Shown: in pieces, positions 1-64,000 of the stretch | How positions within the stretch are numbered: the stretch's first letter is position 1 | Layout: each line of letters opens with the position of its first letter | DNA from: Alphaproteobacteria bacterium | GTDB lineage: Bacteria > Pseudomonadota > Alphaproteobacteria > CAAHEQ01 > UBA3637 | NCBI GenBank assembly: GCA_017539265.1 | Contig: JAFYHG010000018.1 | Location: forward strand, 8,779-72,778 | DNA length: 64,000 nt | Reading direction: 5' to 3' | The notes under the pieces: generated by a model | What the model saw: the letters and a program-made list of their open reading frames with translations, nothing else | What the model was told of the DNA's origin: nothing | Databases searched by the model: none | Program-made: the position numbers and the translations under genes

Positions 1-2417
1 GTAATGGCATCACTATAAGCAACACAGGTGTAGCTATTACCGGTAATACAACCGTTGACGGAAATGAAGTATTAACCACCGCCAGCACTTTAGACGGCTC
101 AAAATTGGCAGACGCTTCTGTTGCTAAGAGTGCCTTGGAAACAAGTGTTCAAAACTCCTTGACCTTGGCTGATACCGCGGTGCAAAACATTACGACCGGT
201 ACCACAAATGGAACTATTTCGGTGGACGGATCAGATGTTGCCGTTTATGGATTAGGTTCTGCAGCTTTTGCTAACACAACCGATTTTGATGCGGCCGGCG
301 CCGCTGCTACGGCATTATCAGATGCCAAGGCTTACACGGATACCAAAGTAGCAGCCGAGACAGATCGTGCAAAAGGCGTTGAAGGTAACTTATCCGACTT
401 ATCAACAACGGATAAAACCACTCTGGTTGCTGCCATTAATGAAAATGTAACAGCAATTGCAACTGAAACAGCTCGTGCAACCGCTGTTGAAGAGGGCTTG
501 GATACACGTTTAACAACGGCTGAAGGAACAATCAGTTCTCATACTTCTTCCATTGCTGCAAATGCTTCTGCAATTGCGGCTGAGACAACTCGTGCAACCG
601 GTGTTGAAGCAGGTTTAAATACACGTTTGACAACGGCTGAAAGTAATATCAGTACAAATGCTTCTGCAATTGCTGCTGAAACAGCTCGTGCAACCGGTGT
701 TGAAGAAGGCCTAGATACACGTTTAACAACGGCTGAAGGAACGATCAGTTCTCATACAACTTCCATTGCCGCAAATGCTTCTGCAATTGCAGCTGAGGTA
801 GCTCGTGCAACCGGTGTTGAAAACGGCTTGAATACACGCTTAACATCGGCTGAAGGAACGATCAGTTCTCATACAACTTCCATTGCCGCAAATGCTTCTG
901 CAATTGCTGCTGAAACAGCTCGTGCAACCGGTGTTGAAGAAGGCTTGAATACACGCTTAACATCAGCTGAAGGAACAATCAGTTCTCATACGACTTCCAT
1001 TGCCGCAAATGCTTCTGCAATTGCTGCTGAAACAGCTCGTGCAACCGGTGTTGAAGAAGGCTTAGATACACGTTTAACAACGGCTGAAGGAACGATTAGT
1101 TCTCATACAACTTCCATTGCCGCAAATGCTTCTGCAATTGCTGCTGAAACAGAACGTGCAACTGGTGTTGAAGACGGCTTAAATACACGCTTAACATCGG
1201 CTGAAGGAACGATCAGTTCTCATACCACATCTATCGCTGCAAATGCTTCCGCAATTGCTGCTGAAACAGCCCGCGCAACCGGTGTTGAAGATGGCTTAAA
1301 TACACGCTTAACATCAGCTGAAGGAACAATCAGTTCTCAAGCAACTTCTATCGCTGCAAACGCTTCCGCAATTGCTGCTGAAACAGAACGCGCAACTGGT
1401 GTTGAAGACGGCTTGAATACACGCTTAACATCGGCTGAAGGAACAATTAGTTCCCACACATCTGCCATCGCTGCAAATGCTACGGCGATATCGGATGAGA
1501 CAGCCCGCGCAACTGGTGTTGAAGACGGCTTAAATACACGCTTGACAACGGCTGAAGGTAATATCAGTACAAATGCCACAGCAATTGCAACCGAGACAAC
1601 CCGTGCAACCGGCGTTGAAGAAGGCTTGAATACACGTTTGACGACGGCTGAAGGAACGATTAGTTCTCATACGACTTCTATCGCTGCAAATACTAGCGCA
1701 ATTGACGTCTTAAATGGAGAAGGTGAAGGCTCTGTAAAAAAGGCTTTGGCTGATGCAAAAGGTTATACAGACACCCGTGAAGAAGCGATTACCAACGCTT
1801 ACAGTGCTGCTATCGATACAGCAACTCTGATGGATGAAACCGGATATAACTTTGGTAACGGAGAAGGCGTTGTTTCGGCCGTAAAATCCATAGATAAGAA
1901 GGTTGGCGATATGGCCGCAATCGGTAATCGGGAAGGTTCTCACCTATCCCCAGCAAGCAATACCGCTGCTTTAACGGATGATTCAATTGCCGGCAATTTG
2001 GATTCTTTGGATGCCGCGGTTGTTGCAAACGATCAAGCCATTTTGGAAATACAAAATGCTTTGGGTGACCAAAGTCAGTTTGGCAAGAGCCGTTATCTGG
2101 ATAACACGATGACAAGTGCCGATGCGATGATGAGCTTGGATCGCAACTTGAACAAACTCGACAGACGCGTCCATCAAATGGAAAAAGAAATGAAGGGCGG
2201 ATTTGCTTCCGTGGCGGCATTGTCTGCCTTGGCTCCGAATGCCCGCGCTTCCGGCAACACTCAAATTGCCCTCGGTGCAGGTCTCTATCGCGATCATCAA
2301 GGTCTGGCCATCGGTGCCTATCATTACTTCAATGATAATATCCTGGCTAATATCGGTGGTGCTTACGGCGGTGATAAGAGTGCCATGCTCCGTGCGGGTG
2401 TTACATTCGGTTGGTAA
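1..2417 (+). CDS. Trimeric autotransporter adhesin (YadA-like), 5' end outside window
   Basis: The frame is open from base 3 with no stop upstream. The Thr/Ala/Asn-rich head and stalk is repetitive. The C-terminus (...GAYHYFNDNILANIGGAYGG...GVTFGW) resembles a YadA-type membrane anchor and the C-terminus of the second TAA at 49235-52726. Confidence 0.85.
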   Translation, partial: NGITISNTGVAITGNTTVDGNEVLTTASTLDGSKLADASVAKSALETSVQNSLTLADTAVQNITTGTTNGTISVDGSDVAVYGLGSAAFANTTDFDAAGAAATALSDAKAYTDTKVAAETDRAKGVEGNLSDLSTTDKTTLVAAINENVTAIATETARATAVEEGLDTRLTTAEGTISSHTSSIAANASAIAAETTRATGVEAGLNTRLTTAESNISTNASAIAAETARATGVEEGLDTRLTTAEGTISSHTTSIAANASAIAAEVARATGVENGLNTRLTSAEGTISSHTTSIAANASAIAAETARATGVEEGLNTRLTSAEGTISSHTTSIAANASAIAAETARATGVEEGLDTRLTTAEGTISSHTTSIAANASAIAAETERATGVEDGLNTRLTSAEGTISSHTTSIAANASAIAAETARATGVEDGLNTRLTSAEGTISSQATSIAANASAIAAETERATGVEDGLNTRLTSAEGTISSHTSAIAANATAISDETARATGVEDGLNTRLTTAEGNISTNATAIATETTRATGVEEGLNTRLTTAEGTISSHTTSIAANTSAIDVLNGEGEGSVKKALADAKGYTDTREEAITNAYSAAIDTATLMDETGYNFGNGEGVVSAVKSIDKKVGDMAAIGNREGSHLSPASNTAALTDDSIAGNLDSLDAAVVANDQAILEIQNALGDQSQFGKSRYLDNTMTSADAMMSLDRNLNKLDRRVHQMEKEMKGGFASVAALSALAPNARASGNTQIALGAGLYRDHQGLAIGAYHYFNDNILANIGGAYGGDKSAMLRAGVTFGW
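460..1700 (+). repeat. About 10 tandem 120-bp (40-aa) near-identical repeats inside the TAA stalk
   Basis: The unit TARATGVEEGL(D/N)TRLT(T/S)AEGTISSHTTSIAANASAIAAE recurs in the translation. The DNA periodicity is visible directly. Confidence 0.8.
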
Positions 2418-2435
2418 GCCGGTATTTCCCCTAAA

Positions 2436-2465
2436 AATCCCTGCCTTTTGGCGGGGATTTTTATA
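2436..2465 (+). terminator. Rho-independent terminator after TAA gene
   Basis: A 9-bp stem (AATCCCTGCC ... GGCGGGGATT) with a TTTT loop is followed by a T-run. Confidence 0.6.
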
Positions 2466-2490
2466 TTCCGCCAGGAAATTTCCGGCAGGG

Positions 2491-2519
2491 TTGATTTTAA
2501 AAATATCTTGTGATATAAC
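2491..2519 (+). promoter_or_regulatory. Sigma70-like promoter (TTGATT-17-TATAAC)
   Basis: The hexamers and 17-bp spacing are read directly from the sequence. They lie 17 bp upstream of the 2536 start. Confidence 0.4.
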
Positions 2520-2535
2520 AGGAACAAAGGTTATC

Positions 2536-3426
2536 ATGATGACATATATAATTGCTTTTTTATCACCGCTGTTTTATGCACTATCGGTTATTATCGAAAG
2601 CTTTTTATCACTGGCTGTTTTCAAAAAGCCGATTGTGATGTTGTTTTTCGTATCCCTGACAAACGCTTTATTTGTCCCTTTGGTTTTGTGCTTGGGGACC
2701 CCCACCCTCCCCGACGGATACAGTTGGCTGATTTATTGCCTTATTGCCTGCATTGATATTTGCTATTTGTACCCCTATTATAAGGCCCTCAAAAAGACAG
2801 ATACTTCCATCGTTTCTTCTCTTTTTGCCTTGGGGAAGATTTTTGTACCGATACTGGCGTTTATCCTGCTTCAAGATAAACTGGAAACCCGTCAATATAT
2901 CGGCTTTGTCATTATTATTTTGGCTTCTGCCTTTTTAAACAAAAAATCTCAAGATAAATTTCGTCTAAATCAAGCCTTTTATTTAATGTTTTTATCCAGT
3001 TTTTTGCTGGCCCTACGCATTTGTATCGTCAAATATGTATTATGGCGGGATAATAATTACATCAATGTCCTCATTTATCCAAATTTGATTTCAGGTTTAA
3101 TCCCGTTCACATTTTTGGTATTAAAACAAAATCGACGTGAAATCAGCCGACGTATAGCCTCTTATCGCCGCCGTTTTAAGTTTTTTGTCGTCATTGAATT
3201 TTTAACCTTCTTGGCGGTATCTTGCTCTACCATCGCCTTATCGAAATTATCACCGGTGATATCCACCGCCATCGAGGCAACCGAGCCTTTATTTGTCCTT
3301 TCTCTGGCCATGATTGTCAACGCCACCCGAATATATCATTTTCGGGAAAATACCGGCCTTTTCAAAAAAATCTGTTGTTTTATCTTGATCATTCTGGGGA
3401 TTGTATTAACCTGTTCTGAGTATTAA
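2536..3426 (+). CDS. DMT/EamA-family membrane transporter
   Basis: It has multiple TM helices and an EamA-like segment (SLFALGKIFVPILAFILLQDKLE). The start is moved to ATG 2536 because the 2203 start overlaps the TAA gene. Confidence 0.55.
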   Translation: MMTYIIAFLSPLFYALSVIIESFLSLAVFKKPIVMLFFVSLTNALFVPLVLCLGTPTLPDGYSWLIYCLIACIDICYLYPYYKALKKTDTSIVSSLFALGKIFVPILAFILLQDKLETRQYIGFVIIILASAFLNKKSQDKFRLNQAFYLMFLSSFLLALRICIVKYVLWRDNNYINVLIYPNLISGLIPFTFLVLKQNRREISRRIASYRRRFKFFVVIEFLTFLAVSCSTIALSKLSPVISTAIEATEPLFVLSLAMIVNATRIYHFRENTGLFKKICCFILIILGIVLTCSEY

Positions 3427-3441
3427 AATAAGGAGAAAAAT

Positions 3442-4209
3442 ATGTGTTACAAACCGACAAGCATTTTTATCACCGGCGCCTCCAGCGGCATCGGCAGAGC
3501 ATTAGCATTAAAGTATGCCGATGAAGGAATAACTTTATTTCTCTGTGGCCGCAATAAAGAACGCTTGGATAAAGTTGCGGATTTATGCCGCCAACAAAAA
3601 GCCGACGTCCATACCTTTTTGTTTGACGTTCGGGATGAAAGAGAAACCGCGAACGCCATCACTCAAGCCGATGAAATTAAGCCAATTGAACTTTTAATTG
3701 CCAACGCCGGCGTTTCCGCAGGTGTCTTAGGCATGGATGAAACACCGGTTTCCAGTCGCGCCATTTTTGAAACAAACATTTTTGGTGTTATCAATACGGT
3801 TTTGCCAACGGCTGAAAAAATGAAATCCCGCAAAAAAGGTCAAATCGCGATTATCAGTTCTCTTTCCGGCTATCGCGGTATGTCCAGTTGCCCCGCTTAT
3901 TCCGCGTCCAAGGCCTGTGTCAAAGCCTGGGGCGAAGCCCTATGGGGCACATTAAAACCTCACGGCATTTACGTTACAACAATTTGCCCCGGTTTTATTG
4001 AAACACCGCTGACGGATAAGAATCAATTCAAAATGCCTTTTTTAATGAAAGTTGATAAAGCCGCCAACATTATCGTAAAACGCCTTCAAAGACATCCACC
4101 CGTTATTGCTTTTCCCTGGATTATGGCTTTTGGTGCCTGGTTGGGCGGTATGTTGCCGGCCCGACTCATCTTACCTATTTTAGGGCGATTGCCGAAAAAA
4201 GAAAAATAA
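3442..4209 (+). CDS. Short-chain dehydrogenase/reductase (SDR)
   Basis: It has the N-terminal TGASSGIGRALA Rossmann motif and a YxxxK region (YSASK). Confidence 0.8.
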   Translation: MCYKPTSIFITGASSGIGRALALKYADEGITLFLCGRNKERLDKVADLCRQQKADVHTFLFDVRDERETANAITQADEIKPIELLIANAGVSAGVLGMDETPVSSRAIFETNIFGVINTVLPTAEKMKSRKKGQIAIISSLSGYRGMSSCPAYSASKACVKAWGEALWGTLKPHGIYVTTICPGFIETPLTDKNQFKMPFLMKVDKAANIIVKRLQRHPPVIAFPWIMAFGAWLGGMLPARLILPILGRLPKKEK

Positions 4210-4210
4210 C

Positions 4211-4239
4211 TTGCGAAAAAGTTGCTTTTCTGGTATAAC
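4211..4239 (+). promoter_or_regulatory. Sigma70-like promoter TTGCGA-17-TATAAC
   Basis: It is read directly upstream of the 4273 start. Confidence 0.4.
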
Positions 4240-4272
4240 AGGGAAAAATTGAATTAAGAAAGGACAGATTTT

Positions 4273-4977
4273 ATGGCAGAAAATAAAAAAACAACCTCTG
4301 ATAAGGCCGATGAATTGGCTCAAATCCAAGAACGTATTTTTGAACGCGAAGTTGATGAAGAATTGCGTCAGGAACGCTTGGCTAATTTTTGGAAGAAGTA
4401 TCGTTTTTTAATCATCGGCGGTGCCATCGGTATTATTTTGGCCACCATCGCGGGTGAATGGTACGGATCGTGGCAGGATAAAATCCGCGCTTCCGAATCG
4501 GATCGTTTGGAAAAGGCGCTTATTTCGGCCGCCAAAGGAGATGATAAACCCGCGTTATCCCAATTAAAACAACTGGCCAAAGACGGTAAAACAGGCTATC
4601 GCTACATCGCAAAATTAGAAGAAGCCGGCCTTTTGTTCCAAAAAAAGAAAGATGATAAAGCCCTTACCATTCTCTTTGAACTATCTCAAGATACCAAGGC
4701 TCCTCAACCGCTTCGCGATTTGGCTTTGGTTTCCTATATCGGCCATGTACTGGATACAAGCAATACAGAAGAATTAAAGCAAATGATATCCCCATTGGCT
4801 CAAAATGAAAAAAGCGCTTTCTACGGTCAAGCCGTTGAGCTAATGGCATGGTTGCATTTGATTTCCGGTGAAAAAGCTGAGGCTCAAAAATTAGTTGAGC
4901 AAGCCACCGCTTCCGGAAATCTGGCCCCGCAATTAAAGGAAAGATTGACATTGTTATTGGAGCAAAAAGCACAATGA
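4273..4977 (+). CDS. YfgM-like membrane-anchored TPR-like protein
   Basis: It has an N-terminal TM anchor followed by a helical domain. Its position directly upstream of bamB and der matches the conserved yfgM-bamB-der order. Confidence 0.5.
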   Translation: MAENKKTTSDKADELAQIQERIFEREVDEELRQERLANFWKKYRFLIIGGAIGIILATIAGEWYGSWQDKIRASESDRLEKALISAAKGDDKPALSQLKQLAKDGKTGYRYIAKLEEAGLLFQKKKDDKALTILFELSQDTKAPQPLRDLALVSYIGHVLDTSNTEELKQMISPLAQNEKSAFYGQAVELMAWLHLISGEKAEAQKLVEQATASGNLAPQLKERLTLLLEQKAQ

Positions 4978-6245
4978 AAAAAATTCTGATTTTATGCATG
5001 GCTGCTCTTTTGGTAACCGCCTGCGCGGATAATGGTCCGGTGGCTCCAAAAGAAGGTCGCCAAAGCGTGGGAACCGTTTTGGAAGAACCGGCTAAATCCA
5101 AAAATACCGTTAAACCGGAACAGGCCCAATCGGTTAAAACATGGGCGTTTTCCTATAAAACCGCCGCAAATAATCGACCGCATGCCAAGGTTTCGGGCGA
5201 AAAGAAATTAACTCATACCGTTTCTGTCGGTAAAGGGATCAATGACAACTATCAAACACTTGCGGGCCCTGTCGTTTCGGGCGATACCGTTTACACATTG
5301 GACAGCCACTTTAATCTTCAGGCCACCGATTTAAAAACCGCCAAAGCTTTGTGGCGCAAACCGCTTGCAACCATCACAGGCACAACGGCCAAAAGTATCG
5401 GACTTGCCGTTTATCATAAAAAACTTTATGCCGTGGCCGGAAACGGTTTAATCATTGCGATGGACTTATCGGGAAATTCCCTCTGGACACGGGAATTAAA
5501 GGCTCCGCTGCGCTCAACTCCGATTTTGGATAATAATCGGCTGTTTGTTTCGTCCATTCATAATGAACTGTTTGCCTTAAACGCCGATAACGGTAAAGAT
5601 TTATGGAAATATACCGGTGATAGAGCCGTTACCAATTTCTTCGGTATGGGCGCTCCTGCCGTTCAAGGAAACATTGTCATTATGCCGACAACAGGCGGGC
5701 GCGTTGTTGCTCTTGAAGCTTCATCTGGAATGTTGCTCTGGACAGAGGACATGTGGACACAAAAAACCTATAATCCGATTTTGGATATTCCGCACATGAC
5801 AGCTGCCCCCGTCATTGAAGGGAGCAATGTTTATCTGGTCGGTAACGCCGGCAAAACAGGTCTCTATCGTTTATCAAGCGGCATTCCCGTCTATACTATC
5901 GGGATCGGCGGGCGGGAAACACCGGCCCTTTCCGGCAACACGCTTTATGTCGTTACCAATCAAAAAGACCTGATGGCATTGGATAAAACCCAAGGTAAAC
6001 TCTTCTGGAAGACAGCTTTAACGGCGCTTAAAGATCGTGATAACGAGGCCGTTTGGTTTGGCCCCGTACTTGTAAACAATGCTATTATCGTTGTATCCAG
6101 CCTGGGTGACATTGTGTTTTATAACGCCAAAACCGGCCAAGAAATGCGCCACGAAAAGCAAGATGAATTGGTCGGCGCTCCGATCGTAGTCGGTGAAACA
6201 CTGTTATTCTTAACAACCGACGGGAATTTGCTGTTCTATCAATAA
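4974..6245 (+). CDS. bamB: Outer membrane protein assembly factor BamB (PQQ beta-propeller lipoprotein)
   Basis: It has a lipoprotein signal (LLVTAC) and PQQ-like repeats. It lies upstream of der. Confidence 0.75.
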   Translation: MKKILILCMAALLVTACADNGPVAPKEGRQSVGTVLEEPAKSKNTVKPEQAQSVKTWAFSYKTAANNRPHAKVSGEKKLTHTVSVGKGINDNYQTLAGPVVSGDTVYTLDSHFNLQATDLKTAKALWRKPLATITGTTAKSIGLAVYHKKLYAVAGNGLIIAMDLSGNSLWTRELKAPLRSTPILDNNRLFVSSIHNELFALNADNGKDLWKYTGDRAVTNFFGMGAPAVQGNIVIMPTTGGRVVALEASSGMLLWTEDMWTQKTYNPILDIPHMTAAPVIEGSNVYLVGNAGKTGLYRLSSGIPVYTIGIGGRETPALSGNTLYVVTNQKDLMALDKTQGKLFWKTALTALKDRDNEAVWFGPVLVNNAIIVVSSLGDIVFYNAKTGQEMRHEKQDELVGAPIVVGETLLFLTTDGNLLFYQ

Positions 6246-6255
6246 AGGAAAGACC

Positions 6256-7602
6256 ATGAAATCAGTTGCCATTGTCGGCCGTACCAATGTTGGAAAATCC
6301 ACGCTGTTTAATCGGCTGTGCGGGCGGCGTTTGGCTATTGTTCATGATCGGGCGGGGGTAACCCGCGACCGCAAAGAAGGGGACGCCACAATTAAAGACA
6401 TCTCTTTTCGGGTAATCGACACCGCGGGGTTAGAGGAAACAACTTCCCTTGCTGCCGCCATGTGGGATCAAACGGAAATCGCGATTCAAGAGGCTGATAT
6501 TATCCTTATGCTTGTGGATGCCAGATCCGAAGTAACACGACTCGACACGCGTTTGGCCGGTCTTCTTCGGCGACAAAAGAAGCCAGTCTTTTTAATTGCC
6601 AATAAATGTGAAGGGCGTTCCCAAGAACAACTGCTCGGTGAATTTTATCGTTTAGGTCTCGGTGATCCGCTTCCCTTCTCTGCCGAACACGCCTTGGGCA
6701 TGGATAAATTATATGCGCTTTTAAAACCGCTCTGCCCCAAGGAAGCTGAACCCCAAGAAGAAGCCGACAGACCTCTAAAATTGGCTATTGTCGGTCGCCC
6801 CAATGTCGGAAAATCCACGTTAATCAATAAACTCTTAAAAAAAGAACGCCTCTTAACCGGCCCCGAGGCCGGTGTCACGCGTGATGCGATTACCCTCCCC
6901 TGGCAATGGAAAGGGAATAATATTCTGCTTACCGACACGGCGGGCTTACGCAAACACGGTAAAGTTTCGGATGATTTGGAAAAAATATCTGCCGCCGATA
7001 CCCGTAATCAAATCGATTTCGCCGAGGTTGTCATTTTGGTTTTGGATGCCAATCAGCCGATGGAACGTCAAGATTTAATGATCGCCAGTCGTGTTCTGGA
7101 AGAAGGTCGGTGTTTGGTTATTGCCCTGAATAAGTGGGATACGATACAAAATCCGAAAGCTGTTTTAAACGAACTCAAATATAAAATGGAAGAATCCCTG
7201 CAACAAGTCAAAGGTCTTCCCATCGTTACCGTATCGGCTAAAACAGGTTTCGGCCTTAATCCGATGATGACGGCTGTTTTCCAGGTCTATAAACTTTGGA
7301 ATAAACGTGTCGCTACGCATAAGATGAATGACTTTTTAAAACAGATGACAGAGGCTCATCCCACTCCCGTTGCCCGCAACGGTCGGCGGATTCCCATGAA
7401 GTATATGACGCAAGTCAGCATTCGTCCCCCCACCTTTGTTATTTTTTCCAGTAATCCCGACCAACTGCCGAATTCATATTTGCGGTATTTGTCCAACGGC
7501 ATTCGGGAACGTTTCGGGCTCAAGGGTGTTCCCATTCGTATTCATATGCGTAAACGCGAAAACCCGTATGCGGATAAGAATAAATCCAAGAAGAAAAATT
7601 AA
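6256..7602 (+). CDS. der: GTPase Der (EngA), double GTP-binding domain
   Basis: It has two G1 motifs (GRTNVGKST and GRPNVGKST) and a KH-like C-terminus. Confidence 0.9.
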   Translation: MKSVAIVGRTNVGKSTLFNRLCGRRLAIVHDRAGVTRDRKEGDATIKDISFRVIDTAGLEETTSLAAAMWDQTEIAIQEADIILMLVDARSEVTRLDTRLAGLLRRQKKPVFLIANKCEGRSQEQLLGEFYRLGLGDPLPFSAEHALGMDKLYALLKPLCPKEAEPQEEADRPLKLAIVGRPNVGKSTLINKLLKKERLLTGPEAGVTRDAITLPWQWKGNNILLTDTAGLRKHGKVSDDLEKISAADTRNQIDFAEVVILVLDANQPMERQDLMIASRVLEEGRCLVIALNKWDTIQNPKAVLNELKYKMEESLQQVKGLPIVTVSAKTGFGLNPMMTAVFQVYKLWNKRVATHKMNDFLKQMTEAHPTPVARNGRRIPMKYMTQVSIRPPTFVIFSSNPDQLPNSYLRYLSNGIRERFGLKGVPIRIHMRKRENPYADKNKSKKKN

Positions 7603-8288
7603 TCCCCTAAATCCATCGCATAGCCGGCCGATCTGACCGTACGGATCAGGTCCGGTTCTCCCCCGGCATTTAAGGCATTTCTTAAACGTCTGATATGCAC
7701 GTCAACCGTTCTGGCTTCTACATAAATAGACCCGCCCCATACCGATTTTAAAAGGACTTCTCGGGATAAAACATCCCCCGGTTTTTCCATCAAAAACTGC
7801 AGCAATCTGAATTCGGTCGGTCCCAAATGAACTTCCCGACCGTCACGGGTTACACGATGTTTGGCATAATCGATTGTCATATCGCGGAAAGTGTGAATTT
7901 TATCCGGTACGGCCACCGGTTTTGCCCGCCGCAACAGTGCCGCCACCCGTGCCATTAATTCCGGAACAGAAAAAGGCTTCGTCACATAATCGTCCGCCCC
8001 GAAAGACAGGCCTTTCACTTTATCGGCTTCATCCCCACGCGCCGTCAACATAATAATTGGCGTTTGCCGCAAATCATAGGTTTTACGCATTTCCCGACAC
8101 AAATCTATTCCCGCCACATTCGGCAACATCCAATCCAATAAAATTAAGTCCGGTTTTTCCGTCAAAGCCACTTGCAATACTTCATGCCCGTCCATAACGG
8201 TAGCCGTTTCATATCCCTGCTTTTCCAGGTTGTATTTCAGCAAAGTAACCAAACCGGCTTCATCTTCCACAATTAAAACTTTTGTCAT
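7599..8288 (-). CDS. phoB: OmpR/PhoB-family response regulator
   Basis: It has a receiver domain plus a winged-helix domain. It aligns closely to E. coli PhoB (LILLDWMLP, TVDVHIRRLR). Confidence 0.7.
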   Translation of the reverse strand: MTKVLIVEDEAGLVTLLKYNLEKQGYETATVMDGHEVLQVALTEKPDLILLDWMLPNVAGIDLCREMRKTYDLRQTPIIMLTARGDEADKVKGLSFGADDYVTKPFSVPELMARVAALLRRAKPVAVPDKIHTFRDMTIDYAKHRVTRDGREVHLGPTEFRLLQFLMEKPGDVLSREVLLKSVWGGSIYVEARTVDVHIRRLRNALNAGGEPDLIRTVRSAGYAMDLGD

Positions 8289-8970
8289 TTTTTCAACCTT
8301 TCAATTGCTTTTTTATAATCCGAACTTTCACAGATATAACTGCCCGCGACCAAGACATCCGCTCCCGCCAATCGACACGCCGGCGCCGTGATATCATTCA
8401 CACCGCCATCCACCGAAATTTGAACGGGCTTATGCCCGATCAAATCCCGTAAATCGGCAATTTTTTTAAGGGCCTCTTTTTGAAAAGTTTGCCCACCGAA
8501 GCCGGGTTCCACTGACATCACAAGGACTAAATCAATCATCGGAATAAACGGCAAAATTTTATTGATATTCGTTTTTGGTTTTAATGAAAGCCCTACCTTA
8601 CATCCGTTCTTTCTGATGCGGGAAATCATATCGGGAATTTTATCTTTTGCCTCTATATGCACGGTAATCAGGTTTGATCCCGCCGCTGCAAATGCATCTA
8701 TGAATTTCAAGGGCGCTCTATCATCAAATGCGTATCAAAAGGCAGCTTCGTTACCGGCCGCAACTTTTGCACCACATCCGGTCCAAAGGATAAATTCGGC
8801 ACAAAATGTCCGTCCATAATATCCCAGTGTATCCAATCACTCCCCGCTTTTTCAAGGGTCTTGACTTCATCCCCCAAACGCGCCATATCGGCAGACAGCA
8901 AACTTGATGCAACTTTGACCATGCCCGACTCCTTTTGGGTTAGTATAGCCCAAAAATTCCCCGATTGCAA
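8285..8970 (-). pseudogene. rpe: Ribulose-phosphate 3-epimerase, frameshifted
   Basis: Two adjacent ORFs carry the N-terminal (..[19 protein letters not shown]) and C-terminal (KFIDAFAAAG..HIEA..) Rpe halves in different frames. They join at a C-run near 8707-8712. Confidence 0.7.
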
Positions 8971-8973
8971 AGA

Positions 8974-9486
8974 TTATTTTTTAAGCATTTCAAACGCGCG
9001 TTCCAATAAAAGGGTTGCCGCATGGGCATCCAACACTTTTTTGCGTTTATCGGGCCGCATAAACAGGTCGTCTTTTAAATAAGATTCGGCTTTTACGGAA
9101 GTATATCTTTCATCTACCCACAAAATCGGCAAATTGAACTTCTCCTTTAATCTGTTTGCAAACAATCGCGCCTGATGTGCGGTTTCGCCCTCCTGTCCGT
9201 CGGTCTGTAGCGGTAGCCCTATCACAAAACCCACCACATTTTTTGCCGGCACAATATCATCCAATTCTTTTATTTTCGAAATAATTTTAAAGGGTGTTGC
9301 ATGTTCCCACTTCGCGTCGGATAAGGCAAGTCCGATCCGCACGGAGCCGTAATCAATCCCCAACAGGTTCCCCCTCGTGGGCAACGCTTTTTTAAAATTG
9401 TCCGCGGAAAGTTCTTGTCTTTCGTTTTGAAATAGGTTATTATTTATCATCAGGTTTATTTTACAGGAAAGGAGCCCTAAATGCAA
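8974..9486 (-). CDS. ruvX: Holliday junction resolvase-like RuvX/YqgF
   Basis: It has the LLGIDYGSVRIGLALSD RNase H-like motif. Confidence 0.8.
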   Translation of the reverse strand: MHLGLLSCKINLMINNNLFQNERQELSADNFKKALPTRGNLLGIDYGSVRIGLALSDAKWEHATPFKIISKIKELDDIVPAKNVVGFVIGLPLQTDGQEGETAHQARLFANRLKEKFNLPILWVDERYTSVKAESYLKDDLFMRPDKRKKVLDAHAATLLLERAFEMLKK

Positions 9487-9942
9487 GGAAAAAGAATTTT
9501 AATTGCCTCTGACCATGCGGGATACCGGATGAAAGAGTATCTGGATTCCTGGCTGCGCGGTCAAGGTTATGTCGTTATAGACGTAGGGCCCTCTGATGAA
9601 ACACCGGTAGACTATCCCGATAAGGCCTATCTGGTTGCACAAGGGCTCTATGATCGTGAAGCGGATTTAGGGATTCTTATTTGCGGCACCGGTATCGGGA
9701 TGAGCATTGCCGTCAATAAATACAATCACATTCGCGGGGCACTGGTTTTCACACCCGAAATGGCTGCCCTGGCGCGCAGTCACAATAATGCAAATGTCCT
9801 CATTTTAGGTGGCCGCACCACATCACTTGAAACAGCCGTCAAATGCACGGAAACTTTCTTAAACACGCCTTTCGAAGGCGGCGGACGGCACGAACGCCGA
9901 GTTTTAAAAACAGGGAGAATGAATCATGACTTTGAAAAATAA
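9481..9942 (+). CDS. rpiB: Ribose-5-phosphate isomerase B
   Basis: It has the RpiB/LacAB-family signature ([16 protein letters not shown]). Confidence 0.85.
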
Positions 9943-11212
9943 CTTCTTTGACGCACCTCTAAAGGAAAGAGATCCCGCGGTAGCCGATATTTTGAATAAA
10001 GAGTTGCACCGCCAACAAGAACACATCGAACTGATTGCTTCGGAAAACATCGTCTCACGGGCCGTTATGGACGCCATGGGCTCTGTTTTAACCAATAAGT
10101 ATGCCGAAGGCTATCCCGCCCACCGCTATTACCATGGTTGTGAGTGTGTGGATGAAGTCGAAGTCCTTGCCCAAGAACGTGCCAAGAAAATCTTCGGTGC
10201 AGAATTCGTGAACGTTCAACCCCATTCTGGATCCCAAGCCAACGGTGCCGTCTATCTGGCTCTCTTACAACCCGGTGATACCCTCATGGGGATGAGTTTG
10301 GATGCCGGCGGCCACTTAACACACGGTTCACGCGTATCCTCGTCCGGTAAGTATTACCATAGTGTTTCTTACGGTATTGATTCAAACGGCCTGATTGATT
10401 ACGATGCCGTTGCCGCTTTGGCAAAAGAGCATCAACCCAAAATCATCATCGCCGGCGGATCGGCCTATCCCAACATTATTGATTTTCAAAAGTTCCGAGC
10501 CATTGCCGATTCGGTCGGCGCCTATTTAATGGTAGACATGGCCCACTTTGCGGGTCTTGTTGCGGGCGGTGTTTATCCCAACCCTTTACCGATTGCCGAT
10601 GTTGTTACAACCACAACGCATAAGACGTTGCGCGGCCCCCGTGGCGGGATGATTTTAACAAACAATCCCGAAATTGCAAAAAAGATTAACTCGGCCGTAT
10701 TCCCCGGATTACAGGGCGGCCCCTTAATGCACGTGATTGCGGGCAAAGCGGTCGCATTCGGCGAAGCCCTTCAACCTGATTTTAAAACCTATGCCGCTCA
10801 AATCGTTAAAAATGCGAAAGCCATGGCCACGGTTCTTAAAAACCGCGGTGTAGATTTGGTTTCCGGCGGTACAGAAAGCCACCTGATGCTGATTGACTTG
10901 CGTTCAAAAGGCCTAACAGGGGCATTTGTTTGTGATGCCCTGGCATCGGCACATATTGTCTGCAATAAGAACGCGGTTCCCAATGACCCGCAAAAGCCCT
11001 CCATTACCTCGGGGCTCAGGGTCGGCACACCCGCCGGCACAACACGGGGTTTCGGTGAAGCCGAATTTGCGGAAATTGCAGGCCTCATCGCCGATATTAT
11101 CGACGCTTGCGGTAAGGATGAAGCCACTTTAACCGCCACCATCCAAACGGTCCAAGGTAAGGTCAAATCCCTTTGCCAAAGATTTCCCATTTACGAAGGA
11201 TTAAGCGCATGA
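9926..11212 (+). CDS. glyA: Serine hydroxymethyltransferase
   Basis: It has the SHMT PLP-site motif ([14 protein letters not shown]) and is full length. Confidence 0.95.
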
Positions 11213-11664
11213 GATGTCCCTTTTGCAGTTGCCCCGATACCCAAGTCAAAGACTCCCGCGTCAGTGAAGATGGCTACACCATCCGCCGCCGGCGCAGTTG
11301 CCCTAAATGCGGCTCCCGCTTCACAACGCTTGAGCATATTCAAATGCGGGACTTGGTTGTGGTTAAGAAAAACGATGTTCGTGTCCCGTTTGATCGTGAA
11401 AAGCTTTATAAATCCGTTCTCTTGGCCCTCAGTAAGCGGCAAGTGGAACCCGATAAAGTGGATCAACTGGTAAACCGAATCACGCGTCAACTCGAAAGCC
11501 TTAACGAACAGGAAATTAAAACGTCCACCATCGGGGAACAAGTCATGACGGAACTATTGGCACTTGACAAAGTCGCCTACATCCGGTATGCGTCTGTTTA
11601 TAAAAACTTTACCAATCCTCAAGATTTTGAAGAATTTGCTGCCGTTCTGACTCAAAAGAAATGA
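11210..11664 (+). CDS. nrdR: Transcriptional repressor NrdR
   Basis: It has the MRCPFC..C Zn-ribbon N-terminus and an ATP-cone. The start is moved to ATG 11210. Confidence 0.9.
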
Positions 11665-11675
11665 AAGGACACAAC

Positions 11676-12662
11676 ATGAAATTTTATTCGATAGTGGCTC
11701 TGGCATTAGGTATCGCAAGTATCACAAACACTAAAGTGATGGCTGAATCCGACACTCCTGTGGCACTCCCAGGAATGGGTGTAGCCGGTATTTTAAGTTT
11801 TCTCGGGAAAACCGGACATGATATGGCCATGACGCGCTACTATGCGAATGAAGTTTTAAATACAGCCGCCATTTTATCCATCTCGGCGACAAGCGCCAAT
11901 GGAGGCGAAGGCAAAGACATAACTTTAACTGAGCTCAAAAAAGAATTTAATCCTTCATTCGACCTCTGTAATGTGGATATGGTGGGTTATAAAAACGGTT
12001 TCGTCAAAATTATGTTTGGTGATGACTGCCAAACCCCAAGAGGCGAAGACATTTCCCTACAGGCGGTCCAAGAACAAGTTCAAAAACTGAGTGGTGAACG
12101 GGCAAATTGTTCGAATCGTGAATGCTTAATTAACCTTAGTCCGTCTCGTCATCCTGCCCCACCTCCAAAGCCGACATCATTCCGTCCCACTACTCGGGAT
12201 GCCGAAACGCGTGAAATTTTGGAAGCGGCCTCCCGGGTAGCCATCGCCGCCCAGCAAGCCCGTTCTCAAGAATCAACAAGAGCCGGTGAGCGCATATTGG
12301 CTCACACCTATTCGGAAAAACTGTTAAGTGAAGGCGAAAGATTGGCTAATGTTTCAAAAAGCCGTCAACAGGATTTAAGTTATGCACAAGCAGGATTTAC
12401 AAAGCCCGCCAGTGTCGGTTTCGTCACATCCGATGATCCTGAATGGCTCCCCTGTCAGGCTGACCTCTATTCCACCAAAAAGGGCCTTGTTACCTTAACA
12501 CTCGGGGATACCTGCCCACCGGAACACGAAAAGGGAATCGACGTTCCCGCATCTGCCGTCATTCAAAATATCGAAAATTTGCGTGGCTATTGGATTCATA
12601 GCGGTTATTGGACCTACTGCGAAGGAAATATCTGTCAAATTGATTACAGCAAAAGGAAATAA
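11676..12662 (+). CDS. Hypothetical secreted protein
   Basis: It has a signal peptide (MKFYSIVALALGIASITNTKVMA) and a good RBS before ATG 11676. It sits where ribD and rib genes often lie between nrdR and nusB. Confidence 0.5.
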   Translation: MKFYSIVALALGIASITNTKVMAESDTPVALPGMGVAGILSFLGKTGHDMAMTRYYANEVLNTAAILSISATSANGGEGKDITLTELKKEFNPSFDLCNVDMVGYKNGFVKIMFGDDCQTPRGEDISLQAVQEQVQKLSGERANCSNRECLINLSPSRHPAPPPKPTSFRPTTRDAETREILEAASRVAIAAQQARSQESTRAGERILAHTYSEKLLSEGERLANVSKSRQQDLSYAQAGFTKPASVGFVTSDDPEWLPCQADLYSTKKGLVTLTLGDTCPPEHEKGIDVPASAVIQNIENLRGYWIHSGYWTYCEGNICQIDYSKRK

Positions 12663-12666
12663 AAAA

Positions 12667-13143
12667 ATGTCAGAAAACACTTCAAAACTTTCATTTACAA
12701 ACGCCCGCTTGCTTGCGGTTCAAACAATTTACGCCCACATGATGGGTGAAGCCGATTGGGATAAACTCATGAGTCGCGGCCTCCTCGGTGAACTCGGCGG
12801 CAAAGCCCTCATTGAAAAAGACGGGAACGAAGAATATGTCTCCCTCCCCTCGGCTGATGCGGGACTCTATACACGCATCGTGGAATCTTATCGTGAACAC
12901 GCGGACGATATTGATACCGCTATCAAGACTGGCCTTTCCGACAACATTTCGTTCGATAGGCTCGAGCCTACCTTCCTCTGCATTCTGCGCGCAGGTCTTG
13001 CCGAATTTTATGCAGATTCGGATACACCATCTGCCATTATCATCAATGAATATGTCGATTTAACAAGGTCGTTTTATGATGGCTCCGAAATCAAAATCGC
13101 CAACGCTTTACTGGACCGTTTCTCCAAGGTCATTCGGGGATAA
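12667..13143 (+). CDS. nusB: Transcription antitermination factor NusB
   Basis: It has NusB-like helices (ARLLAVQTIY, ILRAGLAEF). The start is moved to ATG 12667. Confidence 0.8.
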   Translation: MSENTSKLSFTNARLLAVQTIYAHMMGEADWDKLMSRGLLGELGGKALIEKDGNEEYVSLPSADAGLYTRIVESYREHADDIDTAIKTGLSDNISFDRLEPTFLCILRAGLAEFYADSDTPSAIIINEYVDLTRSFYDGSEIKIANALLDRFSKVIRG

Positions 13144-13246
13144 TTTCCGATTCCCCCCATAATAAACATCTCAAAAGAAGTTTTTTAGGAATCCTCTTTC
13201 AAGGTTCCTAGTAAAATCAAACTATTTTGAACCTAAATTTTGTAAC

Positions 13247-13741
13247 TTATGTGGAGTAGAATATTACAAAAGACAAGAAAAGTATTGCGCAAAAGGATAT
13301 AACAATAGAAATAATACCGAGGCCAATTAATGAATTTTCAATTATGCACCCCTTATCATTGTTAGCAAGAAAACTATTAATTTTATCCTTCATTTGATTA
13401 AATTCTCGTGTATAATCCATATAACTCCAACACCCATTATGAGGCGCGAAAAACACCGCAATATCTTTACCTGATTTTAATTTTAAATATAACACGTTAA
13501 AAGGGGAAAATATTTCTCCTTTTCTTGTGGCTTCTTTAACTTCGGATAATTTGCAAAGATTTTTAATTTTATAATCCTTCTGCCAAATATATTTCGTTTC
13601 CTTTGTACAACTATTTTTCTCTCTATCCATTCTAAAAATCGCAGGACTTTTTATTAGGACACACAAACCTCTTAACCCAATCACAGAAAATAGTAATAAA
13701 AAAATACACACGGTAGAAAAATCAAGCATTGCCAACTCCAC
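13247..13741 (-). CDS. Hypothetical small membrane protein in an AT-rich insert
   Basis: It has TM helices at both ends. The local GC is much lower than in the neighbouring genes. Confidence 0.4.
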   Translation of the reverse strand: MELAMLDFSTVCIFLLLFSVIGLRGLCVLIKSPAIFRMDREKNSCTKETKYIWQKDYKIKNLCKLSEVKEATRKGEIFSPFNVLYLKLKSGKDIAVFFAPHNGCWSYMDYTREFNQMKDKINSFLANNDKGCIIENSLIGLGIISIVISFCAILFLSFVIFYST

Positions 13742-13904
13742 TTTATTGTATCTAAAAGTTTAAATCCAATGATTATTATACACATTTCTATATCAATGTC
13801 AACATATCCTCTCTTTATTTTCTTTCCCTTTTCTCCTCGCTTACTTTTTTCTTGCATTTAGCCTAAAATCCGGCTAAACTAACCCATCATAAAGGAGATT
13901 TCAT

Positions 13905-14690
13905 ATGCAACTGGATTTAAGTTTTGTGGATAAATTAGGTCGCGTGGTTTTAAACTTTTTTCGCGCCACGGGAAAGTTAGGAATTTTTTGCGGACAAACC
14001 GTCTATCATTGCGTCACACCACCGTTTTATTTAAAGGCCGTATTGGCCCAAATGATAGAAATCGGCTTTTATTCCCTGCCGGTGGTGGCTCTTACCACCC
14101 TCTTTTCAGGGATGGTTATCGCCCTTCAAACGTATGAGGCCGTTTCGCAATTTTCTGCCGAAGGGGCCGTTGCCATGGTCGTGCGTGTTGCCGTTATTCG
14201 GGAACTGGCACCCGTCATGGCGGGCTTAATGGTAGCCGGCCGAATTGGGGCAGCCATGGCGGCCGAAATCGGAACTATGCGTGTGACGGAGCAAATTGAT
14301 GCCCTCTCCACTCTATCCACTAATCCGTTTAAGTACCTGATTGCCCCACGTGTTTTGGCCGGTGTAGTCATGCTCCCGATTCTGGTGTTAATCGGTGACG
14401 TTATCGGTATCTGCGGCGGTTATATGATTGGTGTTTATAAACTGGACTTTAATGCCACGACATACCTCACAAACACATGGACATACCTTAAACCCATGGA
14501 CATCATCTCCAGCATGACCAAAGCCGGCGTTTTCGGATTTATCATCACACTTTTGGGGTGTTATAACGGCTTTCAATCCCAAGGCGGCGCCCAAGGTGTC
14601 GGCCGCGCCACAACGAACGCGGTTGTGTCGTCCAGTATTTTAATTTTAATCTTTAACTACATCCTAACGGAAATGTTGTTCAACGCATAG
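13905..14690 (+). CDS. mlaE: Phospholipid ABC transporter permease MlaE
   Basis: The MlaE/YrbE permease family is recognised from the translation. Confidence 0.85.
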   Translation: MQLDLSFVDKLGRVVLNFFRATGKLGIFCGQTVYHCVTPPFYLKAVLAQMIEIGFYSLPVVALTTLFSGMVIALQTYEAVSQFSAEGAVAMVVRVAVIRELAPVMAGLMVAGRIGAAMAAEIGTMRVTEQIDALSTLSTNPFKYLIAPRVLAGVVMLPILVLIGDVIGICGGYMIGVYKLDFNATTYLTNTWTYLKPMDIISSMTKAGVFGFIITLLGCYNGFQSQGGAQGVGRATTNAVVSSSILILIFNYILTEMLFNA

Positions 14691-14701
14691 GGGGAACAGA
14701 T

Positions 14702-15496
14702 ATGAAAACCCAAAAAGAAACCGTAAGTCCCAAAATCCGCATGACGGATGTGTGTAAGGCCTTCGGGAATAAAAAGGTCCTCAACCACTTAAATTTAGAT
14801 GTCTACCCCGGTGAATCACTGGTTGTCATCGGTGGCTCCGGCACAGGCAAATCCGTAACGATTAAGTGTATCTTAGGGTTATTAGAGCCCGAAAGCGGTC
14901 GGGTTGAAATTGACGGTAAAAACGTCTTGGAACTGTCGGGAAAAGAGAGGGAAAAAGTCCTTTCTCAATTCGGCATGCTGTTCCAAAACGCCGCCCTGTT
15001 CGATAGTTTATCCGTCTGGGAAAACGTGGCCTTTTCGTTAATTCAAAACCAACATATGAATAAGGCGGAAGCCCGCAAAATCGCCATAAAAAAACTGGCT
15101 CAAGTCGGCCTTAAAAGTGATGTCGCCGATGTTTATCCCGCGGATTTATCCGGCGGCATGCGTAAACGCGTCGGCCTCGCCCGCGCCATAGCCACAAACC
15201 CTGCCGTTATTTTCTTTGATGAGCCTACAACGGGCCTCGACCCTATCATGTCCGATGTCATCAATGATTTGATTAAGGATACCGTGAAAAATCTGGGCGC
15301 AACGGCTTTAACAATTACACACGATATGAACTCGGCGCGTAAAATAGCCGACCGAATCGCCATGCTTTACGAGGGAAAAATCATCTGGGTCGGCACAGTG
15401 GACGAGTTAGATAAGACCACCAACCCCTACGTCCGCCAATTTGTCGCCGGCTCCGCCAAAGGCCCCATCCAAATGGAAGTGAAAGTGGAAAAATAG
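14702..15496 (+). CDS. mlaF: Phospholipid ABC transporter ATPase MlaF
   Basis: It has Walker A (GGSGTGKS), the ABC signature (LSGGMRKR) and Walker B (FFDEPTTGLDP). Confidence 0.85.
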   Translation: MKTQKETVSPKIRMTDVCKAFGNKKVLNHLNLDVYPGESLVVIGGSGTGKSVTIKCILGLLEPESGRVEIDGKNVLELSGKEREKVLSQFGMLFQNAALFDSLSVWENVAFSLIQNQHMNKAEARKIAIKKLAQVGLKSDVADVYPADLSGGMRKRVGLARAIATNPAVIFFDEPTTGLDPIMSDVINDLIKDTVKNLGATALTITHDMNSARKIADRIAMLYEGKIIWVGTVDELDKTTNPYVRQFVAGSAKGPIQMEVKVEK

Positions 15497-16417
15497 ATGG
15501 AAAAAAAAGTCGATACCCCCTATGGAAAAATGAGTAAAATAGAAGACCTTATTTGGGGTGTTGTAGTACTTGTCTTCGGAATCGGGTATGCACTAGCCAG
15601 ACTCTTTTTCCCAGAATCGAAAGCGACGATTAATTCTGTTTTCCTTTCAGGAGTGGGAGCTTCATTGGGTGTATTCTGTTGCATTCATAACCTCCTACAC
15701 GCCCTTAAACAAAAAACTGATTTGCAGGACGAGTTTGAAGAAGAAGAATTCGAAGATGTAGTCGAAGATTATTTCCACGACATAGATGCCGAAAGACAAA
15801 ATTATAAAGGCTCTTGGTCTGCGGTTGAAGAGTGGAAACAAAAAATGCGAGAAAGAGCCGATGAACTAAAACACCGCATTCAAACAGAAGGTGAAACAGA
15901 GGATGTTCTAGATATCTGGGCAACATGGGATGAGGAGATGCAAGATGGCCTAGAGGCCGTTCAAAATGGCAATAATCCCTTATTACCTAAAAAAGAAAAA
16001 AAAGAAGTTACAAAAGAAGAGGAACAACAGGAATCAAAAAAATCCCCTTGGGGGAAAAAGATAATATCTTTATTAGTCCTTATTCCTTTACTTTTTTTAT
16101 ATCTTGTTTTAAGCATACTGGAATGCAGTATTTTCCTTTTAACGATTGCTTTTTCTTGTTTTTTGTTTTCTTATGACATTGATCCAAATTCTTCGGATCC
16201 ATTTGCCTTATTTGACTTTACAAAATTAAAACGCATGCCATTTAAATTTAAATATTTAGTGGGTATTATATTTATATCTGTAATCGGTTATTTCCTAAAC
16301 CAATGGACTTATGCGCAATCAGGGGAGATTCAACTGGCGGTAACGATATGCCTACCGATACTCTATGGCCTGATTTACTACAAACTCCACCACAAAAAAT
16401 CCATCAGGGAGATATAA
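15497..16417 (+). CDS. Hypothetical membrane protein with acidic middle region
   Basis: It has TM segments and an Asp/Glu-rich stretch. It sits where mlaD usually follows mlaF and has no MCE-like features. Confidence 0.45.
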   Translation: MEKKVDTPYGKMSKIEDLIWGVVVLVFGIGYALARLFFPESKATINSVFLSGVGASLGVFCCIHNLLHALKQKTDLQDEFEEEEFEDVVEDYFHDIDAERQNYKGSWSAVEEWKQKMRERADELKHRIQTEGETEDVLDIWATWDEEMQDGLEAVQNGNNPLLPKKEKKEVTKEEEQQESKKSPWGKKIISLLVLIPLLFLYLVLSILECSIFLLTIAFSCFLFSYDIDPNSSDPFALFDFTKLKRMPFKFKYLVGIIFISVIGYFLNQWTYAQSGEIQLAVTICLPILYGLIYYKLHHKKSIREI

Positions 16418-17806
16418 ATGACCAAACGCACTACACAATATGTCTGCCAAAATTGCGGCGCCACCTTTGCCAAGTGGACCGGTAAATGTGAATCTTGCGG
16501 CAAATGGAATACACTGGTTGAGGAAGATTTACCCGAAAAAACCCATTCCCAAATCACGGCTGGAAAGGGCGGTAAAAAGTTTGATTTTGTAGACCTTCGC
16601 GGTGCCCCCGAAATTATCTTTCGCCTCAAATCCCAGATTGGGGAACTTGATCGTGTTTGCGGCGGTGGATTGGTCCCCGGTTCGGTCATTCTGGTTGGCG
16701 GCGACCCCGGTATCGGTAAATCTACCCTGTTATTACAGGCGGTTGCCCACCTTTCTGAAACAGTGAATAAAGCAGGCTCCCCCACTAAATGCGTTTATAT
16801 TTCCGGTGAAGAATCGGTTGATCAAGTCCGCCTGCGTGCCCTGCGTTTAGGCTTTTCTTCGGCCAATGTCGCTTTGGCCAGTGCCACCAACGTGCGCGAC
16901 ATTGTGGCCACTTTGGAAAGCGGCCCGGCCCCCGATGTTGTCATTATTGATTCCATTCAAACGATGTATTCCGATACCCTTGATTCCGCCCCCGGCACAG
17001 TGGGCCAAGTCCGTGCCTCGGGGAACGAACTTATTCGTTTGGCAAAGCGCCTGAATTTCACGCTGTTTTTGGTCGGCCACGTAACAAAAGAAGGCACTTT
17101 GGCCGGTCCCCGCGTATTAGAGCACATGGTGGACACCGTCCTTTATTTTGAAGGCGATCGCGGTCATCATTTCCGTATTTTACGCTCGGTTAAGAACCGA
17201 TTCGGCGCCACCGATGAAATCGGCGTTTTTGAAATGACCGAATCGGGCCTGCAAGAGGTTAAAAATCCCTCGGCTCTCTTTCTGGCGGACCGCCGCGGCA
17301 ATATCGCCGGCAGCTGCGTTTTCGCCGGTGTTGAAGGTTCCAGACCTCTCCTTGTCGAAATTCAAGCCCTTGTCGCACCGATGAGTGGTCAATCCCCCCG
17401 CCGTGCCGTTGTCGGATGGGATGCCGGCAGACTTGCCATGATTTTAGCGGTTTTAGAAGCGCGTTGCGGCATTATTTTCGGCGCAAAAGATATCTATTTA
17501 AACATTGCCGGCGGCCTAAAGTTGACTGAACCCGCCTGCGATATGGCCGTTGCGATGGCACTTGTTTCCGCCCTCACACAAAAGCCCGTCCCCGCAGACA
17601 TGGTTGTCTTTGGCGAAGTGGGGCTGTCAGGTGAGGTGCGCGCCGTTCCGCAATCCGACCTGCGCCTAAAGGAAGCAGAAAAATTAGGTTTTAAAAAGGC
17701 CTTGATTCCGCCGCAAAGAAGTGCTAAAAAAGAATGCAAAGAATCCGCCATCCATAAAACGGAGGTCGGCCATTTACGAACTTTAACAGATATTTTTCGG
17801 GGGTAG
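16418..17806 (+). CDS. radA: DNA repair protein RadA (Sms)
   Basis: It has an N-terminal Zn finger (CxxC...CxxC), a RecA-like Walker A (GDPGIGKST), a KNRFG motif and a Lon-like C-terminus. Confidence 0.9.
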   Translation: MTKRTTQYVCQNCGATFAKWTGKCESCGKWNTLVEEDLPEKTHSQITAGKGGKKFDFVDLRGAPEIIFRLKSQIGELDRVCGGGLVPGSVILVGGDPGIGKSTLLLQAVAHLSETVNKAGSPTKCVYISGEESVDQVRLRALRLGFSSANVALASATNVRDIVATLESGPAPDVVIIDSIQTMYSDTLDSAPGTVGQVRASGNELIRLAKRLNFTLFLVGHVTKEGTLAGPRVLEHMVDTVLYFEGDRGHHFRILRSVKNRFGATDEIGVFEMTESGLQEVKNPSALFLADRRGNIAGSCVFAGVEGSRPLLVEIQALVAPMSGQSPRRAVVGWDAGRLAMILAVLEARCGIIFGAKDIYLNIAGGLKLTEPACDMAVAMALVSALTQKPVPADMVVFGEVGLSGEVRAVPQSDLRLKEAEKLGFKKALIPPQRSAKKECKESAIHKTEVGHLRTLTDIFRG

Positions 17807-17809
17807 AAA

Positions 17810-18451
17810 ATGACTTTAGGTTTAATTGATGTAATTTTAATTGCCGTAATTATTATTTCGGTCCTCTTTGCCCTGTATCGGGGATTGGTACGGGAACTGT
17901 TGGGCATTGCCGCTTGGATTTTAGCGGGTTTTGCGGCTCTTTATTCCTATGCGCCGTTGCAACCCCTGATGAATAAGATTATTGAAAACAAAACCACCGC
18001 CGGTATTGTCGGCTCTGCGATAGTCGCCTTAACCGTTTTAGTGATTATGACCCTCATCAATTCATGGATTACAAAACGTCTGCGCCAAAGTGCCCTCAGT
18101 GGTCTGGATCGCATTTTAGGTCTTGCCTTCGGCGTGGCACGCGCCGGTCTTTTAGCTGCTATTTGCTACTTGGCTTGTTCTATGTTTATGTCAGAAAAAA
18201 AATTGAATGAAATGGAAGAACAAAACATTTCCATTCCCTATATTCGCACAATGGCGGGCTGGTTGGAGCACGTGGTTCCGGATAATGTAAAGACAGATCT
18301 AAAGGATTACGAACAAGGTAAACTAAAAGATAAACCCACGAAAAAAATCGGAATAGAACTCAAAAAAACCGTCAAAGAGGAACTGGCCGAGTATCGTGAA
18401 ACGGACAAAAAATCTTTAGATGACATGATTGATAAAATCGCAGGAGAATAA
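17810..18451 (+). CDS. cvpA: CvpA-family membrane protein
   Basis: The TM topology and the sequence after radA match the colicin V production protein family. Confidence 0.7.
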   Translation: MTLGLIDVILIAVIIISVLFALYRGLVRELLGIAAWILAGFAALYSYAPLQPLMNKIIENKTTAGIVGSAIVALTVLVIMTLINSWITKRLRQSALSGLDRILGLAFGVARAGLLAAICYLACSMFMSEKKLNEMEEQNISIPYIRTMAGWLEHVVPDNVKTDLKDYEQGKLKDKPTKKIGIELKKTVKEELAEYRETDKKSLDDMIDKIAGE

Positions 18452-18452
18452 C

Positions 18453-18848
18453 ATGACCCCAGACGAACTCATTCAGAAAGCAAAGGACCTTATCCACGAA
18501 CGCTATCAAAAAGAAAAACATCACTCGGTCGTGGCCGCAGCACTTTTAACGAAAGCCGGCAAGGTATATGTAACCCTTAATGCCGGCACGAATCAGCCCT
18601 CTATCGCAACCTGTGCTGAAATTATCGCCATCGGCATGGCAAACACCGAAGATCCGCATATGGAAATTGATTTAATCGGTGCGGTTCGGGATAAAGAAGC
18701 CTATGTCATTTCCCCTTGCGGTAAGTGTCGCGAATACATCACGGATTACGGTCCCGATGCCCGTGTCATTGTCCCCGCGGATAACAAAAAAGGCTACAAG
18801 GTTATACCGGCCGCTGAACTTCTCCCCAACAAATATAAGAAAAAATGA
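18453..18848 (+). CDS. Cytidine/deoxycytidylate deaminase-fold protein
   Basis: It has the zinc-binding motifs CAEIIAI and SPCGKCRE. Confidence 0.6.
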   Translation: MTPDELIQKAKDLIHERYQKEKHHSVVAAALLTKAGKVYVTLNAGTNQPSIATCAEIIAIGMANTEDPHMEIDLIGAVRDKEAYVISPCGKCREYITDYGPDARVIVPADNKKGYKVIPAAELLPNKYKKK

Positions 18849-19306
18849 AAATTATTATTGCCGCCATTGGAAAACTGAATAAGAAAAGCCCCGAACAGGT
18901 CTTAATTGATGACTATATTTCAAAATCCAAGTGGCCCGTTACAGTCGTTCAAGTCGAAGAAAAAAAAGCCCTGCGCGGTCCCGAATTACAGGCGGCCGAA
19001 GGTGAACTTTTGTTAAAGCAAATCCCCCCCGATTTTAAGATCGTGGCTCTTGATGAACGGGGTGAAGAGCCCTCTTCCCGCGCTTTTGCCGAAAAATTGG
19101 GACGCTGGCGGGATATGGGAACAACTGGTGTTGCCTTTTTAATTGGCGGAGCCGACGGCCACACCAATACCACCCGCCAACGGGCCGATTATCTGCTGTC
19201 TTTCGGTCGTATGACGCTCCCCCACTTTTTGGCTCGCGTGGTGCTGTCCGAACAAATTTATCGCGTTCAAACCATTTTAAGTGGGCATCCTTACCATCGG
19301 GATTAA
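18845..19306 (+). CDS. rlmH: 23S rRNA (pseudouridine1915-N3)-methyltransferase RlmH
   Basis: It is a SPOUT-family protein with a conserved C-terminal region (GHPYHR). Confidence 0.85.
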   Translation: MKIIIAAIGKLNKKSPEQVLIDDYISKSKWPVTVVQVEEKKALRGPELQAAEGELLLKQIPPDFKIVALDERGEEPSSRAFAEKLGRWRDMGTTGVAFLIGGADGHTNTTRQRADYLLSFGRMTLPHFLARVVLSEQIYRVQTILSGHPYHRD

Positions 19307-20049
19307 CGGGAATTTCCTAAAAATTCACGCACAGAAATTTTTAACCAATTGATTTTGTTTTTCAATTTTTGAAAGATTGTATACCTTGCCGATATTTTAT
19401 AGGCTAATTTCTGTTTTGATATTCCGTCTAACGCTTGTGCGAGTTCTTTTATAAACGGTAATGTCACTTTAATCACATTATCGGGATAGAGCTCAAAATC
19501 TCTATATTTTTTTACCCATTCCAGTTGCATCACATTTGCCGATGAAACTTTCCGCTGTAACTTGCCCGTCAATCCCGGCTGCCCTGTATAAGAGGGATGA
19601 TTTACAACATACTTTAACCGATATTTTTTGCATAATTTATCGACAATATTTAATTCTGTTTGATATTCTTCCCGCGTGCAATAACCGATACCAACCGCTA
19701 AATCAAACGGGCGATCCTTCATAGCATGAATATCCAAGAAATAATGATTATCCAAATTATTTTTTAAAATAAAAGAACTGATGGTACATTTTTTACGCCA
19801 ATACTTATTCCGAACAATATATGAAAAACGATTTTTCTCCCCCAGATATTTTGTAATCGCCCCCGTAAACCAATCACTTCCCTTAAACCGTTTATAACAT
19901 GTCGAATTAGTTGCATGCGGCGCCGTCAGGCAAACAAATGTATTGTACTCAAAAAAAGAAAAAACCTTCTTCTCCGCCAAATCCCCCGAATATTGATTTT
20001 GCGCAAAGCATGCCTCATATTTCTTCAGTAAATTAATCTCTCGTTTCAT
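19303..20049 (-). CDS. Hypothetical protein (possible Zn-hydrolase fold)
   Basis: It is a 248-aa ORF with no confident family assignment from the sequence alone. Confidence 0.35.
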   Translation of the reverse strand: MKREINLLKKYEACFAQNQYSGDLAEKKVFSFFEYNTFVCLTAPHATNSTCYKRFKGSDWFTGAITKYLGEKNRFSYIVRNKYWRKKCTISSFILKNNLDNHYFLDIHAMKDRPFDLAVGIGYCTREEYQTELNIVDKLCKKYRLKYVVNHPSYTGQPGLTGKLQRKVSSANVMQLEWVKKYRDFELYPDNVIKVTLPFIKELAQALDGISKQKLAYKISARYTIFQKLKNKINWLKISVREFLGNSR

Positions 20050-20077
20050 ACACCCTCTTTACTGGGACTAAACGGTA

Positions 20078-21118
20078 TTATAAAGACACTAGCTGCTCAC
20101 AGGAAAGCTGCGGTTCATACTCCCAATCAGACCAAACTTTTTTGTTTTCCTCCGCCATTTTTTTCAACCTATTTTCAAACGCTTTCTTACTTCTTGAAAA
20201 GGAAAACTCATTTCCGTTAGAATCGATACAAACATACTCATTTTGGCTTCCCTGAATCTCAACTGTTTTTTCTCCATTTTTATTAAAATATTGGCGGGAA
20301 GCGTGAAAATCACCCTGTCCCCTAACCACTTCTTCTCTAATCGCAATATTCCCATCTTCATAATAAACCTCTTCAACAAAAGAACTCCGTAAAGGAGACC
20401 TATCAACCCGTCTTCTCAGGGCTAACTTTCCTTGATTATACAGGTTCATATTGGGATAATAATACCTAGTTTGCTTAGAACGGGGACAATTATAAATATT
20501 AACATCAACTAAAAGACCCTTTACATAATTGCGACCTGTTAAACATCTATTCTGATGGAAACTGATGGTTCCTGTAAATAATTCCCCATTTTTTGCATAA
20601 ATCAGTTCTCCTTGTTTATACCAATTTTCATGTTCAATGGGCCATTCATGAAACATATCGGTTATACAAAATAAGTATGCTGCATAAAATACACCTGTCG
20701 ATACAGCAAATATCTTTAATATCAAGGACTCTTTTTCCTTTCGCTTTTTTATCATTAGAACTAAGATAGGAATACAAATCAAAAGACCAACACCATAAAG
20801 AATCATACCTACATCAATATCAATGCGTTCTCTTAACAGAATATGAGATATTGCCAAAAACATCACAAAACTAAATAAAGGTGCAGTTATCTTTGTTCGT
20901 CCTAAAGACCATAGAAAAATCACAACACTGCAAATATATAACAAAGAAAAGCCTATATAAAAAATAGGGAACAATATTGTCGGTTTTGAAATTGGTAAAA
21001 GGAACTTGAAAATTTGTTCTTGGCCGGGGGCAAATATCATCACCCCCACCTGATACAACAAAATAGATGATGTCGCAATAAAAAATAGCCGTGCCAATAT
21101 AACAAAAACTTTTTTCAT
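20078..21118 (-). CDS. Membrane protein with C-terminal MORN/YwqK-like repeats
   Basis: It has about 5 N-terminal TM helices and G/Y/N-rich repeat units in the C-terminal half. Confidence 0.45.
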   Translation of the reverse strand: MKKVFVILARLFFIATSSILLYQVGVMIFAPGQEQIFKFLLPISKPTILFPIFYIGFSLLYICSVVIFLWSLGRTKITAPLFSFVMFLAISHILLRERIDIDVGMILYGVGLLICIPILVLMIKKRKEKESLILKIFAVSTGVFYAAYLFCITDMFHEWPIEHENWYKQGELIYAKNGELFTGTISFHQNRCLTGRNYVKGLLVDVNIYNCPRSKQTRYYYPNMNLYNQGKLALRRRVDRSPLRSSFVEEVYYEDGNIAIREEVVRGQGDFHASRQYFNKNGEKTVEIQGSQNEYVCIDSNGNEFSFSRSKKAFENRLKKMAEENKKVWSDWEYEPQLSCEQLVSL

Positions 21119-21185
21119 ATTATGTTTCTTTCATCAGAATTACTTTCGTTTATAACATACCATTCGATAATTTACAATCCCCCAA

Positions 21186-21214
21186 TTTGACAAAATTTCA
21201 AAATTATGCTATAA
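21186..21214 (+). promoter_or_regulatory. Consensus sigma70 promoter TTGACA-17-TATAAT
   Basis: Both hexamers match the consensus exactly with a 17-bp spacer. A strong RBS (AAGGAGA) follows before ATG 21239. Confidence 0.6.
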
Positions 21215-21238
21215 TGCGCTTGTTAAGGAGAATTAAAC

Positions 21239-22135
21239 ATGCCACAAACGCCGAAAAAAAAGCCCGCTGTTACTCGTTCGACCTATCGCTACACGCGTCA
21301 GGATTGGGAACGTTTAAACCTTGAACTGGCGGCTTTACAGGCGGTTCAAAAGAAAGTAACTCCCGAAATAAATACGACAAAAATTGCTCCCCGTATTGCA
21401 CTCATTACTCATGAAATTCAAGAAAAAGCCAAAACGCGTAAACAAAAAGCCGATGTTGGTATCTACATACAATTGGGTCAAAAAACAGTTCAATTTTTCT
21501 TGGATAATCCGCAGTATATTCCCCTGATGAAGCACGAAATGGCCCGCCGATATCAAGCCCGTTTAAACGGAGAAGATATGCGTTTTGATACTTTAAATAA
21601 TTCGGTTTTAAATGCTCACGCCGAAGAAAATGCCGGCACGATTTACAAAGGTGGTATTTGCGAATGGAATGATAACTATCGTCGGGTACGCAATGATTAT
21701 ATCGAAACAATGGGGCGTGCCTGTCAAGCTGCCGAAATGGCCCTGCGGCGCAGCCAACCCGATCCTGTCCCGACACAAACCCAAGTACTGGTTCAACCGC
21801 GTCCCCAAGCCCAGCCACAACCTGCGCCAACGACACGACCTCCTCATCCGACATTTAACCCCGCCAATTTCCCCAATTATTGGAAGACGTTCCAACGCTC
21901 AAATGAAGAGGAAGTCAATCAACTTCTGGGTAACCGGTGTGATGATAATGTACCCGACATGCCTGAGGCAGAACTCCCAAAAGAAAATCCTCAACCTCCG
22001 AAACCAACCCCCGTGGTACAGGATTTACTCCCCGGTTTTGTTATGCCGCCGGCCGAAATTCCCGAAAAGGCAAAACGGGTCCGTAGATCCACACGAAAAT
22101 TTCGCTTACCCGACTCCGTCAAACAACGGTCATAA
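21239..22135 (+). CDS. Hypothetical Pro/Gln-rich protein
   Basis: It is a 298-aa ORF with a low-complexity PQ-rich C-terminal half and no signal peptide. Confidence 0.5.
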   Translation: MPQTPKKKPAVTRSTYRYTRQDWERLNLELAALQAVQKKVTPEINTTKIAPRIALITHEIQEKAKTRKQKADVGIYIQLGQKTVQFFLDNPQYIPLMKHEMARRYQARLNGEDMRFDTLNNSVLNAHAEENAGTIYKGGICEWNDNYRRVRNDYIETMGRACQAAEMALRRSQPDPVPTQTQVLVQPRPQAQPQPAPTTRPPHPTFNPANFPNYWKTFQRSNEEEVNQLLGNRCDDNVPDMPEAELPKENPQPPKPTPVVQDLLPGFVMPPAEIPEKAKRVRRSTRKFRLPDSVKQRS

Positions 22136-22142
22136 TTTTTTC

Positions 22143-22171
22143 TTGCAATTCGGATATTTTTTCCGTATAGT
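22143..22171 (+). promoter_or_regulatory. Sigma70-like promoter TTGCAA-17-TATAGT
   Basis: It is read directly upstream of the 22200 gene. Confidence 0.4.
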
Positions 22172-22199
22172 ACTCCTATATTTAAAGTAAGGAGTTTTC

Positions 22200-22724
22200 A
22201 TGTTTAAATTATTGTCTTTTTTATCTGCTGTTTTGATGTCGGCCAAAGCCCTTGCCAACCCTGCCTGTGCGGTATGTACGGTGGCTATCGGGGCATCTTT
22301 ATCCATTGCCCGTAAGATGGGCGTAAAAGACGAAGTTGTCGGCGTCTGGACGGGTGCCATGTTGGCGATTTTAGGCTATTGGATTATTCGCTGGTTTGAT
22401 AAAAAAGGATGGCGTTTTTCCCACCGCGACGGTTTATTGATGATTTTATCCCTGGCCTCGGTCGGATTTGTGTATCTGGGGGAACTCAATTATAACCCCA
22501 TCCTGTTCTTGGGCTTTTTATATATTGATTCTTTCCTGTTCGCAACACTTGTCGGGGCTATCGGTTTTATCGGCGGGATGAAATTTTACGAATGGATGAA
22601 GGCCCACAACGGTGGCCACGCACACTTTCCGTTTGAAAAAGTGGTCGTTCCTGTGTTAACCGTTTTTGTTCTAAGCCTACTCTTCCATTACTATCCGACA
22701 TTCGGTTGTATCGGTGGTGTTTAA
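22200..22724 (+). CDS. Hypothetical membrane protein
   Basis: It has a signal/TM N-terminus and about 4 TM helices. Confidence 0.45.
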   Translation: MFKLLSFLSAVLMSAKALANPACAVCTVAIGASLSIARKMGVKDEVVGVWTGAMLAILGYWIIRWFDKKGWRFSHRDGLLMILSLASVGFVYLGELNYNPILFLGFLYIDSFLFATLVGAIGFIGGMKFYEWMKAHNGGHAHFPFEKVVVPVLTVFVLSLLFHYYPTFGCIGGV

Positions 22725-23134
22725 AGATTACTTTGCCCTTTCTTTTCGGCTTTACGCTCTTCCATAATCACCTTAATGGATTTACCCGTTTCTTCGGATT
22801 CGATAATGATTTGACCGATTTCCGTCATTTGGGCATACTCGATGATTTGTTCAAAAGGCTTTCTAAAGGCCGGCACATGCTTCACCACCGTAATACATAC
22901 CTTTACGCAAATCGCAATAAACAAAATCACCCCGATTGTCAGGCCGACACCTTTACCCACGCCGCCCAACACATTCATATAAAATATCCGCCACGGCCGG
23001 TTAAAGTTATTCACATAATCCCCCAACTTCATCCGTTCAAACAAGTACGCCAATTTTTCAATTTGCGTTTGTCTTTCTTCCGGTGTCATTTCTGCAAAAG
23101 TTTTAATTTGTTTTTTATTTCTTCTAAATTTCAT
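22721..23134 (-). CDS. Hypothetical membrane protein
   Basis: It is a 137-aa ORF with a central hydrophobic hairpin. Confidence 0.4.
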   Translation of the reverse strand: MKFRRNKKQIKTFAEMTPEERQTQIEKLAYLFERMKLGDYVNNFNRPWRIFYMNVLGGVGKGVGLTIGVILFIAICVKVCITVVKHVPAFRKPFEQIIEYAQMTEIGQIIIESEETGKSIKVIMEERKAEKKGQSNL

Positions 23135-24267
23135 TTTAAAATCTCCCGATATAGTTGAATGGTTTTGTTACACATACTGTTTGTTGAAAAATTCTCCTGA
23201 ACGGACTTAATACTGTCTACCCCGATTTGGCGTTGTTTTTCTTCCGGCAAAGATAGGGCCTTCTCTAATACATCCGCCAAAGCCTTGGCATCCCCCACCG
23301 GAAATAAGAATCCTGTTTTCCCGTCTTGAATAGTTTCCTGCGCCCCGCCATGACCGCTCGCGACCACAATTTTACCCATGGCCTGTGCTTCCACCACAAC
23401 TCGCCCAAAGGCCTCAGGATCCAACGAAGCATTCACGACCACGGTACTTGCCGCATATAAAAGAGGCATTTCCCCACACGATTTAATAAATTTAACCTCT
23501 ATGTTATCGGGTAATTTTTCCGCCATTTCTTTTAATTTATTCGCATATTCTACACGCCCCTGATCCGACCCGACAATAAGACATTGTATTTCCCGCCCTG
23601 GCATTTGTTTTAGGGCTGCCAATAAAACACCCTGCCCTTTCCAAGACGTTAACCGCCCCACCATCGTAATAACGGGCTTATCTTTTGAAATACCATATTT
23701 ACCCTGAAAATCCTCTAGTTGTTTTTCCGTCACTTGATCAGGGTTAAATTCTTGAATATCTGCCCCACGGTGAATAACCACAATTTTTTCACTCGGCACA
23801 CCATAATTTTTCATGATATGTTCTTTAACAAAATTTGATACGGCAATCACATATTTTCCCGTCGTCATAACACGATTATAGGGCTTTTTTAACAGTTCCG
23901 GTTTTATTCCATAGACCCCATGAAAAGTCGCAATAAAAGGAACCCCCACCTTATGGGCTGCCCACTTTACGGACCACGCCGGCGCCCGCGATCGCACATG
24001 CACCAAATTAATCCCTTTTCCCCGAATAATTTGGACAAGTTTCCGACTGTTTTTCCAAATCACCAATGGATTTTTACTTTGCACCGGCAAGGTTATATGC
24101 TCAACACCCAATTCTTCCAGTTCACGAACCATGGGACCACCGGCCGATACTACATAATTTTTGATTCCCTGCTTTTGAAGTGCAGCCGCCATTTCAATTG
24201 TGCCGCGTTCCACCCCGCCCATTTCCAAAGTCGGTAAGACCTGCAGGACAATCGGATTTTTCACCAT
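23131..24267 (-). CDS. Glycosyltransferase family 4 (GT-B)
   Basis: It has the C-terminal GT4 motif region (..EAFGRVVVEAQAMGK..) and is the typical length. Confidence 0.75.
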   Translation of the reverse strand: MVKNPIVLQVLPTLEMGGVERGTIEMAAALQKQGIKNYVVSAGGPMVRELEELGVEHITLPVQSKNPLVIWKNSRKLVQIIRGKGINLVHVRSRAPAWSVKWAAHKVGVPFIATFHGVYGIKPELLKKPYNRVMTTGKYVIAVSNFVKEHIMKNYGVPSEKIVVIHRGADIQEFNPDQVTEKQLEDFQGKYGISKDKPVITMVGRLTSWKGQGVLLAALKQMPGREIQCLIVGSDQGRVEYANKLKEMAEKLPDNIEVKFIKSCGEMPLLYAASTVVVNASLDPEAFGRVVVEAQAMGKIVVASGHGGAQETIQDGKTGFLFPVGDAKALADVLEKALSLPEEKQRQIGVDSIKSVQENFSTNSMCNKTIQLYREILK

Positions 24268-24277
24268 ATTTTAATCC

Positions 24278-24688
24278 TTATTGATAGAAAAGTTGCCTAT
24301 TCTGGGTCGGCGGTTTACGTTGAACGTAATCGCGGGCCTCCATGCATTCTTCATATTCGTCATAAGACATGGACCAATCTCCCACGGCCGAGTTCACATA
24401 GAGCGGTTGAGCCCCCGGCATTGGCCTGAATTGCGCCCAAATACCGCTGTCAGCTTCGTTATCAAAGCGTAAATCCAAATCGGGTTCCCGTCCCCATTGC
24501 CAAGGCCAACCCGGCCACCGGAACGGCCAATAATCTGCTTGACTTAAGCAATAGTTATGATCCCTGACGAACCAAACACCACCGGTATTAGGGCGTTCCC
24601 AATAAAAGACTTTTTGTCCCCCGCTGTCGCAGGCCGATAAAAAGAGAAGTCCGACACAAAGTGCTATCATTCTAAAAGTGTTTTTCAT
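24278..24688 (-). CDS. Hypothetical lipoprotein
   Basis: It has a lipobox (LLFLSAC). The start is moved to the internal Met. Confidence 0.45.
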   Translation of the reverse strand: MKNTFRMIALCVGLLFLSACDSGGQKVFYWERPNTGGVWFVRDHNYCLSQADYWPFRWPGWPWQWGREPDLDLRFDNEADSGIWAQFRPMPGAQPLYVNSAVGDWSMSYDEYEECMEARDYVQRKPPTQNRQLFYQ

Positions 24689-24698
24689 GTTGCGCTCC

Positions 24699-25379
24699 TT
24701 AAAAATCCAAATTCGCATAATTATCTGTCGGCATTATACCAGCAAATTTATCCCGAAGTAAAGAACTAAATGAAGGTCTTGACTTAATTTTTGCATACCA
24801 CAGTTTTATTTCGGGGTATTTTTCCCAAGAAATCTCACCCAAATAGTCCAAAATTGATAGGTGCGCAGCCACCGCCAAATCTGCCATAGACAGCATTCTG
24901 CCCCCTAAATAGGGCCGTCTGACCGCCACCCATTCCAAATAGGTTAAATAATTTTTAAGATTATCCCGCGCCGCCCGGATTATCAACGAATTTGGCGCAT
25001 CACCCGTTTTCATGGCCTTCACGACCCGTTCCCCGACCAAAGGCTTTAACACATCCATATAAAAAGACGAATCGAACCATCCCACAAGTCTTCTGATTTC
25101 AGCGCGTCCCTTAGCCGTTTCTCCCATCAGGTTAGGCTCCGGCACCAATTCGTTTAAATATTCACAAATAGCGTTGTGTTGTTTTAAAACAGAACCGTCC
25201 GGCTCCACCAAAACAGGCAAATCCCCCACGGGGTTTAAGGCCAATAAACCTTCCCGCCGCACCCATGGGATTTCATGCACCAACCCGAACGGAATTCCTT
25301 TTTCATACAGGCACAATCTCACTTTCCGTGAAAACGGACAAAGCTGAAAATGATAAAGCGTTCTGCGTTCCAATGTCAT
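24699..25379 (-). CDS. Glutathione S-transferase family protein
   Basis: It has an N-terminal thioredoxin-like GST domain (LYHFQLCPFSRKVR) and a C-terminal helical domain. Confidence 0.75.
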   Translation of the reverse strand: MTLERRTLYHFQLCPFSRKVRLCLYEKGIPFGLVHEIPWVRREGLLALNPVGDLPVLVEPDGSVLKQHNAICEYLNELVPEPNLMGETAKGRAEIRRLVGWFDSSFYMDVLKPLVGERVVKAMKTGDAPNSLIIRAARDNLKNYLTYLEWVAVRRPYLGGRMLSMADLAVAAHLSILDYLGEISWEKYPEIKLWYAKIKSRPSFSSLLRDKFAGIMPTDNYANLDF

Positions 25380-26521
25380 TTTTTTCTTTTCTCCGTCATA
25401 TGCGTCAACTCTGTCGCCAACTTATCCGACGGCGATTGTTTCGCCCCCAGCCCCAGTTTTTTCAAACTTTCCTGTGTCATTTGTTTCGGATTTTTCAAAA
25501 GTTCCTTTAGTGTATCCACAATTTTATCCACATTACATTGATCTTGTAACAACTCCGGAACAATTTCCCGATTGGCCAGTATGTTCAACAGATTAACAAA
25601 TCTGATCTTTAAAAGCCTTTTGGCGATAATGGCCGTTAACCGACTGACCTTATAGGCAATTAAATGCGGCACACCCGCCATCGCCAATTCCAAACTCACC
25701 GTTCCCGAAGCCGCCAAGGCCACATTTGCCGCGGCAAAAGCATCATATCGTTCTTTTTCACCTTGAATAATCAAATGCGGCACATCCCAATTTTGTGTTT
25801 TTTGCCGAATGGCCTCAGATACCGTTTGCACGGTCGGAATAACAACAAACAAATTCGGAATTTCTTTTCTCATTTGCTCGGCTGATTCTTGAAACACCGG
25901 CCACAGATATTTGATCTCATTTTTACGACTCCCCGGCAAAACACATAAAATGGTTGCCTTAGGATCGATCCCGTATTTTTTGCGGAATTTCACACCGTTT
26001 CCCTTATCGGCACCGCCTTCAATTACCGGATGCCCGATAAAAGTCGTCTTCATGCCATAGGGTTCAAAATAAGGCGCTTCATTCGGCAGCAAGCAAAATA
26101 AGTGATCCACAAATCCGCCGATTTTTTTTGCCCGCCCTTTTTTCCAAGCCCACACCTGTGGTGCCACACAATGGACATGCGGTTTTTCATATCCGGCCGC
26201 CTGTAATTTTTTATGGATTCGCGCGGCAAAACTATAACTATCGATCGTCATTACGATATCCGGCTTTTTCCGGTCGATATCGGCAATTATTTCATTCATA
26301 TGCTTTAATATTTTCGGAATACTGGGCACAACTTCCATAAATCCCATCACGGCCAAATCCCGAATATCAAACAGGCTTTTAAGGCCCTCTTCCGTCATTG
26401 TTTCACCGCCGACACCGTAAAAAATGACTTGTCCCTTTGTTTGTTTCTTAAGGGCTCTCATCAAACGGGATCCCAATAAATCCCCCGAAGGTTCACCGGC
26501 AATTAAGTAGACCTTTAACAT
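25376..26521 (-). CDS. lpxB: Lipid-A-disaccharide synthase
   Basis: It begins with the LpxB-family N-terminus (IAGEPSGDLLG) and sits in the lipid A cluster. Confidence 0.85.
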   Translation of the reverse strand: MLKVYLIAGEPSGDLLGSRLMRALKKQTKGQVIFYGVGGETMTEEGLKSLFDIRDLAVMGFMEVVPSIPKILKHMNEIIADIDRKKPDIVMTIDSYSFAARIHKKLQAAGYEKPHVHCVAPQVWAWKKGRAKKIGGFVDHLFCLLPNEAPYFEPYGMKTTFIGHPVIEGGADKGNGVKFRKKYGIDPKATILCVLPGSRKNEIKYLWPVFQESAEQMRKEIPNLFVVIPTVQTVSEAIRQKTQNWDVPHLIIQGEKERYDAFAAANVALAASGTVSLELAMAGVPHLIAYKVSRLTAIIAKRLLKIRFVNLLNILANREIVPELLQDQCNVDKIVDTLKELLKNPKQMTQESLKKLGLGAKQSPSDKLATELTHMTEKRKK

Positions 26522-27339
26522 TGAACCCCCACCACAAAAATTCCCAGTTTATCTGCTATTTTGACCATTTCCTCTACATCAACCATCAAGGCGCTCCCTT
26601 GTTCTACGGCAATTCCTTTAAATCCCGCGTCTGCAACGGCCTGAACGGTTCTGGGGCCTACCGTCGGCAAATCTACCCGCCGATCCTGCTGGGGTTTAGA
26701 AACTTTTACCAAAACACCGCCACCGCCTTTGCGCTTTAGCGCGCCCGTCCGTTTAATCAGGGCCGCCGTCCCTTCAATACCTTCCACCGCCAAGACAAGT
26801 CCTTTTTGTACAATCACGGCCTGCCCGACATCAGCCTGCCCCAATAATTTAGCAACCTTCACACCTTGTTGAATATCCAATTCATCCTGCGAATTCGGCT
26901 TTATTTTACCATAAACACCCGTTTTTGCCAACAATTCCGGCATTATGGTATGCACACCCACAATATGGAAGCCTTGCTTTTCCGCTTCCCCCAAAATAAT
27001 TTTTAAAAGGCCGTCATCACCCATCAAGCGAAAACCCACCTTAATCAACATTGAAAGCGTTTTTAAATCCGGCCTGAGTTCTGCAACAGAGGGCCGCCGT
27101 ACATTTCCGATAAAGACAACATCTTTAACACCGGCATTTCTGCATAATTTTATGGCTTTTCCGATTTGCGCCAATCCGATCCAAGCGCCGTCCGCTTTCG
27201 ATAAAATATCGGGATTTGCCTGTCCCTTCAAAGCCAACACAAACACTGACCGTTTTTGTTGCCGTGCCACTTCTATTACAGCCTCCGGCAAGGTCCCTCC
27301 ACCTGCAACGATACCCAATGTGTTTTGTGTTTGTTTCAA
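26515..27339 (-). CDS. lpxI: UDP-2,3-diacylglucosamine hydrolase LpxI (DUF1009)
   Basis: It sits between lpxA and lpxB as in alphaproteobacteria and has a DUF1009-like sequence. Confidence 0.65.
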   Translation of the reverse strand: MKQTQNTLGIVAGGGTLPEAVIEVARQQKRSVFVLALKGQANPDILSKADGAWIGLAQIGKAIKLCRNAGVKDVVFIGNVRRPSVAELRPDLKTLSMLIKVGFRLMGDDGLLKIILGEAEKQGFHIVGVHTIMPELLAKTGVYGKIKPNSQDELDIQQGVKVAKLLGQADVGQAVIVQKGLVLAVEGIEGTAALIKRTGALKRKGGGGVLVKVSKPQQDRRVDLPTVGPRTVQAVADAGFKGIAVEQGSALMVDVEEMVKIADKLGIFVVGVQC

Positions 27340-27342
27340 TTT

Positions 27343-28143
27343 TTACTCCGGTTGCAATATATTGTTTTTAGACGGGTTGCTGACGAACTCAATAACCGAT
27401 TTAACAAAAGAGTTTTGGTTTAATTCTTCGTTTTCTTCCAAATCGGCCAAGCGTTCGGCAAACAAGCGATTATCTTCACGATTAAATAGGATCTTATAGG
27501 CCTTTTGTAAAGCCATAATTTCTTCTTTAGGCACCCCCGCCCGTTGTAATCCGACCAAATTCAACCCCGACAGGGCCGACCGTCCACCTCCCATTACCAA
27601 CCCATAGGGAATCACGTCTCGGGTAATACCGGCCATACCGCCGATCATAGCCCCTTCTCCGATTCGGGTAAACTGCAGCACCGCCGCTAATCCGCCGATA
27701 ATGGCTTTATTTCCGACACGCACATGACCGGCCAACGTGGCATTATTACTCATCACAATATCGTCGCCCAATACACAATCATGCGCAATATGACTCGCTA
27801 CCAAAAACAGGTTCCTGTTACCGATTATGGTAATTTTATGATCCACATCCGACCCCACATGCGCCGTCACATGCTCCCGAAAAGTATTATCGTCTCCGAT
27901 AACCAAAACCGCATCAGGGGCATTACTGCGTTTGTGTTGTGCGAGCAATCCCAAAGTTGCGAACGGATACACCAAATTTCTCTTCCCCAAGGTGGTATAG
28001 CCATCAACCACCACATGCGACATCAATCGGGTCTCATCTCCGATTTTAACATTCGGCCCCACAACACAATAAGGTCCGATAACAACATCATCGCCCAATT
28101 CGGCACTCGGATCAACAATGGCAGAGGGGTGTATATCAATCAT
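27343..28143 (-). CDS. lpxA: UDP-N-acetylglucosamine acyltransferase
   Basis: It has left-handed beta-helix hexapeptide repeats. It starts MIDIHPSAIVDPSAELG. Confidence 0.9.
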   Translation of the reverse strand: MIDIHPSAIVDPSAELGDDVVIGPYCVVGPNVKIGDETRLMSHVVVDGYTTLGKRNLVYPFATLGLLAQHKRSNAPDAVLVIGDDNTFREHVTAHVGSDVDHKITIIGNRNLFLVASHIAHDCVLGDDIVMSNNATLAGHVRVGNKAIIGGLAAVLQFTRIGEGAMIGGMAGITRDVIPYGLVMGGGRSALSGLNLVGLQRAGVPKEEIMALQKAYKILFNREDNRLFAERLADLEENEELNQNSFVKSVIEFVSNPSKNNILQPE

Positions 28144-28156
28144 TTTAAGTATCCTT

Positions 28157-28627
28157 TTATTTTCGTTTTAAAATCATCGCACTAAATATAGCCTGCGACA
28201 CTAATTTACCGTCCACAAAAGCCTCCCCTTTAAATTTAAAGACATTGCGAACGGCCTGTTCCTTCTTGACATGAAGTTCCAACACATCCCCAGGTACGAC
28301 AGGTTTGCGAAATTTTACATCATCTACCGTCATGAAATAGACACCAATACCTTTTTGTTCTTCCGGCGGAAATGAAGATACGACCACCACACCGGCTGTT
28401 TGAGCCATGGCTTCTACCTGTAATACCCCCGGCATAATGGGATTACCCGGAAAGTGCCCTTGAAAAAACGGCTCATCTGCCGTTATATTTTTAACTCCGA
28501 TTCCCGATACCCCCGGTACCACATCTTTCATTTTATCCACAAATAAAAAAGGGGACCGATGCGGTAACATCGTCATAATTTCCTGAACATTCATCACGGG
28601 TATTTTTGCTATTGTTTCTTTTTCCAT
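28157..28627 (-). CDS. fabZ: 3-hydroxyacyl-ACP dehydratase FabZ
   Basis: It has a hot-dog fold with the HFPGNPIMPGVL motif. Confidence 0.9.
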   Translation of the reverse strand: MEKETIAKIPVMNVQEIMTMLPHRSPFLFVDKMKDVVPGVSGIGVKNITADEPFFQGHFPGNPIMPGVLQVEAMAQTAGVVVVSSFPPEEQKGIGVYFMTVDDVKFRKPVVPGDVLELHVKKEQAVRNVFKFKGEAFVDGKLVSQAIFSAMILKRK

Positions 28628-29694
28628 TTATTCCAGACCTCTCTCATCCAAAGTTTCCATGAAAACTTAGGTTTCCCCTCTTTGGTTTGGGTTAATTTTT
28701 TAACAGCCAACACTTGCCGCAGATAATCTTTGTGCGGCACCGCCGGCGACCCCAACAAAACAACACCTGCCGGCACTTCATTCATCACACCGGACTGGGC
28801 CCCAATTTGTGCCCCCGTCCCGATTTTTAAGTGCCCCGCAAAACCGGCCTGTCCGCCGGCCACAACAAAATCTCCGAATTCGCAACTACCCGCAATACCG
28901 ACTTGCGACACCAACACACAGCACCGCCCTAACTTTACATTATGGGCCACCTGAACCAGATTGTCTATCCGTGTTCCACTACCGATAACGGTATCGCCCA
29001 TAGCACCCCGATCTACACAGGTAGAGGAACCTATCTCCACATCATCCCCGATGATAACACGCCCCAACTGTGGCACCTTTTGTGGCCCTTTTTCCGGTGA
29101 CATAGCAAAGCCGAATCCATCCTGTCCGACATGGCATCCCGGATAGAAATAAACTTTATGTCCCGCCTTGCAGTGTGATACGGTTGCATTCGCCCCCACC
29201 GTACACAAGGATCCCATTTGAACCCCTTCTTCAATAACGGCATTCGGGCCAACAAGACATCCGTCCCCCAACTCCGCATTAGGTCCGATATAGGCCCCCG
29301 CTTCCACACGGCATCCGGCCCCTAATTTAGCCGTTTGATCCACATAGGCTTTATCCGAGATCATCGGTTCAAAAGTTCTGGGATAAAAAGCACTGGCCAC
29401 CAATCCATAGGATCGATGAGCATCTTTAGCCACCAGGGCAATACACCCCGCCGGCACATATTCCAAAAACTTTTCCGGTACAATAACAGCCCCCGCTTTT
29501 GTATTTTTCAAATCTTCTCTGGCCTTGGGAATAAAGGCCCACGATACGTCATCTGCGCCTGCTTCCGCAAGACCGGCGACATTCGTGAATACCCTGTTTT
29601 TATCCGTCCCCTCCGGCAGGGCAACTTCACCGATACTTTCAATTTGTGCCAACGTCAAAGATTCGATTTTTTTAAAAAAGCGGGGATCTGCCAT
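28609..29694 (-). CDS. lpxD: UDP-3-O-acylglucosamine N-acyltransferase
   Basis: It has an N-terminal LpxD domain plus hexapeptide repeats. Confidence 0.9.
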   Translation of the reverse strand: MADPRFFKKIESLTLAQIESIGEVALPEGTDKNRVFTNVAGLAEAGADDVSWAFIPKAREDLKNTKAGAVIVPEKFLEYVPAGCIALVAKDAHRSYGLVASAFYPRTFEPMISDKAYVDQTAKLGAGCRVEAGAYIGPNAELGDGCLVGPNAVIEEGVQMGSLCTVGANATVSHCKAGHKVYFYPGCHVGQDGFGFAMSPEKGPQKVPQLGRVIIGDDVEIGSSTCVDRGAMGDTVIGSGTRIDNLVQVAHNVKLGRCCVLVSQVGIAGSCEFGDFVVAGGQAGFAGHLKIGTGAQIGAQSGVMNEVPAGVVLLGSPAVPHKDYLRQVLAVKKLTQTKEGKPKFSWKLWMREVWNKWKKKQ

Positions 29695-29695
29695 A

Positions 29696-30367
29696 TTATT
29701 TTCCTTTCGCCTGTTGCTCGGCTAGCGCTTTGATCTGTTGAGCAATAGTTTCCGGATTAGGATATTCCACCGGTTTAATCTTTTCGTTCAAAGCATTGAT
29801 AAACGCATCCGTCATATCGGTTTTCTTACCGGCAACTTTTTTACCCGGCCACACCGTAACCTCTTTGTTCAAGACAATCTCGGCACCGGCTTTACGGGAT
29901 ACGTCTTCCAATACATCTTCAACATCGGCCTGAACTTTGCTGGCTGCAACTTGTGAAGCCGCTAAGACTTGCTGAATTTGTCCCTGATATTTTTGCTGCA
30001 TAGCCATAGCTTTCTTCTGCAAGGCAACGGCTTTTTTCTTAAAGTCCGTTTCACTCAACTTTCCTTTTTCCGCAGCCAATTCTTTTTCTTCCTGTTCCAA
30101 ATTACCGGCTTCTAAACTGAGTTGAGCTTGAATTTTTTCTTCATAGCCCCGTTGACTGTCAATAATGGATTTGTAAACAAGGGCTTCTTTTTGCACCCGT
30201 TCAAAATCAATAACCATTGTCTTATTCCCGCAACAAGCCCATTTACAAGCCCCAAACGCCAGTAAGGCTGCCACAATGGCCGTCCCACCCATCATTAAAG
30301 CTTTTTTTCCGAAACTGCACCCGCAGCCACATTCTTTTTCGTTTTTCATGTTAAAATCCTTTCCCAA
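29696..30367 (-). CDS. skp: Periplasmic chaperone Skp/OmpH-like
   Basis: It has a coiled-coil-rich OmpH-like sequence and lies between lpxD and bamA. The true start is probably the internal Met (MMGGTAIV...). Confidence 0.65.
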   Translation of the reverse strand: MGKDFNMKNEKECGCGCSFGKKALMMGGTAIVAALLAFGACKWACCGNKTMVIDFERVQKEALVYKSIIDSQRGYEEKIQAQLSLEAGNLEQEEKELAAEKGKLSETDFKKKAVALQKKAMAMQQKYQGQIQQVLAASQVAASKVQADVEDVLEDVSRKAGAEIVLNKEVTVWPGKKVAGKKTDMTDAFINALNEKIKPVEYPNPETIAQQIKALAEQQAKGK

Positions 30368-32609
30368 AATTTAAACGAAACACTCTTTTTTTATCATAGT
30401 CAGTTTTCAAAATCGGATACGAGAAATCCAAGTTAATCATACCCATCGGCGATTGCCACAAAATACCCGTACCGACCGCCAATCTTGTTTTGTCCGAATA
30501 GACCATGGTATTCGGATTATAGTCATCAGGTTTACCGATCCAACCGGCATCCGAAAAGACCTTACCTTTGATGCCCAATTCTTTCGGGAGTCCCACCGGG
30601 AACACCAATTCCGCGGTTGTTGTCGCATACCACAGACCACCCAACGAGTCATCCGTTGCCCGATCCCGTGCGCCAACGCCACCGTACTCAAACCCGCGCA
30701 AAGACACATCACCTAAGAAATACCTGTCGTTAATCCGCACTTTCTTCCCCGAAAGGCCCCAAATCCGACCGGCATCACCGCGCAGAGATAAAACAACTTC
30801 CTCTGCAACTGAAAAATATTTGATTCCCGTCACGTTCACGCGGAAGAATTTTGAATCTCCGCCCAGACCTGCAATATCGGTTCCCAAAGATGTATAATAT
30901 CCGGTTGTCGGATTGATTCGGCTGTCCCGCCGATCATAGATTAGCTCTTGTCCCACCAAAGACACAACATTCTTTCCTTTTTGTTCTTTAATATAAAGGG
31001 ACGCATCACTATCCACATCGTTAATATCATCCTGGCGCAAAGTATATCTGGCCGTTTGACGGAAGTGGTCCGTATAATCCCAACCGAAACGAATGGTACC
31101 GCCCGTTGAATCATAGCTGTATGAACTGGAATCACTGTTATCCCGTGTGGTATGGAATAAGTCAATCCCCGCCGTCAGGTTCTTATCCAAAAAGTACGGA
31201 TTTGTTAAACCCACCGTATACTGTGTTTCTTTTTGCGACAACATCGCATTCACACCAAAAATATTCCCCGTTCCCAGAACATTTCGTTCCTGAATACCGG
31301 TTTCAAACATCATTCCGTCATAGGATGACCAACCGATTCCGACACTAAATGCACCGGTTGATTTTTCCGCCACATCCAAAACGGCATTCACTTTTGACGG
31401 ATCCCGCGTGGGTTCTGTTTTTAATTCCACACGACCGAAGTAATCCAAATCCTCTACACGTTGTTTCGACCGTCTGAGTTTTGCAGAGTTAAACGCATCA
31501 CCCTCTTTAATTCTAAATTCACGCCGAATCACCTTATCCAATGTTCGGGAATTTCCGTTAATTTGGATTTTATCGATAAAGACCTTTTGCCCTTCCGCAA
31601 TCTGGAATTTCACATCAACCGTTTTTGTTTTTTCGTCTTTTTTGAACTGCGGTTCCACTTCCGCAAAAGCATATCCTTGATTTTCTACCGCTTCGGTTAA
31701 TTCATCAACCGTCAAATCCACCTTTGATATATCAAAGATATCTTTTTCTTCAAATTCAATTAAATCAGACAATTTTTCTTTTTCTTCATATTCCGGCAAG
31801 GACACCTTCACTTCCGGCTTTCCGAAACGATATCTGTCACCTTCCGTTACATCGATTGTAATCACAAACCCTGATTTATCCGGCAATAATTCCGCAACGG
31901 CACTGTTGACTCTAAAGTCCACATAACCGTTTTGCATATAGAACCGCCGCAGCAATTCCTGATCATAATTCAACCTGTCCGGATCATATGTGTCCGTCGA
32001 TGTTAAGAACCGATACCAAGCTGCTTCTTTCGTCATCATTTTATCTTGAAGCACACTTTCCGAAAAAGCATTGTTTCCCGTGATATTGATTTTCCGAACC
32101 TCTGTCCGCGCACCTTCATCAATTTCAAAAACAACATCCACCCGATTTTGATCTTGCGGAATAATTTTCGGCGTTACCGTTGCCGCAAACCGACCGTTGC
32201 GCTTATAAACATCTACCAACCTTGCCGCATCACTTTGAAGTTTACGCTGTGTATAAACGGTTCTGGGTTTTAACACAATTTCCGTTTTCAGGGCATCATC
32301 ATCCATTTTACTATTGCCCTCAAAAAATACCCGATGAACAATCGGATTTTCCTCTACTTTAATCTTGGCGACACCCTTATCCAACCGAATGTCCACATCC
32401 GAAAAAAGACCTGTTGCAAACAATGTTTTCGTTGCGGCATCCACATCGGATTCCGATACATTTTGTCCTTTCTTCAGGCGCAGATAATTCATCACGGTTG
32501 CATCTTCGATCCGACGCGTCCCTTCAATGGAAATATCCTTTAAAACCTCGGCCATTGCCGGCGAAGTCATAGCTGAACAAAGCAGTAATAAAGCAATTTG
32601 TTTTCTCAT
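30351..32609 (-). CDS. bamA: Outer membrane protein assembly factor BamA
   Basis: It has a signal peptide, POTRA repeats and a C-terminal Omp85 beta-barrel (..RLNFGKGF). Confidence 0.9.
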   Translation of the reverse strand: MRKQIALLLLCSAMTSPAMAEVLKDISIEGTRRIEDATVMNYLRLKKGQNVSESDVDAATKTLFATGLFSDVDIRLDKGVAKIKVEENPIVHRVFFEGNSKMDDDALKTEIVLKPRTVYTQRKLQSDAARLVDVYKRNGRFAATVTPKIIPQDQNRVDVVFEIDEGARTEVRKINITGNNAFSESVLQDKMMTKEAAWYRFLTSTDTYDPDRLNYDQELLRRFYMQNGYVDFRVNSAVAELLPDKSGFVITIDVTEGDRYRFGKPEVKVSLPEYEEKEKLSDLIEFEEKDIFDISKVDLTVDELTEAVENQGYAFAEVEPQFKKDEKTKTVDVKFQIAEGQKVFIDKIQINGNSRTLDKVIRREFRIKEGDAFNSAKLRRSKQRVEDLDYFGRVELKTEPTRDPSKVNAVLDVAEKSTGAFSVGIGWSSYDGMMFETGIQERNVLGTGNIFGVNAMLSQKETQYTVGLTNPYFLDKNLTAGIDLFHTTRDNSDSSSYSYDSTGGTIRFGWDYTDHFRQTARYTLRQDDINDVDSDASLYIKEQKGKNVVSLVGQELIYDRRDSRINPTTGYYTSLGTDIAGLGGDSKFFRVNVTGIKYFSVAEEVVLSLRGDAGRIWGLSGKKVRINDRYFLGDVSLRGFEYGGVGARDRATDDSLGGLWYATTTAELVFPVGLPKELGIKGKVFSDAGWIGKPDDYNPNTMVYSDKTRLAVGTGILWQSPMGMINLDFSYPILKTDYDKKRVFRLNFGKGF

Positions 32610-33721
32610 TCCAACATCCTTTGTATAATACGGGGAATATCCAAAATAAAGGTATATCCCACCAGCCCCATCAAAATACTAAACCCGACCCACATAGCGG
32701 CATTTTGAACTTTCTCCGTTAAGGGTTTTCTCCGAATGGCCTCCAATAAATACAAGGCCAAATGCCCTCCGTCCAACAAAGGAATCGGCAAAAAGTTCAT
32801 AAACCCGACCGCAATGGATATCTGTGCGATAAAGAGCAATAAAGCCAAAGGTCCCCCTTGAAACGCATCACCGGAAGCCTCTGCAATCCCCAGCGGTCCC
32901 CGCATTTCTCGGGGTGCCCGGTGGTGAAACAGGACTTGTCCCAAATACATCAAAGTATCCCGTGTCATTATCCATGCTTCTTGGCTCGATTTGGCAAAAG
33001 CTTCAAAAAATCCGACATCCTTTTTCTTCATTTTATCTTTAATTTTGAAAAATTCCGTCCGAACACCTAACCGTGGAGCTTCCCCATCTTCCATGTATCG
33101 AGGTGTCCCTTTTACTATCACGGTTTCTCCGTCCCGATCAATCGTAATCGTCAATTCCTTCCCGAATTCGGTAACACGTATCTTTCTCGAAATATCGGAC
33201 CAATCTTCAACTTCCTCATCATTGATACGGGTAATCTGATCACCGGCCAAGATACCGATTTCTTCGGCAACGGATCCTTTTTCCACTTCCGTAATAATGG
33301 CCGGAATACTGGAACTGCCTGTAAAATAAATTATAAATCCTAATGTAATAATAGAGAACACATAATTTGTCGCCGGTCCTGCAAAAATAATTGCCGCCCG
33401 CTTCCATAATTTTTGCGCCATAAATGTATAAGGCCGCAATTTTTTAGGTACCTTATCCATCGACGATTTAGCACTGGCCGCATCCATATCGCCCAACATT
33501 TTAACATATCCGCCCAAGGGGATCAGACAAATTTTCCACCGTGTTCCTTTTTTATCCGTTCTGCCACACAATTCTTTTCCGAACCCGAGTGAGAATTCCT
33601 CCACCCGTACACCGCACCATCTGGCGACCATAAAGTGCCCGCCCTCATGCACCACCACTACCAATGACAACACAAGGATAAACGCAAAAATATAAAAACA
33701 CGCTAAAACAAAACTTTCCAT
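32606..33721 (-). CDS. rseP: RIP zinc metalloprotease RseP
   Basis: It has the HEGGH motif, a PDZ domain and several TM segments. Confidence 0.85.
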   Translation of the reverse strand: MESFVLACFYIFAFILVLSLVVVVHEGGHFMVARWCGVRVEEFSLGFGKELCGRTDKKGTRWKICLIPLGGYVKMLGDMDAASAKSSMDKVPKKLRPYTFMAQKLWKRAAIIFAGPATNYVFSIITLGFIIYFTGSSSIPAIITEVEKGSVAEEIGILAGDQITRINDEEVEDWSDISRKIRVTEFGKELTITIDRDGETVIVKGTPRYMEDGEAPRLGVRTEFFKIKDKMKKKDVGFFEAFAKSSQEAWIMTRDTLMYLGQVLFHHRAPREMRGPLGIAEASGDAFQGGPLALLLFIAQISIAVGFMNFLPIPLLDGGHLALYLLEAIRRKPLTEKVQNAAMWVGFSILMGLVGYTFILDIPRIIQRMLE

Positions 33722-33722
33722 T

Positions 33723-34553
33723 TTAATTCATCCATCCGTTAATAATAAAAGCCAACACAAAAGCCGTCGCACAAGAAGCAAACAAAAGCCCGTCCACCCG
33801 ATCAAAAAGACCGCCGTGTCCCGGTATTAAATCACTTGAATCTTTTAAATTCAGTTTCCGTTTAATTGCCGATTCAAAGAAGTCACCCACTTGTGCCACA
33901 ACCGCCAAAATACCGGCTGATACGACTAATTTCCACAAATAGTCATCTTCCGGTAATAATCGATACGCCTTTAAATACAAGGCAAATACATATGCCACCG
34001 CCATAGCAAACAAAATCGCTCCAAACAGTCCCGACCAAGTCTTTTTGGCACTAATTTTTGGGGCCAATTTCGGTCCGCCAACGGTTTTTCCCACTACAAA
34101 TCCGCCGATATCTGTTGCCCATACCACAAAAATCAACCACAAAACAATCTCCCGACTGACATTTTCATTGACATAGTAGATATAGCCCAATGACAACACC
34201 GGCAAACAAATATACGGCACACCCAAAGCAAATTTAAAATGTTTTGTAATGCCGAAAACAGAAGCCACACCCAATAAAATTAACCAAATACAAAACAGGG
34301 GATTGCCTTTGGCCATGAACGCGATTGAAATAGCGAAAAAAGTCATAACGACTTGTGCTGCGGCACCTTTCTTTTGAAACATTTTTCCCCATTCCCAAGA
34401 AAGCCCCTTTCCCAAAACAGCCAGTAAAAGAGGATACAAAGGAATATTATATTCCTCATAGACCATCTGCCCAAACCAAATCGGTGCCAGAACCATCGGC
34501 GCCAACGCAAGTGCCGACAAAACCCGCAAAGCCAAATTAGATTTCATAAGCAA
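33723..34553 (-). CDS. cdsA: Phosphatidate cytidylyltransferase
   Basis: It has the CdsA-family C-terminal signature (SAIKRKLNLKDSSDLIPGHGGLFDRVD). Confidence 0.8.
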   Translation of the reverse strand: MLMKSNLALRVLSALALAPMVLAPIWFGQMVYEEYNIPLYPLLLAVLGKGLSWEWGKMFQKKGAAAQVVMTFFAISIAFMAKGNPLFCIWLILLGVASVFGITKHFKFALGVPYICLPVLSLGYIYYVNENVSREIVLWLIFVVWATDIGGFVVGKTVGGPKLAPKISAKKTWSGLFGAILFAMAVAYVFALYLKAYRLLPEDDYLWKLVVSAGILAVVAQVGDFFESAIKRKLNLKDSSDLIPGHGGLFDRVDGLLFASCATAFVLAFIINGWMN

Positions 34554-34740
34554 TCATCCTTTCACATTACTTTCGTGATACTATTGCAGATTTTTCCCCC
34601 GCTGTCAAGTGTTATTCTATTTTATTCACTCGAAAAATTTTATATCCGAATATATCCACCAATACCCCACCCGCACATATGACTTTAGGGCAAACAAAAA
34701 AGGGAACCCATCGGGCTCCCTTTTTCTTTATCGGTTAGGA

Positions 34741-35661
34741 TTAACCGTTCATTTGTTTGGCAACTTCTGCGGCGAAATCTTCTTCTTTCTTTTCGATTCC
34801 TTCGCCCAAACCAAAGCGCACAAAAGCCGTCAATTTCACATCTGTTCCGACGGATTTTGCCAAATCGGCCACCACATCTTTAACCTTCTTGTCCGGATCC
34901 ATGATAAAGGCCTGTTCCAACAGGACCACTTCTTCATAGAATTTCCGCATCCGGCCTTCCACCATTTTTTCAATGATGGCCGCAGGTTTTCCGGAATTTT
35001 TAGCCTGTTCGCTATAGATTCCTTTTTCATGTTCAATCGTTGCCGCATCAACATCTGCCACCGCCAAAAAGCGCGGATTGGCCGCCGCAATATGCATGGC
35101 AATTTTCTTACCGGTTTCTTGTAACGCTGCTTGATCGCCCGTGCTTTCCAAAGCCACTAAAACACCAATCTTACCCATTCCCGATACCGTTGCCGTATGA
35201 ACATAGGGAACAACAACCCCTTGGTTCACCGACACATAACCGCTCCGACGCAGGTTCATGTTTTCACCGATTGTTGCAATCAAAGACGTTAAAGTATCCG
35301 AAACCGTTTTGCCGTTTAAATCGGCTGATTTAACGGCATCAACATCGCCTTTTTTCGCCAATGCAACCGTCATCACATCGCCCAAGAATTTTTGAAAGTC
35401 TGTATTTTTAGCCACAAAGTCTGTTTCGCTGTTGAGTTCCACCACAGCCCCTTCCAGACCTTTCACAATCACGCCGACAAGCCCTTGATTCGCTACCCGA
35501 CCGGCTTTCTTTTCGGCAACTGACATACCTTTTTTGCGCAAAAAGTCAATGGCGGCATCCAAATCACCATTTGTTTCCGACAGGGCTTTCTTGCACTCCA
35601 TCATACCGGCACCTGTTTTTTCGCGCAGTTCTTTAACTAAACCAGCTTTAATTTCTGACAT
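34741..35661 (-). CDS. tsf: Elongation factor Ts
   Basis: It has an N-terminal UBA-like region ([20 protein letters not shown]) and EF-Ts dimerisation domains. Confidence 0.9.
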
Positions 35662-36208
35662 GTTGTTTTTCTCCTTTTGTTTGTTGTTGATTAATTTTTG
35701 TTTTTTTTCTTGAAATCAGAAGGGCCTGAATTTGTGTCTTACGATCGGCCAACAGTATTTCTGCAACCCGATAAGCCTGATGAGCCTGTTGTAAACAAAT
35801 CGCCCGTTCCAATATCGGATGATAGTTATAGTATTTAAAGGCTATTTTTGTCATTTCCGTTCTGCCATAGTTCCGTTTAGGACTTAAGGCCTTTACACAA
35901 ACCTGCTGTTCGGCCGGTGATAATCCCGCCGCGAACTGGCAATTTGTCTGATAATTCAAATCCTCTATACTGTCAAACCGTTTCCATTGTACTTCCCGCA
36001 ACTGTGGAAGAGGTCCCCGCAGTGTCCGCAAAGTAAAATGTTCCATATCCGGCGGAATATGGGCGACAAAAGTCTGCCCCGAACTCAGGCCAAACACATA
36101 GAATGAGCCACTCAATCCCGTTGAAAACAATTTTCTTTCCGATGCAGACGCCGGTTGCACAAAAGAAAGTGATGTCTTTAAAATTTTTCGGATTTGTTGC
36201 CCTTCCAT
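35648..36208 (-). CDS. Hypothetical protein, translationally coupled to tsf
   Basis: Its stop overlaps the tsf start by 14 bp. No family was recognised. Confidence 0.4.
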
Positions 36209-36223
36209 TATGTCCCCCTACAA

Positions 36224-36763
36224 TCACTCATATTGTTTCAGGTCATATGTTTGCCGCCGCATTGCCATAAAATCTTGCAGATTTTGTTCTGCCTGCACTT
36301 TTGCCTGCGACATTTTCAAGAAATTAGCCCAATGATGCACCAATTCCATGGTTGTTTTCAAAAGCGGCACACAATGATAATCCGGGAAAGGCACCCACCG
36401 TTTTTCCTTAATGGGATATGGTGTCAAAACTTGCTGATAGGCTTCTCTCGCTTGCGCCGAGCAAGTCGCCTGAAAAGAAATTTCCGTCTTCAAAGCCGCC
36501 GGATATCCGCAAAATCCCCGTGCATTTCTGTTTTTCCAGTGTATTTTTGTAACATCCGGAACTTGATTGTATTCGGCAATCGGTATAAACAGGTATCCCG
36601 ATTTTGAAATAATCCCCCGGTAAGCCTGTTGCTTCTCCAAGTAAAAATCTACTGTCAGTTGAGTCGTATCCCATTGGCGATTTTCCATCGAAACCACCGG
36701 GCTTTCCAATATCTGTTTAATGTTCGAATCCAACAGATACTCATTTTTTGATTTTCTAGCCAT
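36224..36763 (-). CDS. Hypothetical protein, paralog of 36756-37295
   Basis: It shares motifs with its neighbour (VLTPYPIKEKRWVPFPDYHCVPLL / QTYDLKQYE). Confidence 0.45.
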   Translation of the reverse strand: MARKSKNEYLLDSNIKQILESPVVSMENRQWDTTQLTVDFYLEKQQAYRGIISKSGYLFIPIAEYNQVPDVTKIHWKNRNARGFCGYPAALKTEISFQATCSAQAREAYQQVLTPYPIKEKRWVPFPDYHCVPLLKTTMELVHHWANFLKMSQAKVQAEQNLQDFMAMRRQTYDLKQYE

Positions 36764-37295
36764 ATTGCCTCAGATCATAAGTTGCTTGTTTCAATGCTAA
36801 AATATCGGTCAAATTTTGATTCGCCTTCTTGGCAATCAGATCCATTTGAACTTTTTTCTCATAGGCATGTCGAACCTTAAATGCCGTCTGAAGCATCGGC
36901 ACATACCGATAAATCGGATACGGCCGCCAATCTTTTTCTTCAACTTCACGCGGTGTTAAGATTCTTTCATAAGCTTCTTTATCTACCTCTGATACCTTTT
37001 TGCTCAACACAACTTCGGTATCAAAACCGCTGCCGCGACCGCCGAAACCCATTCTATATGATTTCCACAGGATTTTCTGGAGTTCCGGCAATTGATTCTG
37101 CTCTGCATCAGCAGAAAACTGATATCCTTTTTCATTCCACAAAACACGGAATTTTTGTTTGCTTGACAGATAAAAATCCGCTTCCCACCATAAACCAATA
37201 TGGGGATCAACCGTTGACTGAAAATTTTCAATTTTGACAACTTCAGCGTTTAGTATTTTCTCGGCATTAGGCGTCATTTGAAGGTATCCTTTCAT
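36756..37295 (-). CDS. Hypothetical protein, paralog of 36224-36763
   Basis: It carries ILTPREVEEKDWRPYPIYRYVPML / ATYDLRQYG. Its stop overlaps the next gene's start by 8 bp. Confidence 0.45.
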   Translation of the reverse strand: MKGYLQMTPNAEKILNAEVVKIENFQSTVDPHIGLWWEADFYLSSKQKFRVLWNEKGYQFSADAEQNQLPELQKILWKSYRMGFGGRGSGFDTEVVLSKKVSEVDKEAYERILTPREVEEKDWRPYPIYRYVPMLQTAFKVRHAYEKKVQMDLIAKKANQNLTDILALKQATYDLRQYG

Positions 37296-37337
37296 TCAAA
37301 AGGGGAAGAAGGTGTGCCCCCTTCCCCTTTTTTTATT

Positions 37338-38105
37338 TTATTCTGCCTTTGCTTCCGCAGGGGCTTCTGCCGGCACTTCTGCTGCCGCACCGACATCAAC
37401 GCCGGCCGCTTTTAATTCGGCTTGAATACCGTCTAAAACAGCACCGGAAACCAAATCGCAATAGAGGTTAATTGCTCTCAAGGCATCATCATTCCCCGGT
37501 ACCGGATAGGCAATCCCGTCCGGATTCGCATTAGAATCGCAAATCGCAACCACGGGGATCCCTAATTTTTGGGCTTCCGCAATGGCCAATTGTTCCTTGG
37601 GCACATCGATTACAAAGATAATGTCCGGACGACCGTTCATATCTTGAATACCACCTAATGAGGCAAACAATTTTTCGCGTTCGCGTTCCATGTTCAATTT
37701 TTCTTTTTTGGTAAAACCGTTCAATTCGCCTTTGGCGATTTTAGAATCGATTTCTTTTAAGCGTTTAATACTGGAAGAAATGGTTTTCCAGTTCGTGAGC
37801 ATACCACCCAACCAACGGTGATTCACAAAGAATTGGCCGCAACGTTTTGCTGCTTGTTCAATCGGTTCTTGGGCTTGTTCTTTAGTTCCCACAAACAAAA
37901 CCTTGCCACCTTTGGCCGCGACATCGCGGATGGCTTCCAAGGCCCGATACAACATCGGAACTGATTGTGTTAAATCCATGATATGCACGCCTTCACGTGT
38001 TCCATAGATATATTGCCCCATTTTCGGGTTCCAGCGGCGCGCATTGTGCCCGAAATGGACACCCGCTTCAATAAGTTGACGCATAGATATAGTCGGAAGA
38101 GTCAT
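37338..38105 (-). CDS. rpsB: 30S ribosomal protein S2
   Basis: The full-length S2 starts [20 protein letters not shown]. Confidence 0.95.
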
Positions 38106-38714
38106 TTTAATATCCTTTCTTTTTCCGGTTAAACCTCAGTGGGGCAGAGCATCAATGAACCTTCATCGACACCGGAAGCGTTGTTTTCTCGGGAACTCCC
38201 CGAAATAAGCGCTTTCCCCACATGTGAATTTTGCCGTTTTTGTAAACGACGGTTGCTCTTATACACTATTTTTCCCCAAAAGTCAAGCATTATTTACACC
38301 TAACTCCAACCTTTTTCCATACGTAAAGTTTTCTGTTTTAGGCGCTAAAAAAGCCCCGTCAAAAGGGGCTTTATTACAAACTGGCGCGCCCGGCAGGAGC
38401 TTGGGGGGAAAGCAAAATAACCCACTGGATCAGTTGAAAAATTTTCAGGCAATATTTGAGGGTTTTCAGAAAGTGTCCAGGGGATGACAAGGGGTGATAG
38501 ATGAACAAATTTCTTGATGTATTTCAAGGGTAATTTCATATAAGGATAAAACTGTATTTTTGACACCTGTCTTATAAAAACAAGTTGGGCAAAAGGGCAT
38601 TTGTCAAAGATACATCAAAAGACGTCTTGTGGTAATGGCTTGCACCTCTTTATAAAACCTTTTCCAATACATCTTATTTTTTAAACGCTCTAAAAAACAT
38701 TATATTGTGATATG

Positions 38715-39563
38715 TTAGTCAGCATCATAGGTCCATTGACCATTTCTTAATTCAAATTTATCTAGATTAAATTTGACAGTACAATTTCCTTCAGGATCAC
38801 AACCGCCTGATATATTATTAAGATTCTTGATTTTTATATCTGTTATTATCGGAAAACGGTAGTAAAATACTTTTATTTTAAATGTAACCAGACCGGTCTC
38901 ATCTCCTAACATATTCTCAATGTAATCTAACGCCTTATCTTTTGGAAGATTTAGTTTGAAAATATCATATCTTTTTGCTTTATCCAATTTGATGTTAATG
39001 GCAACCGAGGAAGCATAATTTAGTATTGTATCTGCTAGATAATTCGCCCATAATCTATTATACTGATTTTCAAATAGCGTTTTAATCTCTTTTAAATCCT
39101 GATTCTCTTTTTTAAACTGGTACAAAGAAAGCAAAGTGTTCAGATTTTTTATCAATGGTTCTCCTTTACTAAAAATTTTAACTAATTCTTCCGTACTTTC
39201 AAAAGGATAATCTTTCTTTTCTAGAGAAAAACGGTGCAAGGCTGATTCAATGGCGGCATAATAGAGAACATGGTTCAATACCGTATTTACACAAGATTGA
39301 TACCTTTTCCCCTTTGTGAGGCATTGCTCTACTCTTGTTTTGATCTTTGCAGAGTCATAAGCTTTATCTATTGCCACAAGAGTTTCTTCTACCGTATCAG
39401 CATTCATTGTACCATCAATAATTTCTTGGGTGAGTTCCAATAATTTTGTTCTAAAATTAGAAATGGATTCTATTTGTTGACTTGTCATATCAAGGGCGTA
39501 ACTTTTACTTGTCATCAATACAAAAGTAATGACCAGAGCTAAGGATATTTTTATTTTAGACAT
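38715..39563 (-). CDS. Hypothetical secreted protein
   Basis: It has a signal peptide (MSKIKISLALVITFVLMTSKSYA). Confidence 0.5.
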   Translation of the reverse strand: MSKIKISLALVITFVLMTSKSYALDMTSQQIESISNFRTKLLELTQEIIDGTMNADTVEETLVAIDKAYDSAKIKTRVEQCLTKGKRYQSCVNTVLNHVLYYAAIESALHRFSLEKKDYPFESTEELVKIFSKGEPLIKNLNTLLSLYQFKKENQDLKEIKTLFENQYNRLWANYLADTILNYASSVAINIKLDKAKRYDIFKLNLPKDKALDYIENMLGDETGLVTFKIKVFYYRFPIITDIKIKNLNNISGGCDPEGNCTVKFNLDKFELRNGQWTYDAD

Positions 39564-39566
39564 ATT

Positions 39567-41249
39567 CTAATCCTTTCCGATACAATAAGATTCTGTACCA
39601 TATTCATGTCTTTCTCTTCTTATTTTACGATTTTGGCACATATTACATTGTTCTTCTGCTCCTGTTACATTAAGCCTTGCCAGTCCAATACCATAGTCTC
39701 CTTTGGAATCACAAGAATAACAGTGTGCAAAACCATAGCTTACTTCTAAAATGGGTTTTTCTTCCGGACACGGAATCATACAATATCTTCCGATTAATTT
39801 TCGATTTGGACAAAGCTTACAGTTATTCGTTACACCCTCAAGATCTACTAAATTACTTCCATCATTGCATGCAAAACATTCACCATTTTTATCTCTTAAA
39901 GGTTTATCAGGGGGGCATGACTTTAGGATGCTGTATTTTTCAACAATTTCTCTTTCCGTTTCACAAGCATTAGAGATATTTCCATTTACTTCAATTTTTA
40001 CAGGGGCTGAACAAGCATAGCAGTTACCATCGATATCTACTTGGGGTTTATCTGTTGGACATAATACACAACTGTTCCCCGTATCTAAAACAATTCTATT
40101 AGGACAGATCTGACACACCTCTGCAGCAGCAACACGAATACGAGCAATTTCATCACATGAATGACATTCTCCAACTTCATCCCTAAGGGGTTTATCCTTT
40201 GGACATGTTAAGATACAAATATCGCTATATTTTGTGTGGACAGAATACCTGTTGGGGCACACAGAACAATTTGGTGAGTCAATAGATCTGTTTGCTTCAT
40301 TTTCATCACAAGGATGGCAACGTCCTTCCTTATCGGCCAAAGGTTTGTCCTGTGGACACGGGAGAGAACAGAGATTTCCATACATAATACGGTTTGAACA
40401 TAATTGGCATGTTTGCTCATCGGTTTTTAATTTTTCATCGGTTTCACAATCATAGCATCCTGCGTTTACTCTCATTGGCTTATCAGATGGGCAAGTTTCC
40501 AAAATACATCCATTTTTGTAATCGTATATTCTCTCAGGATATAAAGCACATTGTTGTTTTTGAAAATCTATATTTTCTCTCGCTACATAGGCCCTCAAAG
40601 ATTCTTCTTCGTTTTTAGGTTCCATAAACGTAATAGGTAAAGGATCATCAGTGGCACGACAACCACCATTGCTATCGCGAATTGGGAAGTCTTTTGGACA
40701 TTCCCCCTTTAAAAAACAAATATTCCCGTTTAGTTCACGGTTTGCACATTGTAAACAATTACTTCGTTCATAACTTTGACGGAAGCCTAAATCCAATGCA
40801 GCAGGATCATCACATGAAAAACATTTAAATTCTCTTGTTCGTTCATCAACAATCACTTTAATTGGCTTTTCTTCAGGACAACCGAATGTGCAGGTACCTG
40901 TGGCTCCATCGTTATCTTCAAAAAATTGTGTTCCGGGAATTTGGGCACATTCCCAGTCCGTAAGACCATAAGCATCTTCTCTGGAACAAGCATTATAACC
41001 ACTACCTCTTAAAGGATTGTCTGGTGGACATTCTTTCAGAATACAGTGACCATACTCATCCAATTTTCTATTTGAGCATATGCTTGAGCACTCTTGATTG
41101 TAAACCCCGCGTAGTGTATCACAGGAAAAACATTCCCTATTGTACTCCGCTAATGGTTTATCTGGTGGACAAACAATAGGTTCTTTTTCAGCCATTGCAA
41201 AAGAAGGCATCATTATTGATATAAGTAAAAATAAGGTTGTTTTTTTCAT
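39567..41249 (-). CDS. Secreted cysteine-rich repeat protein (about 10 repeats with CP.DKPL.D..G.C..CD cores)
   Basis: It has a signal peptide. The translation shows about 10 repeats of 45-55 aa with conserved Cys spacing. Confidence 0.55.
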   Translation of the reverse strand: MKKTTLFLLISIMMPSFAMAEKEPIVCPPDKPLAEYNRECFSCDTLRGVYNQECSSICSNRKLDEYGHCILKECPPDNPLRGSGYNACSREDAYGLTDWECAQIPGTQFFEDNDGATGTCTFGCPEEKPIKVIVDERTREFKCFSCDDPAALDLGFRQSYERSNCLQCANRELNGNICFLKGECPKDFPIRDSNGGCRATDDPLPITFMEPKNEEESLRAYVARENIDFQKQQCALYPERIYDYKNGCILETCPSDKPMRVNAGCYDCETDEKLKTDEQTCQLCSNRIMYGNLCSLPCPQDKPLADKEGRCHPCDENEANRSIDSPNCSVCPNRYSVHTKYSDICILTCPKDKPLRDEVGECHSCDEIARIRVAAAEVCQICPNRIVLDTGNSCVLCPTDKPQVDIDGNCYACSAPVKIEVNGNISNACETEREIVEKYSILKSCPPDKPLRDKNGECFACNDGSNLVDLEGVTNNCKLCPNRKLIGRYCMIPCPEEKPILEVSYGFAHCYSCDSKGDYGIGLARLNVTGAEEQCNMCQNRKIRRERHEYGTESYCIGKD

Positions 41250-42022
41250 TGTATAAATCCCCTGATTAACTTATCATCCCATCCTTTGTCAGGACCTGTA
41301 AAAAATCCAAACCCAGAATTAAATTGAAAAAGCTTAACTTCATCCTCAGACATATCTCTTGATTTACCAGAAAGAGCATAAACTTTTCCAGAAACTTTTT
41401 CTCCATCTTGTATTATTTCAAAAGCCTTTCCACCAGTTCTATAAAAGAGTGTTGCTGTGGCTATTTTCTTTTCTTTGTCTACTGATCCAAGATATTTTAA
41501 ATTTCCATTTTTATAATATACCTTAAATTCTCCGGCCTCATCATTTTCTGGATATTCAGCGAATTTTTCACCGCTGGCATAACGCTGTTCTTCTACGTAC
41601 TCCTTTCCATTTTTATAAGTAATACTCCATCTTTGTTCACCATTAATATGGTAATGTATTTCTTTTCCTTCTTTTTCTCCGTTTAAGTATGTTCTTAACA
41701 TTCTTGGAGTCCCATCCGGACGATATTCTTCCAAGGTACCATTGTACTTTCCATCTTTCCAATGAACAATAAAGCGTTTCGTTCCATTGGGCCAATACCA
41801 AATTTCTGTTCCGTTTTTTAGACCATTTTCATAAGGTATTTCTTTTTGAATATTCCCATTTTTAAAGGGAACTTTTACCATCCCTGTAATACTTTGATTG
41901 TTCTGATCTACTACCATATTTAAAGCTGGATCTAAACGGATATCTTTTTCCTGATAAATCGTTTCGGCATTTACAGAAGCCGAAAAGATTAAACACAATG
42001 ATAAAATAAATTTATATTTCAT
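41246..42022 (-). CDS. Secreted MORN-variant (YwqK-like) repeat protein
   Basis: It has a signal peptide and repeated G..W..Y.NG.K..G motifs. Confidence 0.5.
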   Translation of the reverse strand: MKYKFILSLCLIFSASVNAETIYQEKDIRLDPALNMVVDQNNQSITGMVKVPFKNGNIQKEIPYENGLKNGTEIWYWPNGTKRFIVHWKDGKYNGTLEEYRPDGTPRMLRTYLNGEKEGKEIHYHINGEQRWSITYKNGKEYVEEQRYASGEKFAEYPENDEAGEFKVYYKNGNLKYLGSVDKEKKIATATLFYRTGGKAFEIIQDGEKVSGKVYALSGKSRDMSEDEVKLFQFNSGFGFFTGPDKGWDDKLIRGFIQ

Positions 42023-42023
42023 A

Positions 42024-42911
42024 TTATCGAGCCCCCAAACTGATACTAAGTGCTATATCCATCAAATAATCTGTTGCTTTTTGTTCGTCTAAAATGCTTT
42101 TTTCCCCGTTCTCAGAATAAAATTCTCCAGCAATGGCCTTATCTCCTTTGATAGTCAACCGCAACATGGGTTTATTATTTTCATAGTAGACCGTATAGAT
42201 ATAATTTGCTTGTTCTTTGAATTCTTCAGGTACTGGTTCTATATAAAGATATATTCTATTATTACTCGCATAGTAAGTTTTGGTATTTGTTGTCTGATCT
42301 TCTGAGAACGAAAGATTCCCTTTATAATCATACTGTTCCCTTATAGAATTATTTTCATAGCAAGATTCTACTTTTCGTGCTGGCAATTCAGTAATTGGTA
42401 ATCCGGTTACTTTTGAAATGCGTTTCTGTGTCGGGTCAATTTTCGACCTGTATCCGGAATAAGGCCTTCCATCTCTATAATACGTACTTTTAACGCATCT
42501 GTTCATTTTGTACTCTGTTTTTTGGGAAATTTCGCCGGGATGATATTTGTCATATTCAATTACCATACCATTTAGATATCCATCCTTAAAATCATACTCT
42601 TTTTCAAGAATATCTTCTCTATCATAACACTTCATCTTCCCGTCTTTTTTACCGTTTTTTACGGAAAGTTCCATCTTATGGCAAACTGACCACGAATTTG
42701 TCCCGGGTAAAGCAAACACCCTTGTCGAAACACTTTTTAACTGATCTGACTCATTATACAATATTGTTCCTGTGATCGGGTTATAGTTCTTATCATAGAT
42801 AATATCACTTTCCCGAACATCAAGAATATCTGTTAAAGAGTAAACTGCTTGCCCAAAAGATACGGAGGGGCATAAAGCAATGAATAATCCCAATATGGCT
42901 ATTTTTTTCAT
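42024..42911 (-). CDS. Secreted repeat protein (MORN-like)
   Basis: The signal peptide begins at the internal Met (MKKIAILGLFIALCPSVSFG). The sequence is KDG/Y/N-rich and repetitive. Confidence 0.45.
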   Translation of the reverse strand: MKKIAILGLFIALCPSVSFGQAVYSLTDILDVRESDIIYDKNYNPITGTILYNESDQLKSVSTRVFALPGTNSWSVCHKMELSVKNGKKDGKMKCYDREDILEKEYDFKDGYLNGMVIEYDKYHPGEISQKTEYKMNRCVKSTYYRDGRPYSGYRSKIDPTQKRISKVTGLPITELPARKVESCYENNSIREQYDYKGNLSFSEDQTTNTKTYYASNNRIYLYIEPVPEEFKEQANYIYTVYYENNKPMLRLTIKGDKAIAGEFYSENGEKSILDEQKATDYLMDIALSISLGAR

Positions 42912-43476
42912 AACATCCCCCATAATAAAACACTTTTTGTATTGTAAACAATTTTTTTCTAAATGCAAGTGTAAAAAAACGAACATTTTTATTGTCTGCT
43001 GAACTAAATATATTACGAACGTTTTTTAATATTGTTATATAAAATGATCAAAAAGATCTACAAACCGGATATCAAAAAATGCACTAAAAGTTCACCATAA
43101 AGTTCCATAAAAATTGTCCTAAAATCAATTTAAAAATGAGGATAAGAAAAGTGTTTGTTTGTGTCCAAGGATTGTGTCCACCCCTTGTTGCCAAGCAAAA
43201 TTCCCAATTTCAGGCATAAAAAAAGCCTTGATAAACAAGGCATTATTTTAAAAGTGGCGCGCCCGGCAGGAGCTTGGTGGAAAAGTGAAATAACCCACTG
43301 GATCAATTAAAAAATTTTTGGGCGATTTTTGAGGGTTTTCAGAAAGTGCCCAGGGGATGACAAGGGGTGATGAATGGACAAACTTCTTGATGTATTTCAG
43401 GGGTAATTTTACATAAGGATAAAAGTATATTTTGGATATCTGTCATAGGAGCACAGGTTGGGCAAAAAGGCATTTA

Positions 43477-43938
43477 TCAAAGATATTTCAAAAGACGCCT
43501 TGTAATTATGGATTGCCCCTCTTCATAAAGTCTGTCAAGGTACAAGCGTTTCGTAACTCCGTCATTTAAGTCCGAAATATTCCTTATTAGATTATGGACA
43601 CAGTCTATGGAGGGTTTTCTGTGTTCACAAAGGAGCATTCCAAAATAGTACTTGTTCTTGTTCAGGAACTGTTCACTGAACTGGTACTGGCTGTCTATAT
43701 ATCCTAATTTGCGGAGGTACTTATAGCATTTAGTTATAAATTGAGCATCTTCTGTTTGGTCAGAGTAAGGGGGATTGGAGAGTTCATCTGCAACCTCTTC
43801 ATCGACATTTTTGGTGTTTTTAGGTGCGGGTGGCACAAGTTCCTCCGGTGTATTCAGATGCTTTCTGATTTTCCTCATATTTTCGGCAATATCTTCAAAA
43901 CTTACAATCATGAATAATTTCCTTTTAGTAATAGACAT
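43477..43938 (-). CDS. Hypothetical protein
   Basis: It is a 153-aa ORF at the left end of island 2. Confidence 0.35.
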   Translation of the reverse strand: MSITKRKLFMIVSFEDIAENMRKIRKHLNTPEELVPPAPKNTKNVDEEVADELSNPPYSDQTEDAQFITKCYKYLRKLGYIDSQYQFSEQFLNKNKYYFGMLLCEHRKPSIDCVHNLIRNISDLNDGVTKRLYLDRLYEEGQSIITRRLLKYL

Positions 43939-43988
43939 CTGTATTTATAAAGAAAATGATTAAAAAATGGAATTTTTTAAAAAAGATC

Positions 43989-44017
43989 TTGGCTTTTAAA
44001 ATGATCGGCTATATAGT
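43989..44017 (+). promoter_or_regulatory. Promoter cassette TTGGCT-17-TATAGT followed by CCCGGGCC
   Basis: A 40-bp motif (CTTGGCTTTT.AAA..ATCGGCT.TAT..TCCCGGGCC) is also present at 47185-47223. Confidence 0.45.
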
Positions 44018-44060
44018 CCCGGGCCCCGGGCAAGACTGGGGTAACTGAAAGGATAAAAAT

Positions 44061-44432
44061 ATGCTGGAACAACAAATGATACAAAGCGATAACCTGAATA
44101 CCATTATGGCAAATTGCTATGGCACAGAGAATTATTACACAAACAACTATTTGAAATACAATTACACAGACGGAATTAAAACTTTCTGTGAACAGGCATC
44201 CGCTTATTGGTTATTGAGCCTTATCCAAGGGGTTTATACAAAATATCCTCAAATGCGGAAAGATTTAATTGCTATAACACTAATGGTAAATGATGACAAT
44301 ACTGCCATTATTACCTTTACCGATGAAAAAGGTCAATTTTATAAGCAGCGTATTCCTTATACGGATTGTCCGGTAGGAGAATGGAAATTTTATTTTGAAA
44401 ACAATGTATTTTTCTGGAATGGAGAATATTAA
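44061..44432 (+). CDS. Hypothetical protein
   Basis: It is a 123-aa ORF, first of three overlapping genes downstream of the cassette promoter. Confidence 0.4.
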   Translation: MLEQQMIQSDNLNTIMANCYGTENYYTNNYLKYNYTDGIKTFCEQASAYWLLSLIQGVYTKYPQMRKDLIAITLMVNDDNTAIITFTDEKGQFYKQRIPYTDCPVGEWKFYFENNVFFWNGEY

Positions 44433-44865
44433 TATGAATAAAGAACAAATTAAAGAAGCAATATTAGGGAAAAAAGATTGTCATGGGGAAGAAACACCTC
44501 TCTGTCAATTTTCAACATTCCATCCGGATATGGAAATGGTGGAGATATTATTAAAAGGTGCGGATATTAATAAATCTTTTAATCACCAACCGATGGCATG
44601 GGTATTTCAATTCTGTGAACCGAATTGGGATGAAATGCTCACGCTTTTGTTCAAATACAAATACCATGCCTTACATCTGGACAGGAAAAGCGATTTTGAA
44701 AGTTTACTGCAACTTTTATCCAGAGTTAAACCGGAAACCGTGATGTATGTCTTAAAAATAATGAAGAAACATAGGTTTCGACCGACATTTGAACAGATTG
44801 ATTACATAAATAAATCAAAAGAGGATTTTAAAAAGGAGTTTAAATGGAAAGACTGGGTGAAATGA
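44395..44865 (+). CDS. Hypothetical protein
   Basis: It is a 156-aa ORF that overlaps both neighbours (translational coupling). Confidence 0.4.
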   Translation: MKTMYFSGMENINMNKEQIKEAILGKKDCHGEETPLCQFSTFHPDMEMVEILLKGADINKSFNHQPMAWVFQFCEPNWDEMLTLLFKYKYHALHLDRKSDFESLLQLLSRVKPETVMYVLKIMKKHRFRPTFEQIDYINKSKEDFKKEFKWKDWVK

Positions 44866-45317
44866 CAAAAGGTTTGTTAAAAGCAATCAATGAAAGGAAT
44901 TGGCGAGAAATTAAAAGGCTGGTTCACTTGGGCGGAAACTTAAATGCCGCTTACGATCCGTTTGGAAATACACCCTTTTTATATGCCATGCATATTTTTA
45001 AGAAAGCGGAAGAAATTGAACGCTTGATTAAATTAGGTGGAGATGTGACCTATAAAAACAGGGTGGGAAAAACAGCCTTGATGATAGCAGTTGAAAATGG
45101 GTGTGAACCGATAACGCCTTGGGTTATGGTGGATTATGGAGCGGACATTAATGCACAGGATGCATTGGGAAACACCGCCTTAATGATTTGTTTAGAATCC
45201 AGATTATATACCAAGAAACTGCTTTATGCCCTGATAGATTACGGGGCAGATTTAACCAACCTGAAGAATAAGGAAGGGAAAACAGCGTTTGATATACTAT
45301 ATGATGAATTAGAGTAA
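44844..45317 (+). CDS. Ankyrin-repeat protein
   Basis: It has at least 3 ANK repeats (GNTPFLYAMHI.., GKTALMIAVENG.., GNTALMICLE.., GKTAFDIL). Confidence 0.7.
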   Translation: MERLGEMTKGLLKAINERNWREIKRLVHLGGNLNAAYDPFGNTPFLYAMHIFKKAEEIERLIKLGGDVTYKNRVGKTALMIAVENGCEPITPWVMVDYGADINAQDALGNTALMICLESRLYTKKLLYALIDYGADLTNLKNKEGKTAFDILYDELE

Positions 45318-45336
45318 TCACTTTTGCGGAGAAGTG

Positions 45337-47076
45337 TTAACTAATCCGCAAATCTTTAATAGTTAATTCTTTGGTATTATTATCTTGGGGAAAATCTTTC
45401 CTGTCTTTTTCCCCAAAACCATATTCTTTTCGGCAATTTTCTAATTTGTTCCAGTCTTGCACACGATATGCATAAAGAGCAGATCGGGGATACATAATAC
45501 GCTTTCTTTGTCCAACAAAGGGGATTGATGTCTTGGTTCGTTTCTTTTTATCCGCCATCCTCTTTTTTGCTAACCAACTGATACTTTTTTCCAGATAACT
45601 TGCAGCAACTTTAGGTGACATCCATCCTGCATGAAGTGCATAACGGAGATGTGGTGATCCACTTGGTTTCCCTTTTCCTTCCAATCCCAAAGATGATATA
45701 ACGGATTGATAATTATGACTTAAAAGCATTTCCTTAAATACTTCTTTTTCTCGTTCTCTTTGGGGAGTGTTTTCATTAGTATACGCAATATTAGCGATTG
45801 TTGATTTATCACTTAAAGTGCATTCCTCAAAATCAAATCTCTTTAAGAAAGAAATATTCTCCAGAACAAGGTTACATCCCTCAAAAGAAGTCTGACTAAA
45901 GGAAACATCTCCCCCGAAAAGAGTGTTCCTTATAATAAAGTGCCGACTTCTTGGCGTTGCGTTAAACTTCAATTCTGAATTATTTAATAAAAAGGCACTA
46001 GATCTATTAAAAATACAGTTATGGATATAAAAACTTGTGTGAAATAAACTATTTCTAAAATCAAACTTACCATTTACAGTGCACTGCTCAAATGTTATAG
46101 CGTGCTTAATTTCCCTTGCGGGTGCAAAATCTTTCTCAAAGAAGCAATGATTAAAAGTGACTCTTGCTCTTATCGCATCATGGGGACAGACATAGTTAGC
46201 GGAAAATAGACAATCTTTGAAGAAAACACCTTCCATTGGATTAAATGCCCCATGAAAGCATATCAAATTCCAAAAGAATTCCTGCTCTTTTCTACCAAAT
46301 TCTACATTTTCTATTATAATAATAGAGCGACAATATTCGGAAGGAACTATTTTATATTGATGAGGTTTCTTGATTGTCTTGGTTGCCTGCGGGTGTTGTA
46401 GAAATACAATCTTATCTATTTCCTTTTTAATTTCAGGAGATTTGGTTTGTTCCGCCAGCATATAAAAAGGAGTACGGATTTCTTTCAAAAAGTCTGGATA
46501 CAAAACGGTTGGCAAGTGTTTTGTCAGTTGAACGGGTGAATTTCCAAACTTTTTGAACAGGTAAAGCAGTTCTCTTAAAAAATATCTGCCATTATTACCG
46601 ACTTTAGTTCTTATTCGTGCTAATGCTCCGACCATTCCTTTGGCATCTGCTAGGTCTTCAATATCTTGTGTTGTAATTTTGCCTCTTTTGTAATCATCTG
46701 TATCAATTTCAAAACAGGCAGAAAAGATATCTTGGAAGGTACGGATACATAACCTTAATGTTTGGTCAACACCTATTGGGTAATAATCGGGATGCGTAAA
46801 TGCATCAGGATATCCCTTCTCTGGTTGTTTTGTTTTAATGTATGTTTGTAAAATGTTTGGATAGACATCCGTCCAAAAATCTAAATTCAAAGATTTGAAC
46901 CGACCTTCTGGTCCATAGACCAGTTCTTCTTGGTAATCTTCATCTAAAAAAAAGTTTGGGCGTTCCAGTTTCATAAAAAACTCATATAAGTTGAAAAAGT
47001 TGGGGGGATTATACCACAAAATCTCCCAAAAGTCCAGAAGAACAAGAAATGTTAAAAAATCCATCTTTTTTAACAT
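45337..47076 (-). CDS. Pentapeptide-repeat-containing protein (candidate effector)
   Basis: The C-terminal half is rich in (F/L/C)-x-x-x-F/N pentapeptide-like units (FNHCFFEKDFAPA..FEGCNLVLENISF). The N-terminus and start are uncertain. Confidence 0.5.
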   Translation of the reverse strand: MLKKMDFLTFLVLLDFWEILWYNPPNFFNLYEFFMKLERPNFFLDEDYQEELVYGPEGRFKSLNLDFWTDVYPNILQTYIKTKQPEKGYPDAFTHPDYYPIGVDQTLRLCIRTFQDIFSACFEIDTDDYKRGKITTQDIEDLADAKGMVGALARIRTKVGNNGRYFLRELLYLFKKFGNSPVQLTKHLPTVLYPDFLKEIRTPFYMLAEQTKSPEIKKEIDKIVFLQHPQATKTIKKPHQYKIVPSEYCRSIIIIENVEFGRKEQEFFWNLICFHGAFNPMEGVFFKDCLFSANYVCPHDAIRARVTFNHCFFEKDFAPAREIKHAITFEQCTVNGKFDFRNSLFHTSFYIHNCIFNRSSAFLLNNSELKFNATPRSRHFIIRNTLFGGDVSFSQTSFEGCNLVLENISFLKRFDFEECTLSDKSTIANIAYTNENTPQREREKEVFKEMLLSHNYQSVISSLGLEGKGKPSGSPHLRYALHAGWMSPKVAASYLEKSISWLAKKRMADKKKRTKTSIPFVGQRKRIMYPRSALYAYRVQDWNKLENCRKEYGFGEKDRKDFPQDNNTKELTIKDLRIS

Positions 47077-47185
47077 TGCTTTTAAAGGATTTGAAAAATA
47101 AGGCTATTTTATTTTAACCTATATGCCCCAAATTATGAAATGTTTAATTTTAAAGAAAAAACTTATATTTTTTAACATTTAGGGC

Positions 47186-47214
47186 TTGGCTTTTCAAAAA
47201 ATCGGCTGTATGCT
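47186..47214 (+). promoter_or_regulatory. Second copy of the promoter cassette (TTGGCT-17-TATGCT)
   Basis: It lies inside the 5' extension of track ORF 47186-47839, which argues for the later start. Confidence 0.45.
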
Positions 47215-47257
47215 CCCGGGCCGCAATAAAAGTTCAATTTTAACGAAAGGATACAAA

Positions 47258-47839
47258 ATGGTTAATCAAGTTTTTATTGACGACAAGAAAATTAAAGACA
47301 TCTTAACTTACATTCAGGGGATGAGACATGCTGAAATGATACGGATGATGTTTTTATGTTCACTGAATGGCATGAGGTCTATAAATTTCGCCTATCTCCA
47401 AGTAGGTGATGTTTATACTCCCGACTTTAAGGTTAAGGATGTCATTTGTTTGGATGCGGATAAAAATAAAGGAAAGTTCGGGTGTTCGTATTATCTTAAC
47501 AGCCAAATGAAGAAAGAGTTTAAGGAGTATTTAGGGTATTTGAAGGCTAAAAATGAAGAGATTACGCCAGAAATGTATTTGTTTACCTCACAAAAGATGG
47601 GAAAACCTTTCAACCGTGTGTCAATTTCACGGATGTTCGCAACCGTTTACAAAAAGTTCAACATTGAAGGAGCATCACACTTGGGGCGACATTTGTTCGT
47701 GAGTCGGCTTATCAATGCTGGAACTAATATCTGTTTGGTTCAGAAACTCGCCAACCATCGCAACATTGGCACAACCCAACGTTATTTTAATTATAACGAG
47801 AAAATGCTCTCAAATGCTGTGGAAAATGTAGTTTTATAG
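47258..47839 (+). CDS. FimB/FimE-like small tyrosine site-specific recombinase
   Basis: The 193-aa catalytic-domain-only architecture matches FimB/FimE. It aligns block-by-block with E. coli FimB/FimE (..LGRHLFVSRL.., ..LANHRNIGTTQRY). The start is set at ATG 47258 after the RBS GAAAGGATACAAA. Confidence 0.7.
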   Translation: MVNQVFIDDKKIKDILTYIQGMRHAEMIRMMFLCSLNGMRSINFAYLQVGDVYTPDFKVKDVICLDADKNKGKFGCSYYLNSQMKKEFKEYLGYLKAKNEEITPEMYLFTSQKMGKPFNRVSISRMFATVYKKFNIEGASHLGRHLFVSRLINAGTNICLVQKLANHRNIGTTQRYFNYNEKMLSNAVENVVL

Positions 47840-47850
47840 CTGTGTGGTAG

Positions 47851-48113
47851 CCTAAAAGTGTATATAATTTTAAGTTATATCTCTTTTTCTTCTTCTTGAA
47901 TTAGAACATGTTCTAATCCACAGAGTATTTTATAGATTCCGAGGAATCTTGTTTGAACTAGTAATTTTTTTAGTTCTTTAAATTTAGCATGTATTTGTAT
48001 CAAAATTATTTTTTCTTTAAAAATTTGATTGGAATTTTTCATAGTAATATCCTTTCTTAAAAAAATAAGGGAACATTAAAGTCCCCATCTATTTCAACTC
48101 ATACACTTTTAGG
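47851..48113. repeat. Perfect 13-bp inverted repeat pair flanking a 237-bp segment (candidate invertible switch or MITE)
   Basis: CCTAAAAGTGTAT lies at 47851-47863 and its reverse complement ATACACTTTTAGG at 48101-48113. The interior is AT-rich and holds the palindrome TTAGAACATGTTCTAA (47900-47915) and a 55-codon ORF on the minus strand (47874-48042). Confidence 0.6.
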
Positions 48114-48161
48114 TATTACATGTTATTTAATGATTGCGCCAAGTGTTTGATGCATTTGTTT

Positions 48162-49130
48162 TTATGGTGTTTTTTGTAATTTCTTAAATTGGTAAAATAC
48201 AGATGCCGGCGAAACACCGAAATAGTCGCCAATTTGTCTAAAACTCATTCCAGCTGTTTTCATTCGTACCAATTGTTTGCTATCCACTTTAAAGTCTTCC
48301 CAGCCTTTATTTTTAACTAAATCAAATTTTTTTATAACCCTGTAGATACTCGCTGGATGGGCATTTACCTTTTTTGCAATTTCTTTTCCCGAAACACCAG
48401 AAAAATACAATTTTTTTATAAGTTCTTCCTGCTTTCCCAACCGACTATTCAATTTAATTTGATCAGGTGTCCGGGTTAATCCCATTTTTTTAATTTCTTG
48501 TTCAAGAAGTTTATGAGAGCATCCTAATTTTTCTGCTATAAAGGAAATGGATCTTCCTTCAGCAAACATCTCTTTTATCTTATCCTTTTTAAGGTCTAAT
48601 TTCTTCAGTTTAGGTGCTTCTAAATTATGTAAAAGAATGAAATTATACAATGTTGAATAGCAAACATTATATTTTTGTGCAATGGCTTTTCTAGAGACAC
48701 CTTTTAATAATAGGTCTTGTATATCATCTTTATAGTGGTCTATTCTGGTCCAGTTATGGCGAGGTTCTGGTTTTAACCCCAATAATCTTTGTTCTTCTAA
48801 TGTTTTTTTGCCTTTTTTATAGACCTGTATACGATCAAGTGATGCGACATAAATACCGCTTTCTTTTTCAAATTTTATGAGTGTTCTGCGGCATATTTTC
48901 AATTTTTTACAGATATCTTCACGCGTTAGCCCTAATTTATAAAAATGTTTTATTTTTTCGGGATTAAGTTTTATTTCCCGAGTATGTGGTTCTCTTTTCC
49001 ACCCTAAATCTTTTAGATAATTACGAAGGGTAGAAAGACTTATATTCATACGATCCGCTATCCCGCCCAAGGAAAGGTCAGATTTGTAGAGTTCTTTTAA
49101 TTTGTCTATATCTAGTTCAATTTTGTTCAT
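48162..49130 (-). CDS. Protein made of six tandem Hin/resolvase-type HTH (HTH_7-like) domains
   Basis: The translation shows six units of about 50 aa, each with a G(V/M/R)S...IA...(V/C)S..T(L/V)Y..(L/I)KK(L/F) pattern. Confidence 0.55.
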   Translation of the reverse strand: MNKIELDIDKLKELYKSDLSLGGIADRMNISLSTLRNYLKDLGWKREPHTREIKLNPEKIKHFYKLGLTREDICKKLKICRRTLIKFEKESGIYVASLDRIQVYKKGKKTLEEQRLLGLKPEPRHNWTRIDHYKDDIQDLLLKGVSRKAIAQKYNVCYSTLYNFILLHNLEAPKLKKLDLKKDKIKEMFAEGRSISFIAEKLGCSHKLLEQEIKKMGLTRTPDQIKLNSRLGKQEELIKKLYFSGVSGKEIAKKVNAHPASIYRVIKKFDLVKNKGWEDFKVDSKQLVRMKTAGMSFRQIGDYFGVSPASVFYQFKKLQKTP

Positions 49131-49146
49131 TTATGGGCGGATTTTC

Positions 49147-49174
49147 AAAAAAAGCGGAGTATTTCTACTCCGCT
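49147..49174 (-). terminator. Rho-independent terminator downstream of TAA gene (minus strand)
   Basis: It has the hairpin AGCGGAGTA-loop-TACTCCGCT. A T-run follows on the minus strand. Confidence 0.6.
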
Positions 49175-49234
49175 CACTTAAATTAACTAATAGGAAGGGA
49201 GACCGAGAAATCAGTCTCCCCGGAGTTCTTCGCA

Positions 49235-52200
49235 TTAGAATCCAAAAGTCACACCGACTTTGTAGGACACGCTGTCGTTGCCACCATAGGCAGCACCGGC
49301 GTTCAACAATGTCCGGTCGTTGAGATAATGGAATGCACCAACAGCCAAGGCTTGGTTGTTCTTGTATCCGCCCAAAGCCGCACTGACTTGCGTTTTGTGG
49401 ACATGATCCAGAGGAACAAGACCTGCCAAAGCGTTGTTAGCAGCTAACCCGTTTTCCATCTTGGTTTCTAACTTGTTGATACGGCGATCAACGCGGGCGA
49501 ATTCAGCACCCAAGTTATCATTCAAGTTGGTCAAGAGGTCAGAAATGCTTGACGGATCACCAACGGCTTGTGCACCAACAGCACCACCATTAGCTTGTTC
49601 TTTTCCTTTAAAGAACTTTAAGTTCTCTAAAGAAGACAAATCGCCAACAGTTTCATCAACGGCTTCAAAAGCAGATTCTGTAGCTGATTCTAACAATGCA
49701 ATTTGGTTATCTGTGTAAGTATTAGCATTGGCCTCAGCTGTATCAGCAGCACCATATGCATCATATGTATTAGCTGCAATAGCACCACTGATAGATGTAA
49801 TCTTACCATCTGTTTCAACGATGTTCAAAGACAAACCATCAGCACCTGCTGCTTGTGATACATTAGCATCTAAAGCATTAACTTTACCATCTGCGTAAGT
49901 CTTTGCATCAGCCAAAGCATTAGCAGCAGCACCATATGCATCATATGTATTAGCTGCAATAGCACCGCTGATAGCTGTAATCTTACCATCTGTTTGTGTA
50001 ATACTTAATGATAAGCCATCAGCACCGGCTGCTTGTGATACATTAGCATCCAAAGCATTAACTTTACCATCTGCGTAATTTTTGGCATTGGTTTCTGCTG
50101 TATTAGCATAACCTTTTGCTTGAGTATTCACATAAGTAACTGCTTCTGCAAGAGAACCAACCTGTTCGGTTGATACTTCTAAAGCGGTACGCATTGTATC
50201 CAGATTACCGACACGGCTATCAAGACCTTTGATTTGTCCATCTAAAACAATGTCAGCACCTGTCAATGTTGTTGCAGCTGTCAGGTAGTTTGTATCGGCG
50301 TATTCGTTGTTAACTGCATTCGAATTGGCCGAAGTAATACCCAATGTGTTATCAACCCATTGTTGTTTCTCGTTGAAGATAGCTTCTGCTTCTGTCCGTG
50401 TATAGACATCTGCGAGATTTGCTTTGTTAGCATCCAAAGCATCCAAAGCACCACGAACTGTTGTCGTTGAGCCTTCGCCTTGCTTTAACACAGAACCGTC
50501 TACAGCTTCTTCATCCGCATAGTTAACATCACCGATGGTGTCATTTGTGCCTTTGATTTGCGCATCCAAAACAATGTCAGCACCTGTCAAGGTTGTTGCA
50601 TCCGTCAGGTAGTTTGTGTCGGCGTATTCGTTGTTAACTGCATTCGCATTAGCCGAAGTAATACCCAATGTGTCATCAACCCATTGTTGTTTTTGTGCAA
50701 AGATAGCTTCTGCTTCGCTTCTGACACCGGCAACAGCCGTTGTAACAGCGGTATTAATCTTGCCATCAACAACTTTGCCCAATGAATCATCATAGGCCGC
50801 TACACTAGCCTCATGAGTAGCTGTATCAGTTGTGAAGTTAGTATTAGCTGTTTGCAATGATCCTTCCCAATTATTCAGGTTAGTTACTGTTGCTTGGTCA
50901 GTCGCCATGGTAGTAGCAATCTTATCCTTATTTGCAACGCTGTCATCATAGTAACCTTTTAATTCGGATTGTCTATTGGCCAGAGCCGTTACATCAGATT
51001 CGTAAGCATTAACTAGGTCTGCTTTGATACCTGCTGTAGTTGCATCATCTGCTGATACTGCTGTTCCATTTTTCTTTAAGACATAGCCATCTTCTGACGC
51101 TTCGATGGTATAATGGTCACCTGCAGTATTCGTCAATTCATAATTGGCAATATCAACACTTCCAGTTCCTGCGCTAGATGCAGTGATATCAAGTTTACCA
51201 CCTAAATCACTCGTCTGAACTGTATCTGTTAATTCTGCAACCGCTGTGCTACCTGCGACAGAAGTAGAATTACCATCTTTATCATATGTGACATATGTAT
51301 AATCATCGGCAGTCAGAGTACCACTATCATAGGACAGGTCGGCCACAGCAGAAATACCATCTACAGTAGCAGCTGCAGAAGTTGCAGTGTAATCTGCCGA
51401 TGTATAGGAAGCACCAGCGACTAAATCTGTGGGATTACCTTCTGGATCTGTAAAGCCATAATCCGCGGCATCCGGTGCATCACCAGGAGCGTTTGCAGAA
51501 ATGCTTGACACTTTATCAGACAATGTCTTCAAAGCAGTGTCCAAAGCGGTATCAGCACCCGTCAAGGTTGTTGCAGCTGTCAGGTAATTTGTTCCGGTGT
51601 ATTCGTCGTTAACTGCATTCGCATTAGCCGAAGTAATACCCAATGTGTTATCAACCCAGGTTTGCTTTTCGTTGAAGATAGCTTCTGCATTATCCCATAA
51701 TGTTCCCAAAGCGGTATCTGTATAGTTTTTCGCATAAGTCTTTGCATTTGCTTCAGCTGTATTCGCTTTCGTTGTTGCATCAGTAGCAGCGGCTGTAATC
51801 GCTTCGGATTTAGCAGTAGCAGCAGCACCATAAGCATCATATGTATTTGCAGCAATGCTACCAGAAATACCAGTAATCACACCATTTTCTTGAGTGATGC
51901 TCAAAGCCAATTGACCATTACCTGCGGCTGCAGCTTGAGTTTCTGTTGCATTCAAAGCATCAATTGCATCACCAACTGTTTTGCTCACAGAACCATCGCC
52001 TGTACCATTCAAGGTAGCAATAGCGCTCTCGTTTGTTGTGATTTTACCTACAAGAGTAGAAGTAATACCAGAGTTGACGGCAGCTAATTGTTCTGTTCCC
52101 AATTTTGCTTGGTATGTATTCGCCAAATCTAAAGCATCAATTGCATCACCAACTGTTTTGCTCACAGAACCATCGCCTGTACCATTCAAGGTAGCAATAG

Positions 52201-52726
52201 CATCTGCATTGGCTTTAACCTGTGTATCCAATAACTTATCTGCGCCAGCCATTGTTGTTGCGCCTGTCAGATAATTTGTACCGGTATACGCATTTGTTAC
52301 CCCAGTTGTTCCGGTGGATAAATCAACGCCCAATGTTTTCTGGGAAATGACACCACCTGTTAATTCTACAAAATCACCAACAGCAGTATTGACAACGGCA
52401 TAATCACCAGCATCTGAACTACCCGCTAGCAATTGTGCTAAAGCATCACGAGTGTATTTGGGGTGAGCCGCTGCAAAATCTGCATCAATGGTGTAATCTG
52501 TTCCACCAAGATTTGTAGTGTAGGTGTCTGTCCCCGTTGTGATGGCTGTATGAAAATTAGTTAAGTTTGTTGCAACTGAAGCAGTAGGGTCATAAGCCTC
52601 ATCTGCTGCCTTTGCACCTGTGGCAACGATTAAGCCCACTGCAAAGGCATTAAGCAGAAAACATTTCTTCAAAACACTACGGTATCTCGCAGAAAGTTCT
52701 CTGATTGTTGTTTTTGTATATTTCAT
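49235..52726 (-). CDS. Trimeric autotransporter adhesin (YadA-like), 1163 aa, island-encoded
   Basis: It has a signal peptide, a Thr/Ala/Gly-rich passenger domain with long internal repeats, and a C-terminal anchor (ALGGYKNNQALAVGAFHYLNDRTLLNAGAAYGG...VGVTFGF) homologous to the C-terminus of the 1-2417 gene. Confidence 0.8.
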   Translation of the reverse strand: MKYTKTTIRELSARYRSVLKKCFLLNAFAVGLIVATGAKAADEAYDPTASVATNLTNFHTAITTGTDTYTTNLGGTDYTIDADFAAAHPKYTRDALAQLLAGSSDAGDYAVVNTAVGDFVELTGGVISQKTLGVDLSTGTTGVTNAYTGTNYLTGATTMAGADKLLDTQVKANADAIATLNGTGDGSVSKTVGDAIDALDLANTYQAKLGTEQLAAVNSGITSTLVGKITTNESAIATLNGTGDGSVSKTVGDAIDALNATETQAAAAGNGQLALSITQENGVITGISGSIAANTYDAYGAAATAKSEAITAAATDATTKANTAEANAKTYAKNYTDTALGTLWDNAEAIFNEKQTWVDNTLGITSANANAVNDEYTGTNYLTAATTLTGADTALDTALKTLSDKVSSISANAPGDAPDAADYGFTDPEGNPTDLVAGASYTSADYTATSAAATVDGISAVADLSYDSGTLTADDYTYVTYDKDGNSTSVAGSTAVAELTDTVQTSDLGGKLDITASSAGTGSVDIANYELTNTAGDHYTIEASEDGYVLKKNGTAVSADDATTAGIKADLVNAYESDVTALANRQSELKGYYDDSVANKDKIATTMATDQATVTNLNNWEGSLQTANTNFTTDTATHEASVAAYDDSLGKVVDGKINTAVTTAVAGVRSEAEAIFAQKQQWVDDTLGITSANANAVNNEYADTNYLTDATTLTGADIVLDAQIKGTNDTIGDVNYADEEAVDGSVLKQGEGSTTTVRGALDALDANKANLADVYTRTEAEAIFNEKQQWVDNTLGITSANSNAVNNEYADTNYLTAATTLTGADIVLDGQIKGLDSRVGNLDTMRTALEVSTEQVGSLAEAVTYVNTQAKGYANTAETNAKNYADGKVNALDANVSQAAGADGLSLSITQTDGKITAISGAIAANTYDAYGAAANALADAKTYADGKVNALDANVSQAAGADGLSLNIVETDGKITSISGAIAANTYDAYGAADTAEANANTYTDNQIALLESATESAFEAVDETVGDLSSLENLKFFKGKEQANGGAVGAQAVGDPSSISDLLTNLNDNLGAEFARVDRRINKLETKMENGLAANNALAGLVPLDHVHKTQVSAALGGYKNNQALAVGAFHYLNDRTLLNAGAAYGGNDSVSYKVGVTFGF

Positions 52727-53005
52727 TAACTATACCTTTCTTTTTAATATTAAAATTAAAGTTACGAGGAGTTCTCTTTTTCAAAACCCTCGTCCGTCAT
52801 CTTACACAAATGTTCCTTTATGAAATGATTTGAAGAAAAGTGATAAAAATAGCATACTTTTGTCTTATATATTATTGTATTTTCAATATGTTATATTCAA
52901 TTTTAATTTTTTTAAAAAAAATGTTAAAAAATGTTTGCAATTTAAGGAACTATTTTTTGCATATGAAATTATCGGCAATAAATAACTTTAACAAAAGGAT
53001 ACAAA

Positions 53006-53617
53006 ATGGCAACTATCGCATATATCAGGGTTAGCAGCGATAAACAAACCTGTTCTAACCAACACTTTACGATTAAAGAATACACAAAATCTCACAATAT
53101 CCACATTGATAAATGGGTTGAAGAGACTATTTCCAGCAAGAAACCTTTGGAAAAGCGGGAATTAGGCGTATTATTAAATAAAATGGATAAAGGCAGTTTA
53201 TTAATTGTAACGGAAATCAGCCGTCTTGCCCGTAATCTATACGAATTGGCGGGCATATTGCAAAATGCTATTAAGAACGACATTACTGTTATTAGTATCA
53301 AGGAAAACTATCAGTTCAAAAATGATATCCAGTCCAAAATTATGGCATATACTTTTGGGCTTGCCGCAGAAATTGAGCGTGATTTGATCTCAACCCGCAC
53401 TAAAATGTCATTGGATAAATTAAAAAAGCAAAATGTTAAATTAGGCAGACCATTCGGGGCGGAGACAAAATGTTTAAAACTATCCAAAAACCGCAAGAAA
53501 ATAAGGGAATTATTAGGAAAAGGTGTCAGTCAGGCCAAAATATCCAAAATCCTTGGCGTCCACCCGACAACCATGTGCCGGTTCTTGAAACGAGTGGATG
53601 TGTCAACCTGTTCCTGA
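53006..53617 (+). CDS. Serine recombinase (resolvase/invertase family, Hin/Gin-like)
   Basis: It has an N-terminal catalytic motif (IAYIRVSSDKQ), a small resolvase-type catalytic domain and a C-terminal HTH (GVSQAKISKILGVHPTTMCRFLKR). Confidence 0.8.
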   Translation: MATIAYIRVSSDKQTCSNQHFTIKEYTKSHNIHIDKWVEETISSKKPLEKRELGVLLNKMDKGSLLIVTEISRLARNLYELAGILQNAIKNDITVISIKENYQFKNDIQSKIMAYTFGLAAEIERDLISTRTKMSLDKLKKQNVKLGRPFGAETKCLKLSKNRKKIRELLGKGVSQAKISKILGVHPTTMCRFLKRVDVSTCS

Positions 53618-53852
53618 TGGGAATGTTCCTCGCCAAAAGGCGGCTAACCACTTTGTTTTTGATCTTGTATGACGGCATCAGGCAGTTTAATCCCACTTAT
53701 TATACAAAAGCCCTCTATTTTAATCCCAAATAAAAGGAATCTATTATCAAATTCACCTCTATAATAGTTCTATTTTATTTCTATTATAATTCTATTATAG
53801 GAACAAAAAACACCCAGATAGGCCTTGTGTTTATTGGCGTTTCTCAAATTGT

Positions 53853-54060
53853 ACCGAACATAACAGTCTCCGCTACCGAACATATGGGCACCGGGAGCGA
53901 ACATATGAGCATCGCTAGCGAACATAACAGTCTCCAAAATTGCCCAAACCGAACATATAAGCATCGCCCCCCTAAAAAACGAACATATCAACCTCTAGCG
54001 AATAATTTTTTTGTAAATCGGTGAAATCCATCATCGAGCGAATAAATACCCCTGTAAATC
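53853..54060. repeat. Iteron-like direct repeat array (six (C/G)CGAACATA units at 21-31 bp spacing plus two degenerate GCGAATAA units)
   Basis: The repeats begin at 53853, 53875, 53897, 53918, 53949, 53979 and at 53998 and 54046. They are preceded by an AT-rich block of TCTATTATA/CTATAATAG 9-mers at 53750-53800. Confidence 0.6.
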
Positions 54061-54076
54061 AATTTTAGGAGGTTTT

Positions 54077-54589
54077 ATGAGTAAAAGTAAATCAGATTTG
54101 TCCCTCACAAAGCGTGTGTTGTTGGACTTTGTAAAATTTAAGACCCAAAACGGGCATCAATTCTTTGCGAGCAACGAGTATATTGCCAAAGGTTTAGATC
54201 TAACCGAGAATACTGCCAAGACATTTGTTAATGACCTTATAAGAGAAGGATACCTTTATAAAGAGATAGATAAGAGAGGCATGAGAATTTTATCCCTAAC
54301 CGGTAAGGAATACAAACCATTGTTTGAAGATTTGAGGAACTTTGATAAGAAAGTACTTAAAGAGGACAGAGATAACTTTCAAAGGGATAACAAATATTTG
54401 AACCAACAGTTAGAACAGGAAACAGCATATAAGGAACAACTATTAAACGAAAATACAGATTTAGTCCTTTCCAATGCTGAACTAACCCATCGTGTTCAGG
54501 AACTGGAAAAGAGAGTTACTGCTTTGGAGAACATCTTTTATAAAAATGGAATGACAAAGGAACAACTGGAGGATTTATTGAATAAATAA
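54077..54589 (+). CDS. Winged-helix DNA-binding protein with C-terminal coiled coil (candidate iteron-binding Rep/regulator)
   Basis: The N-terminal 85 aa are wHTH-like. The C-terminus has a heptad leucine pattern. A strong SD (AGGAGG) precedes it, directly downstream of the iteron array. Confidence 0.45.
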   Translation: MSKSKSDLSLTKRVLLDFVKFKTQNGHQFFASNEYIAKGLDLTENTAKTFVNDLIREGYLYKEIDKRGMRILSLTGKEYKPLFEDLRNFDKKVLKEDRDNFQRDNKYLNQQLEQETAYKEQLLNENTDLVLSNAELTHRVQELEKRVTALENIFYKNGMTKEQLEDLLNK

Positions 54590-54632
54590 AAATGTGGGCA
54601 TGCTTTCAACCACACTTCATAAAAATACACCC

Positions 54633-55022
54633 TCAACTCTCGTTGAGGGTTTTTGCTTGTTTCTGTTGATCCAATGCCCAATCCAGAATCTGTTTCCTTC
54701 GTTCAAAGGCATTCTCTTTCGGGAACTTTTCTTCATAGCGGTCAAGCATAGCGTAAAGCAAAAGTGAAGCAAACGGATTCTTGTTAAATGCGGCATAATC
54801 CCTGGCAGTCCAACCTCTATAATCCATATAATTCGGATTTGCTCCATGTTCCAGCAGATATTCAACAACCGTCAAGTCACCCGATAGCATACAACAAACT
54901 TGAAGTATTGATGACAATTGAGTGTTTATCGGTTGATTGATATCATCCAGTAGCGACACAACATACTTAACATCCTCAATTGTATCTACAAATACTTCAT
55001 CTTTATCTTCCTGATTTTCCAT
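54633..55022 (-). CDS. Ankyrin-repeat protein (short)
   Basis: It has an ANK-like unit (VVEYLLEHGANPNYMDYRGWTARDYAA). Confidence 0.5.
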   Translation of the reverse strand: MENQEDKDEVFVDTIEDVKYVVSLLDDINQPINTQLSSILQVCCMLSGDLTVVEYLLEHGANPNYMDYRGWTARDYAAFNKNPFASLLLYAMLDRYEEKFPKENAFERRKQILDWALDQQKQAKTLNES

Positions 55023-55606
55023 TTTTTGCCTCCGTTCTTTTGAAATCTAGTAAAAATTTAGCAACTGCCTTTTGATATTCAACCTTTTCCGGTTCTAGTA
55101 ACTCTTCGTATATATCTAGCAATTTCTCCAAAGTATCCTTTAATTTATCTTCGGGCGTATGCCTTAAAGTGAACTGAACCGCTTTTAATAAAGACATTCC
55201 CAACATTATTGCTCCTTTTCATCTCTGATGATCTGCTCCATGCATATTTTCATGGCATTTAATATTCTTTCTGCTATCATTTTGACTCCTTTATTTTAAT
55301 TCAAGGATATTTATCGGGGCGATTTCAAAATGGAATCATTTTCAAAAAACGAATCCTTTTTGAGCCGATTTGGGGGATTTTAGATTATTTTTGAAGAAAT
55401 TCCCCGAAAAAACATTCAAAAAAATACCCCCCTTTTTCATTTTTTTTACATCAATATCCATCAATATCGCCATTTTTACATCAATATAGATTCCCTTCAA
55501 AAAAAAGTTATTGCGGCAATTTTATTTCTGGATATTCTTTTGCTTACCAATGCGGGGTGGTCTCGCAAAGGTGCCAACAATCTAACGAAAAGAAAGGAAA
55601 TTAAAA

Positions 55607-56113
55607 ATGTTAGAAAATACAGAAAATCAAACCATGGAATCCTTTATGAGTTCCTTTGGGATTGTTCCCATGACAACCATTAAGGATGAAGGATTGCTTT
55701 CATTCGACAATTGCAAAGACAGAATTCTGAAAATGATTGAATTAAATATTCAGAACTTTAAGAACAATCTTTGGAACGAGAGAAATTACATGATGAAGAT
55801 GCTGGTTGACCTTGATCCAAAGCGTAATAAATCCATTTGCACAGTCCGTTTAGGCGGCAAAAGGGTTTATAAATGCAATTGTGAAACCTTAAACACACCG
55901 AGAAAAGTTGAATTTTTAACCAAGTTCTATGAAGGCGTTTCCAGAGGGTTCTTGGATAAAAAGATTACGGAATTCTGTGAACGACAGGTTGCTTTGGCAG
56001 AAGACCGTAAGAAAATCCAACGGGAAAAGCGTAAAGCACAAAGAAAAGCAGATCGTGAAGCCTTAAAAAAGCAAGAGGCTGAAGTGCAATCACATCAGCC
56101 CCACATTGCTTGA
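55607..56113 (+). CDS. Hypothetical protein with basic C-terminus
   Basis: It is a 168-aa ORF whose C-terminus is Lys/Arg-rich (KKIQREKRKAQRKADREALKKQEAE). Confidence 0.4.
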   Translation: MLENTENQTMESFMSSFGIVPMTTIKDEGLLSFDNCKDRILKMIELNIQNFKNNLWNERNYMMKMLVDLDPKRNKSICTVRLGGKRVYKCNCETLNTPRKVEFLTKFYEGVSRGFLDKKITEFCERQVALAEDRKKIQREKRKAQRKADREALKKQEAEVQSHQPHIA

Positions 56114-56356
56114 TTATTTAACAGAGAGTGGAAAACTGGAACTTTTTCACTCTCATAACCTAACAAAAGGAATTATACTATGACTGAAATTAAAAGTCAA
56201 ATAAAAATGCGTGATGTATTGCGGCAACTCCATCAACCGGAAGAGGTCTACAGGGAATATCTTTATAGTTCTGAAGATGAGCAAAGATTTTTAGAACATG
56301 TTGTGGACACAATTTTAACCAAGGGCTATATGCCGGCATAAGAAAGGAGGTAAAAG

Positions 56357-56926
56357 ATGAAAAATATTGAAGAGATGACCTTAAAAGAGGCAATAGACGA
56401 ATTATCAGAAATGCTTTTGGATTACTTGCCGGACAATGATGATAACGACAGATTTGAGGAACTATATGAAAAAATTAGAGAAGAAGTAGATGATATAGAT
56501 GTTGATACAAAAGATTTTATAGCACATGTGGAGTTTTATCCACTTGATGGAGATGAGATATATGAAACAGACACCAATATTATCTCTGGAGATTTTTTTG
56601 ATTGGCGGCATTCAAGTGACTTTGGTCCGCCAGCAGAAGCATGGCTCGCGGTTTTTAATGCCAGTCAGTGTTCACTTCAAAAAAAGTGTGCAACTTATCC
56701 TTTGGAAAAGATTCAAAAAGAATTGACAGATGATGTGTTGCAAAAGGTCTTCAAGGGACATGGTTTAGTAGATTTTAGATACCTATTGGCAAATCCTCGT
56801 AAGGATGTCGTGGGATGGGCATTGAAGCACAAGTATGAACTTAATTTCAGAGGTATACCACCAGAGTTCATAGAGGAGCGTCAGGCAATTCCTGAACTAA
56901 AGGAACTTATCTTAAAGACCTTATAA
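56357..56926 (+). CDS. Hypothetical acidic protein
   Basis: It is a 189-aa ORF with an Asp/Glu-rich N-terminal half and a good RBS (AAGGAGG). Confidence 0.4.
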   Translation: MKNIEEMTLKEAIDELSEMLLDYLPDNDDNDRFEELYEKIREEVDDIDVDTKDFIAHVEFYPLDGDEIYETDTNIISGDFFDWRHSSDFGPPAEAWLAVFNASQCSLQKKCATYPLEKIQKELTDDVLQKVFKGHGLVDFRYLLANPRKDVVGWALKHKYELNFRGIPPEFIEERQAIPELKELILKTL

Positions 56927-57006
56927 AAAAACAGAGCAAATTCCATAAAGGGCTTGACATTTGCGACCTGATCTGATCAGATCGCGATCCTTAAAAGGGA
57001 GAATGA

Positions 57007-58779
57007 ATGTCATACCACTATCCTGGACTGATTATATTATACGGGCAATTTTATATTAGGGTTAGAATACCCGCCTGTTTAAGAATGATCGCCAGATGCA
57101 AAGAGATAAGATATTCATTACAAACAAAAATCTATCAGGAAGCAATTGAAAAGTACCACGTGGAATTTGCTCATTTACAAGCATTTTTAACAATTTTTAA
57201 GGATATAATTATGAAAGTAAATGAGAATAAACAATTAACTTTAACTGAAACTGATGTGGACAAATTATTGCTCCACAGGTTAGAACAAATCCAAACCTTT
57301 TTGGAAAATAATGTAGATGAAATCAAGTCCCGACATAAGTCCGAGGCAGATATTATTTTGCTCTCAAGGGATAAAAAAGAAGCGGATATCCGCAAATTAA
57401 TGCAGGATATGATTTTGGGTTATTTGAAAGGACTGGTGGATAAAAATAAGGCAAATATCACTTTGCGGATGATTTACACTCAACTCAAAAATAAAGAGAT
57501 TGAGTTGGGGTTAGTGCAACAGGGGGAAAAATATGATTGGTTAAAAGCATTTTCCACCCACATTAACCATTTAGACCATTATGCCCAAAAATCTGTTAAG
57601 GCAATCCAAGAGGAAAAGCATTATGCCCCAACCAACCCAAAGGTTATAACCCTTTTGCGCACTTATGATTCCATGAAAACGGATGAGCGAATTCACTGTT
57701 CTATGGCAGCAACCCATTGGAAAAAGTTTTTCAAACGCTATCTGACGATGAAAAAGAATATTAAAGGGACATCTAATAAAAGGTTGTGTAAATTGGAGAA
57801 ATGTATTTGGTTAGCATTTGCACTTATGAAACGGGAGTATGTAGAAGATGTAACCAAACAGGATTGTCGCCAACTTTGCGAACTGATACATCGAGTTCCG
57901 AAACGGTGGCAAGAAAAAATTAGGGGAGATGATATTTTCCAAATTTTGACAGATAACCCTGAAAAGGCACTATCTAAAACAACCATTCAAGGATACTTAA
58001 CAGTATTTAAGGAGTACATGCGTTATGCTGAAAGAGAGGAGATTATTTCCAATAATTTGAATAGCGCAGTAGATGTACCTATCAATGTAAAACCATTTCA
58101 GCGAGAACCCTTTACAGCGAAAGATTTACACAAGATGTTTAATTCAGAAACATATATAGATCCCCGTATCAGAAAGGATTTACCCAAATTCTGGATACCA
58201 ATTATAGCCCTTTACCATGGTTGTCGTTTGAATGAAATCTGTCAATTGGATGTCAATGATATTGTGCAAGAAAAGGGAATACCTTGTATCAGCATTAATG
58301 CAAATGCCCCAGATAAATCCGTTAAAAATAAAGGATCTGAACGAATAATACCACTACATCCAAAACTAATTGAAATGGGATTTTTATATTATGTTGAATA
58401 TCAAAAACGAGGGCACAAACGAAAATTGTTTGACCTAAAACAGATTAAAAACGGGATGTATGGTAGTCCGGTCCAACATTGGTTTGCACGATATTTAGAT
58501 AGTATTGGGATAACGGAAACAACCAAAGTTTTTCATTCGTTCCGGCATACTTTTGAGACAATGGCAACAGAAAAGAGAATTCCCCCACAATATCAAAATG
58601 CAATTTGTGGGTGGACAGAACAAGGCATTGGACAAAGACTTTATGCCCACAAGAAGGACATGAACATTATGTTAGAAGAAATCAGCAAAATTAACTATCC
58701 AATCAATCGTGAACTGTCAGAACTAAAGAAGTCTTTCATGGATTCATTTGTTGTCAGGTCTTTAAGGGCAAATGGATAA
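57007..58779 (+). CDS. Tyrosine-type phage/island integrase
   Basis: The C-terminal catalytic motifs are present (..HSFRHTFETMA.. box II, GWT, RLYAHK). It lies adjacent to the tRNA gene. The true start may be an internal Met. Confidence 0.8.
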   Translation: MSYHYPGLIILYGQFYIRVRIPACLRMIARCKEIRYSLQTKIYQEAIEKYHVEFAHLQAFLTIFKDIIMKVNENKQLTLTETDVDKLLLHRLEQIQTFLENNVDEIKSRHKSEADIILLSRDKKEADIRKLMQDMILGYLKGLVDKNKANITLRMIYTQLKNKEIELGLVQQGEKYDWLKAFSTHINHLDHYAQKSVKAIQEEKHYAPTNPKVITLLRTYDSMKTDERIHCSMAATHWKKFFKRYLTMKKNIKGTSNKRLCKLEKCIWLAFALMKREYVEDVTKQDCRQLCELIHRVPKRWQEKIRGDDIFQILTDNPEKALSKTTIQGYLTVFKEYMRYAEREEIISNNLNSAVDVPINVKPFQREPFTAKDLHKMFNSETYIDPRIRKDLPKFWIPIIALYHGCRLNEICQLDVNDIVQEKGIPCISINANAPDKSVKNKGSERIIPLHPKLIEMGFLYYVEYQKRGHKRKLFDLKQIKNGMYGSPVQHWFARYLDSIGITETTKVFHSFRHTFETMATEKRIPPQYQNAICGWTEQGIGQRLYAHKKDMNIMLEEISKINYPINRELSELKKSFMDSFVVRSLRANG

Positions 58780-59089
58780 AAGGGCAAAGGTGTTCAAAAT
58801 ACATTTTAGGCAACCGTCATGGGAATCATATTAGGGTGTTCAAGCGGTAAAAAATCCAAAAGGTGAAATGGTATCAATGTCATCAAAAAGTTCGTGGCAA
58901 AAAGTTTAGGATGAAAGGGGTTGATGAAAGTGTTTTTGAATAGCCAGATAATGCTGAAAACTAGCTGTAAAAAGCACATGTCACAGAAGTCTTTGTGTCC
59001 AAGGATTGTGGCCAACCCCTGTGGCCAAGCAAAATCACCCTGTTTCAGGCACAAAAAAAGCCTTGATAAACAAGGCATTATTCTAAAAG

Positions 59090-59166
59090 TGGCGCGCCCG
59101 GCAGGATTCGAACTTACAACCTTCTGATCCGTAGTCAGATGCTCTATCCAATTGAGCTACGGGCGC
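59090..59166 (-). tRNA. tRNA-Arg (anticodon ACG)
   Basis: A 77-nt cloverleaf was folded by hand: acceptor GCGCCCG/CGGGCGC, D-arm GCTC..GAGC, anticodon stem TCTGA/TCAGA with loop CTACGGA, T-loop TTCGAAT, and a CCA encoded. The T-stem has one A-C mismatch. Confidence 0.8.
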
Positions 59167-59302
59167 ATCGTGGAAGTTATAATACTCTATTTCCTTTCAA
59201 AAATCAAGTCTTTTTTTCCAAAATCTTAAAAAATTATAAAAAGCGATCTTTTTGCTTTTTTATTAAAGGTAAAATACACACCCTAAAACCGCGTTATTAA
59301 GG

Positions 59303-60199
59303 TTAACTGACAACATAAAAATCGCCGGCGTTAATACGTCCCGTTGTTCCGGTATTTGCCAAATCGTCCGCTATGATTTTAAGGCCTTTCATCGCCGTTT
59401 GATCACTGGGTCTAATGACTCGGATTCCCAAAGCGTCGGCCAGTTTTCCCAAGGAATCAAAGAACACATCTTGCCCAAACGGCAGGCGTAAAATTTCAAC
59501 CAACTGTCCCCCTATATAAAACACGGAAACTTTACGTGTCTTAACAATGTGCAGGCAAAGCCTTGCCAAACATTTAGCAATAATTTCGTATGTTTTAATT
59601 GCGTAGGGATCCCGCACATTGTGCGCCAAATAAGATACTTCGCGCGATTGCATTACGGGTTTATAATTGCCTTTCAGGCTTCTGTAAATCTTCAAGAAAG
59701 CGGGCCCGCTGATTACATCTTCCCAAATTTTGGCATCAATCGCCTTTTCTTCTTTTCGGGGACTTAAGAGAGCTTCATTTCCCATTTCTGTCGGGAATAC
59801 GACTCCATCTTGAATGAATGATACCCCCATGCCTGTCCCCACAAAGATTACACATGCTTTTTGCGTATCCGGCAAATCCGACACCCCTACCCCGTGAAAA
59901 GCCATATCATTCGCGATAAGCCCTCGTTTAAATCCAAAAGTTGCACACAATTTCGGTAAATCCAAAACAAATCGGCGATTGGTCAAACTGATTTTCCCAT
60001 TGGGTTGCAAGGGACCTGCAGCGCCCACCACAAAAGCTTCCGGTTTAACTTTTACCGCACGTAAGTATTGCCGGATAGCCTTTTCCGCCGTGAACGATTT
60101 TTCATGCGGATACATCAGTAATTTTTCAATAACACCGTTTTTTAACAAAGCAAAACGAATATTTGTTCCACCGATATCGGCTAATAATGTTGATCTCAT
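59303..60199 (-). CDS. glk: Glucokinase (Glk family)
   Basis: It has the N-terminal ADIGGTNIRFAL motif and aligns with E. coli Glk blocks (ANDMAF, VGTGMGV, ISGPAF). Confidence 0.7.
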   Translation of the reverse strand: MRSTLLADIGGTNIRFALLKNGVIEKLLMYPHEKSFTAEKAIRQYLRAVKVKPEAFVVGAAGPLQPNGKISLTNRRFVLDLPKLCATFGFKRGLIANDMAFHGVGVSDLPDTQKACVIFVGTGMGVSFIQDGVVFPTEMGNEALLSPRKEEKAIDAKIWEDVISGPAFLKIYRSLKGNYKPVMQSREVSYLAHNVRDPYAIKTYEIIAKCLARLCLHIVKTRKVSVFYIGGQLVEILRLPFGQDVFFDSLGKLADALGIRVIRPSDQTAMKGLKIIADDLANTGTTGRINAGDFYVVS

Positions 60200-60933
60200 T
60201 TTTTCCCCCGTTCCGTTCGCCGCATAAAGATTTCTTGGGCAGTTTCCAATTCTTCCGGCGTATTAACACCATGCAATTCTTCCGCATTTCCGATAACAAC
60301 GCTGCATTTAAGGCCTTTTTGCCGTGCAACTTCTACAATATCCGTCAAGTAATATTCATCCGCTGCATTTTCATTTTTAATTTGTTTCAAGAGGGCTAAA
60401 ACCTTTTCGCCGTTCAGGCACATTACCCCCGAATTACATAGCCTGATTGCCCGTTGTTCATCGGTTGCATCTTTATATTCCACAATTTTATCCAAGCCGT
60501 CCCGCCCCATAACCAATCGCCCGTATCGTCTGGCATCCGTCGGCATAAACCCAAGGACAACAACATCCGAACCGGCCTCATAATCGGCAACCATTTTATG
60601 AATTGTTTCGGGTAAAATTAAAGGTGTATCTCCAAACAAGACCAGGATACACCCCTTAAACGGCTTCAATGCTTCTTTTGCCATTAGCACAGCATGAGCC
60701 GTTCCCAATCGTTCTTTTTGAACGACGGTTACCGCGGGTTTAACAGCTTCTTTCACATTATCCATATTCGGGCCGACCACAACGGTTATATCCCGAACGC
60801 CGGCCGACCGCACAGTGTCCATTAAAATTTGTATCATGGGCCGACCGCAAATCGGATGCAGGACTTTCGGTAAATCCGATCCCATTCGTTTTCCCTGACC
60901 TGCCCCCAAAATAATTGCTTTTACCTTCATCAT
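60196..60933 (-). CDS. Sugar-1-phosphate nucleotidyltransferase (GlmU N-terminal-like, no LbH domain)
   Basis: The KAIILGAGQGKRMGSDLPKVLHPICGRPMIQ motif matches the GlmU/MurU uridylyltransferase N-terminus. At 245 aa it is too short to be bifunctional GlmU. Confidence 0.65.
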   Translation of the reverse strand: MMKVKAIILGAGQGKRMGSDLPKVLHPICGRPMIQILMDTVRSAGVRDITVVVGPNMDNVKEAVKPAVTVVQKERLGTAHAVLMAKEALKPFKGCILVLFGDTPLILPETIHKMVADYEAGSDVVVLGFMPTDARRYGRLVMGRDGLDKIVEYKDATDEQRAIRLCNSGVMCLNGEKVLALLKQIKNENAADEYYLTDIVEVARQKGLKCSVVIGNAEELHGVNTPEELETAQEIFMRRTERGKK

Positions 60934-60941
60934 TTTTTCCT

Positions 60942-63251
60942 TTACCCGATAAAGACTCCATGATCCACAGCGAACAGCCGTAAATATTCTCTTAAATTTT
61001 CCGAAACCGTACTTAGTTGCCGTTTCAGATATGCTTCCAATTCCGCCCGATGCATACTTCGCACAGCGGCCTTAACCGCCCCCAAAGAAGCCGGATTCAT
61101 GGAAAGCGACCGAAATCCCAATCCTACCAACGTCATAGCTTCCAACGGCCTGCCGGCCATTTCCCCGCAAACAGAACAAGGCACACCCGCTTTCAAGCAT
61201 TTATCATTCACGGTTTTTAAAACTTTCAAAAAGGCCGGCATCAAGGGGTCATATCTGTTCCAAATGGTAGGATTACCGCGATCGGCGGCAAACATAAACT
61301 GCATTAAATCGTTCGTTCCGATAGAAACAAAATCCACTTCTTTTAACAGTTCATCTAACTGAAAAACCAATGACGGCACTTCCAACATCGTTCCGATTTT
61401 AACGGATTTAGGCAATTTTCCGCCCCGTTCCGCTTCTTGTTCCATTTCCATCAACAGGGTATTTTTGGCTTCCTGAAACTCCCGCACACAAGAAATCATC
61501 GGAAACATAACATATAAATCCCGACCCGCCGCCGCTTTTAAAAAGGCCGATAGTTGATTCCTAAGGAGCGCCCGCCGATCCAAAGTCATCCGAATAGAAC
61601 GCCACCCCATGGCCGGATTTTCTTCGGTTTGCCGCTCAAAATAGGGTAGCACTTTATCCGATCCGATATCCAATGTTCTGAAAATAACGGGTTTATCCTT
61701 TGCTTGCATCAATGCTCGCTTATAAATAGCCGTTTGCGTTTTCACGTTCGGCAGGTTCTCTGTCAACATAAACGGCAATTCCGTTCTGTATAAACCTATC
61801 CCGTCATAGGAAAAGCCGCTGTCTGCCATCAAATCATGCGACAACCCCGCATTCATATTCAGGGATATTTTAATCCCATCTTCCGTCACGGCCGGCAGGT
61901 CCCGCATAGCGGTATATTTAGCCCTTAACCGACGCGCCCGATTTGTCTGGTCACTTAAAGCATCCAAAGTATCGTCCGACGGATTTAAGTAAACATTTCC
62001 CCCGGTCGCGTCCAAAGCTACCAAGTCTCCGTCCGAGAAAATTTGAGCCACATTTTTAATCCCGCAAATCAATGGGATATTCATCGACCGCGTTACGATA
62101 ACCATATGCATGGTCTGTGACCCTTCTTCCAAAATGATTCCCTTAATCTTCTTCAGGTCATAGTCCAATAATTCAGCCGGTCCCATGCTTTTTGCCACCA
62201 AAATTGTCTGTCGTGGCATTTTCTTTTTAGCTCTGGCCTCTTTGGCACCTCGGCGCAGATGCCTCATCACGCGTCCCACCAAATCCTGCACATCATGGAT
62301 CCGTTCTTTGATATAGGGATCCGTCATCAATTCCATACGCGCCGTTACTTCATCACCGATTTTTTGAACGGCCGCATCTGCCGAAAGACCTGTTTCAATC
62401 GCTTTTGTCATTTTGGCAATCCAGCCCTTATCTTTGATAAACATCAGGTAAGTTTCAAAGATATCTGATTGACTACCGCTCATGTGCGATGTTGCTAAAA
62501 TTCGATTAACTTCCTGTTCGACGCGATCCAAGGCTTTTAACAGTTTTTGGATTTCCTTTTGGGAATCCTTCGCCAGCAGTTGCGCCGGCTGTTCCAAACG
62601 CTTATGGATAATCACACGCCCGATAGCAAAGCCAGAAATCAATCCCGTTCCTTCAATTTTTTGCCGACCCGAAGGTGGTGCTGCCACCGTTTCTTTTTTC
62701 TTAAACAGCCCCCATGAAAGCATTTCCCCCAGCACCAAGCTGATGGTTTCCAAAACTTCAATTAAATCTTGCGAAAAGGATTGGATTTTTTTTGTTTGAA
62801 CCGCCAAAACACCCAGTAATTTATTTGACCGAATAATCGGCACACCCGCCAACGATTTAAAGGATTTCTCCTTTGTTTCCGGCTTATAGACAAAACTGCT
62901 GTGTGCCCAAGCATCTTCCACAATCAAAGGCTTCCTTTGCAGGGCAATTTCCCCGATCAACCCTTCACCCAAGCGTAAAAAAGTCTCATGAACGGCCTTT
63001 TTGTCCAGCCCCCAAGTCGCGCACAATTCCAGTATATCCCCCGGCCGTGCTATGTAGCACGAACACGCATCAACCTTTAATTTTTCCGCCACCAACGCCA
63101 CGATTTTATCCAGCCGTTCCTCAGGGCTGAAATCGCGCACGCTCAACGCCCGCAAATCTTTCATGATTTGGCGGACGGAAATTCTGTCGGTTTTGTGTTC
63201 CTCATTTTCCATAATCGGCCCCATCATAGACCGAAACTTTTCTTTCGTCAA
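60942..63251 (-). CDS. ptsP: Phosphoenolpyruvate-protein phosphotransferase PtsP (EI-Ntr, GAF + EI domains)
   Basis: It has an N-terminal GAF domain, PEP-utilising enzyme motifs and is the full length of about 770 aa. Confidence 0.85.
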   Translation of the reverse strand: MTKEKFRSMMGPIMENEEHKTDRISVRQIMKDLRALSVRDFSPEERLDKIVALVAEKLKVDACSCYIARPGDILELCATWGLDKKAVHETFLRLGEGLIGEIALQRKPLIVEDAWAHSSFVYKPETKEKSFKSLAGVPIIRSNKLLGVLAVQTKKIQSFSQDLIEVLETISLVLGEMLSWGLFKKKETVAAPPSGRQKIEGTGLISGFAIGRVIIHKRLEQPAQLLAKDSQKEIQKLLKALDRVEQEVNRILATSHMSGSQSDIFETYLMFIKDKGWIAKMTKAIETGLSADAAVQKIGDEVTARMELMTDPYIKERIHDVQDLVGRVMRHLRRGAKEARAKKKMPRQTILVAKSMGPAELLDYDLKKIKGIILEEGSQTMHMVIVTRSMNIPLICGIKNVAQIFSDGDLVALDATGGNVYLNPSDDTLDALSDQTNRARRLRAKYTAMRDLPAVTEDGIKISLNMNAGLSHDLMADSGFSYDGIGLYRTELPFMLTENLPNVKTQTAIYKRALMQAKDKPVIFRTLDIGSDKVLPYFERQTEENPAMGWRSIRMTLDRRALLRNQLSAFLKAAAGRDLYVMFPMISCVREFQEAKNTLLMEMEQEAERGGKLPKSVKIGTMLEVPSLVFQLDELLKEVDFVSIGTNDLMQFMFAADRGNPTIWNRYDPLMPAFLKVLKTVNDKCLKAGVPCSVCGEMAGRPLEAMTLVGLGFRSLSMNPASLGAVKAAVRSMHRAELEAYLKRQLSTVSENLREYLRLFAVDHGVFIG

Positions 63252-63284
63252 GTCTTATTCCCAAATGAAGATAAAAAAAATATA

Positions 63285-63644
63285 ATCGGTCAGGCAGTCT
63301 ATAAGCCGGGTTTTGTCGTGGACAATCATTCGTCTGGGACGCGCATTACTGTTCGCCTCTAGCGACTTACCTCTTGATACTCAGCCAGAAACGCCTGTTT
63401 AGCGGGAATAAATCCCGAGTATCTTTTCTTAGTCTTGCTTCCGATAGGGTTTGTCCTGCCACTCCTGTTACCAAAAGTGCGGTGGGCTTTTACCCCGCCG
63501 TTTCACCCGTTCCGCGGTATACCGCGGTAGTTTGTTTTCTGTGACACTTTCCGTCGAGTCACCCCGCCCGGACGTTATCCGGTATCGTGTTTCTGTGAAG
63601 CCCGGACTTTCCTCAAAAACCGGTTGGTTTTCGCGATCATCCGA
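63285..63644 (-). ncRNA. rnpB: RNase P RNA (bacterial type A)
   Basis: The minus-strand sequence contains GGAAAGTCCGGGCTTCACAGAAA and a 3' end TGTCCACGACAAAACCCGGCTTATAGACTGCCTGACCGATT matching E. coli M1 RNA. The 5' and 3' ends pair to form P1. Confidence 0.85.
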
Positions 63645-63650
63645 CTACCT

Positions 63651-63679
63651 GACCGCCGGATATATTACCAAAAAATCCC
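63651..63679 (-). promoter_or_regulatory. rnpB promoter TTGACA-17-TAATAT
   Basis: On the minus strand a consensus -35 and a near-consensus -10 sit immediately upstream of the rnpB 5' end. Confidence 0.6.
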
Positions 63680-63751
63680 CCGTTTGTCAAGAAAAAGCTC
63701 TCTTTTTAAATACTTTAAAAGATAAATTTCCTTTTATAGGAAAATAATCCT

Positions 63752-63782
63752 TGACTTTTTGAAAAGAGTGTGCTATAAATTA
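63752..63782 (+). promoter_or_regulatory. Promoter TTGACT-17-TATAAA(T) divergent from rnpB
   Basis: It is read directly from the sequence. Confidence 0.5.
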
Positions 63783-63865
63783 TCCTGTTTAACGGGCGGT
63801 CGTGTATCTGCCGTTTTTTTTTATCGGTAAAACCGATCCCGTTAATCGCAATGTGCCGACCCACT

Positions 63866-63892
63866 TGGGTCGGTTTTTTTTATCTTTTAACA
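63866..63892 (+). terminator. Rho-independent terminator or attenuator hairpin CCGACCC-ACTT-GGGTCGG + T8
   Basis: A 7-bp GC-rich stem is followed by TTTTTTTT. It lies between the 63752 promoter and the ORF starting at 63904. Confidence 0.55.
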
Positions 63893-63903
63893 AAGGACTA
63901 CTT

Positions 63904-64000
63904 ATGACAAATCACGTCAAAATTCAAGGGGTCACTCCCCGTATTCAATACACGGCGGACGGAACCACAACGGATTACGAATTTCCGTTTGCCATTTTTT
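63904..64000 (+). CDS. Partial ORF (5' end only) running off the window
   Basis: ATG 63904 opens MTNHVKIQGVTPRIQYTADGTTTDYEFPFAIF. It is absent from the ORF track because it is truncated by the window end. Confidence 0.3.
   Translation, partial: MTNHVKIQGVTPRIQYTADGTTTDYEFPFAIF

Follow-up and report, generated by a model that had tools for sequence, protein, structure and literature searches.

The segment between positions 38382 and 59106 of the window (the whole 64,000-nucleotide stretch of DNA analysed here) is, with a probability of roughly 85%, a tandem array, built by site-specific accretion, of two integrative elements that are related to each other and adjoin the tRNA-Arg(ACG) 3' end (Table 1). 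The host is an uncultured alphaproteobacterium of gut or rumen, and the source is a metagenome assembly. Three exact copies of TGGCGCGCCCGGCAGG lie at 38382, 43255 and 59090, against an expectation of zero from 100 shuffles, and identity at these cores comprises 17 bp (ending in GGA), equal to the tRNA-Arg(ACG) 3' end, rather than the 16 bp given in an earlier note on this DNA. The copies delimit island 1 (4.9 kb) and island 2 (15.8 kb) in the order core-[B1..A1]-core-[B2..A2]-core/tRNA, and the layout proposed in that note, two related elements in tandem, is borne out by the cores and the diverged arms. The composition of both islands is foreign, with a GC content of about 35% compared to about 45% outside, and the switch occurs exactly at the outer cores (from 35% to 45% at the distal core J1). 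Because the middle core J2 lies between A1 and B2, it represents a hybrid, attP-like junction that joins the two islands.

Homology between the islands is limited to their ends, about 100 bp on the A side and about 275 bp on the B side; outside the arms, identity is about 52%, the level of random sequence. The A arms are about 90% identical over some 97 bp, in two ungapped blocks (91% and 94%), a length slightly below the 107 bp originally claimed, and the B arms match over 262 bp (38399-38660 and 43272-43533) at 84% identity with gaps, where about 87% over 270 bp had been reported. Similarity at the protein level extends the B-arm match to 38675, and in comparison with the family loci L032 and L105 conservation of the B-arm DNA stops at the DUF6626 coding end. 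Searching the arms for arm-type sites, as the earlier note had advised, yielded candidate repeats, three each in A1 and A2 and one each in B1 and B2, and we infer from their sequence and spacing that the 13-bp-phased repeats are putative integrase arm-binding sites. Each of the 14 arms that adjoin an integrase in family loci shows the succession of three 13-bp-phased repeats, a hairpin and the tRNA end; in these arms the repeat motif varies among sublineages and the repeat positions are conserved (14/14). In a strict triple-repeat test all 14 integrase-linked arms pass and A1 is the only arm to fail, its repeats being one base off the integrase-linked consensus (A2, L099) in each of two sites while keeping the 13-bp phase. 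Rfam returned no match in the arms.

Table 1. Features of the tandem array and its flanks (positions in the window)
Feature	Position	Strand	Remarks
rpsB promoter region, leader and rpsB	37338-38296	-	chromosomal flank, common to empty-site strains
rpsB	37338-38105	-
rpsB leader	38108-38226	-
Segment between J1 and rpsB promoter	38297-38381	-	terminator hairpin 38352-38370
Distal core J1	38382-38398		outer array boundary
B1 arm, island 1	38399-38675		contains DUF6626 gene remnant
B1 arm-type-like site GTGTCCA	38473		single
Island 1 cargo	38715-42986	-	four co-oriented genes, signal-peptide-like N-termini
Island 1 gene	38715-39563	-
Island 1 gene	39567-41249	-	Cys-rich CPxDKP repeats
Island 1 gene	41246-42022	-	MORN_2
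Island 1 gene	42024-42986	-	probable start 42911
A1 arm, island 1	43158-43254		no integrase behind arm
A1 repeats	43160, 43173, 43186		TGTGTCCA, TGTGTCCA, TGTTGCCA
A1 hairpin	43225-43241		GCCTTGATAAACAAGGC
Middle core J2	43255-43271		A1 to left, B2 to right
B2 arm, island 2	43272-43548		overlaps last 24 codons of DUF6626
B2 arm-type-like site GTGCCCA	43346		single
Rest of island 2	43477-52726	mixed
DUF6626	43477-43938	-
DUF6876	44061-44432
156-aa ORF	between DUF6876 and Ank 44844-45317		no assigned function
Ank protein	44844-45317
579-aa protein	45337-47076	-
Small tyrosine recombinase	47186-47839
Multi-HTH protein	48162-49130	-
YadA-type adhesin	49235-52726	-
Conserved family backbone	53006-56926	+	synteny beside family integrases in L017, L020, L021, L024-L027, L046
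Mpi-like serine invertase	53006-53617	+
HTH_36/DnaD-like protein	54077-54589	+
Ank protein	54633-55022	-
Conserved backbone ORF	55607-56113	+	no assigned function
Conserved backbone ORF	56357-56926	+	no assigned function
Island 2 integrase	57007-58779	+	590 aa, convergent with tRNA; Pfam PF20172 (DUF6538 N-terminal), PF00589 (catalytic)
A2 arm, island 2	58992-59089		three putative arm-type direct repeats, AGGCAC-A7, hairpin
A2 direct repeats TGTGKCCA	58994, 59007, 59020		13-bp phase
A2 hairpin	59060-59076		GCCTTGATAAACAAGGC; tRNA terminator on minus strand
tRNA-proximal core J3	59090-59106		3' 17 nt of tRNA-Arg(ACG)
tRNA-Arg(ACG)	59090-59166	-	integration target; ARAGORN; Rfam RF00005, 64.9 bits
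Predicted island 1 circle junction			...GCATTATTTTAAAAG-core-GCTTGGGGGGAAAGCAA
Predicted island 2 circle junction			...GCATTATTCTAAAAG-TGGCGCGCCCGGCAGGA-GCTTGGTGGAAAAGTG
Predicted composite circle junction			...GCATTATTCTAAAAG-core-GCTTGGGGGGAAAGCAA
Predicted restored attB			...TTCGAATCCTGCCGGGCGCGCCA-GTTTGTAATAAAGCCCC

Island 2 belongs to a populous family of small elements from gut and rumen Alphaproteobacteria that is defined by a DUF6538 integrase of about 590 aa and is previously uncharacterised. We collected 88 integrase homologs; the family targets at least ten different tRNAs, and the convergent arrangement of integrase and tRNA is found also at tRNA-Glu, Leu(TAA), Leu(CAA), Thr, Ala, Val(TAC) and Val(GAC). 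In L099 the integrase is 85% identical and the repeats are the same at a different tRNA target. Additional accretion and arm fossils occur in L105 and L032; with the exception of L032, no distal core repeats were detected within the 10-kb flanks of the L017-L030 loci, and poorly aligning arm-motif repeats in L024 may be another array. The cargo of the family includes secreted Cys-rich, MORN and Ank proteins, YadA adhesins, a serpin and a tyrosine phosphatase.

Two of the features by which tyrosine-recombinase elements are recognized, the catalytic R..K..HxxR..(H/W)..Y residues and an unoccupied target in related genomes, are present. The island 2 integrase matches the PHROG 1 integrase (1e-28), and R407, K437/K440, H510, R513, W536 and Y546 are invariant across 24 integrase homologs; a PDB sequence search with the integrase gave no match. 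The earlier note had confined the integrase to the tRNA-proximal element, which holds insofar as island 1 encodes no recombinase, but island 2 contains three recombinases and not one (the 590-aa integrase, the small tyrosine recombinase and the Mpi-like serine invertase), of which only 57007-58779 fits the att integrase by position and family. Pfam, NCBIfam and PHROGs revealed no domain of a conjugation module (T4SS, coupling protein, relaxase) among the ORFs of either island, and island 2 is therefore not an ICE. Of the two hallmarks of an IME, its own integrase and a mobilisation function (relaxase and/or oriT), island 2 has the integrase; no relaxase was detected, and the conserved 579-, 168- and 189-aa backbone proteins have no assignable function. 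PADLOC reported no defence genes. A phage satellite (PICI/PICMI-like) was considered and rejected: there are no phage replication, packaging or interference genes, beyond the integrases, PHROGs gave just one unknown family and a weak DnaD-like match, and relatives of the integrase in IMG/VR are only 27-31% identical, with no close ones among viral contigs, so that neither resource gives a phage link.

In island 1, the four ORFs lack recombinase, relaxase and T4SS domains (Pfam), and tblastn (E<=1) retrieved no integrase remnant from the island; the suggestion that its cargo is secreted agrees with signal-peptide-like N-termini in four of four ORFs. In B1 the island retains 23 codons from the 3' end of a DUF6626 gene (38607-38675; tblastn 57% over 23 aa, E 1e-3), at the end which in island 2 carries the complete gene. 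The orthologous four-gene module is also present in L105-L109, and in the parent-like L105 all four orthologs reside inside an integrase-bearing family element, with their order kept and oriented towards the A and B ends as they are in island 1. Based on the DUF6626 remnant and on the module as internal cargo of L105, we regard island 1 as a decayed relative of the family elements, and it is better read as such a derivative than as a purpose-built satellite. Since island 1 possesses attL and attR, related to those of integrase-bearing island 2, and no recombinase, it fits the definition of a cis-mobilizable element (CIME; PMC5704250), its derivation by decay being visible in the DUF6626 remnant and the L105 module.

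The target exists in unoccupied form in conspecific strains, as the comparison with related genomes advised earlier revealed: such strains, with flanks 94-99% identical, carry glucokinase, tRNA-Arg and rpsB without an island. The empty-site contigs L003 and L005 come from strains with an identical RpsB and flank identities of 96-99%, and in both of them tRNA-Arg stands immediately upstream of rpsB, which is the postulated original junction. The empty-site strains harbour a different 125-bp segment in place of the J1 flank, and this contains a hairpin module with homology to the A arms of the family (z 14-25). Having an element-type hairpin module and no J1 flank, L003 and L005 do not simply represent the pre-integration state of the occupied strain. 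The segment 38297-38381 probably represents the native terminator of tRNA-Arg in displaced position; its interpretation as a third, older A-arm fossil is not supported, since its similarity to family arms (z up to 8.4) is matched by that of a control tRNA terminator (z up to 9.2).

These features suggest an order of integration and decay in which a first element with a heterobivalent-type tyrosine integrase (DUF6538) would have recombined its attP (B arm, 17-bp core, A arm) with the tRNA 3' end, duplicating the 17-bp core and placing its own hairpin behind the tRNA as new terminator. Internal deletions would then have removed its backbone (the integrase, the 5' part of DUF6626 and the rest), leaving island 1 as a CIME-type remnant with both arms, both cores and the four-gene secreted-protein module, and a related second element, island 2 (arms 84-90% identical), would later have entered the tRNA-proximal att site. 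Accretion is indicated by the integrase-bearing island 2 abutting the intact tRNA, with island 1 distal. The island 2 integrase, predicted to be active, might have kept the ability to excise the composite or just island 1, and mobilisation of island 1 in cis or in trans is plausible. Every occupied contig has both islands, and hence there is no sign of independent movement: exact-protein look-ups of junction-proximal genes gave both islands or an empty site and neither island alone, no excised circle (such as an A2-core-B1 junction) or restored attB was present among the contigs retrieved, and a single metagenome contig scan with a 23-mer across the core and B-arm junction picked up nothing but a fortuitous match within an epimerase gene of high GC content (L097).

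The array could also have been acquired already assembled. A composite of both islands formed in another host and entering whole via the outer sites in one step is a possibility that we take seriously without favouring it: transfer of a whole CIME-ICE tandem has been reported (PMC5704250), GC content is the same in both islands and no strain with island 1 alone was seen, although with few strains sampled the missing state weighs little, and direct evidence for a single step is nil. We consider it unlikely that island 1 acts as a mobile, satellite-like minimal element, an att-flanked cargo cassette under selection that the integrase of island 2 or other family integrases move alone in trans. 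Its perfect core match (17/17), the confinement of homology to the arms (which on the A side starts a few bp from the first arm repeat), the near-consensus A1 repeats described above and the presence of the four-gene module in three different contexts speak for such a cassette, but the truncated DUF6626 gene speaks of decay and not of design, in L105 and L107-L109 the module is not flanked by separate arms, A1 alone fails the strict triple-repeat test, and all occupied contigs contain both islands, their junctions being identical, while neither an attP nor a solo form was seen.

We give very little credence to an assembly artefact (collapse or duplication of the att region, or chimerism of the MAG contig), despite the metagenomic source and some short-read contigs, L008 and L011, that end at the arms. 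With 10-16% divergence between them the arm copies are not duplicated reads, J2 is identical in ENA ERZ27256873, ENA ERZ28653651 scaffold_2147 and Logan SRR12529267, and J2 together with both islands is 99.98-100% identical among assemblies from different pipelines and samples; the divergence of the arms and the identity of J2 in independent assemblies argue against assembly duplication. That the 21 kb are conserved chromosome with incidental core repeats, as their position between conserved genes might suggest, is refuted by the conspecific empty-site contigs, by GC 10 points lower inside and by the chance expectation of zero for three cores, and has next to no probability.

Lambda/P4-type heterobivalent tyrosine integrases bring islands and prophages into tRNA 3' ends, the element supplying the tRNA end, with the integrase beside the tRNA and repeated arm-type sites away from the core. 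The elements described here share the tRNA 3'-end target, the adjacent integrase and repeated putative arm-type sites, but differ in the unusually long integrase (590 aa) with its DUF6538 N-terminus and in an arm that carries a conserved terminator hairpin in place of the tRNA's own. Phage satellites without an integrase, for example PICMI, borrow that of a helper. Island 1 is likewise att-flanked, has no integrase and would need one in trans, a likeness that is functional at most; unlike PICMI, it shows evident decay, no phage-related genes and no close viral-contig relatives. Among the closest counterparts is the accretion of CIMEs with ICEs or IMEs, as for ICESt1/ICESt3 and the CIMEs of Streptococcus thermophilus (Pavlovic 2004; Bellanger 2011; summarised in PMC5704250). 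As there, a decayed element without integration genes keeps attL and attR, and a hybrid internal att site accompanies three direct repeats of the target 3' end. In contrast to ICESt1/ICESt3, the partner here is about 16 kb with no conjugation or relaxase genes detected, the host is an uncultured alphaproteobacterium, and both the integrase (DUF6538) and the att arms are of another kind; mobilisation in cis would be a prediction here. The Dehalococcoides ssrA islands also form tandem arrays bounded by direct repeats of a small RNA gene 3' end, many without an integration module and proposed to be CIMEs, with conserved nucleotides beside each repeat (PMC3146451). The present array resembles them in its tandem structure, its 3'-end direct repeats, the conserved nucleotides beside these and an island that lacks the integration module, but they involve a serine recombinase, a tmRNA target and reductive dehalogenase cargo (PMC3146451), as opposed to a tyrosine recombinase with putative arm-type repeats, tRNA targets and secreted or eukaryote-like cargo.

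Accretion of a decayed, cis-mobilizable element is an already known pattern; the finding is real and ordinary in kind, and it leaves the understanding of how such arrays form unchanged. A far-reaching reading, which we think improbable, is that segments without an integrase but flanked by arm and core are a working currency, in which effector cassettes are captured, reshuffled and exported by family integrases at tRNA-anchored arrays. If true, this would be a functional analogue of the integron platform, with secreted Cys-rich, MORN, Ank, serpin and phosphatase genes as cassettes, and element hairpins co-opted as host tRNA terminators would explain why arm fossils persist beside tRNAs even in 'empty' strains. 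The array itself documents site-specific accretion and CIME formation in uncultured host-associated Alphaproteobacteria, and reveals a coherent and abundant family with a DUF6538 integrase, a three-repeat-plus-terminator arm and at least ten tRNA specificities. Integrases that are 85% identical and share arm sites but use different cores provide a natural series for the change of target specificity, and the family offers a handle on the movement of host-interaction genes among gut and rumen bacteria.

The window comes from a metagenome-assembled alphaproteobacterial genome (locus tags IKS41_) and contains a single tRNA gene, tRNA-Arg(ACG), predicted by ARAGORN with Rfam in agreement. The 16-mer that the earlier note had recognized as the 3' end of this tRNA was confirmed in three exact copies (junctions J1, J2 and J3), none being expected by chance, and alignment of the junctions set the true common core at 17 bp, TGGCGCGCCCGGCAGGA, which corresponds to the tRNA-Arg 3' end with CCA included. 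The coordinates and layout of the proposed flanking arms, core-[B..A]-core-[B..A]-core(tRNA), also stood, although the A arm left of J2 and J3 is slightly shorter (~97 bp, ~90% identity), and the B arm right of J1 and J2 slightly less similar (84% identity with gaps), than had been claimed. Outside the arms, the two units, island 1 (distal) and island 2 (tRNA-proximal), are ~52% identical, the random level, and no protein-level cross-matches between them were found. The GC content is ~35% across 38.4-59.1 kb versus ~45% on either flank; two more low-GC patches (33-34%) in the window contain ORFs without Pfam matches.

Features of the islands and their surroundings, with positions in the window
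Feature	Position	Description
tRNA-Arg(ACG)	59090-59166	minus strand
Core copies J1, J2, J3	38382, 43255, 59090	16-mer matches
A arms (A1 / A2)	43158-43254 / 58992-59089	
B arms (B1 / B2)	38399-38660 / 43272-43533	
Island 1	38399-43254	four co-oriented ORFs, all with signal-peptide-like N-terminus; one with MORN_2 repeats, one Cys-rich CPxDKP-repeat protein
DUF6626 remnant, island 1	38607-38675	last 23 codons
Island 2	43272-59089	encodes DUF6626 and DUF6876 proteins, and the island 2 products listed below
Inverted repeat, 25 nt	47047-47180	around 84 bp
Small tyrosine recombinase	47186-47839	island 2; invertase-like
Leader, 26 nt	47236-47261 / 52984-53009	common to both recombinase genes, 92%
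HTH protein		island 2; five-fold HTH
YadA-type adhesin		island 2; 1163 aa, internal repeats of 167-180 nt
Mpi-like serine invertase	53006-53617	island 2; NF009949, 240.8 bits, below the cut-off of 272
Two Ank proteins, 579-aa protein		island 2
HTH_36/DnaD-like protein, two conserved proteins		island 2; the latter two without known function
Integrase		island 2; 590 aa, DUF6538 + Phage_integrase, adjoins tRNA-Arg, convergent with it
Segment before J1	38297-38381	85 bp
rpsB leader	38108-38226	RF01815 (Rfam)
ORFs between rpsB and tsf	35648-37295	three, ~180 aa, no Pfam match
ORF	20078-21118	weak similarity to the island 1 320-aa protein
Low-GC patches	13001-14000, 20001-21000	
Second YadA-anchor protein	105-2417	window start

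The array is not an artefact of assembly duplication, since J2 and both islands recur at 99.98-100% identity in contigs of three assemblies (ENA ERZ27256873, ENA ERZ28653651 and Logan SRR12529267); some of the region is also represented in Logan SRR31077518. L003 and L005, empty-site contigs from other samples, have glucokinase, tRNA-Arg and rpsB in direct succession, and tRNA-Arg thus does lie directly upstream of rpsB when unoccupied, as had been proposed. Because their RpsB is identical to that of the window and the flanking DNA is 96-99% identical, the 20.7 kb represent a within-species polymorphic insertion. The genes rpsB and tsf are usually adjacent; here three ORFs separate them, of which two are evident paralogs (36% identity, E 4e-33), with the third weakly related; the empty-site strain L003 has these ORFs too.

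In this 'empty' allele, the tRNA-Arg gene and the rpsB promoter are separated by 125 bp (L003 394-518; L005 619-743; L004 1-104), beginning with a terminator hairpin module whose homologs are the A arms that the element family has at other tRNAs (z 14-25 relative to shuffled sequences). The 85 bp that follow the module do not occur in the window, whose counterpart, the segment before J1, differs, does not outscore a control terminator and is read as a putative native terminator. The 'empty' allele looks like a putative scar of an earlier element rather than a virgin attB. The end of the variable segment coincides exactly with the rpsB promoter, which would fit if the promoter did not tolerate deletions reaching into it.

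The earlier note's statement that an integrase is confined to island 2 is correct for the att integrase, and no recombinase domain was found in the four island 1 ORFs, but island 2 also encodes two further recombinases. Genes for conjugation, relaxase, capsid or defence were not detected in the islands. The two additional recombinase genes bracket those for the five-HTH protein and the 1163-aa adhesin, and the region 47047-53617 could be a site of adhesin phase variation.

The island 2 integrase has 88 database homologs, and the ~70 at 45-93% identity all come from uncultured gut/rumen Alphaproteobacteria; relatives in IMG/VR are distant only (27-31% identity). Tyrosine-recombinase catalytic residues are invariant in the 24 homologs compared. 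Relatives in reference MAGs have the same convergent placement at a distance of 310-880 bp from a tRNA 3' end (Glu(CTC), Leu(TAA), Leu(CAA), Thr(GGT), Ala(GGC), Val(TAC) or Val(GAC)), and a syntenic backbone of invertase, HTH_36, Ank, two unknowns and integrase. The arm between integrase and tRNA follows one plan family-wide: three direct repeats at 13-bp spacing (TGTGTCCCA, GGTGTTACA or TGTGTTACA in relatives, TGTGKCCA in the window), ~20 nt, AGGCAT-A6-7, a hairpin with a 6-bp stem, ~10 nt and the tRNA end. The repeats are putative arm-type integrase sites. An integrase 85% identical to that of island 2 (L099) is accompanied by the same three repeats at a different tRNA, and therefore arm recognition would be conserved while core specificity changes. 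On the tRNA strand, the hairpin and the U-run after it fold into an intrinsic terminator, and we infer that the element supplies a replacement tRNA terminator, which would also shield the convergent integrase gene from tRNA read-through.

In one subfamily (L025-L027 and L046) the DUF6626 gene lies between integrase and tRNA, on the A side, and in the window at the B end; in both arrangements no other gene lies closer to the core, and transcription runs in the direction of the core, so DUF6626 may take part in recombination or in its regulation. The same MAG encodes a second DUF6626 protein (P0190, IKS41_05685; 55% identical) on a different contig of 94 kb, which points to a further family element in this genome.

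Island 1 belongs to the same family but has decayed, as evidenced by its DUF6626 remnant, its A arm and a related module on contig L105. B1 runs into the remnant, which matches the position of the intact gene in island 2, and A1 keeps the family plan (repeats TGTGTCCA, TGTGTCCA, TGTTGCCA, then the same hairpin) with no integrase behind it. On L105, each of the four island 1 genes has an ortholog; these follow one another as in island 1 and are oriented alike with respect to the A and B ends. They belong to an element that also encodes a family integrase, the invertase, the small tyrosine recombinase, DUF6876 and DUF6626, and the four-gene module has no att sequences around it there. Two internal deletions, one between the A arm and the module and one between it and the DUF6626 end, would turn an L105-like parent into island 1. 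Across the whole database, no more than two homologs of the 282-aa island 1 protein were found. In a third context (L107-L109), the module lies between the end of an autotransporter-like gene and the start of a YadA-like adhesin gene, and its short flanks contain no att arms. Comparable arrays, likewise including islands without an integration module, are found at Dehalococcoides ssrA (PMC3146451).

L105 is also a second case of accretion: its distal end (17870-20858) comprises DUF6626, a B arm, a 17-nt copy of the tRNA-Leu(TAA) 3' end (18571-18587) and a hairpin, followed by three CCCGTCA repeats of another A arm, behind which lie MIF and methyltransferase genes and a small tyrosine recombinase fragment, without an integrase. 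On L032, a complete 5.9-kb element lies between 16-nt repeats of the tRNA-Val(GAC) end, and its distal core adjoins a mirror-image A-arm fossil (3144-3315; hairpin, T-run, two TGTGTTACAC repeats and ~60 further homologous bases) after tRNA-Met (3068-3143). On L024 (12300-21400), no tRNA lies downstream of a family integrase and DUF6626, and four copies of the arm-type motif CCCGATTGGATTTT (13091, 15853, 18160 and 18227) occur among effector-like genes (tyrosine phosphatase, Cys-rich secreted protein, Ank and MORN, with a serpin upstream); this region, in which the alignment is weak, may be an array of decayed units.

For island 2, J3 (tRNA-core-A2) is attL and J2 (B2-core) is attR; the corresponding sites of island 1 are J2 (core-A1) and J1 (B1-core), and those of the composite J3 and J1. 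Because the cores are identical and the arms of the same type, the island 2 integrase could in principle excise island 1, island 2 or the composite. The islands may still be mobile after accretion; neither the assemblies nor the metagenome scan contained a circle junction, a restored attB or either island by itself, no excisionase was identified, and no relaxase or phage genes that could explain intercellular transfer were found. The overall interpretation in the earlier note was essentially right, and there was no sign of a new mechanism. We conclude that the array clearly illustrates an already known phenomenon, the accretion of elements in tandem with a remnant of the cis-mobilizable element (CIME) type, here in a lineage and an element family not previously described.

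Follow-up and report, generated by a model that had tools for sequence, protein, structure and literature searches.

The 560-aa product of the gene at 39567-41249 is built almost entirely from a six-cysteine module of about 48 residues, and with moderate confidence we propose that this module represents a new disulfide-rich family forming rigid exported rods, probably at the cell surface or in adhesion. The structural part of this reading is well supported; the function we infer. The gene lies on the minus strand of a 64,000-nucleotide stretch of DNA (the window) and begins with ATG. Its product matches exactly NCBI MBR6412225.1 (locus tag IKS41_03575), which derives from the metagenome-assembled genome (MAG) of an uncultured gut alphaproteobacterium. 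By eye, the N-terminus (MKKTTLFLLISIMMPSFAMA, followed by EKEP) shows the n/h/c organisation and AxA site of a Sec signal peptide, in line with the signal peptide noted in the initial annotation. The signal peptide is of the ordinary kind and the protein carries no lipobox, sorting signal or anchor, so that it may be retained in the periplasm. Cysteine accounts for 9.6% of the protein; none falls within residues 1-26, and the mature chain holds all 54, an even number. Comparison with an 81%-identical ortholog (locus L077) gave a dN/dS of 0.11, which indicates strong purifying selection on the gene and speaks against a rapidly evolving surface for host interaction.

A repeat HMM, built iteratively from family members, defined ten tandem modules in the protein (Table 1; per-module E from 5e-19 to 8e-4), in agreement with the roughly ten repeats counted initially; the three examples quoted then, and the C..C.NR...G.C.L pattern said to precede them, are all present in the sequence. 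The consensus is CPxDKPLxDxxGxCYxCD-x13-18-CxxCPNR-x6-10-CxLK. Its core had been called invariant, which is too strong: it is conserved, but exact CPxDKP occurs in six of the ten modules, alongside the variants CPPDNP, CPEEKP (twice) and CPKDFP, and whereas seven modules have six cysteines, the degenerate modules 2, 4 and 8 have four. Insertions bring modules 3, 4 and 10 to 58-68 aa. The modules abut directly, 3-4 residues separating C6 of one from C1 of the next. A degenerate DNA motif for the module matched three times in the window and never in 100 shuffles, and the repeat is absent from every other ORF of the window. Tandem Repeats Finder detected no DNA-level repeats in the gene and 50-nt DNA copies of the module are only 60-72% alike, indicating that the module copies are old.

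Table 1. Features of the Cys-rich gene, its modules and the surrounding cassette (positions in the window).
Feature	Position	Strand	Basis
Gene for 560-aa Cys-rich repeat protein	39567..41249	-	ORF listing; exact protein match; dN/dS 0.11
Signal peptide, aa 1-20, MKKTTLFLLISIMMPSFAMA, predicted cleavage between AMA and EK	41190..41249	-	translation, by eye
Module 1, aa 27-72, six Cys, C4-x3-C5 variant	41034..41171	-	HMM E=1.3e-14; DNA motif match
Module 2, aa 74-121, degenerate, without C3 and C5	40887..41030	-	HMM E=8e-4; Cys positions
Module 3, aa 124-181, six Cys, longer C1-C2 and C3-C4 loops	40707..40880	-	HMM E=1.9e-14
Module 4, aa 184-251, degenerate, without C3 and C5, ~20-aa insertion	40497..40700	-	HMM E=2.1e-9
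Module 5, aa 253-297, canonical	40359..40493	-	HMM E=7e-15; AlphaFold three-module model
Module 6, aa 298-348, canonical	40206..40358	-	HMM E=1.8e-15; DNA motif; AlphaFold model
Module 7, aa 349-396, canonical	40062..40205	-	HMM E=6.5e-18; DNA motif; AlphaFold model
Module 8, aa 397-443, degenerate, without C4 and C6 (CETER / YSILK)	39921..40061	-	HMM E=1.3e-12; C4+C6 co-loss class
Module 9, aa 445-493, best fit to family consensus	39771..39917	-	HMM E=4.6e-19; single-module AlphaFold model
Module 10, aa 494-559, six Cys, long loops, C-terminal	39573..39770	-	HMM E=2.2e-9
Upstream partner, 258-aa exported MORN_2 repeat protein	41246..42022	-	Pfam MORN_2; conserved adjacency
First cassette gene, ~295-aa exported protein, distantly MORN-like	42024..42986	-	homologs; phmmer
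Fourth gene of local operon, 282-aa protein with signal peptide	38715..39563	-	ORF; spacing
Left copy of 296-nt direct repeat bracketing cassette	38361..38656		repeat search, 83% identity; alignment
Right copy of 296-nt direct repeat, overlapping 3' end of DUF6626 ORF	43234..43529		repeat search; alignment

None of the libraries searched (Pfam, NCBIfam, PADLOC, PDB) contains the module. The Cys-rich protein matched nothing in Pfam or NCBIfam at E<=1 and nothing in a PADLOC scan, none of 70 extended relatives has a Pfam family over the repeat, and searches of the PDB, whether by the whole protein or by a profile of 76 repeats, returned only chance CxxC matches (RSV F, cytochromes c; E>0.1), the profile matching no ErbB, insulin receptor, R-spondin or zinc-finger structure. 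Literature searches found no description of this six-Cys repeat. The initial failure to place the pattern in a known Cys-repeat family was thus borne out, since neither a TNFR-like nor any other well-characterised repeat family matched in the libraries searched, and a 48-aa module without a Pfam, NCBIfam or PDB match merits a new family entry. Heme binding was considered and rejected, because neither of the two motifs (CxxCD, CxxCPNR) is a CxxCH.

The pattern of cysteine loss points to the connectivity of the module. Over 838 repeats, C4 is lost together with C6 46 times, C3 with C5 three times (in addition to modules 2 and 4 here) and C1 with C2 three times, and each single-cysteine loss occurs at most twice. 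Such paired loss suggests the disulfides C1-C2, C3-C5 and C4-C6 and, together with the export signals, lends indirect support to the earlier suggestion that the protein could be disulfide-stabilised. Conservation over 770 family repeats is 99-100% for the six cysteines, 95% for R38, 91% for P6 and 83% for G12. Structure prediction of one repeat, as first suggested, was confident: the AlphaFold model of module 9 alone (pLDDT 94) shows a beta-hairpin leading to the first CxxC, with the second CxxC in a short helix (residues 30-35), and the model of modules 5-7 (pLDDT 92.5, pTM 0.74) is confident across the module junctions.

The connectivity proposed here is that of the canonical TNFR A1-B2 domain, with disulfides 1-2, 3-5 and 4-6, which raises the alternative that the module is a diverged bacterial member of the TNFR, furin-like and ephrin-receptor-like superfamily, ancient or acquired from a host, that mimics or binds host ligands. 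Several further observations would be consistent with such a relationship. Some paralogs start with CPxGxF...GxCxxC, resembling TNFR and ephrin-receptor-like motifs; one relative (P0074) joins Cys repeats with TNFR_ELAPOR1 (below the Pfam cut-off) and EGF_Teneurin (at the cut-off) modules, and another (P0116) has a sub-threshold Ephrin_rec_like match; and the top, insignificant Foldseek matches of the three-module model were CD40, meckelin, ErbB, R-spondin Fu1-Fu2 and the insulin receptor. However, the best of these reached E=0.22 with a TM-score of 0.21, ErbB3/4, HER2, RSPO2 and the insulin receptor appeared at E>1 and TM<=0.25 only, a single module gave random matches only, and the module did not superpose on solved TNFR domains. 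No Pfam model of the superfamily matches the Cys-rich protein at E<=1, nor does any TNFR-type Pfam model match over the repeat in the 70 relatives. Profile-profile comparison by hhalign gave probabilities of 0.8% against the TNFR1 ectodomain (an approximate template) and 0.4% against EGFR domain IV. Moreover, C3 and C4 are separated by 13-18 residues here, compared with C3-x2-C4 in TNFR, and nearly all members of the family come from bacteria, within a restricted lineage. We consider membership of this superfamily unlikely.

The same cysteines could in principle bind metal, with C2-x2-C3 and C4-x2-C5 providing four Cys ligands for zinc or iron as in a zinc ribbon, treble clef or rubredoxin, which would make the protein a periplasmic metal store, a redox protein or a metal-stabilised scaffold. 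CxxC-x13-18-CxxC is the classic zinc-ribbon spacing, the hairpin-then-CxxC arrangement with a helical second CxxC in the single-module model recalls treble-clef fingers, and one relative has a weak match to the Pfam zinc-ribbon family DUF1451 (E=0.003). The losses nevertheless follow another pattern: C4 disappears 46 times with C6, a residue beyond the putative site, and C3 with C5, and C2, C3, C4 and C5 do not behave as a unit. In addition, C4-x3-C5 replaces C4-x2-C5 in 223 of 587 repeats, the module has no conserved histidine, no PDB zinc finger matched, and the family is consistently exported. DsbA-type oxidation is expected in the compartment that exported proteins reach. Metal binding is accordingly improbable, and we retain the disulfide-stabilised module as the preferred reading.

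The family has 670 representatives at E<=1e-3, with 2 to 32 repeats each. The motif search in other genomes that had been suggested at the outset, run with the degenerate DNA motif, found 72 genome loci with the module (up to six per genome), of which 65, in MAGs of ruminant, human and other guts, are labelled (Alpha)proteobacteria. A metagenome scan added 21 contigs with the repeat, whose environment labels were not usable. Viral contigs gave no matches to the repeat, and thus no sign of a phage tail-fibre origin. Among 172 relatives, 82 have signal-peptide-like N-termini and 45 have pilin-like N-termini (G-x4-E and a hydrophobic helix). The latter consist of a short leader, G-[RK]-S-M-V-E-M-L, the hydrophobic helix and a globular region of ~160-230 aa, followed by the predicted Cys-rich rod. 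TIGR02532 scored 15.1 bits on one such N-terminus (P0019; cut-off 16.3) and did not match five others, Pfam N_methyl matched one of 70 members weakly (E=0.009), and no secretion or pilus genes stand beside any family member examined. Odd cysteine counts occur in 45 of the 127 relatives with recognisable N-termini, many of which are probably fragments. The earlier suggestion that the protein could be extracellular is supported in part: the signal peptide here and export-type N-termini in 127 of 172 relatives give good support for export across the inner membrane, and passage of the outer membrane is conjectural. A host-facing role, likewise suggested at first, is a conjecture consistent with the confinement of the family to gut MAGs.

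The Cys-rich gene is the third of a cassette. The stop of its upstream neighbour overlaps its start by 4 nt, and the neighbour's product matches MORN_2 (PF07661; E=1.4e-10, scoring 40.6 bits where the Pfam gathering threshold is 29.6) and has a dN/dS of 0.06. A MORN_2 partner adjoins the Cys-rich gene also in loci L002 (43% identity), L077 and L078. The first cassette protein has homologs of 32-35% identity at the equivalent place in L002 and L078, aligned from ORF residue ~26-38, and its true start is likely 42911 (M26 of the ORF); in phmmer it weakly matches the MORN partner found in L001 and L002 (E=4e-6), and its gene shares a start context with the Cys-rich gene (repeat D6). The order of these three genes is kept in four lineages, at different genomic sites. 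Fusions of Cys repeats to MORN_2 occur in P0027, in two members of the 70-relative Pfam census and as a repeat-plus-MORN ORF in L056. The downstream 282-aa protein had no Pfam or NCBIfam match and does not resemble what lies downstream in L002 and L077, so that it is not conserved with the cassette. Over the cassette region Rfam found the known rpsB leader only, the 296-nt flanking repeat matching no known RNA, and a promoter and terminator scan did no better than on shuffles. A terminator-like hairpin and a promoter-like site lie upstream of the cassette (43241-43139). The cassette sits in a low-GC island with genes for a YadA-anchor adhesin and an ankyrin-repeat protein, a setting that favours a surface role, and for a resolvase and an integrase.

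This genomic setting bears on the proposal that the proteins form a variable surface coat, with paralogs expressed at different times through antigenic or phase variation as for the CXXC-rich proteins of Giardia. Several paralogous loci per genome, the spread in repeat number, the different family members that fill the same rpsB-adjacent slot in two genomes, the direct repeats bracketing the cassette and the recombinase genes (resolvase and integrase) of the island would all fit. However, purifying selection on the orthologs is strong (dN/dS 0.11), an invertible promoter or silent-cassette arrangement was not found, and the paralogs are scattered among housekeeping genes; such a coat is improbable. 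Cleavage of a precursor into single cystine-rich toxin or bacteriocin peptides, by analogy with the tandem, independently folding disulfide-rich units described for multi-domain venom peptides (PMC6262176), is very improbable, as the modules abut without conserved cleavage sites, the cassette has no protease or transporter gene and the multi-module model is confident across junctions.

According to the rod model, the Sec-exported protein has 540 mature residues that lie almost wholly in ten modules, each predicted to be a small beta-hairpin and short-helix unit. Under oxidising conditions, three internal disulfides per module would make the chain a stiff rod that resists proteases. The cassette is translationally coupled, so that the protein is made together with the two exported MORN_2-like proteins, and it probably forms a complex with them. 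The family has expanded to multiple copies in uncultured gut Alphaproteobacteria, and roughly one member in four appears to carry the rod on a type IV pilin-like N-terminus. Its most likely role would be that of a cell-surface or extracellular stalk or adhesin, in which the length-variable C3-C4 loops may serve as binding surfaces. The analysis itself establishes the repeat architecture, the lack of a match in the libraries searched, a confident predicted fold, the distribution, the conserved cassette and purifying selection; disulfide pairing, rod shape, a location beyond the periplasm and adhesion are inferences. A bolder version, which we put forward tentatively, is that a structurally new fold arose in these bacteria, converged on TNFR-like connectivity and became the shaft of a new class of surface fibrils, some polymerised or anchored through pilin-like N-termini and others, this one included, assembled with secreted MORN_2 partners; these little-known and perhaps partner-dependent gut bacteria would attach by them to host mucus or other cells.

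Gut communities regularly include uncultured Alphaproteobacteria, and the family is found in ruminant and human gut MAGs. For one gut order, Rs-D84, reduced genomes and a possibly partner-dependent lifestyle have been described (PMC12306168). Lineage-specific, multi-copy, exported and putatively Cys-stapled rods, about a quarter of them apparently pilin-fused, are candidates for mediating bacterial contact with the surroundings, and a compact, confidently predicted module of 48 aa could serve as a stable scaffold. A bacterial protein with TNFR-like disulfides, if these are real, and no detectable homology to TNFR would exemplify convergence, whereas TNFR homology emerging from sensitive searches after all would imply a very deep relationship.

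Among known systems, the TNFR Cys-rich domain (A1-B2; TNFR_c6) is similar in having ~40-50 residues and six cysteines, in its tandem arrangement, in the elongated extracellular rod and the connectivity proposed for our module and in the CPxGxF/Y...C start of some paralogs. It differs in C3-C4 spacing (2-3 residues against 13-18), in missing the signature P6, G12, N37-R38 and L48, and in that the module family is bacterial and confined to one lineage. Furin-like and growth-factor-receptor repeats (EGFR II and IV, insulin receptor CR, R-spondin FU) share the tandem C-x2-C ... C-x2-C ... G-x-C-x3-C-P arrangement, and hhalign aligns the cysteines of one module with EGFR domain IV, at its probability of 0.4%; however, no Pfam Furin-like or GF_recep_IV model matches and TM-scores do not exceed 0.25. 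The Giardia variant-specific surface proteins and ciliate surface antigens are likewise exported, ~10% cysteine, CXXC-dominated and multi-copy, in gut-dwelling organisms, but the present family gives no evidence of switching and its orthologs are under purifying selection; Pfam, which presumably includes a model of the Giardia proteins, gave no match. The Myxococcus cysteine-rich repeat (TIGR02232) and other bacterial models also describe exported, tandem Cys-rich repeats of bacteria, yet the Cys-rich protein matches no NCBIfam or Pfam model at E<=1, NCBIfam being assumed to contain TIGR02232. Finally, type IV pilins and pseudopilins with large C-terminal domains resemble the 45 of 172 family members that by pattern have a class III signal layout, whereas MBR6412225.1 itself has an ordinary signal peptide and lacks the pilin motif.

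The gene under study encodes an exported protein in which a six-cysteine module, uncatalogued and with a confidently predicted fold, occurs ten times. Its site and its length of 560 residues had been given exactly in the initial annotation, and the sequence is fully identical to NCBI MBR6412225.1. Cysteine accounts for 54 residues (9.6%), with none within residues 1–26, and the N-terminus (MKKTTLFLLISIMMPSFAMA/EKEP) looks by eye like a Sec signal peptide, with charged and hydrophobic parts and an AxA site, as had been claimed. A repeat HMM was seeded with five repeats of the protein itself and then iterated on homologs, converging on a consensus of 48 residues (CPKDKPLRDKDGKCYSCDDPEAVDVGGNEEECSVCPNRRLKGGYCVLK). 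The earlier estimate of about ten cysteine-rich repeats agrees with the ten modules detected by this HMM (per-module E 8e-4 to 5e-19), whereas the description of their core as invariant was overstated: CPxDKP is exact in 6/10 modules, and modules 2, 4 and 8 have four cysteines only. The repeat was found in no further ORF of the window, where a degenerate DNA motif of the module gave three matches compared with zero in 100 shuffles. The copies are ancient; Tandem Repeats Finder detected no tandem repeat in the DNA of the query repeats and 50-nt copies share 60–72% identity.

The initial annotation could not place the pattern in a known Cys-repeat family, and database comparisons bore this out. 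Scanning the protein against Pfam and NCBIfam gave no match even at E≤1, PADLOC gave none, and Pfam scans of eight large and 70 extended relatives assigned no family over the repeat. Neither the protein nor the repeat profile retrieved more than chance CxxC matches from PDB sequences, and literature searches returned no description of the module. AlphaFold2 modelled a single module with a pLDDT of 94 and three modules (aa 253–396, using an alignment of 43 non-overlapping triple-repeat sequences) with a pLDDT of 92.5 and a pTM of 0.74. The predicted fold consists of short β-hairpins and one short helix around C4-x2-C5 (C1–C6 being the cysteines of one module in order). When both models were compared with 350,542 PDB chains using Foldseek, nothing was found at E≤0.001; the single module gave random matches, and the best match of the three-module model, CD40 (E=0.22, TM 0.21), was insignificant, as were its further top matches (meckelin, factor Xa EGF domains, ErbB receptors, R-spondin Fu1-Fu2 and insulin receptor). 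Profile–profile alignment of the triple repeat by hhalign gave probabilities of 0.8% with the TNFR1 ectodomain and 0.4% with EGFR domain IV, both template sequences being entered by hand. On the Pfam, PDB, Foldseek and hhalign results, membership in any of these eukaryotic extracellular Cys-rich families was not supported.

Natural cysteine "knock-outs" suggested how the six residues may pair. When 838 family repeats were compared in an alignment to the HMM, with repeats at protein ends left out, 640 were found to keep all six cysteines. C4 and C6 are both absent from 46 repeats (query module 8 among them), many of which retain xCPNR but have SxL in place of the CxL end. C3 and C5 are both absent from three repeats, as well as from modules 2 and 4 of the query lineage, and C1 and C2 from three. 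Each single cysteine is lost at most twice, aside from apparent losses of C1 alone (85) and C6 alone (54), which in the examples inspected were alignment-edge effects caused by variant spacing. Because the cysteines vanish in these pairs, the simplest reading is that each module would contain three intramodule disulfides, C1-C2, C3-C5 and C4-C6. Over 770 repeats the six cysteines are conserved at 99–100%, followed by consensus positions R38 (95%), P6 (91%), G12 (83%), L48 (76%), P2 (74%) and N37 (72%), with D4, K5 and D9 just above 50% each. The C3-C5 stretch readily suggests itself as a variable, exposed surface, because it ranges from 13 to 25 residues and is almost without sequence conservation.

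The canonical TNFR A1-B2 domain has the connectivity 1-2, 3-5, 4-6, the same as that proposed here for the module. This identity favours a diverged TNFR or furin-like homolog, a reading that we nevertheless regard as unlikely given the missing Pfam match, both hhalign probabilities and the insignificant Foldseek results. Less likely again is a metal-binding protein with a four-Cys site formed from two CxxC pairs, since C6 lies outside those pairs yet is lost along with C4, and the second pair is CxxxC in 223 of 587 repeats.

The family is multi-copy and lineage-restricted. A word-indexed search found 32 relatives (Pfam domain on the repeat in 0/32), and an exhaustive HMMER search of 1.84 billion cluster representatives with A1, a 76-repeat profile of the module, recovered 670 proteins at E≤1e-3, of which 408 reach E≤1e-10, with 2 to 32 repeats per protein. 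The motif search in other genomes that had been proposed was performed as a degenerate DNA scan covering 185,579 species, each represented by a single genome, and identified 72 loci; 60 are labelled Alphaproteobacteria, 4 proteobacteria and 1 Rickettsiales, nearly all from gut MAGs (ruminant gastrointestinal tract, human gut, others). The richest genomes hold 3–6 separate loci, a lower bound as an exact motif match was required. The seven loci with other labels (L017, L043, L054, L059, L063, L066 and L074; Bacteroidaceae, Lactobacillales, Lachnospiraceae, Cytophagales or Eubacteriales) comprise three from a single Lactobacillales MAG and four from other MAGs; contig mis-binning or mislabelling, or else horizontal transfer, could account for them. 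The viral contigs scanned gave no match to the repeat.

Within the wider family, 82 of 172 members have a signal-peptide-like N-terminus and 45 a pilin-like one, in which a short leader precedes G-[RK]-S-M-V-E-M-L-G-V-L-A-x-I-G-V-L-S, a type IV prepilin signal layout in which Glu occupies +5 and the helix is hydrophobic; the repeats come after a further ~160–230 residues. "Pilin-like" is meant at the level of sequence pattern, because TIGR02532 reached 15.1 bits against a cut-off of 16.3 in one member and gave no match in five others, and Pfam N_methyl matched weakly in 1/70 relatives. The pilin-type genes looked up lie amid housekeeping genes, none in a pilus operon. One of these proteins, P0006 (L080 10001–12859, another gut MAG), carries 15 Cys-rich repeats and adjoins rpsB on the same conserved backbone as the window (bamA-rseP-cdsA-uppS-frr-tsf-rpsB), and thus the position beside rpsB seems to be filled repeatedly, in different genomes, by differing family members. 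Of two large mosaic relatives, P0074 combines CPxDKP-type repeats with modules matching EGF_Teneurin, which reaches the Pfam cut-off, and TNFR_ELAPOR1, which falls short of it, and P0116 has a sub-threshold Ephrin_rec_like match. A VIT domain is present in P0038.

The Cys-rich gene is the third in a tightly packed minus-strand run of four, its start overlapping the MORN_2 stop by 4 nt. The first protein is distantly MORN-like (phmmer E=4e-6 versus the MORN partner of L001/L002), and its gene likely starts at the internal ATG at 42911 rather than at 42986, because it has a start context in common with the Cys-rich gene (42892–42911 and 41230–41249; 20 nt, 85% identical, ATGAAAAAAA... on the coding strand). 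The first three genes occur in the same order at unrelated genomic sites in three other lineages (L002, L077 and L078), with identities to L002 (MAG GCA_017559525.1) of 35% for the first protein, 43% for MORN_2 and 41% for the Cys-rich protein; the fourth gene does not recur with them. Fusions of Cys-rich repeats to MORN_2 (P0027, two Pfam-census members and one L056 ORF) support a functional link between the two. Relative to the L077 ortholog (81% identical), the Cys-rich gene has a dN/dS of 0.11, compared with 0.06 in MORN_2 and 0.16 in the first gene. The cassette is therefore under purifying selection, a conserved functional unit that is not rapidly diversifying. A variable surface coat is as improbable a reading as the metal site.

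The four genes are bracketed by a 296-nt direct repeat (38361–38656 and 43234–43529, 83–87% identical), which matched no known Rfam family and may mark the cassette insertion. Each copy lies ~250 nt upstream of the next minus-strand gene (rpsB; first cassette gene), and the right copy overlaps the 3′ end of a DUF6626 ORF. A low-GC region at ~38100–59170 (34–39% versus ~45% in the flanks), bounded by rpsB and tRNA-Arg(ACG) at 59090–59166, looks like an integrated mobile island with surface and host-interaction genes; it holds several more ORFs without a family match. Both YadA-anchor proteins are probably trimeric autotransporter adhesins, and the HTH protein seems to consist of HTH modules repeated in a chain. 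The rpsB leader RNA lies directly upstream of rpsB, as expected.

Features of the window, modules of the query protein and mosaic relatives
Feature	Position	Strand	Remarks
Cys-rich repeat ORF	39567–41249	−	ATG start, 560 aa
Query modules 1–5	aa 27–72, 74–121, 124–181, 184–251, 253–297		HMM
Query modules 6–10	aa 298–348, 349–396, 397–443, 445–493, 494–559		HMM
First cassette gene	42024–42986, likely start 42911	−	ORF; ~295-aa exported protein
MORN_2 gene	41246–42022	−	258-aa exported protein; Pfam E=1.4e-10
Fourth gene	38715–39563	−	282-aa exported protein; start 3 nt past Cys-rich stop
Integrase	57007–58779		590 aa; adjoins tRNA-Arg(ACG)
Shorter integrase ORF	47186–47839		inside island
Resolvase	53006–53617		inside island
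Ankyrin-repeat protein	44844–45317		inside island
YadA-like membrane anchor protein	49235–52726	−	1163 aa; inside island
YadA-like membrane anchor protein	105–2417	+	770 aa; anchor domain
HTH protein	48162–49130	−	322 aa; matches ~30 different helix-turn-helix Pfam families, at several positions along length
ORF	45337–47076	−	579 aa; inside island; no Pfam or PADLOC match
rpsB leader RNA	38108–38226	−	Rfam RF01815, 46.9 bits, above gathering score
Mosaic Cys-rich ectodomain relatives			P0074, 1128 aa; P0116, 1897 aa

Taken as a whole, we judge it somewhat more probable than its opposite that the protein is a disulfide-locked exported rod, serving with MORN_2 partners as a stalk or adhesin at the surface or outside the cell; the structural part of this reading is firmer, and the adhesin role weaker. 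According to this model, three disulfides per module would form in the periplasm and lock the fold, and the chain of ten modules would make a rigid rod. The rod would act at the surface or outside the cell, working together with its MORN_2 partners, while paralogs may be displayed on pilin-like anchors. That the product is a cleaved peptide precursor is highly improbable. The module makes a good case for defining a new domain family and, in its predicted role, would offer a way into the cell surface of gut Alphaproteobacteria, about which little is known. Disulfide-rich tandem modules in exported proteins are a familiar kind; this one, for which Pfam, NCBIfam and the PDB gave no match, resembles the Cys-rich class of eukaryotic extracellular modules, judging from the insignificant Foldseek matches and from its cysteine register relative to EGFR domain IV.

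Follow-up and report, generated by a model that had tools for sequence, protein, structure and literature searches.

Gene Organization of the Adhesin Locus

The window, by which we mean the whole 64-kb stretch of DNA that was analyzed, belongs to an uncultured gut alphaproteobacterium. Open reading frames and domain searches agreed on four genes at the positions given in a preliminary description of this DNA, encoding a tyrosine recombinase, a protein with six helix-turn-helix (HTH) domains, an adhesin and a serine recombinase (Table 1). The C-terminal YadA-like membrane anchor of the adhesin (PF03895) places it among the trimeric autotransporter adhesins (TAA). The locus was found to lie, as described, on an island, a low-GC region of about 38.1-59.1 kb that ends at a tRNA-Arg gene beside the gene for a 590-aa integrase; this integrase is syntenic in L007, L011, L037 and L048 (L numbers designate the loci and contigs used for comparison). 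The 279-bp spacer between the adhesin and serine recombinase genes (52727-53005) is as extremely AT-rich as had been stated, with a GC content of 22%.

Table 1. Features of the adhesin locus and its island, with positions in the window.
Feature	Position	Strand	Description
12-6-12 dyad	47048-47077		AATGTTAAAAAA-TCCATC-TTTTTTAACATT; upstream of tyrosine recombinase gene; unique in window
Second pair of the same arms	47139-47179		17-nt spacer; overlaps likely tyrosine recombinase promoter
Tyrosine recombinase, 193 aa	47258-47839	+	Phage_integrase PF00589 catalytic domain only; island backbone gene
Six-HTH protein	48162-49130	-	Six ~50-aa resolvase-type HTH repeats; HTH_7, HTH_38, HTH_23 and HTH_28 matches
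Hairpin followed by T-run	49152-49175	-	Between adhesin and six-HTH genes; terminator scan and fold
Trimeric autotransporter adhesin, 1163 aa	49235-52726	-	YadA_anchor PF03895, 7.3e-12, residues 1109-1163
Candidate fixed -10, TAAGAT	52799-52804	-	Outside switch, facing adhesin
Putative left recombination site (siteL)	52801-52826		26-bp imperfect dyad CTTACACAAATG-TT-CCTTTATGAAAT; core GTTCCTT 52812-52818
Putative invertible segment	52819-52943		125-bp interior; same orientation as L077
Candidate mobile -35, TTGCAA	52935-52940	+	Right end of invertible segment
Putative right recombination site (siteR)	52936-52961		26-bp imperfect dyad TGCAATTTAAGG-AA-CTATTTTTTGCA; core AAGGAAC 52944-52950
Serine recombinase	53006-53617	+	Resolvase PF00239, 1.6e-29, N-terminal (YIRVSS), plus C-terminal HTH
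Island integrase, 590 aa	57007-58779	+	DUF6538 and Phage_integrase; adjoins tRNA-Arg
tRNA-Arg	59090-59166	-	Island end

A Probable Inversion Switch Upstream of the Adhesin Gene

The preliminary description had considered a second switch plausible at the adhesin, with a 9-bp inverted repeat (TTAAAGTTA at 52756-52764 and TAACTTTAA at 52983-52991) as its bounds and 52765-52982 as the invertible DNA. That repeat does exist, as do two further 9-bp inverted repeats in the spacer, but its length is at chance level, since an inverted repeat of 9 bp or longer turned up in 331 of 500 dinucleotide-preserving shuffles of the spacer (66%). The left arm of the proposed repeat falls within DNA that is specific to the adhesin and not part of the conserved block, and the right arm is not kept in an alignment with the closest relative, L005. 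Inversion at this repeat would, moreover, move the ribosome-binding region of the recombinase gene, and the flips seen in the orthologues L077 and L078 have other endpoints. The 9-bp repeat is almost certainly not the boundary of an invertible element, and the invertible region as originally drawn is wrong.

Comparison with relatives points instead to the repeat GTTCCTT/AAGGAAC, which is perfect over 7 bp and matches at 9 of 11 positions when extended (52808-52818 and 52944-52954). This repeat is not significant on its own by shuffle statistics and is recognizable only through that comparison. The metagenome contigs L077 and L078 encode an identical recombinase (P0008, 80% identical to that of the window) and differ solely in that the 124 bp between GTTCCTT and AAGGAAC are present as exact reverse complements, with identical flanks. 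Because the repeat is just 7 bp long, this flip is not an assembler artefact. The window's siteL matches the left arm of the flipped pair in core and position and, from the right core outward, its sequence AAGGAACTATTTTTTGCATATG is identical to both contigs; the contig L076 starts exactly at AAGGAAC. A second flip, of 146 bp at 97.9% identity, was found between L015 and L017, whose clade has a recombinase ~54% identical to the window's, and L030 and L038 form a third, more diverged pair of opposite orientation. The spacer holds a short segment that is bounded by inverted repeats and adjoins a site-specific recombinase gene, as in known invertons, and both orientations occur in natural populations of its orthologues (L077/L078 and L015/L017).

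Inverted repeats of 11-18 bp are present at many homologous loci, where the left arm usually lies at about -250 to -185 from the recombinase start (-153 to -97 at three loci) and the right arm at -90 to -31 (-138 at one locus); the window's right core is 56 bp upstream of the recombinase start. Clades differ in repeat sequence at aligned positions; T/A in L007 and L008, for instance, corresponds to A/T in L009. SiteL could be aligned with L005 and L007-L009, and conservation with related islands starts at this site. Both sites are unique, with no second copy of either in the 64 kb. We consider it likely that the spacer contains a promoter-inversion switch, including the split promoter and the role of the six-HTH protein proposed below. 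The idea of a second switch is retained in this form, with different boundaries, and since a flippable 125-bp segment separates the adhesin and serine recombinase genes, the adhesin is probably phase-variable.

The switch might, on the other hand, be a fossil in the window's own lineage, its short imperfect repeat inert and the spacer a fixed divergent regulatory region. All seven near-identical sequences have one orientation, the repeat is perfect over 7 bp as against 11-18 bp in some relatives, and the group of P0009 apparently lacks the core altogether. Near-identical contigs covering the switch in full (L001-L003, L073) or in part (L004, L074) included no flipped copy of the window's sequence, and no orientation variant was seen among contigs with the exact window recombinase or near-identical variants; these one-orientation results carry little weight, as assemblies report the majority orientation only. 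No flip occurred in ~30 contigs of three other groups, and orientation variants sought in the P0069, P0009, P0111 and P0026 groups were not found. A scan of metagenome contigs with the loose pattern TTACAYAAANGTTCCTT returned 120 chance matches, none of them with a recombinase. Against loss of function, the 7-bp core and the right flank of the flipping pair L077 and L078 are exactly those of the window, the recombinase reading frame is intact with its YIRVSS motif, and the ipuS element of Escherichia coli functions with 7-bp repeats (PMC6083910). We regard a fossil switch as rather unlikely.

Affinities of the Serine Recombinase

The closest family of the serine recombinase is Mpi (NCBIfam profile NF009949), which it matched with 240.8 bits (E = 1.1e-71) over 195 of 203 profile positions, below the family cut-off of 272. 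Its sole match in the PDB was Gin (4M6F; 30 bits, E = 4e-6), and by eye its N-terminus, MATIAYIRVSS, is Hin-like. Coyne et al. reportedly gave, in 2003, ARACGTWCGT as the consensus of the Mpi target repeats. This consensus is absent from 52727-53005 and, with up to one mismatch allowed, had 5 matches in the window versus 10.9 expected. On the basis of adjacency, the protein is presumed to be the invertase of the neighboring switch, and it would cut at the center of both sites and flip the segment between them. A relative with 46% identity (in L027) adjoins a Tn3 transposase, and therefore family likeness alone does not make an invertase.

That neighbor also favors a reading in which the conserved block upstream would serve as a res-like site, the protein as a resolvase of excised-island multimers and the left site as an inter-island crossover point. 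Homology between islands starts exactly at the left site, and a homology start at res site I is a feature of Tn3-family elements. A resolution site does not, however, predict a segment that is inverted in nature, as it is in L077/L078 and L015/L017, and the two sites are inverted with matching cores. Rather than the three subsites with one half-site motif of a Tn3-type res, two dyads with different outer half-sites were found (TTACA/TTTCA versus TGCA), and no transposase adjoins the recombinase at the window locus. Resolution appears quite improbable to us.

A Putative Split Promoter

The invertible segment would carry a -35 half-promoter alone (TTGCAA, with an A-tract before it) at one end, and the matching -10 (TAAGAT) would be fixed outside the left site, toward the adhesin. 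In the present orientation the -35 would lie at the recombinase end, with CATTTC at the adhesin's -35 position; the adhesin promoter would be incomplete and therefore OFF. On this reading the window and its six near-identical contigs would all be OFF, a call made from consensus hexamers in DNA of 22% GC, where promoter-like matches are at chance level. Inversion would create TTGCAA-17 nt-TAAGAT, with a predicted transcription start ~65 nt before the adhesin ATG, the ON state.

Comparison of relatives is consistent with this layout. TTGCA[A/T] is kept at the -35 place in the window, L005, L007-L009, L010 and L077, and the conserved left flank holds a -10 counterpart, TAATAT in L005, L007 and L008, TAATGT in L009 and TAACAT in L077. 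On a consensus reading, the flipped configuration yields TTGCA[A/T]-17 nt-TA(A)nnT in the window, L005, L007, L008, L009 and L077; the window's TTGCAA-17-TAAGAT arises only after inversion, and likewise in six further relatives. The assembled form is actually present in L078 (TTGCAT-17-TAACAT) and L017 (TTGAAA-17-TATCAG). The cargo ATG lies 6 nt after the corresponding -10 in L009/L200 and L017, a gap that fits leaderless starts. Simple promoter scores at the joints were noisy and at times higher for alternative registers; we settled on the 17-nt register on the grounds that it is found in every clade and agrees with the leaderless starts of the cargo genes. A promoter lying wholly within the segment (TTAACA-16-TAAAAT, 52927-52900, minus strand) is not conserved in relatives and was rejected.

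The Tyrosine Recombinase and Its Site

The tyrosine recombinase had been labeled FimB/E-like. Its scores of 34.2 and 15.6 bits against the FimB and FimE models (NF007370 and NF007371; cut-offs 221 and 222) do not bear this out. The best NCBIfam match was archaeal XerA (56.7 bits), and the best PDB matches were XerC-like and XerA structures. The protein is 88-92% conserved in islands with other cargo, where its gene adjoins unrelated genes or is found in the opposite orientation at a distance of 4.6 kb. The 12-6-12 dyad upstream of it is kept with compensatory changes in L016/L017 and L209 and is the probable core site of this recombinase. The arrangement of the dyad with the second arm pair recurs in L205 and L209. 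FimB and FimE act on a promoter segment that lies between two inverted repeats and occurs in two orientations. Here, one dyad and one wide-spaced pair were found, and no orientation variants near the tyrosine recombinase gene in six aligned loci or in L199.

Control of the adhesin by the tyrosine recombinase, with or without the serine recombinase, was nevertheless weighed. An exact copy of the 12-bp arm AATGTTAAAAAA is present inside the invertible segment (52920-52931), and in Bacteroides fragilis mpi lies head-to-head with the tyrosine invertase gene tsr19 (PMC4747536). The 12-mer is not conserved in L005 or L007-L009, however, the 64 kb contains a single full dyad, and the site cluster travels with the tyrosine recombinase and not with the adhesin. 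Together with the varied surroundings of the gene in related islands and the lack of variation seen around it, these observations make a two-recombinase system very improbable. We also considered that the enzyme flips the segment between the dyad and the second arm pair; their spacings are unequal (6 versus 17 nt), and variants were not seen. By its distribution among islands, the tyrosine recombinase is part of the island backbone and not of the adhesin switch, and it would act on its own dyad site, unrelated to adhesin control. The block 44061-47839 is inverted relative to island L205; site-specific inversion of this block was rejected, there being no repeats at its ends.

The Six-HTH Protein

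Domain matches and a repeat alignment confirmed the six tandem resolvase-type HTH domains. The repeats also align with the HTH of the serine recombinase, to which repeat 5 is 33% identical. No catalytic domain accompanies this array of recombinase-type DNA-binding domains, and the family of the protein is rare, with only six clusters in 5.8 billion proteins. Its gene lies downstream of the adhesin gene in the same direction and keeps its place behind the adhesin in three related islands; it follows a different adhesin beside the same module in L205-L208, follows a TAA in L211 and directly abuts the switch in L005. Of the three genes that had been proposed as a set around the adhesin, the six-HTH gene is thus syntenic with adhesin and switch in related islands, but the tyrosine recombinase gene is not tied to the adhesin. 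The hairpin and T-run between the adhesin and six-HTH genes are evidence against simple co-transcription; the six-HTH gene of L205 and that of L211 have this hairpin before them too, and it so travels with the gene. The six-HTH protein may be a DNA-binding partner produced in the ON phase, and could regulate other genes or bind the switch.

An Exchangeable Cargo Slot

A system dedicated to the adhesin had been envisaged. What is conserved, on a family of tRNA-integrated islands, is the switch with its recombinase, and the gene beside them is exchangeable. Other cargo occupies the adhesin's slot in L005, L007-L009, L048 and L077, and the nearest upstream gene is divergent from the recombinase gene in 27 of 35 loci. 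Genes found in the slot include those for TAAs (L045, L013), an autotransporter (L048), a pilin (L077), lipoproteins, glycosyltransferases, a SusC-like receptor and restriction-modification proteins, and the recombinase family repeatedly adjoins surface adhesins. More tentatively, the serine recombinase and the 125-bp segment might form a portable phase-variation platform on the tRNA-integrated islands of uncultured gut Alphaproteobacteria, in which a lone -35/UP half-promoter is shuttled between the fixed -10 at the cargo slot and the recombinase side, making any gene in the slot phase-variable; the six-HTH protein, made in the ON phase only, would then bind the recombinase sites and stabilize or bias the switch. 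This fuller scheme is less likely than not.

Much is known of promoter inversion in Bacteroides, enterobacteria and clostridia. To our knowledge, it has hardly been described in Alphaproteobacteria, and we know of no genetics in their uncultured gut and rumen lineages. Trimeric autotransporters are usually phase-varied by simple repeats; if the present reading is true, a serine invertase can also switch them, and an island-borne module of switch and recombinase can impose ON/OFF control on interchangeable cargo. A recombination site could then sit within a promoter spacer, parting the -35 from the -10, a compact layout of interest for synthetic recombinase logic. The analysis also shows that single-sequence statistics miss a functional repeat of 7 bp, which comes to light only when natural variants are compared.

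Comparison with Known Inversion Systems

As in the Mpi-controlled polysaccharide promoters of B. fragilis, a short, promoter-bearing segment between inverted repeats would control a surface structure. A small tyrosine recombinase gene is co-localized with the serine recombinase gene in both systems, tsr19 adjoining mpi in B. fragilis (PMC4747536); in the window the two are not head-to-head. The host is an alphaproteobacterium, the recombinase falls below the Mpi cut-off and the switch lacks the Mpi consensus. The targets of Mpi are 13 distant sites, whereas the present switch is immediately upstream of its recombinase gene on a mobile island.

With Hin/hix of the Salmonella H segment and with the Gin/Cin/Pin invertases the system shares the Hin-like N-terminus and inverted 26-bp imperfect dyads with an asymmetric central dinucleotide and, as in hixL and hixR, the shared repeat comprises the core and part of one half-site only. 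Sequence similarity is weak, as the Gin match shows, and the recombinase gene is not part of the invertible DNA, beginning beyond the right core. Hin-type segments span 1-3 kb as against 125 bp here, and the window's promoter appears to be split across a site and not, as in Hin, carried whole.

A parallel in the controlled genes is ipuS of uropathogenic E. coli, which controls the HTH regulator gene ipuR and the autotransporter gene upaE (PMC6083910). Both are small elements with 7-bp inverted repeats that adjoin their own recombinase gene, and ipuS drives a unit in which an autotransporter adhesin is combined with an HTH regulator (PMC6083910), as the window's switch would. Unlike the window's switch, ipuS is inverted by tyrosine recombinases and has its transcription start and entire promoter inside the 260-bp element; its regulator is of LuxR type and precedes the adhesin, whereas the window's candidate is a six-HTH array that follows it. 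As with fimS of type 1 fimbriae, an adhesin would be turned ON and OFF by inversion of a short promoter segment beside recombinase genes, and the window's tyrosine recombinase is similar in size to FimB and FimE (about 195 aa). Unlike at fimS, flipping is most probably the work of the serine recombinase; the tyrosine recombinase scores below the cut-offs of the FimB/E models, and its site is a single 12-6-12 dyad, not two repeats around a promoter.

Genes for regulators of the MrpJ/PapX type stand last in phase-variable fimbrial operons. The distal position of a DNA-binding protein gene in a phase-variable adhesin unit is similar here and, by analogy, suggests that the six-HTH gene couples other genes to the ON phase. 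It differs from MrpJ and PapX in its six tandem resolvase-type HTH domains, its tiny family and the terminator-like hairpin that precedes its gene.

Gene Organization of the Adhesin Locus

The coordinates and make-up of the four ORFs were as the preliminary description gave them (see table), and the 279-bp spacer between the adhesin and serine recombinase genes was indeed AT-rich (22% GC). The locus is held in a low-GC island (~38.1-59.1 kb) that ends at a tRNA-Arg gene adjoining a 590-aa DUF6538/integrase gene. DNA near-identical to the window was present in several animal-gut metagenomes, and the related loci (L-numbers) came from Alphaproteobacteria of gut and rumen that have not been cultured, Candidatus Enterousia among them. 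A second gene for a trimeric autotransporter adhesin (TAA), outside the island, contains ~117-bp tandem repeats, with AAGGAAC recurring every 117 bp from 736 to 1444, and may thus vary in length through slippage of the repeats.

Features of the adhesin locus and its surroundings, in window coordinates
Feature	Position	Strand	Description
Non-island TAA	105-2417	+	770 aa, YadA anchor
579-aa ORF	45337-47076	-	start probably Met35 (46974), as called in L001
12-6-12 dyad	47048-47077		AATGTTAAAAAA-TCCATC-TTTTTTAACATT; perfect; ~180 bp upstream of tyrosine recombinase; unique in window
Dyad/arm cluster	47048-47179		
Tyrosine recombinase	47258-47839	+	193 aa; sole domain the catalytic Phage_integrase
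Six-HTH protein	48162-49130	-	322 aa; six ~50-aa resolvase-type helix-turn-helix repeats
Hairpin	49152-49175	-	GCGGAGTA...TACTCCGC plus T-run
Island TAA	49235-52726	-	1163 aa, YadA anchor
9-bp repeat arms	52756-52764, 52983-52991		TTAAAGTTA, TAACTTTAA
-10-like hexamer	52804-52799	-	TAAGAT
Left site	52801-52826		26-bp imperfect dyad CTTACACAAATG-TT-CCTTTATGAAAT; contains GTTCCTT (52812-52818)
Invertible segment	52819-52943		125 bp
-35-like hexamer	52935-52940		TTGCAA
Right site	52936-52961		26-bp imperfect dyad TGCAATTTAAGG-AA-CTATTTTTTGCA; contains AAGGAAC (52944-52950); exact-match search
Serine recombinase	53006-53617	+	203 aa; C-terminal HTH; divergent from adhesin
tRNA-Arg	59090-59166		island end

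Inversion, in Relatives, of the Segment Upstream of the Serine Recombinase

Upstream of the recombinase gene, many homologous loci carry an inverted repeat, 11-18 bp long (18 bp in L030, 17 in L033, 16 in L021 and L032, 12 in L009, and 11 in L007 and L008). Its left arm usually lies about -250 to -185 from the recombinase start (-153 to -97 in three loci) and its right arm at -90 to -31 (-138 in one). The repeat sequence varies by clade at aligned positions, as in the reciprocal T/A to A/T change between L007/L008 and L009. The window equivalent is GTTCCTT/AAGGAAC, which matches at 9 of 11 positions when extended. The central dinucleotide is TT in the left site and AA in the right site, the layout expected for a serine invertase.

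Contigs L077 and L078, from two samples, both encode P0008, an identical homologue with 80% identity to the window enzyme. Their flanks are identical, and between GTTCCTT and AAGGAAC the 124 bp of one contig are the exact reverse complement of those of the other. Assembler k-mers are far longer than a 7-bp repeat, so we regard this flip as biological variation. L075 was oriented as L077, and contig L076 began exactly at AAGGAAC. From the core outward, AAGGAACTATTTTTTGCATATG in the P0008 contigs is identical to the window. When all upstream regions were compared with one another, L015 and L017 emerged as a second flipped pair (146-bp segments, 97.9% identical); they share identical flanks and belong to a clade with a ~54%-identical recombinase. 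A third, more diverged pair in opposite orientations (L030 and L038) also emerged.

These flips in relatives support the inversion switch proposed for the spacer, but with the 7-bp cores as its ends and not the 9-bp inverted repeat originally put forward. That repeat is present, and we treat it as chance: the spacer contains three 9-bp inverted repeats, and one of at least 9 bp arose in 331 of 500 dinucleotide-preserving shuffles. The right arm, moreover, covers part of the ribosome-binding region of the recombinase gene and is not the same in L005, the closest relative, and the left arm lies within adhesin-specific DNA. The 9-bp repeat was therefore rejected as a switch boundary.

Along its whole length the serine recombinase matched the NCBIfam model "master DNA invertase Mpi family" (E 1e-71), but its 240.8 bits fell short of the 272-bit cut-off; its only PDB sequence match was Gin, at 30 bits. 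The Mpi repeat consensus was absent from the switch. A 46%-identical relative adjoins a Tn3 transposase, so similarity alone cannot decide between invertase and resolvase; the observed flips decide. The invariable adjacency of gene and segment suggests that the serine recombinase is the enzyme that flips it.

Two window-like contigs from different samples, L004 and L074, both begin at window position 52910, inside a T7A8 palindrome within the invertible segment; these ends more probably reflect a break in assembly or coverage, in very AT-rich DNA, than a recombination end. A 79%-identical recombinase (P0009 group, L058-L062) occupies a chromosomal context (clpB-like, sodB, secA). The core repeat seems to have been lost from its upstream region, and this copy may have decayed or been domesticated.

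A Putative Promoter Split Across the Recombination Site

A conserved TTGCA(A/T) follows an A-tract at the recombinase-proximal end of the segment, and a conserved hexamer in the left flank, on the adhesin strand, reads as a -10 element (TAATAT in L005, L007 and L008, TAATGT in L009 and TAACAT in L077). In the inverted configuration of the window, L005, L007-L009 and L077, the two would be joined as TTGCAx-17 nt-TAnnnT with the recombination core within the spacer; CTTACACAAATGTTCCTTAAATTGCAAACA would mark the inverted form of the window, in which alone adhesin transcription is predicted to begin, near 52792. L078 shows the assembled form TTGCAT-17-TAACAT. L017 shows TTGAAA-17-TATCAG, with the ATG of the adjoining exchangeable (cargo) gene 6 nt beyond, and the cargo ATG likewise lies 6 nt past the -10 in L009/L200. 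This distance fits leaderless transcripts and supports the 17-nt register. In the window orientation, the -35 position holds CATTTC, and the window and its six near-identical contigs (L001-L004, L073, L074) would accordingly read as OFF for the adhesin. Promoter-like matches occur at chance frequency in the AT-rich switch region, and promoter scoring across the joints gave competing registers. We infer the split-promoter mechanism and the OFF state from consensus hexamers.

In L048 (~2770-2800 and 2925-2960; P0069 group), a TGCAT -35-like hexamer occurs at both segment ends, and a complete TTGCAT-17-TAATAT promoter is already directed at the autotransporter cargo. A single orientation was found in 10 contigs, and L048 may be a locked-ON derivative.

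A Conserved Module With Exchangeable Cargo

L007, L008 and L009 carry both recombinases (tyrosine, 89-92%, and serine, 77-80% identity to the window), and the DNA between them differs: L007 has lipoprotein and membrane-protein genes, L008 two small TRL-type lipoproteins, and L009 a secreted PLD nuclease, a flavodoxin and an Fe-S protein, all on the strand directed away from the serine recombinase. Homology among the islands ends at the tyrosine recombinase stop codon and begins again at a motif (52801-52827) occurring once in the window, ~205 bp ahead of the serine recombinase start. In P0111 group contigs with unlike neighbours, similarity begins exactly at the equivalent point. By sequence comparison, then, the serine recombinase carries along ~205 bp of its own upstream DNA. 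The stop and restart of homology imply that the adhesin is one among several alternative genes filling a slot beside this conserved unit, and the earlier idea of a system dedicated to one adhesin does not hold.

The nearest upstream gene was divergent from the recombinase in 27 of 35 loci. It encoded a TAA in L045 and L013, a classical autotransporter (1036 aa) in L048 and a type IV pilin-like protein in L077; further classes were TRL lipoproteins, a secreted nuclease, GT11/GT2/RgpF/TupA-type glycan enzymes, R-M or helicase genes and, in one Bacteroidaceae relative, a SusC-like receptor. These are the usual phase-variable gene classes.

The six-HTH protein belongs to a family with only six clusters in a set of 5.8 billion proteins, every one of them from this lineage. 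Its repeats resemble the serine recombinase HTH (repeat 5, 33% identity over 42 aa). In L205-L208, a 57%-identical member immediately follows an autotransporter beside the same recombinase and segment module; a 70%-identical member sits behind a TAA that shares 87% C-terminal identity with the island TAA of the window; and a 36%-identical member directly adjoins the switch in L005. This synteny links the protein to the switch-controlled unit, where one might guess that it regulates other genes or modulates the switch. The hairpin upstream of its gene recurs in L205 (7948-7973) and L211 (~616-645); since it is shared by three islands with differing adhesins, it can be assigned to the six-HTH module, where it would act as terminator or attenuator.

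Among known systems, those most like this one are the Mpi-controlled invertible promoters, Hin/hix and, in E. coli, the ipuS switch, whose 7-bp repeats flank a segment driving an HTH regulator and an autotransporter (PMC6083910). Unlike these, the present system has a different enzyme clade and host, moves switch and recombinase together on an island with exchangeable cargo, apparently splits its promoter across the recombination site and has a six-HTH companion. B. fragilis mpi adjoins a tyrosine invertase gene (PMC4747536), a parallel to the window recombinase pair rather than evidence. Our literature search found no account of such a system in Alphaproteobacteria or of a recombinase-controlled TAA.

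The Tyrosine Recombinase and Its Dyad

The tyrosine recombinase had been labelled FimB/E-like; it scored 34 and 16 bits against the FimB and FimE models (cut-offs near 221), was nearest to Xer-type enzymes and is one of a large family that is highly conserved in these bacteria. Its upstream dyad is retained in distant relatives, with compensatory arm changes (AATGCTACAAAA/TTTTGTAACATT and AATGTTAAAGAA/TTCTTTAACATT), and a second pair of arms, spaced 17 nt apart, follows it. The cluster stays within ~1.5 kb of the recombinase gene even where that gene is far from any adhesin, and no orientation variants were seen around the gene. Nothing ties the enzyme to the adhesin, contrary to its suggested part in adhesin control; it could act in resolution or integration at the dyad.

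In L008, homology with other islands begins exactly at this dyad. The arm AATGTTAAAAAA has four exact copies in the 64 kb; one (52920-52931) lies within the switch, immediately before the -35 hexamer; relatives do not share it, and it may simply belong to an A-tract. The block 44061-47839 (DUF6876 gene, ankyrin gene, 579-aa ORF and tyrosine recombinase) is inverted relative to L205 (reverse complement) 2821-7906, and the six-HTH gene through the integrase is colinear; inverted repeats were sought at the block ends and none was found. The 579-aa ORF had no Pfam matches; it ends in an excisionase-like HTH and, by eye, contains pentapeptide-like repeats. Its weak homologues adjoin tyrosine or serine recombinases in L007, L009 and L019/L020.
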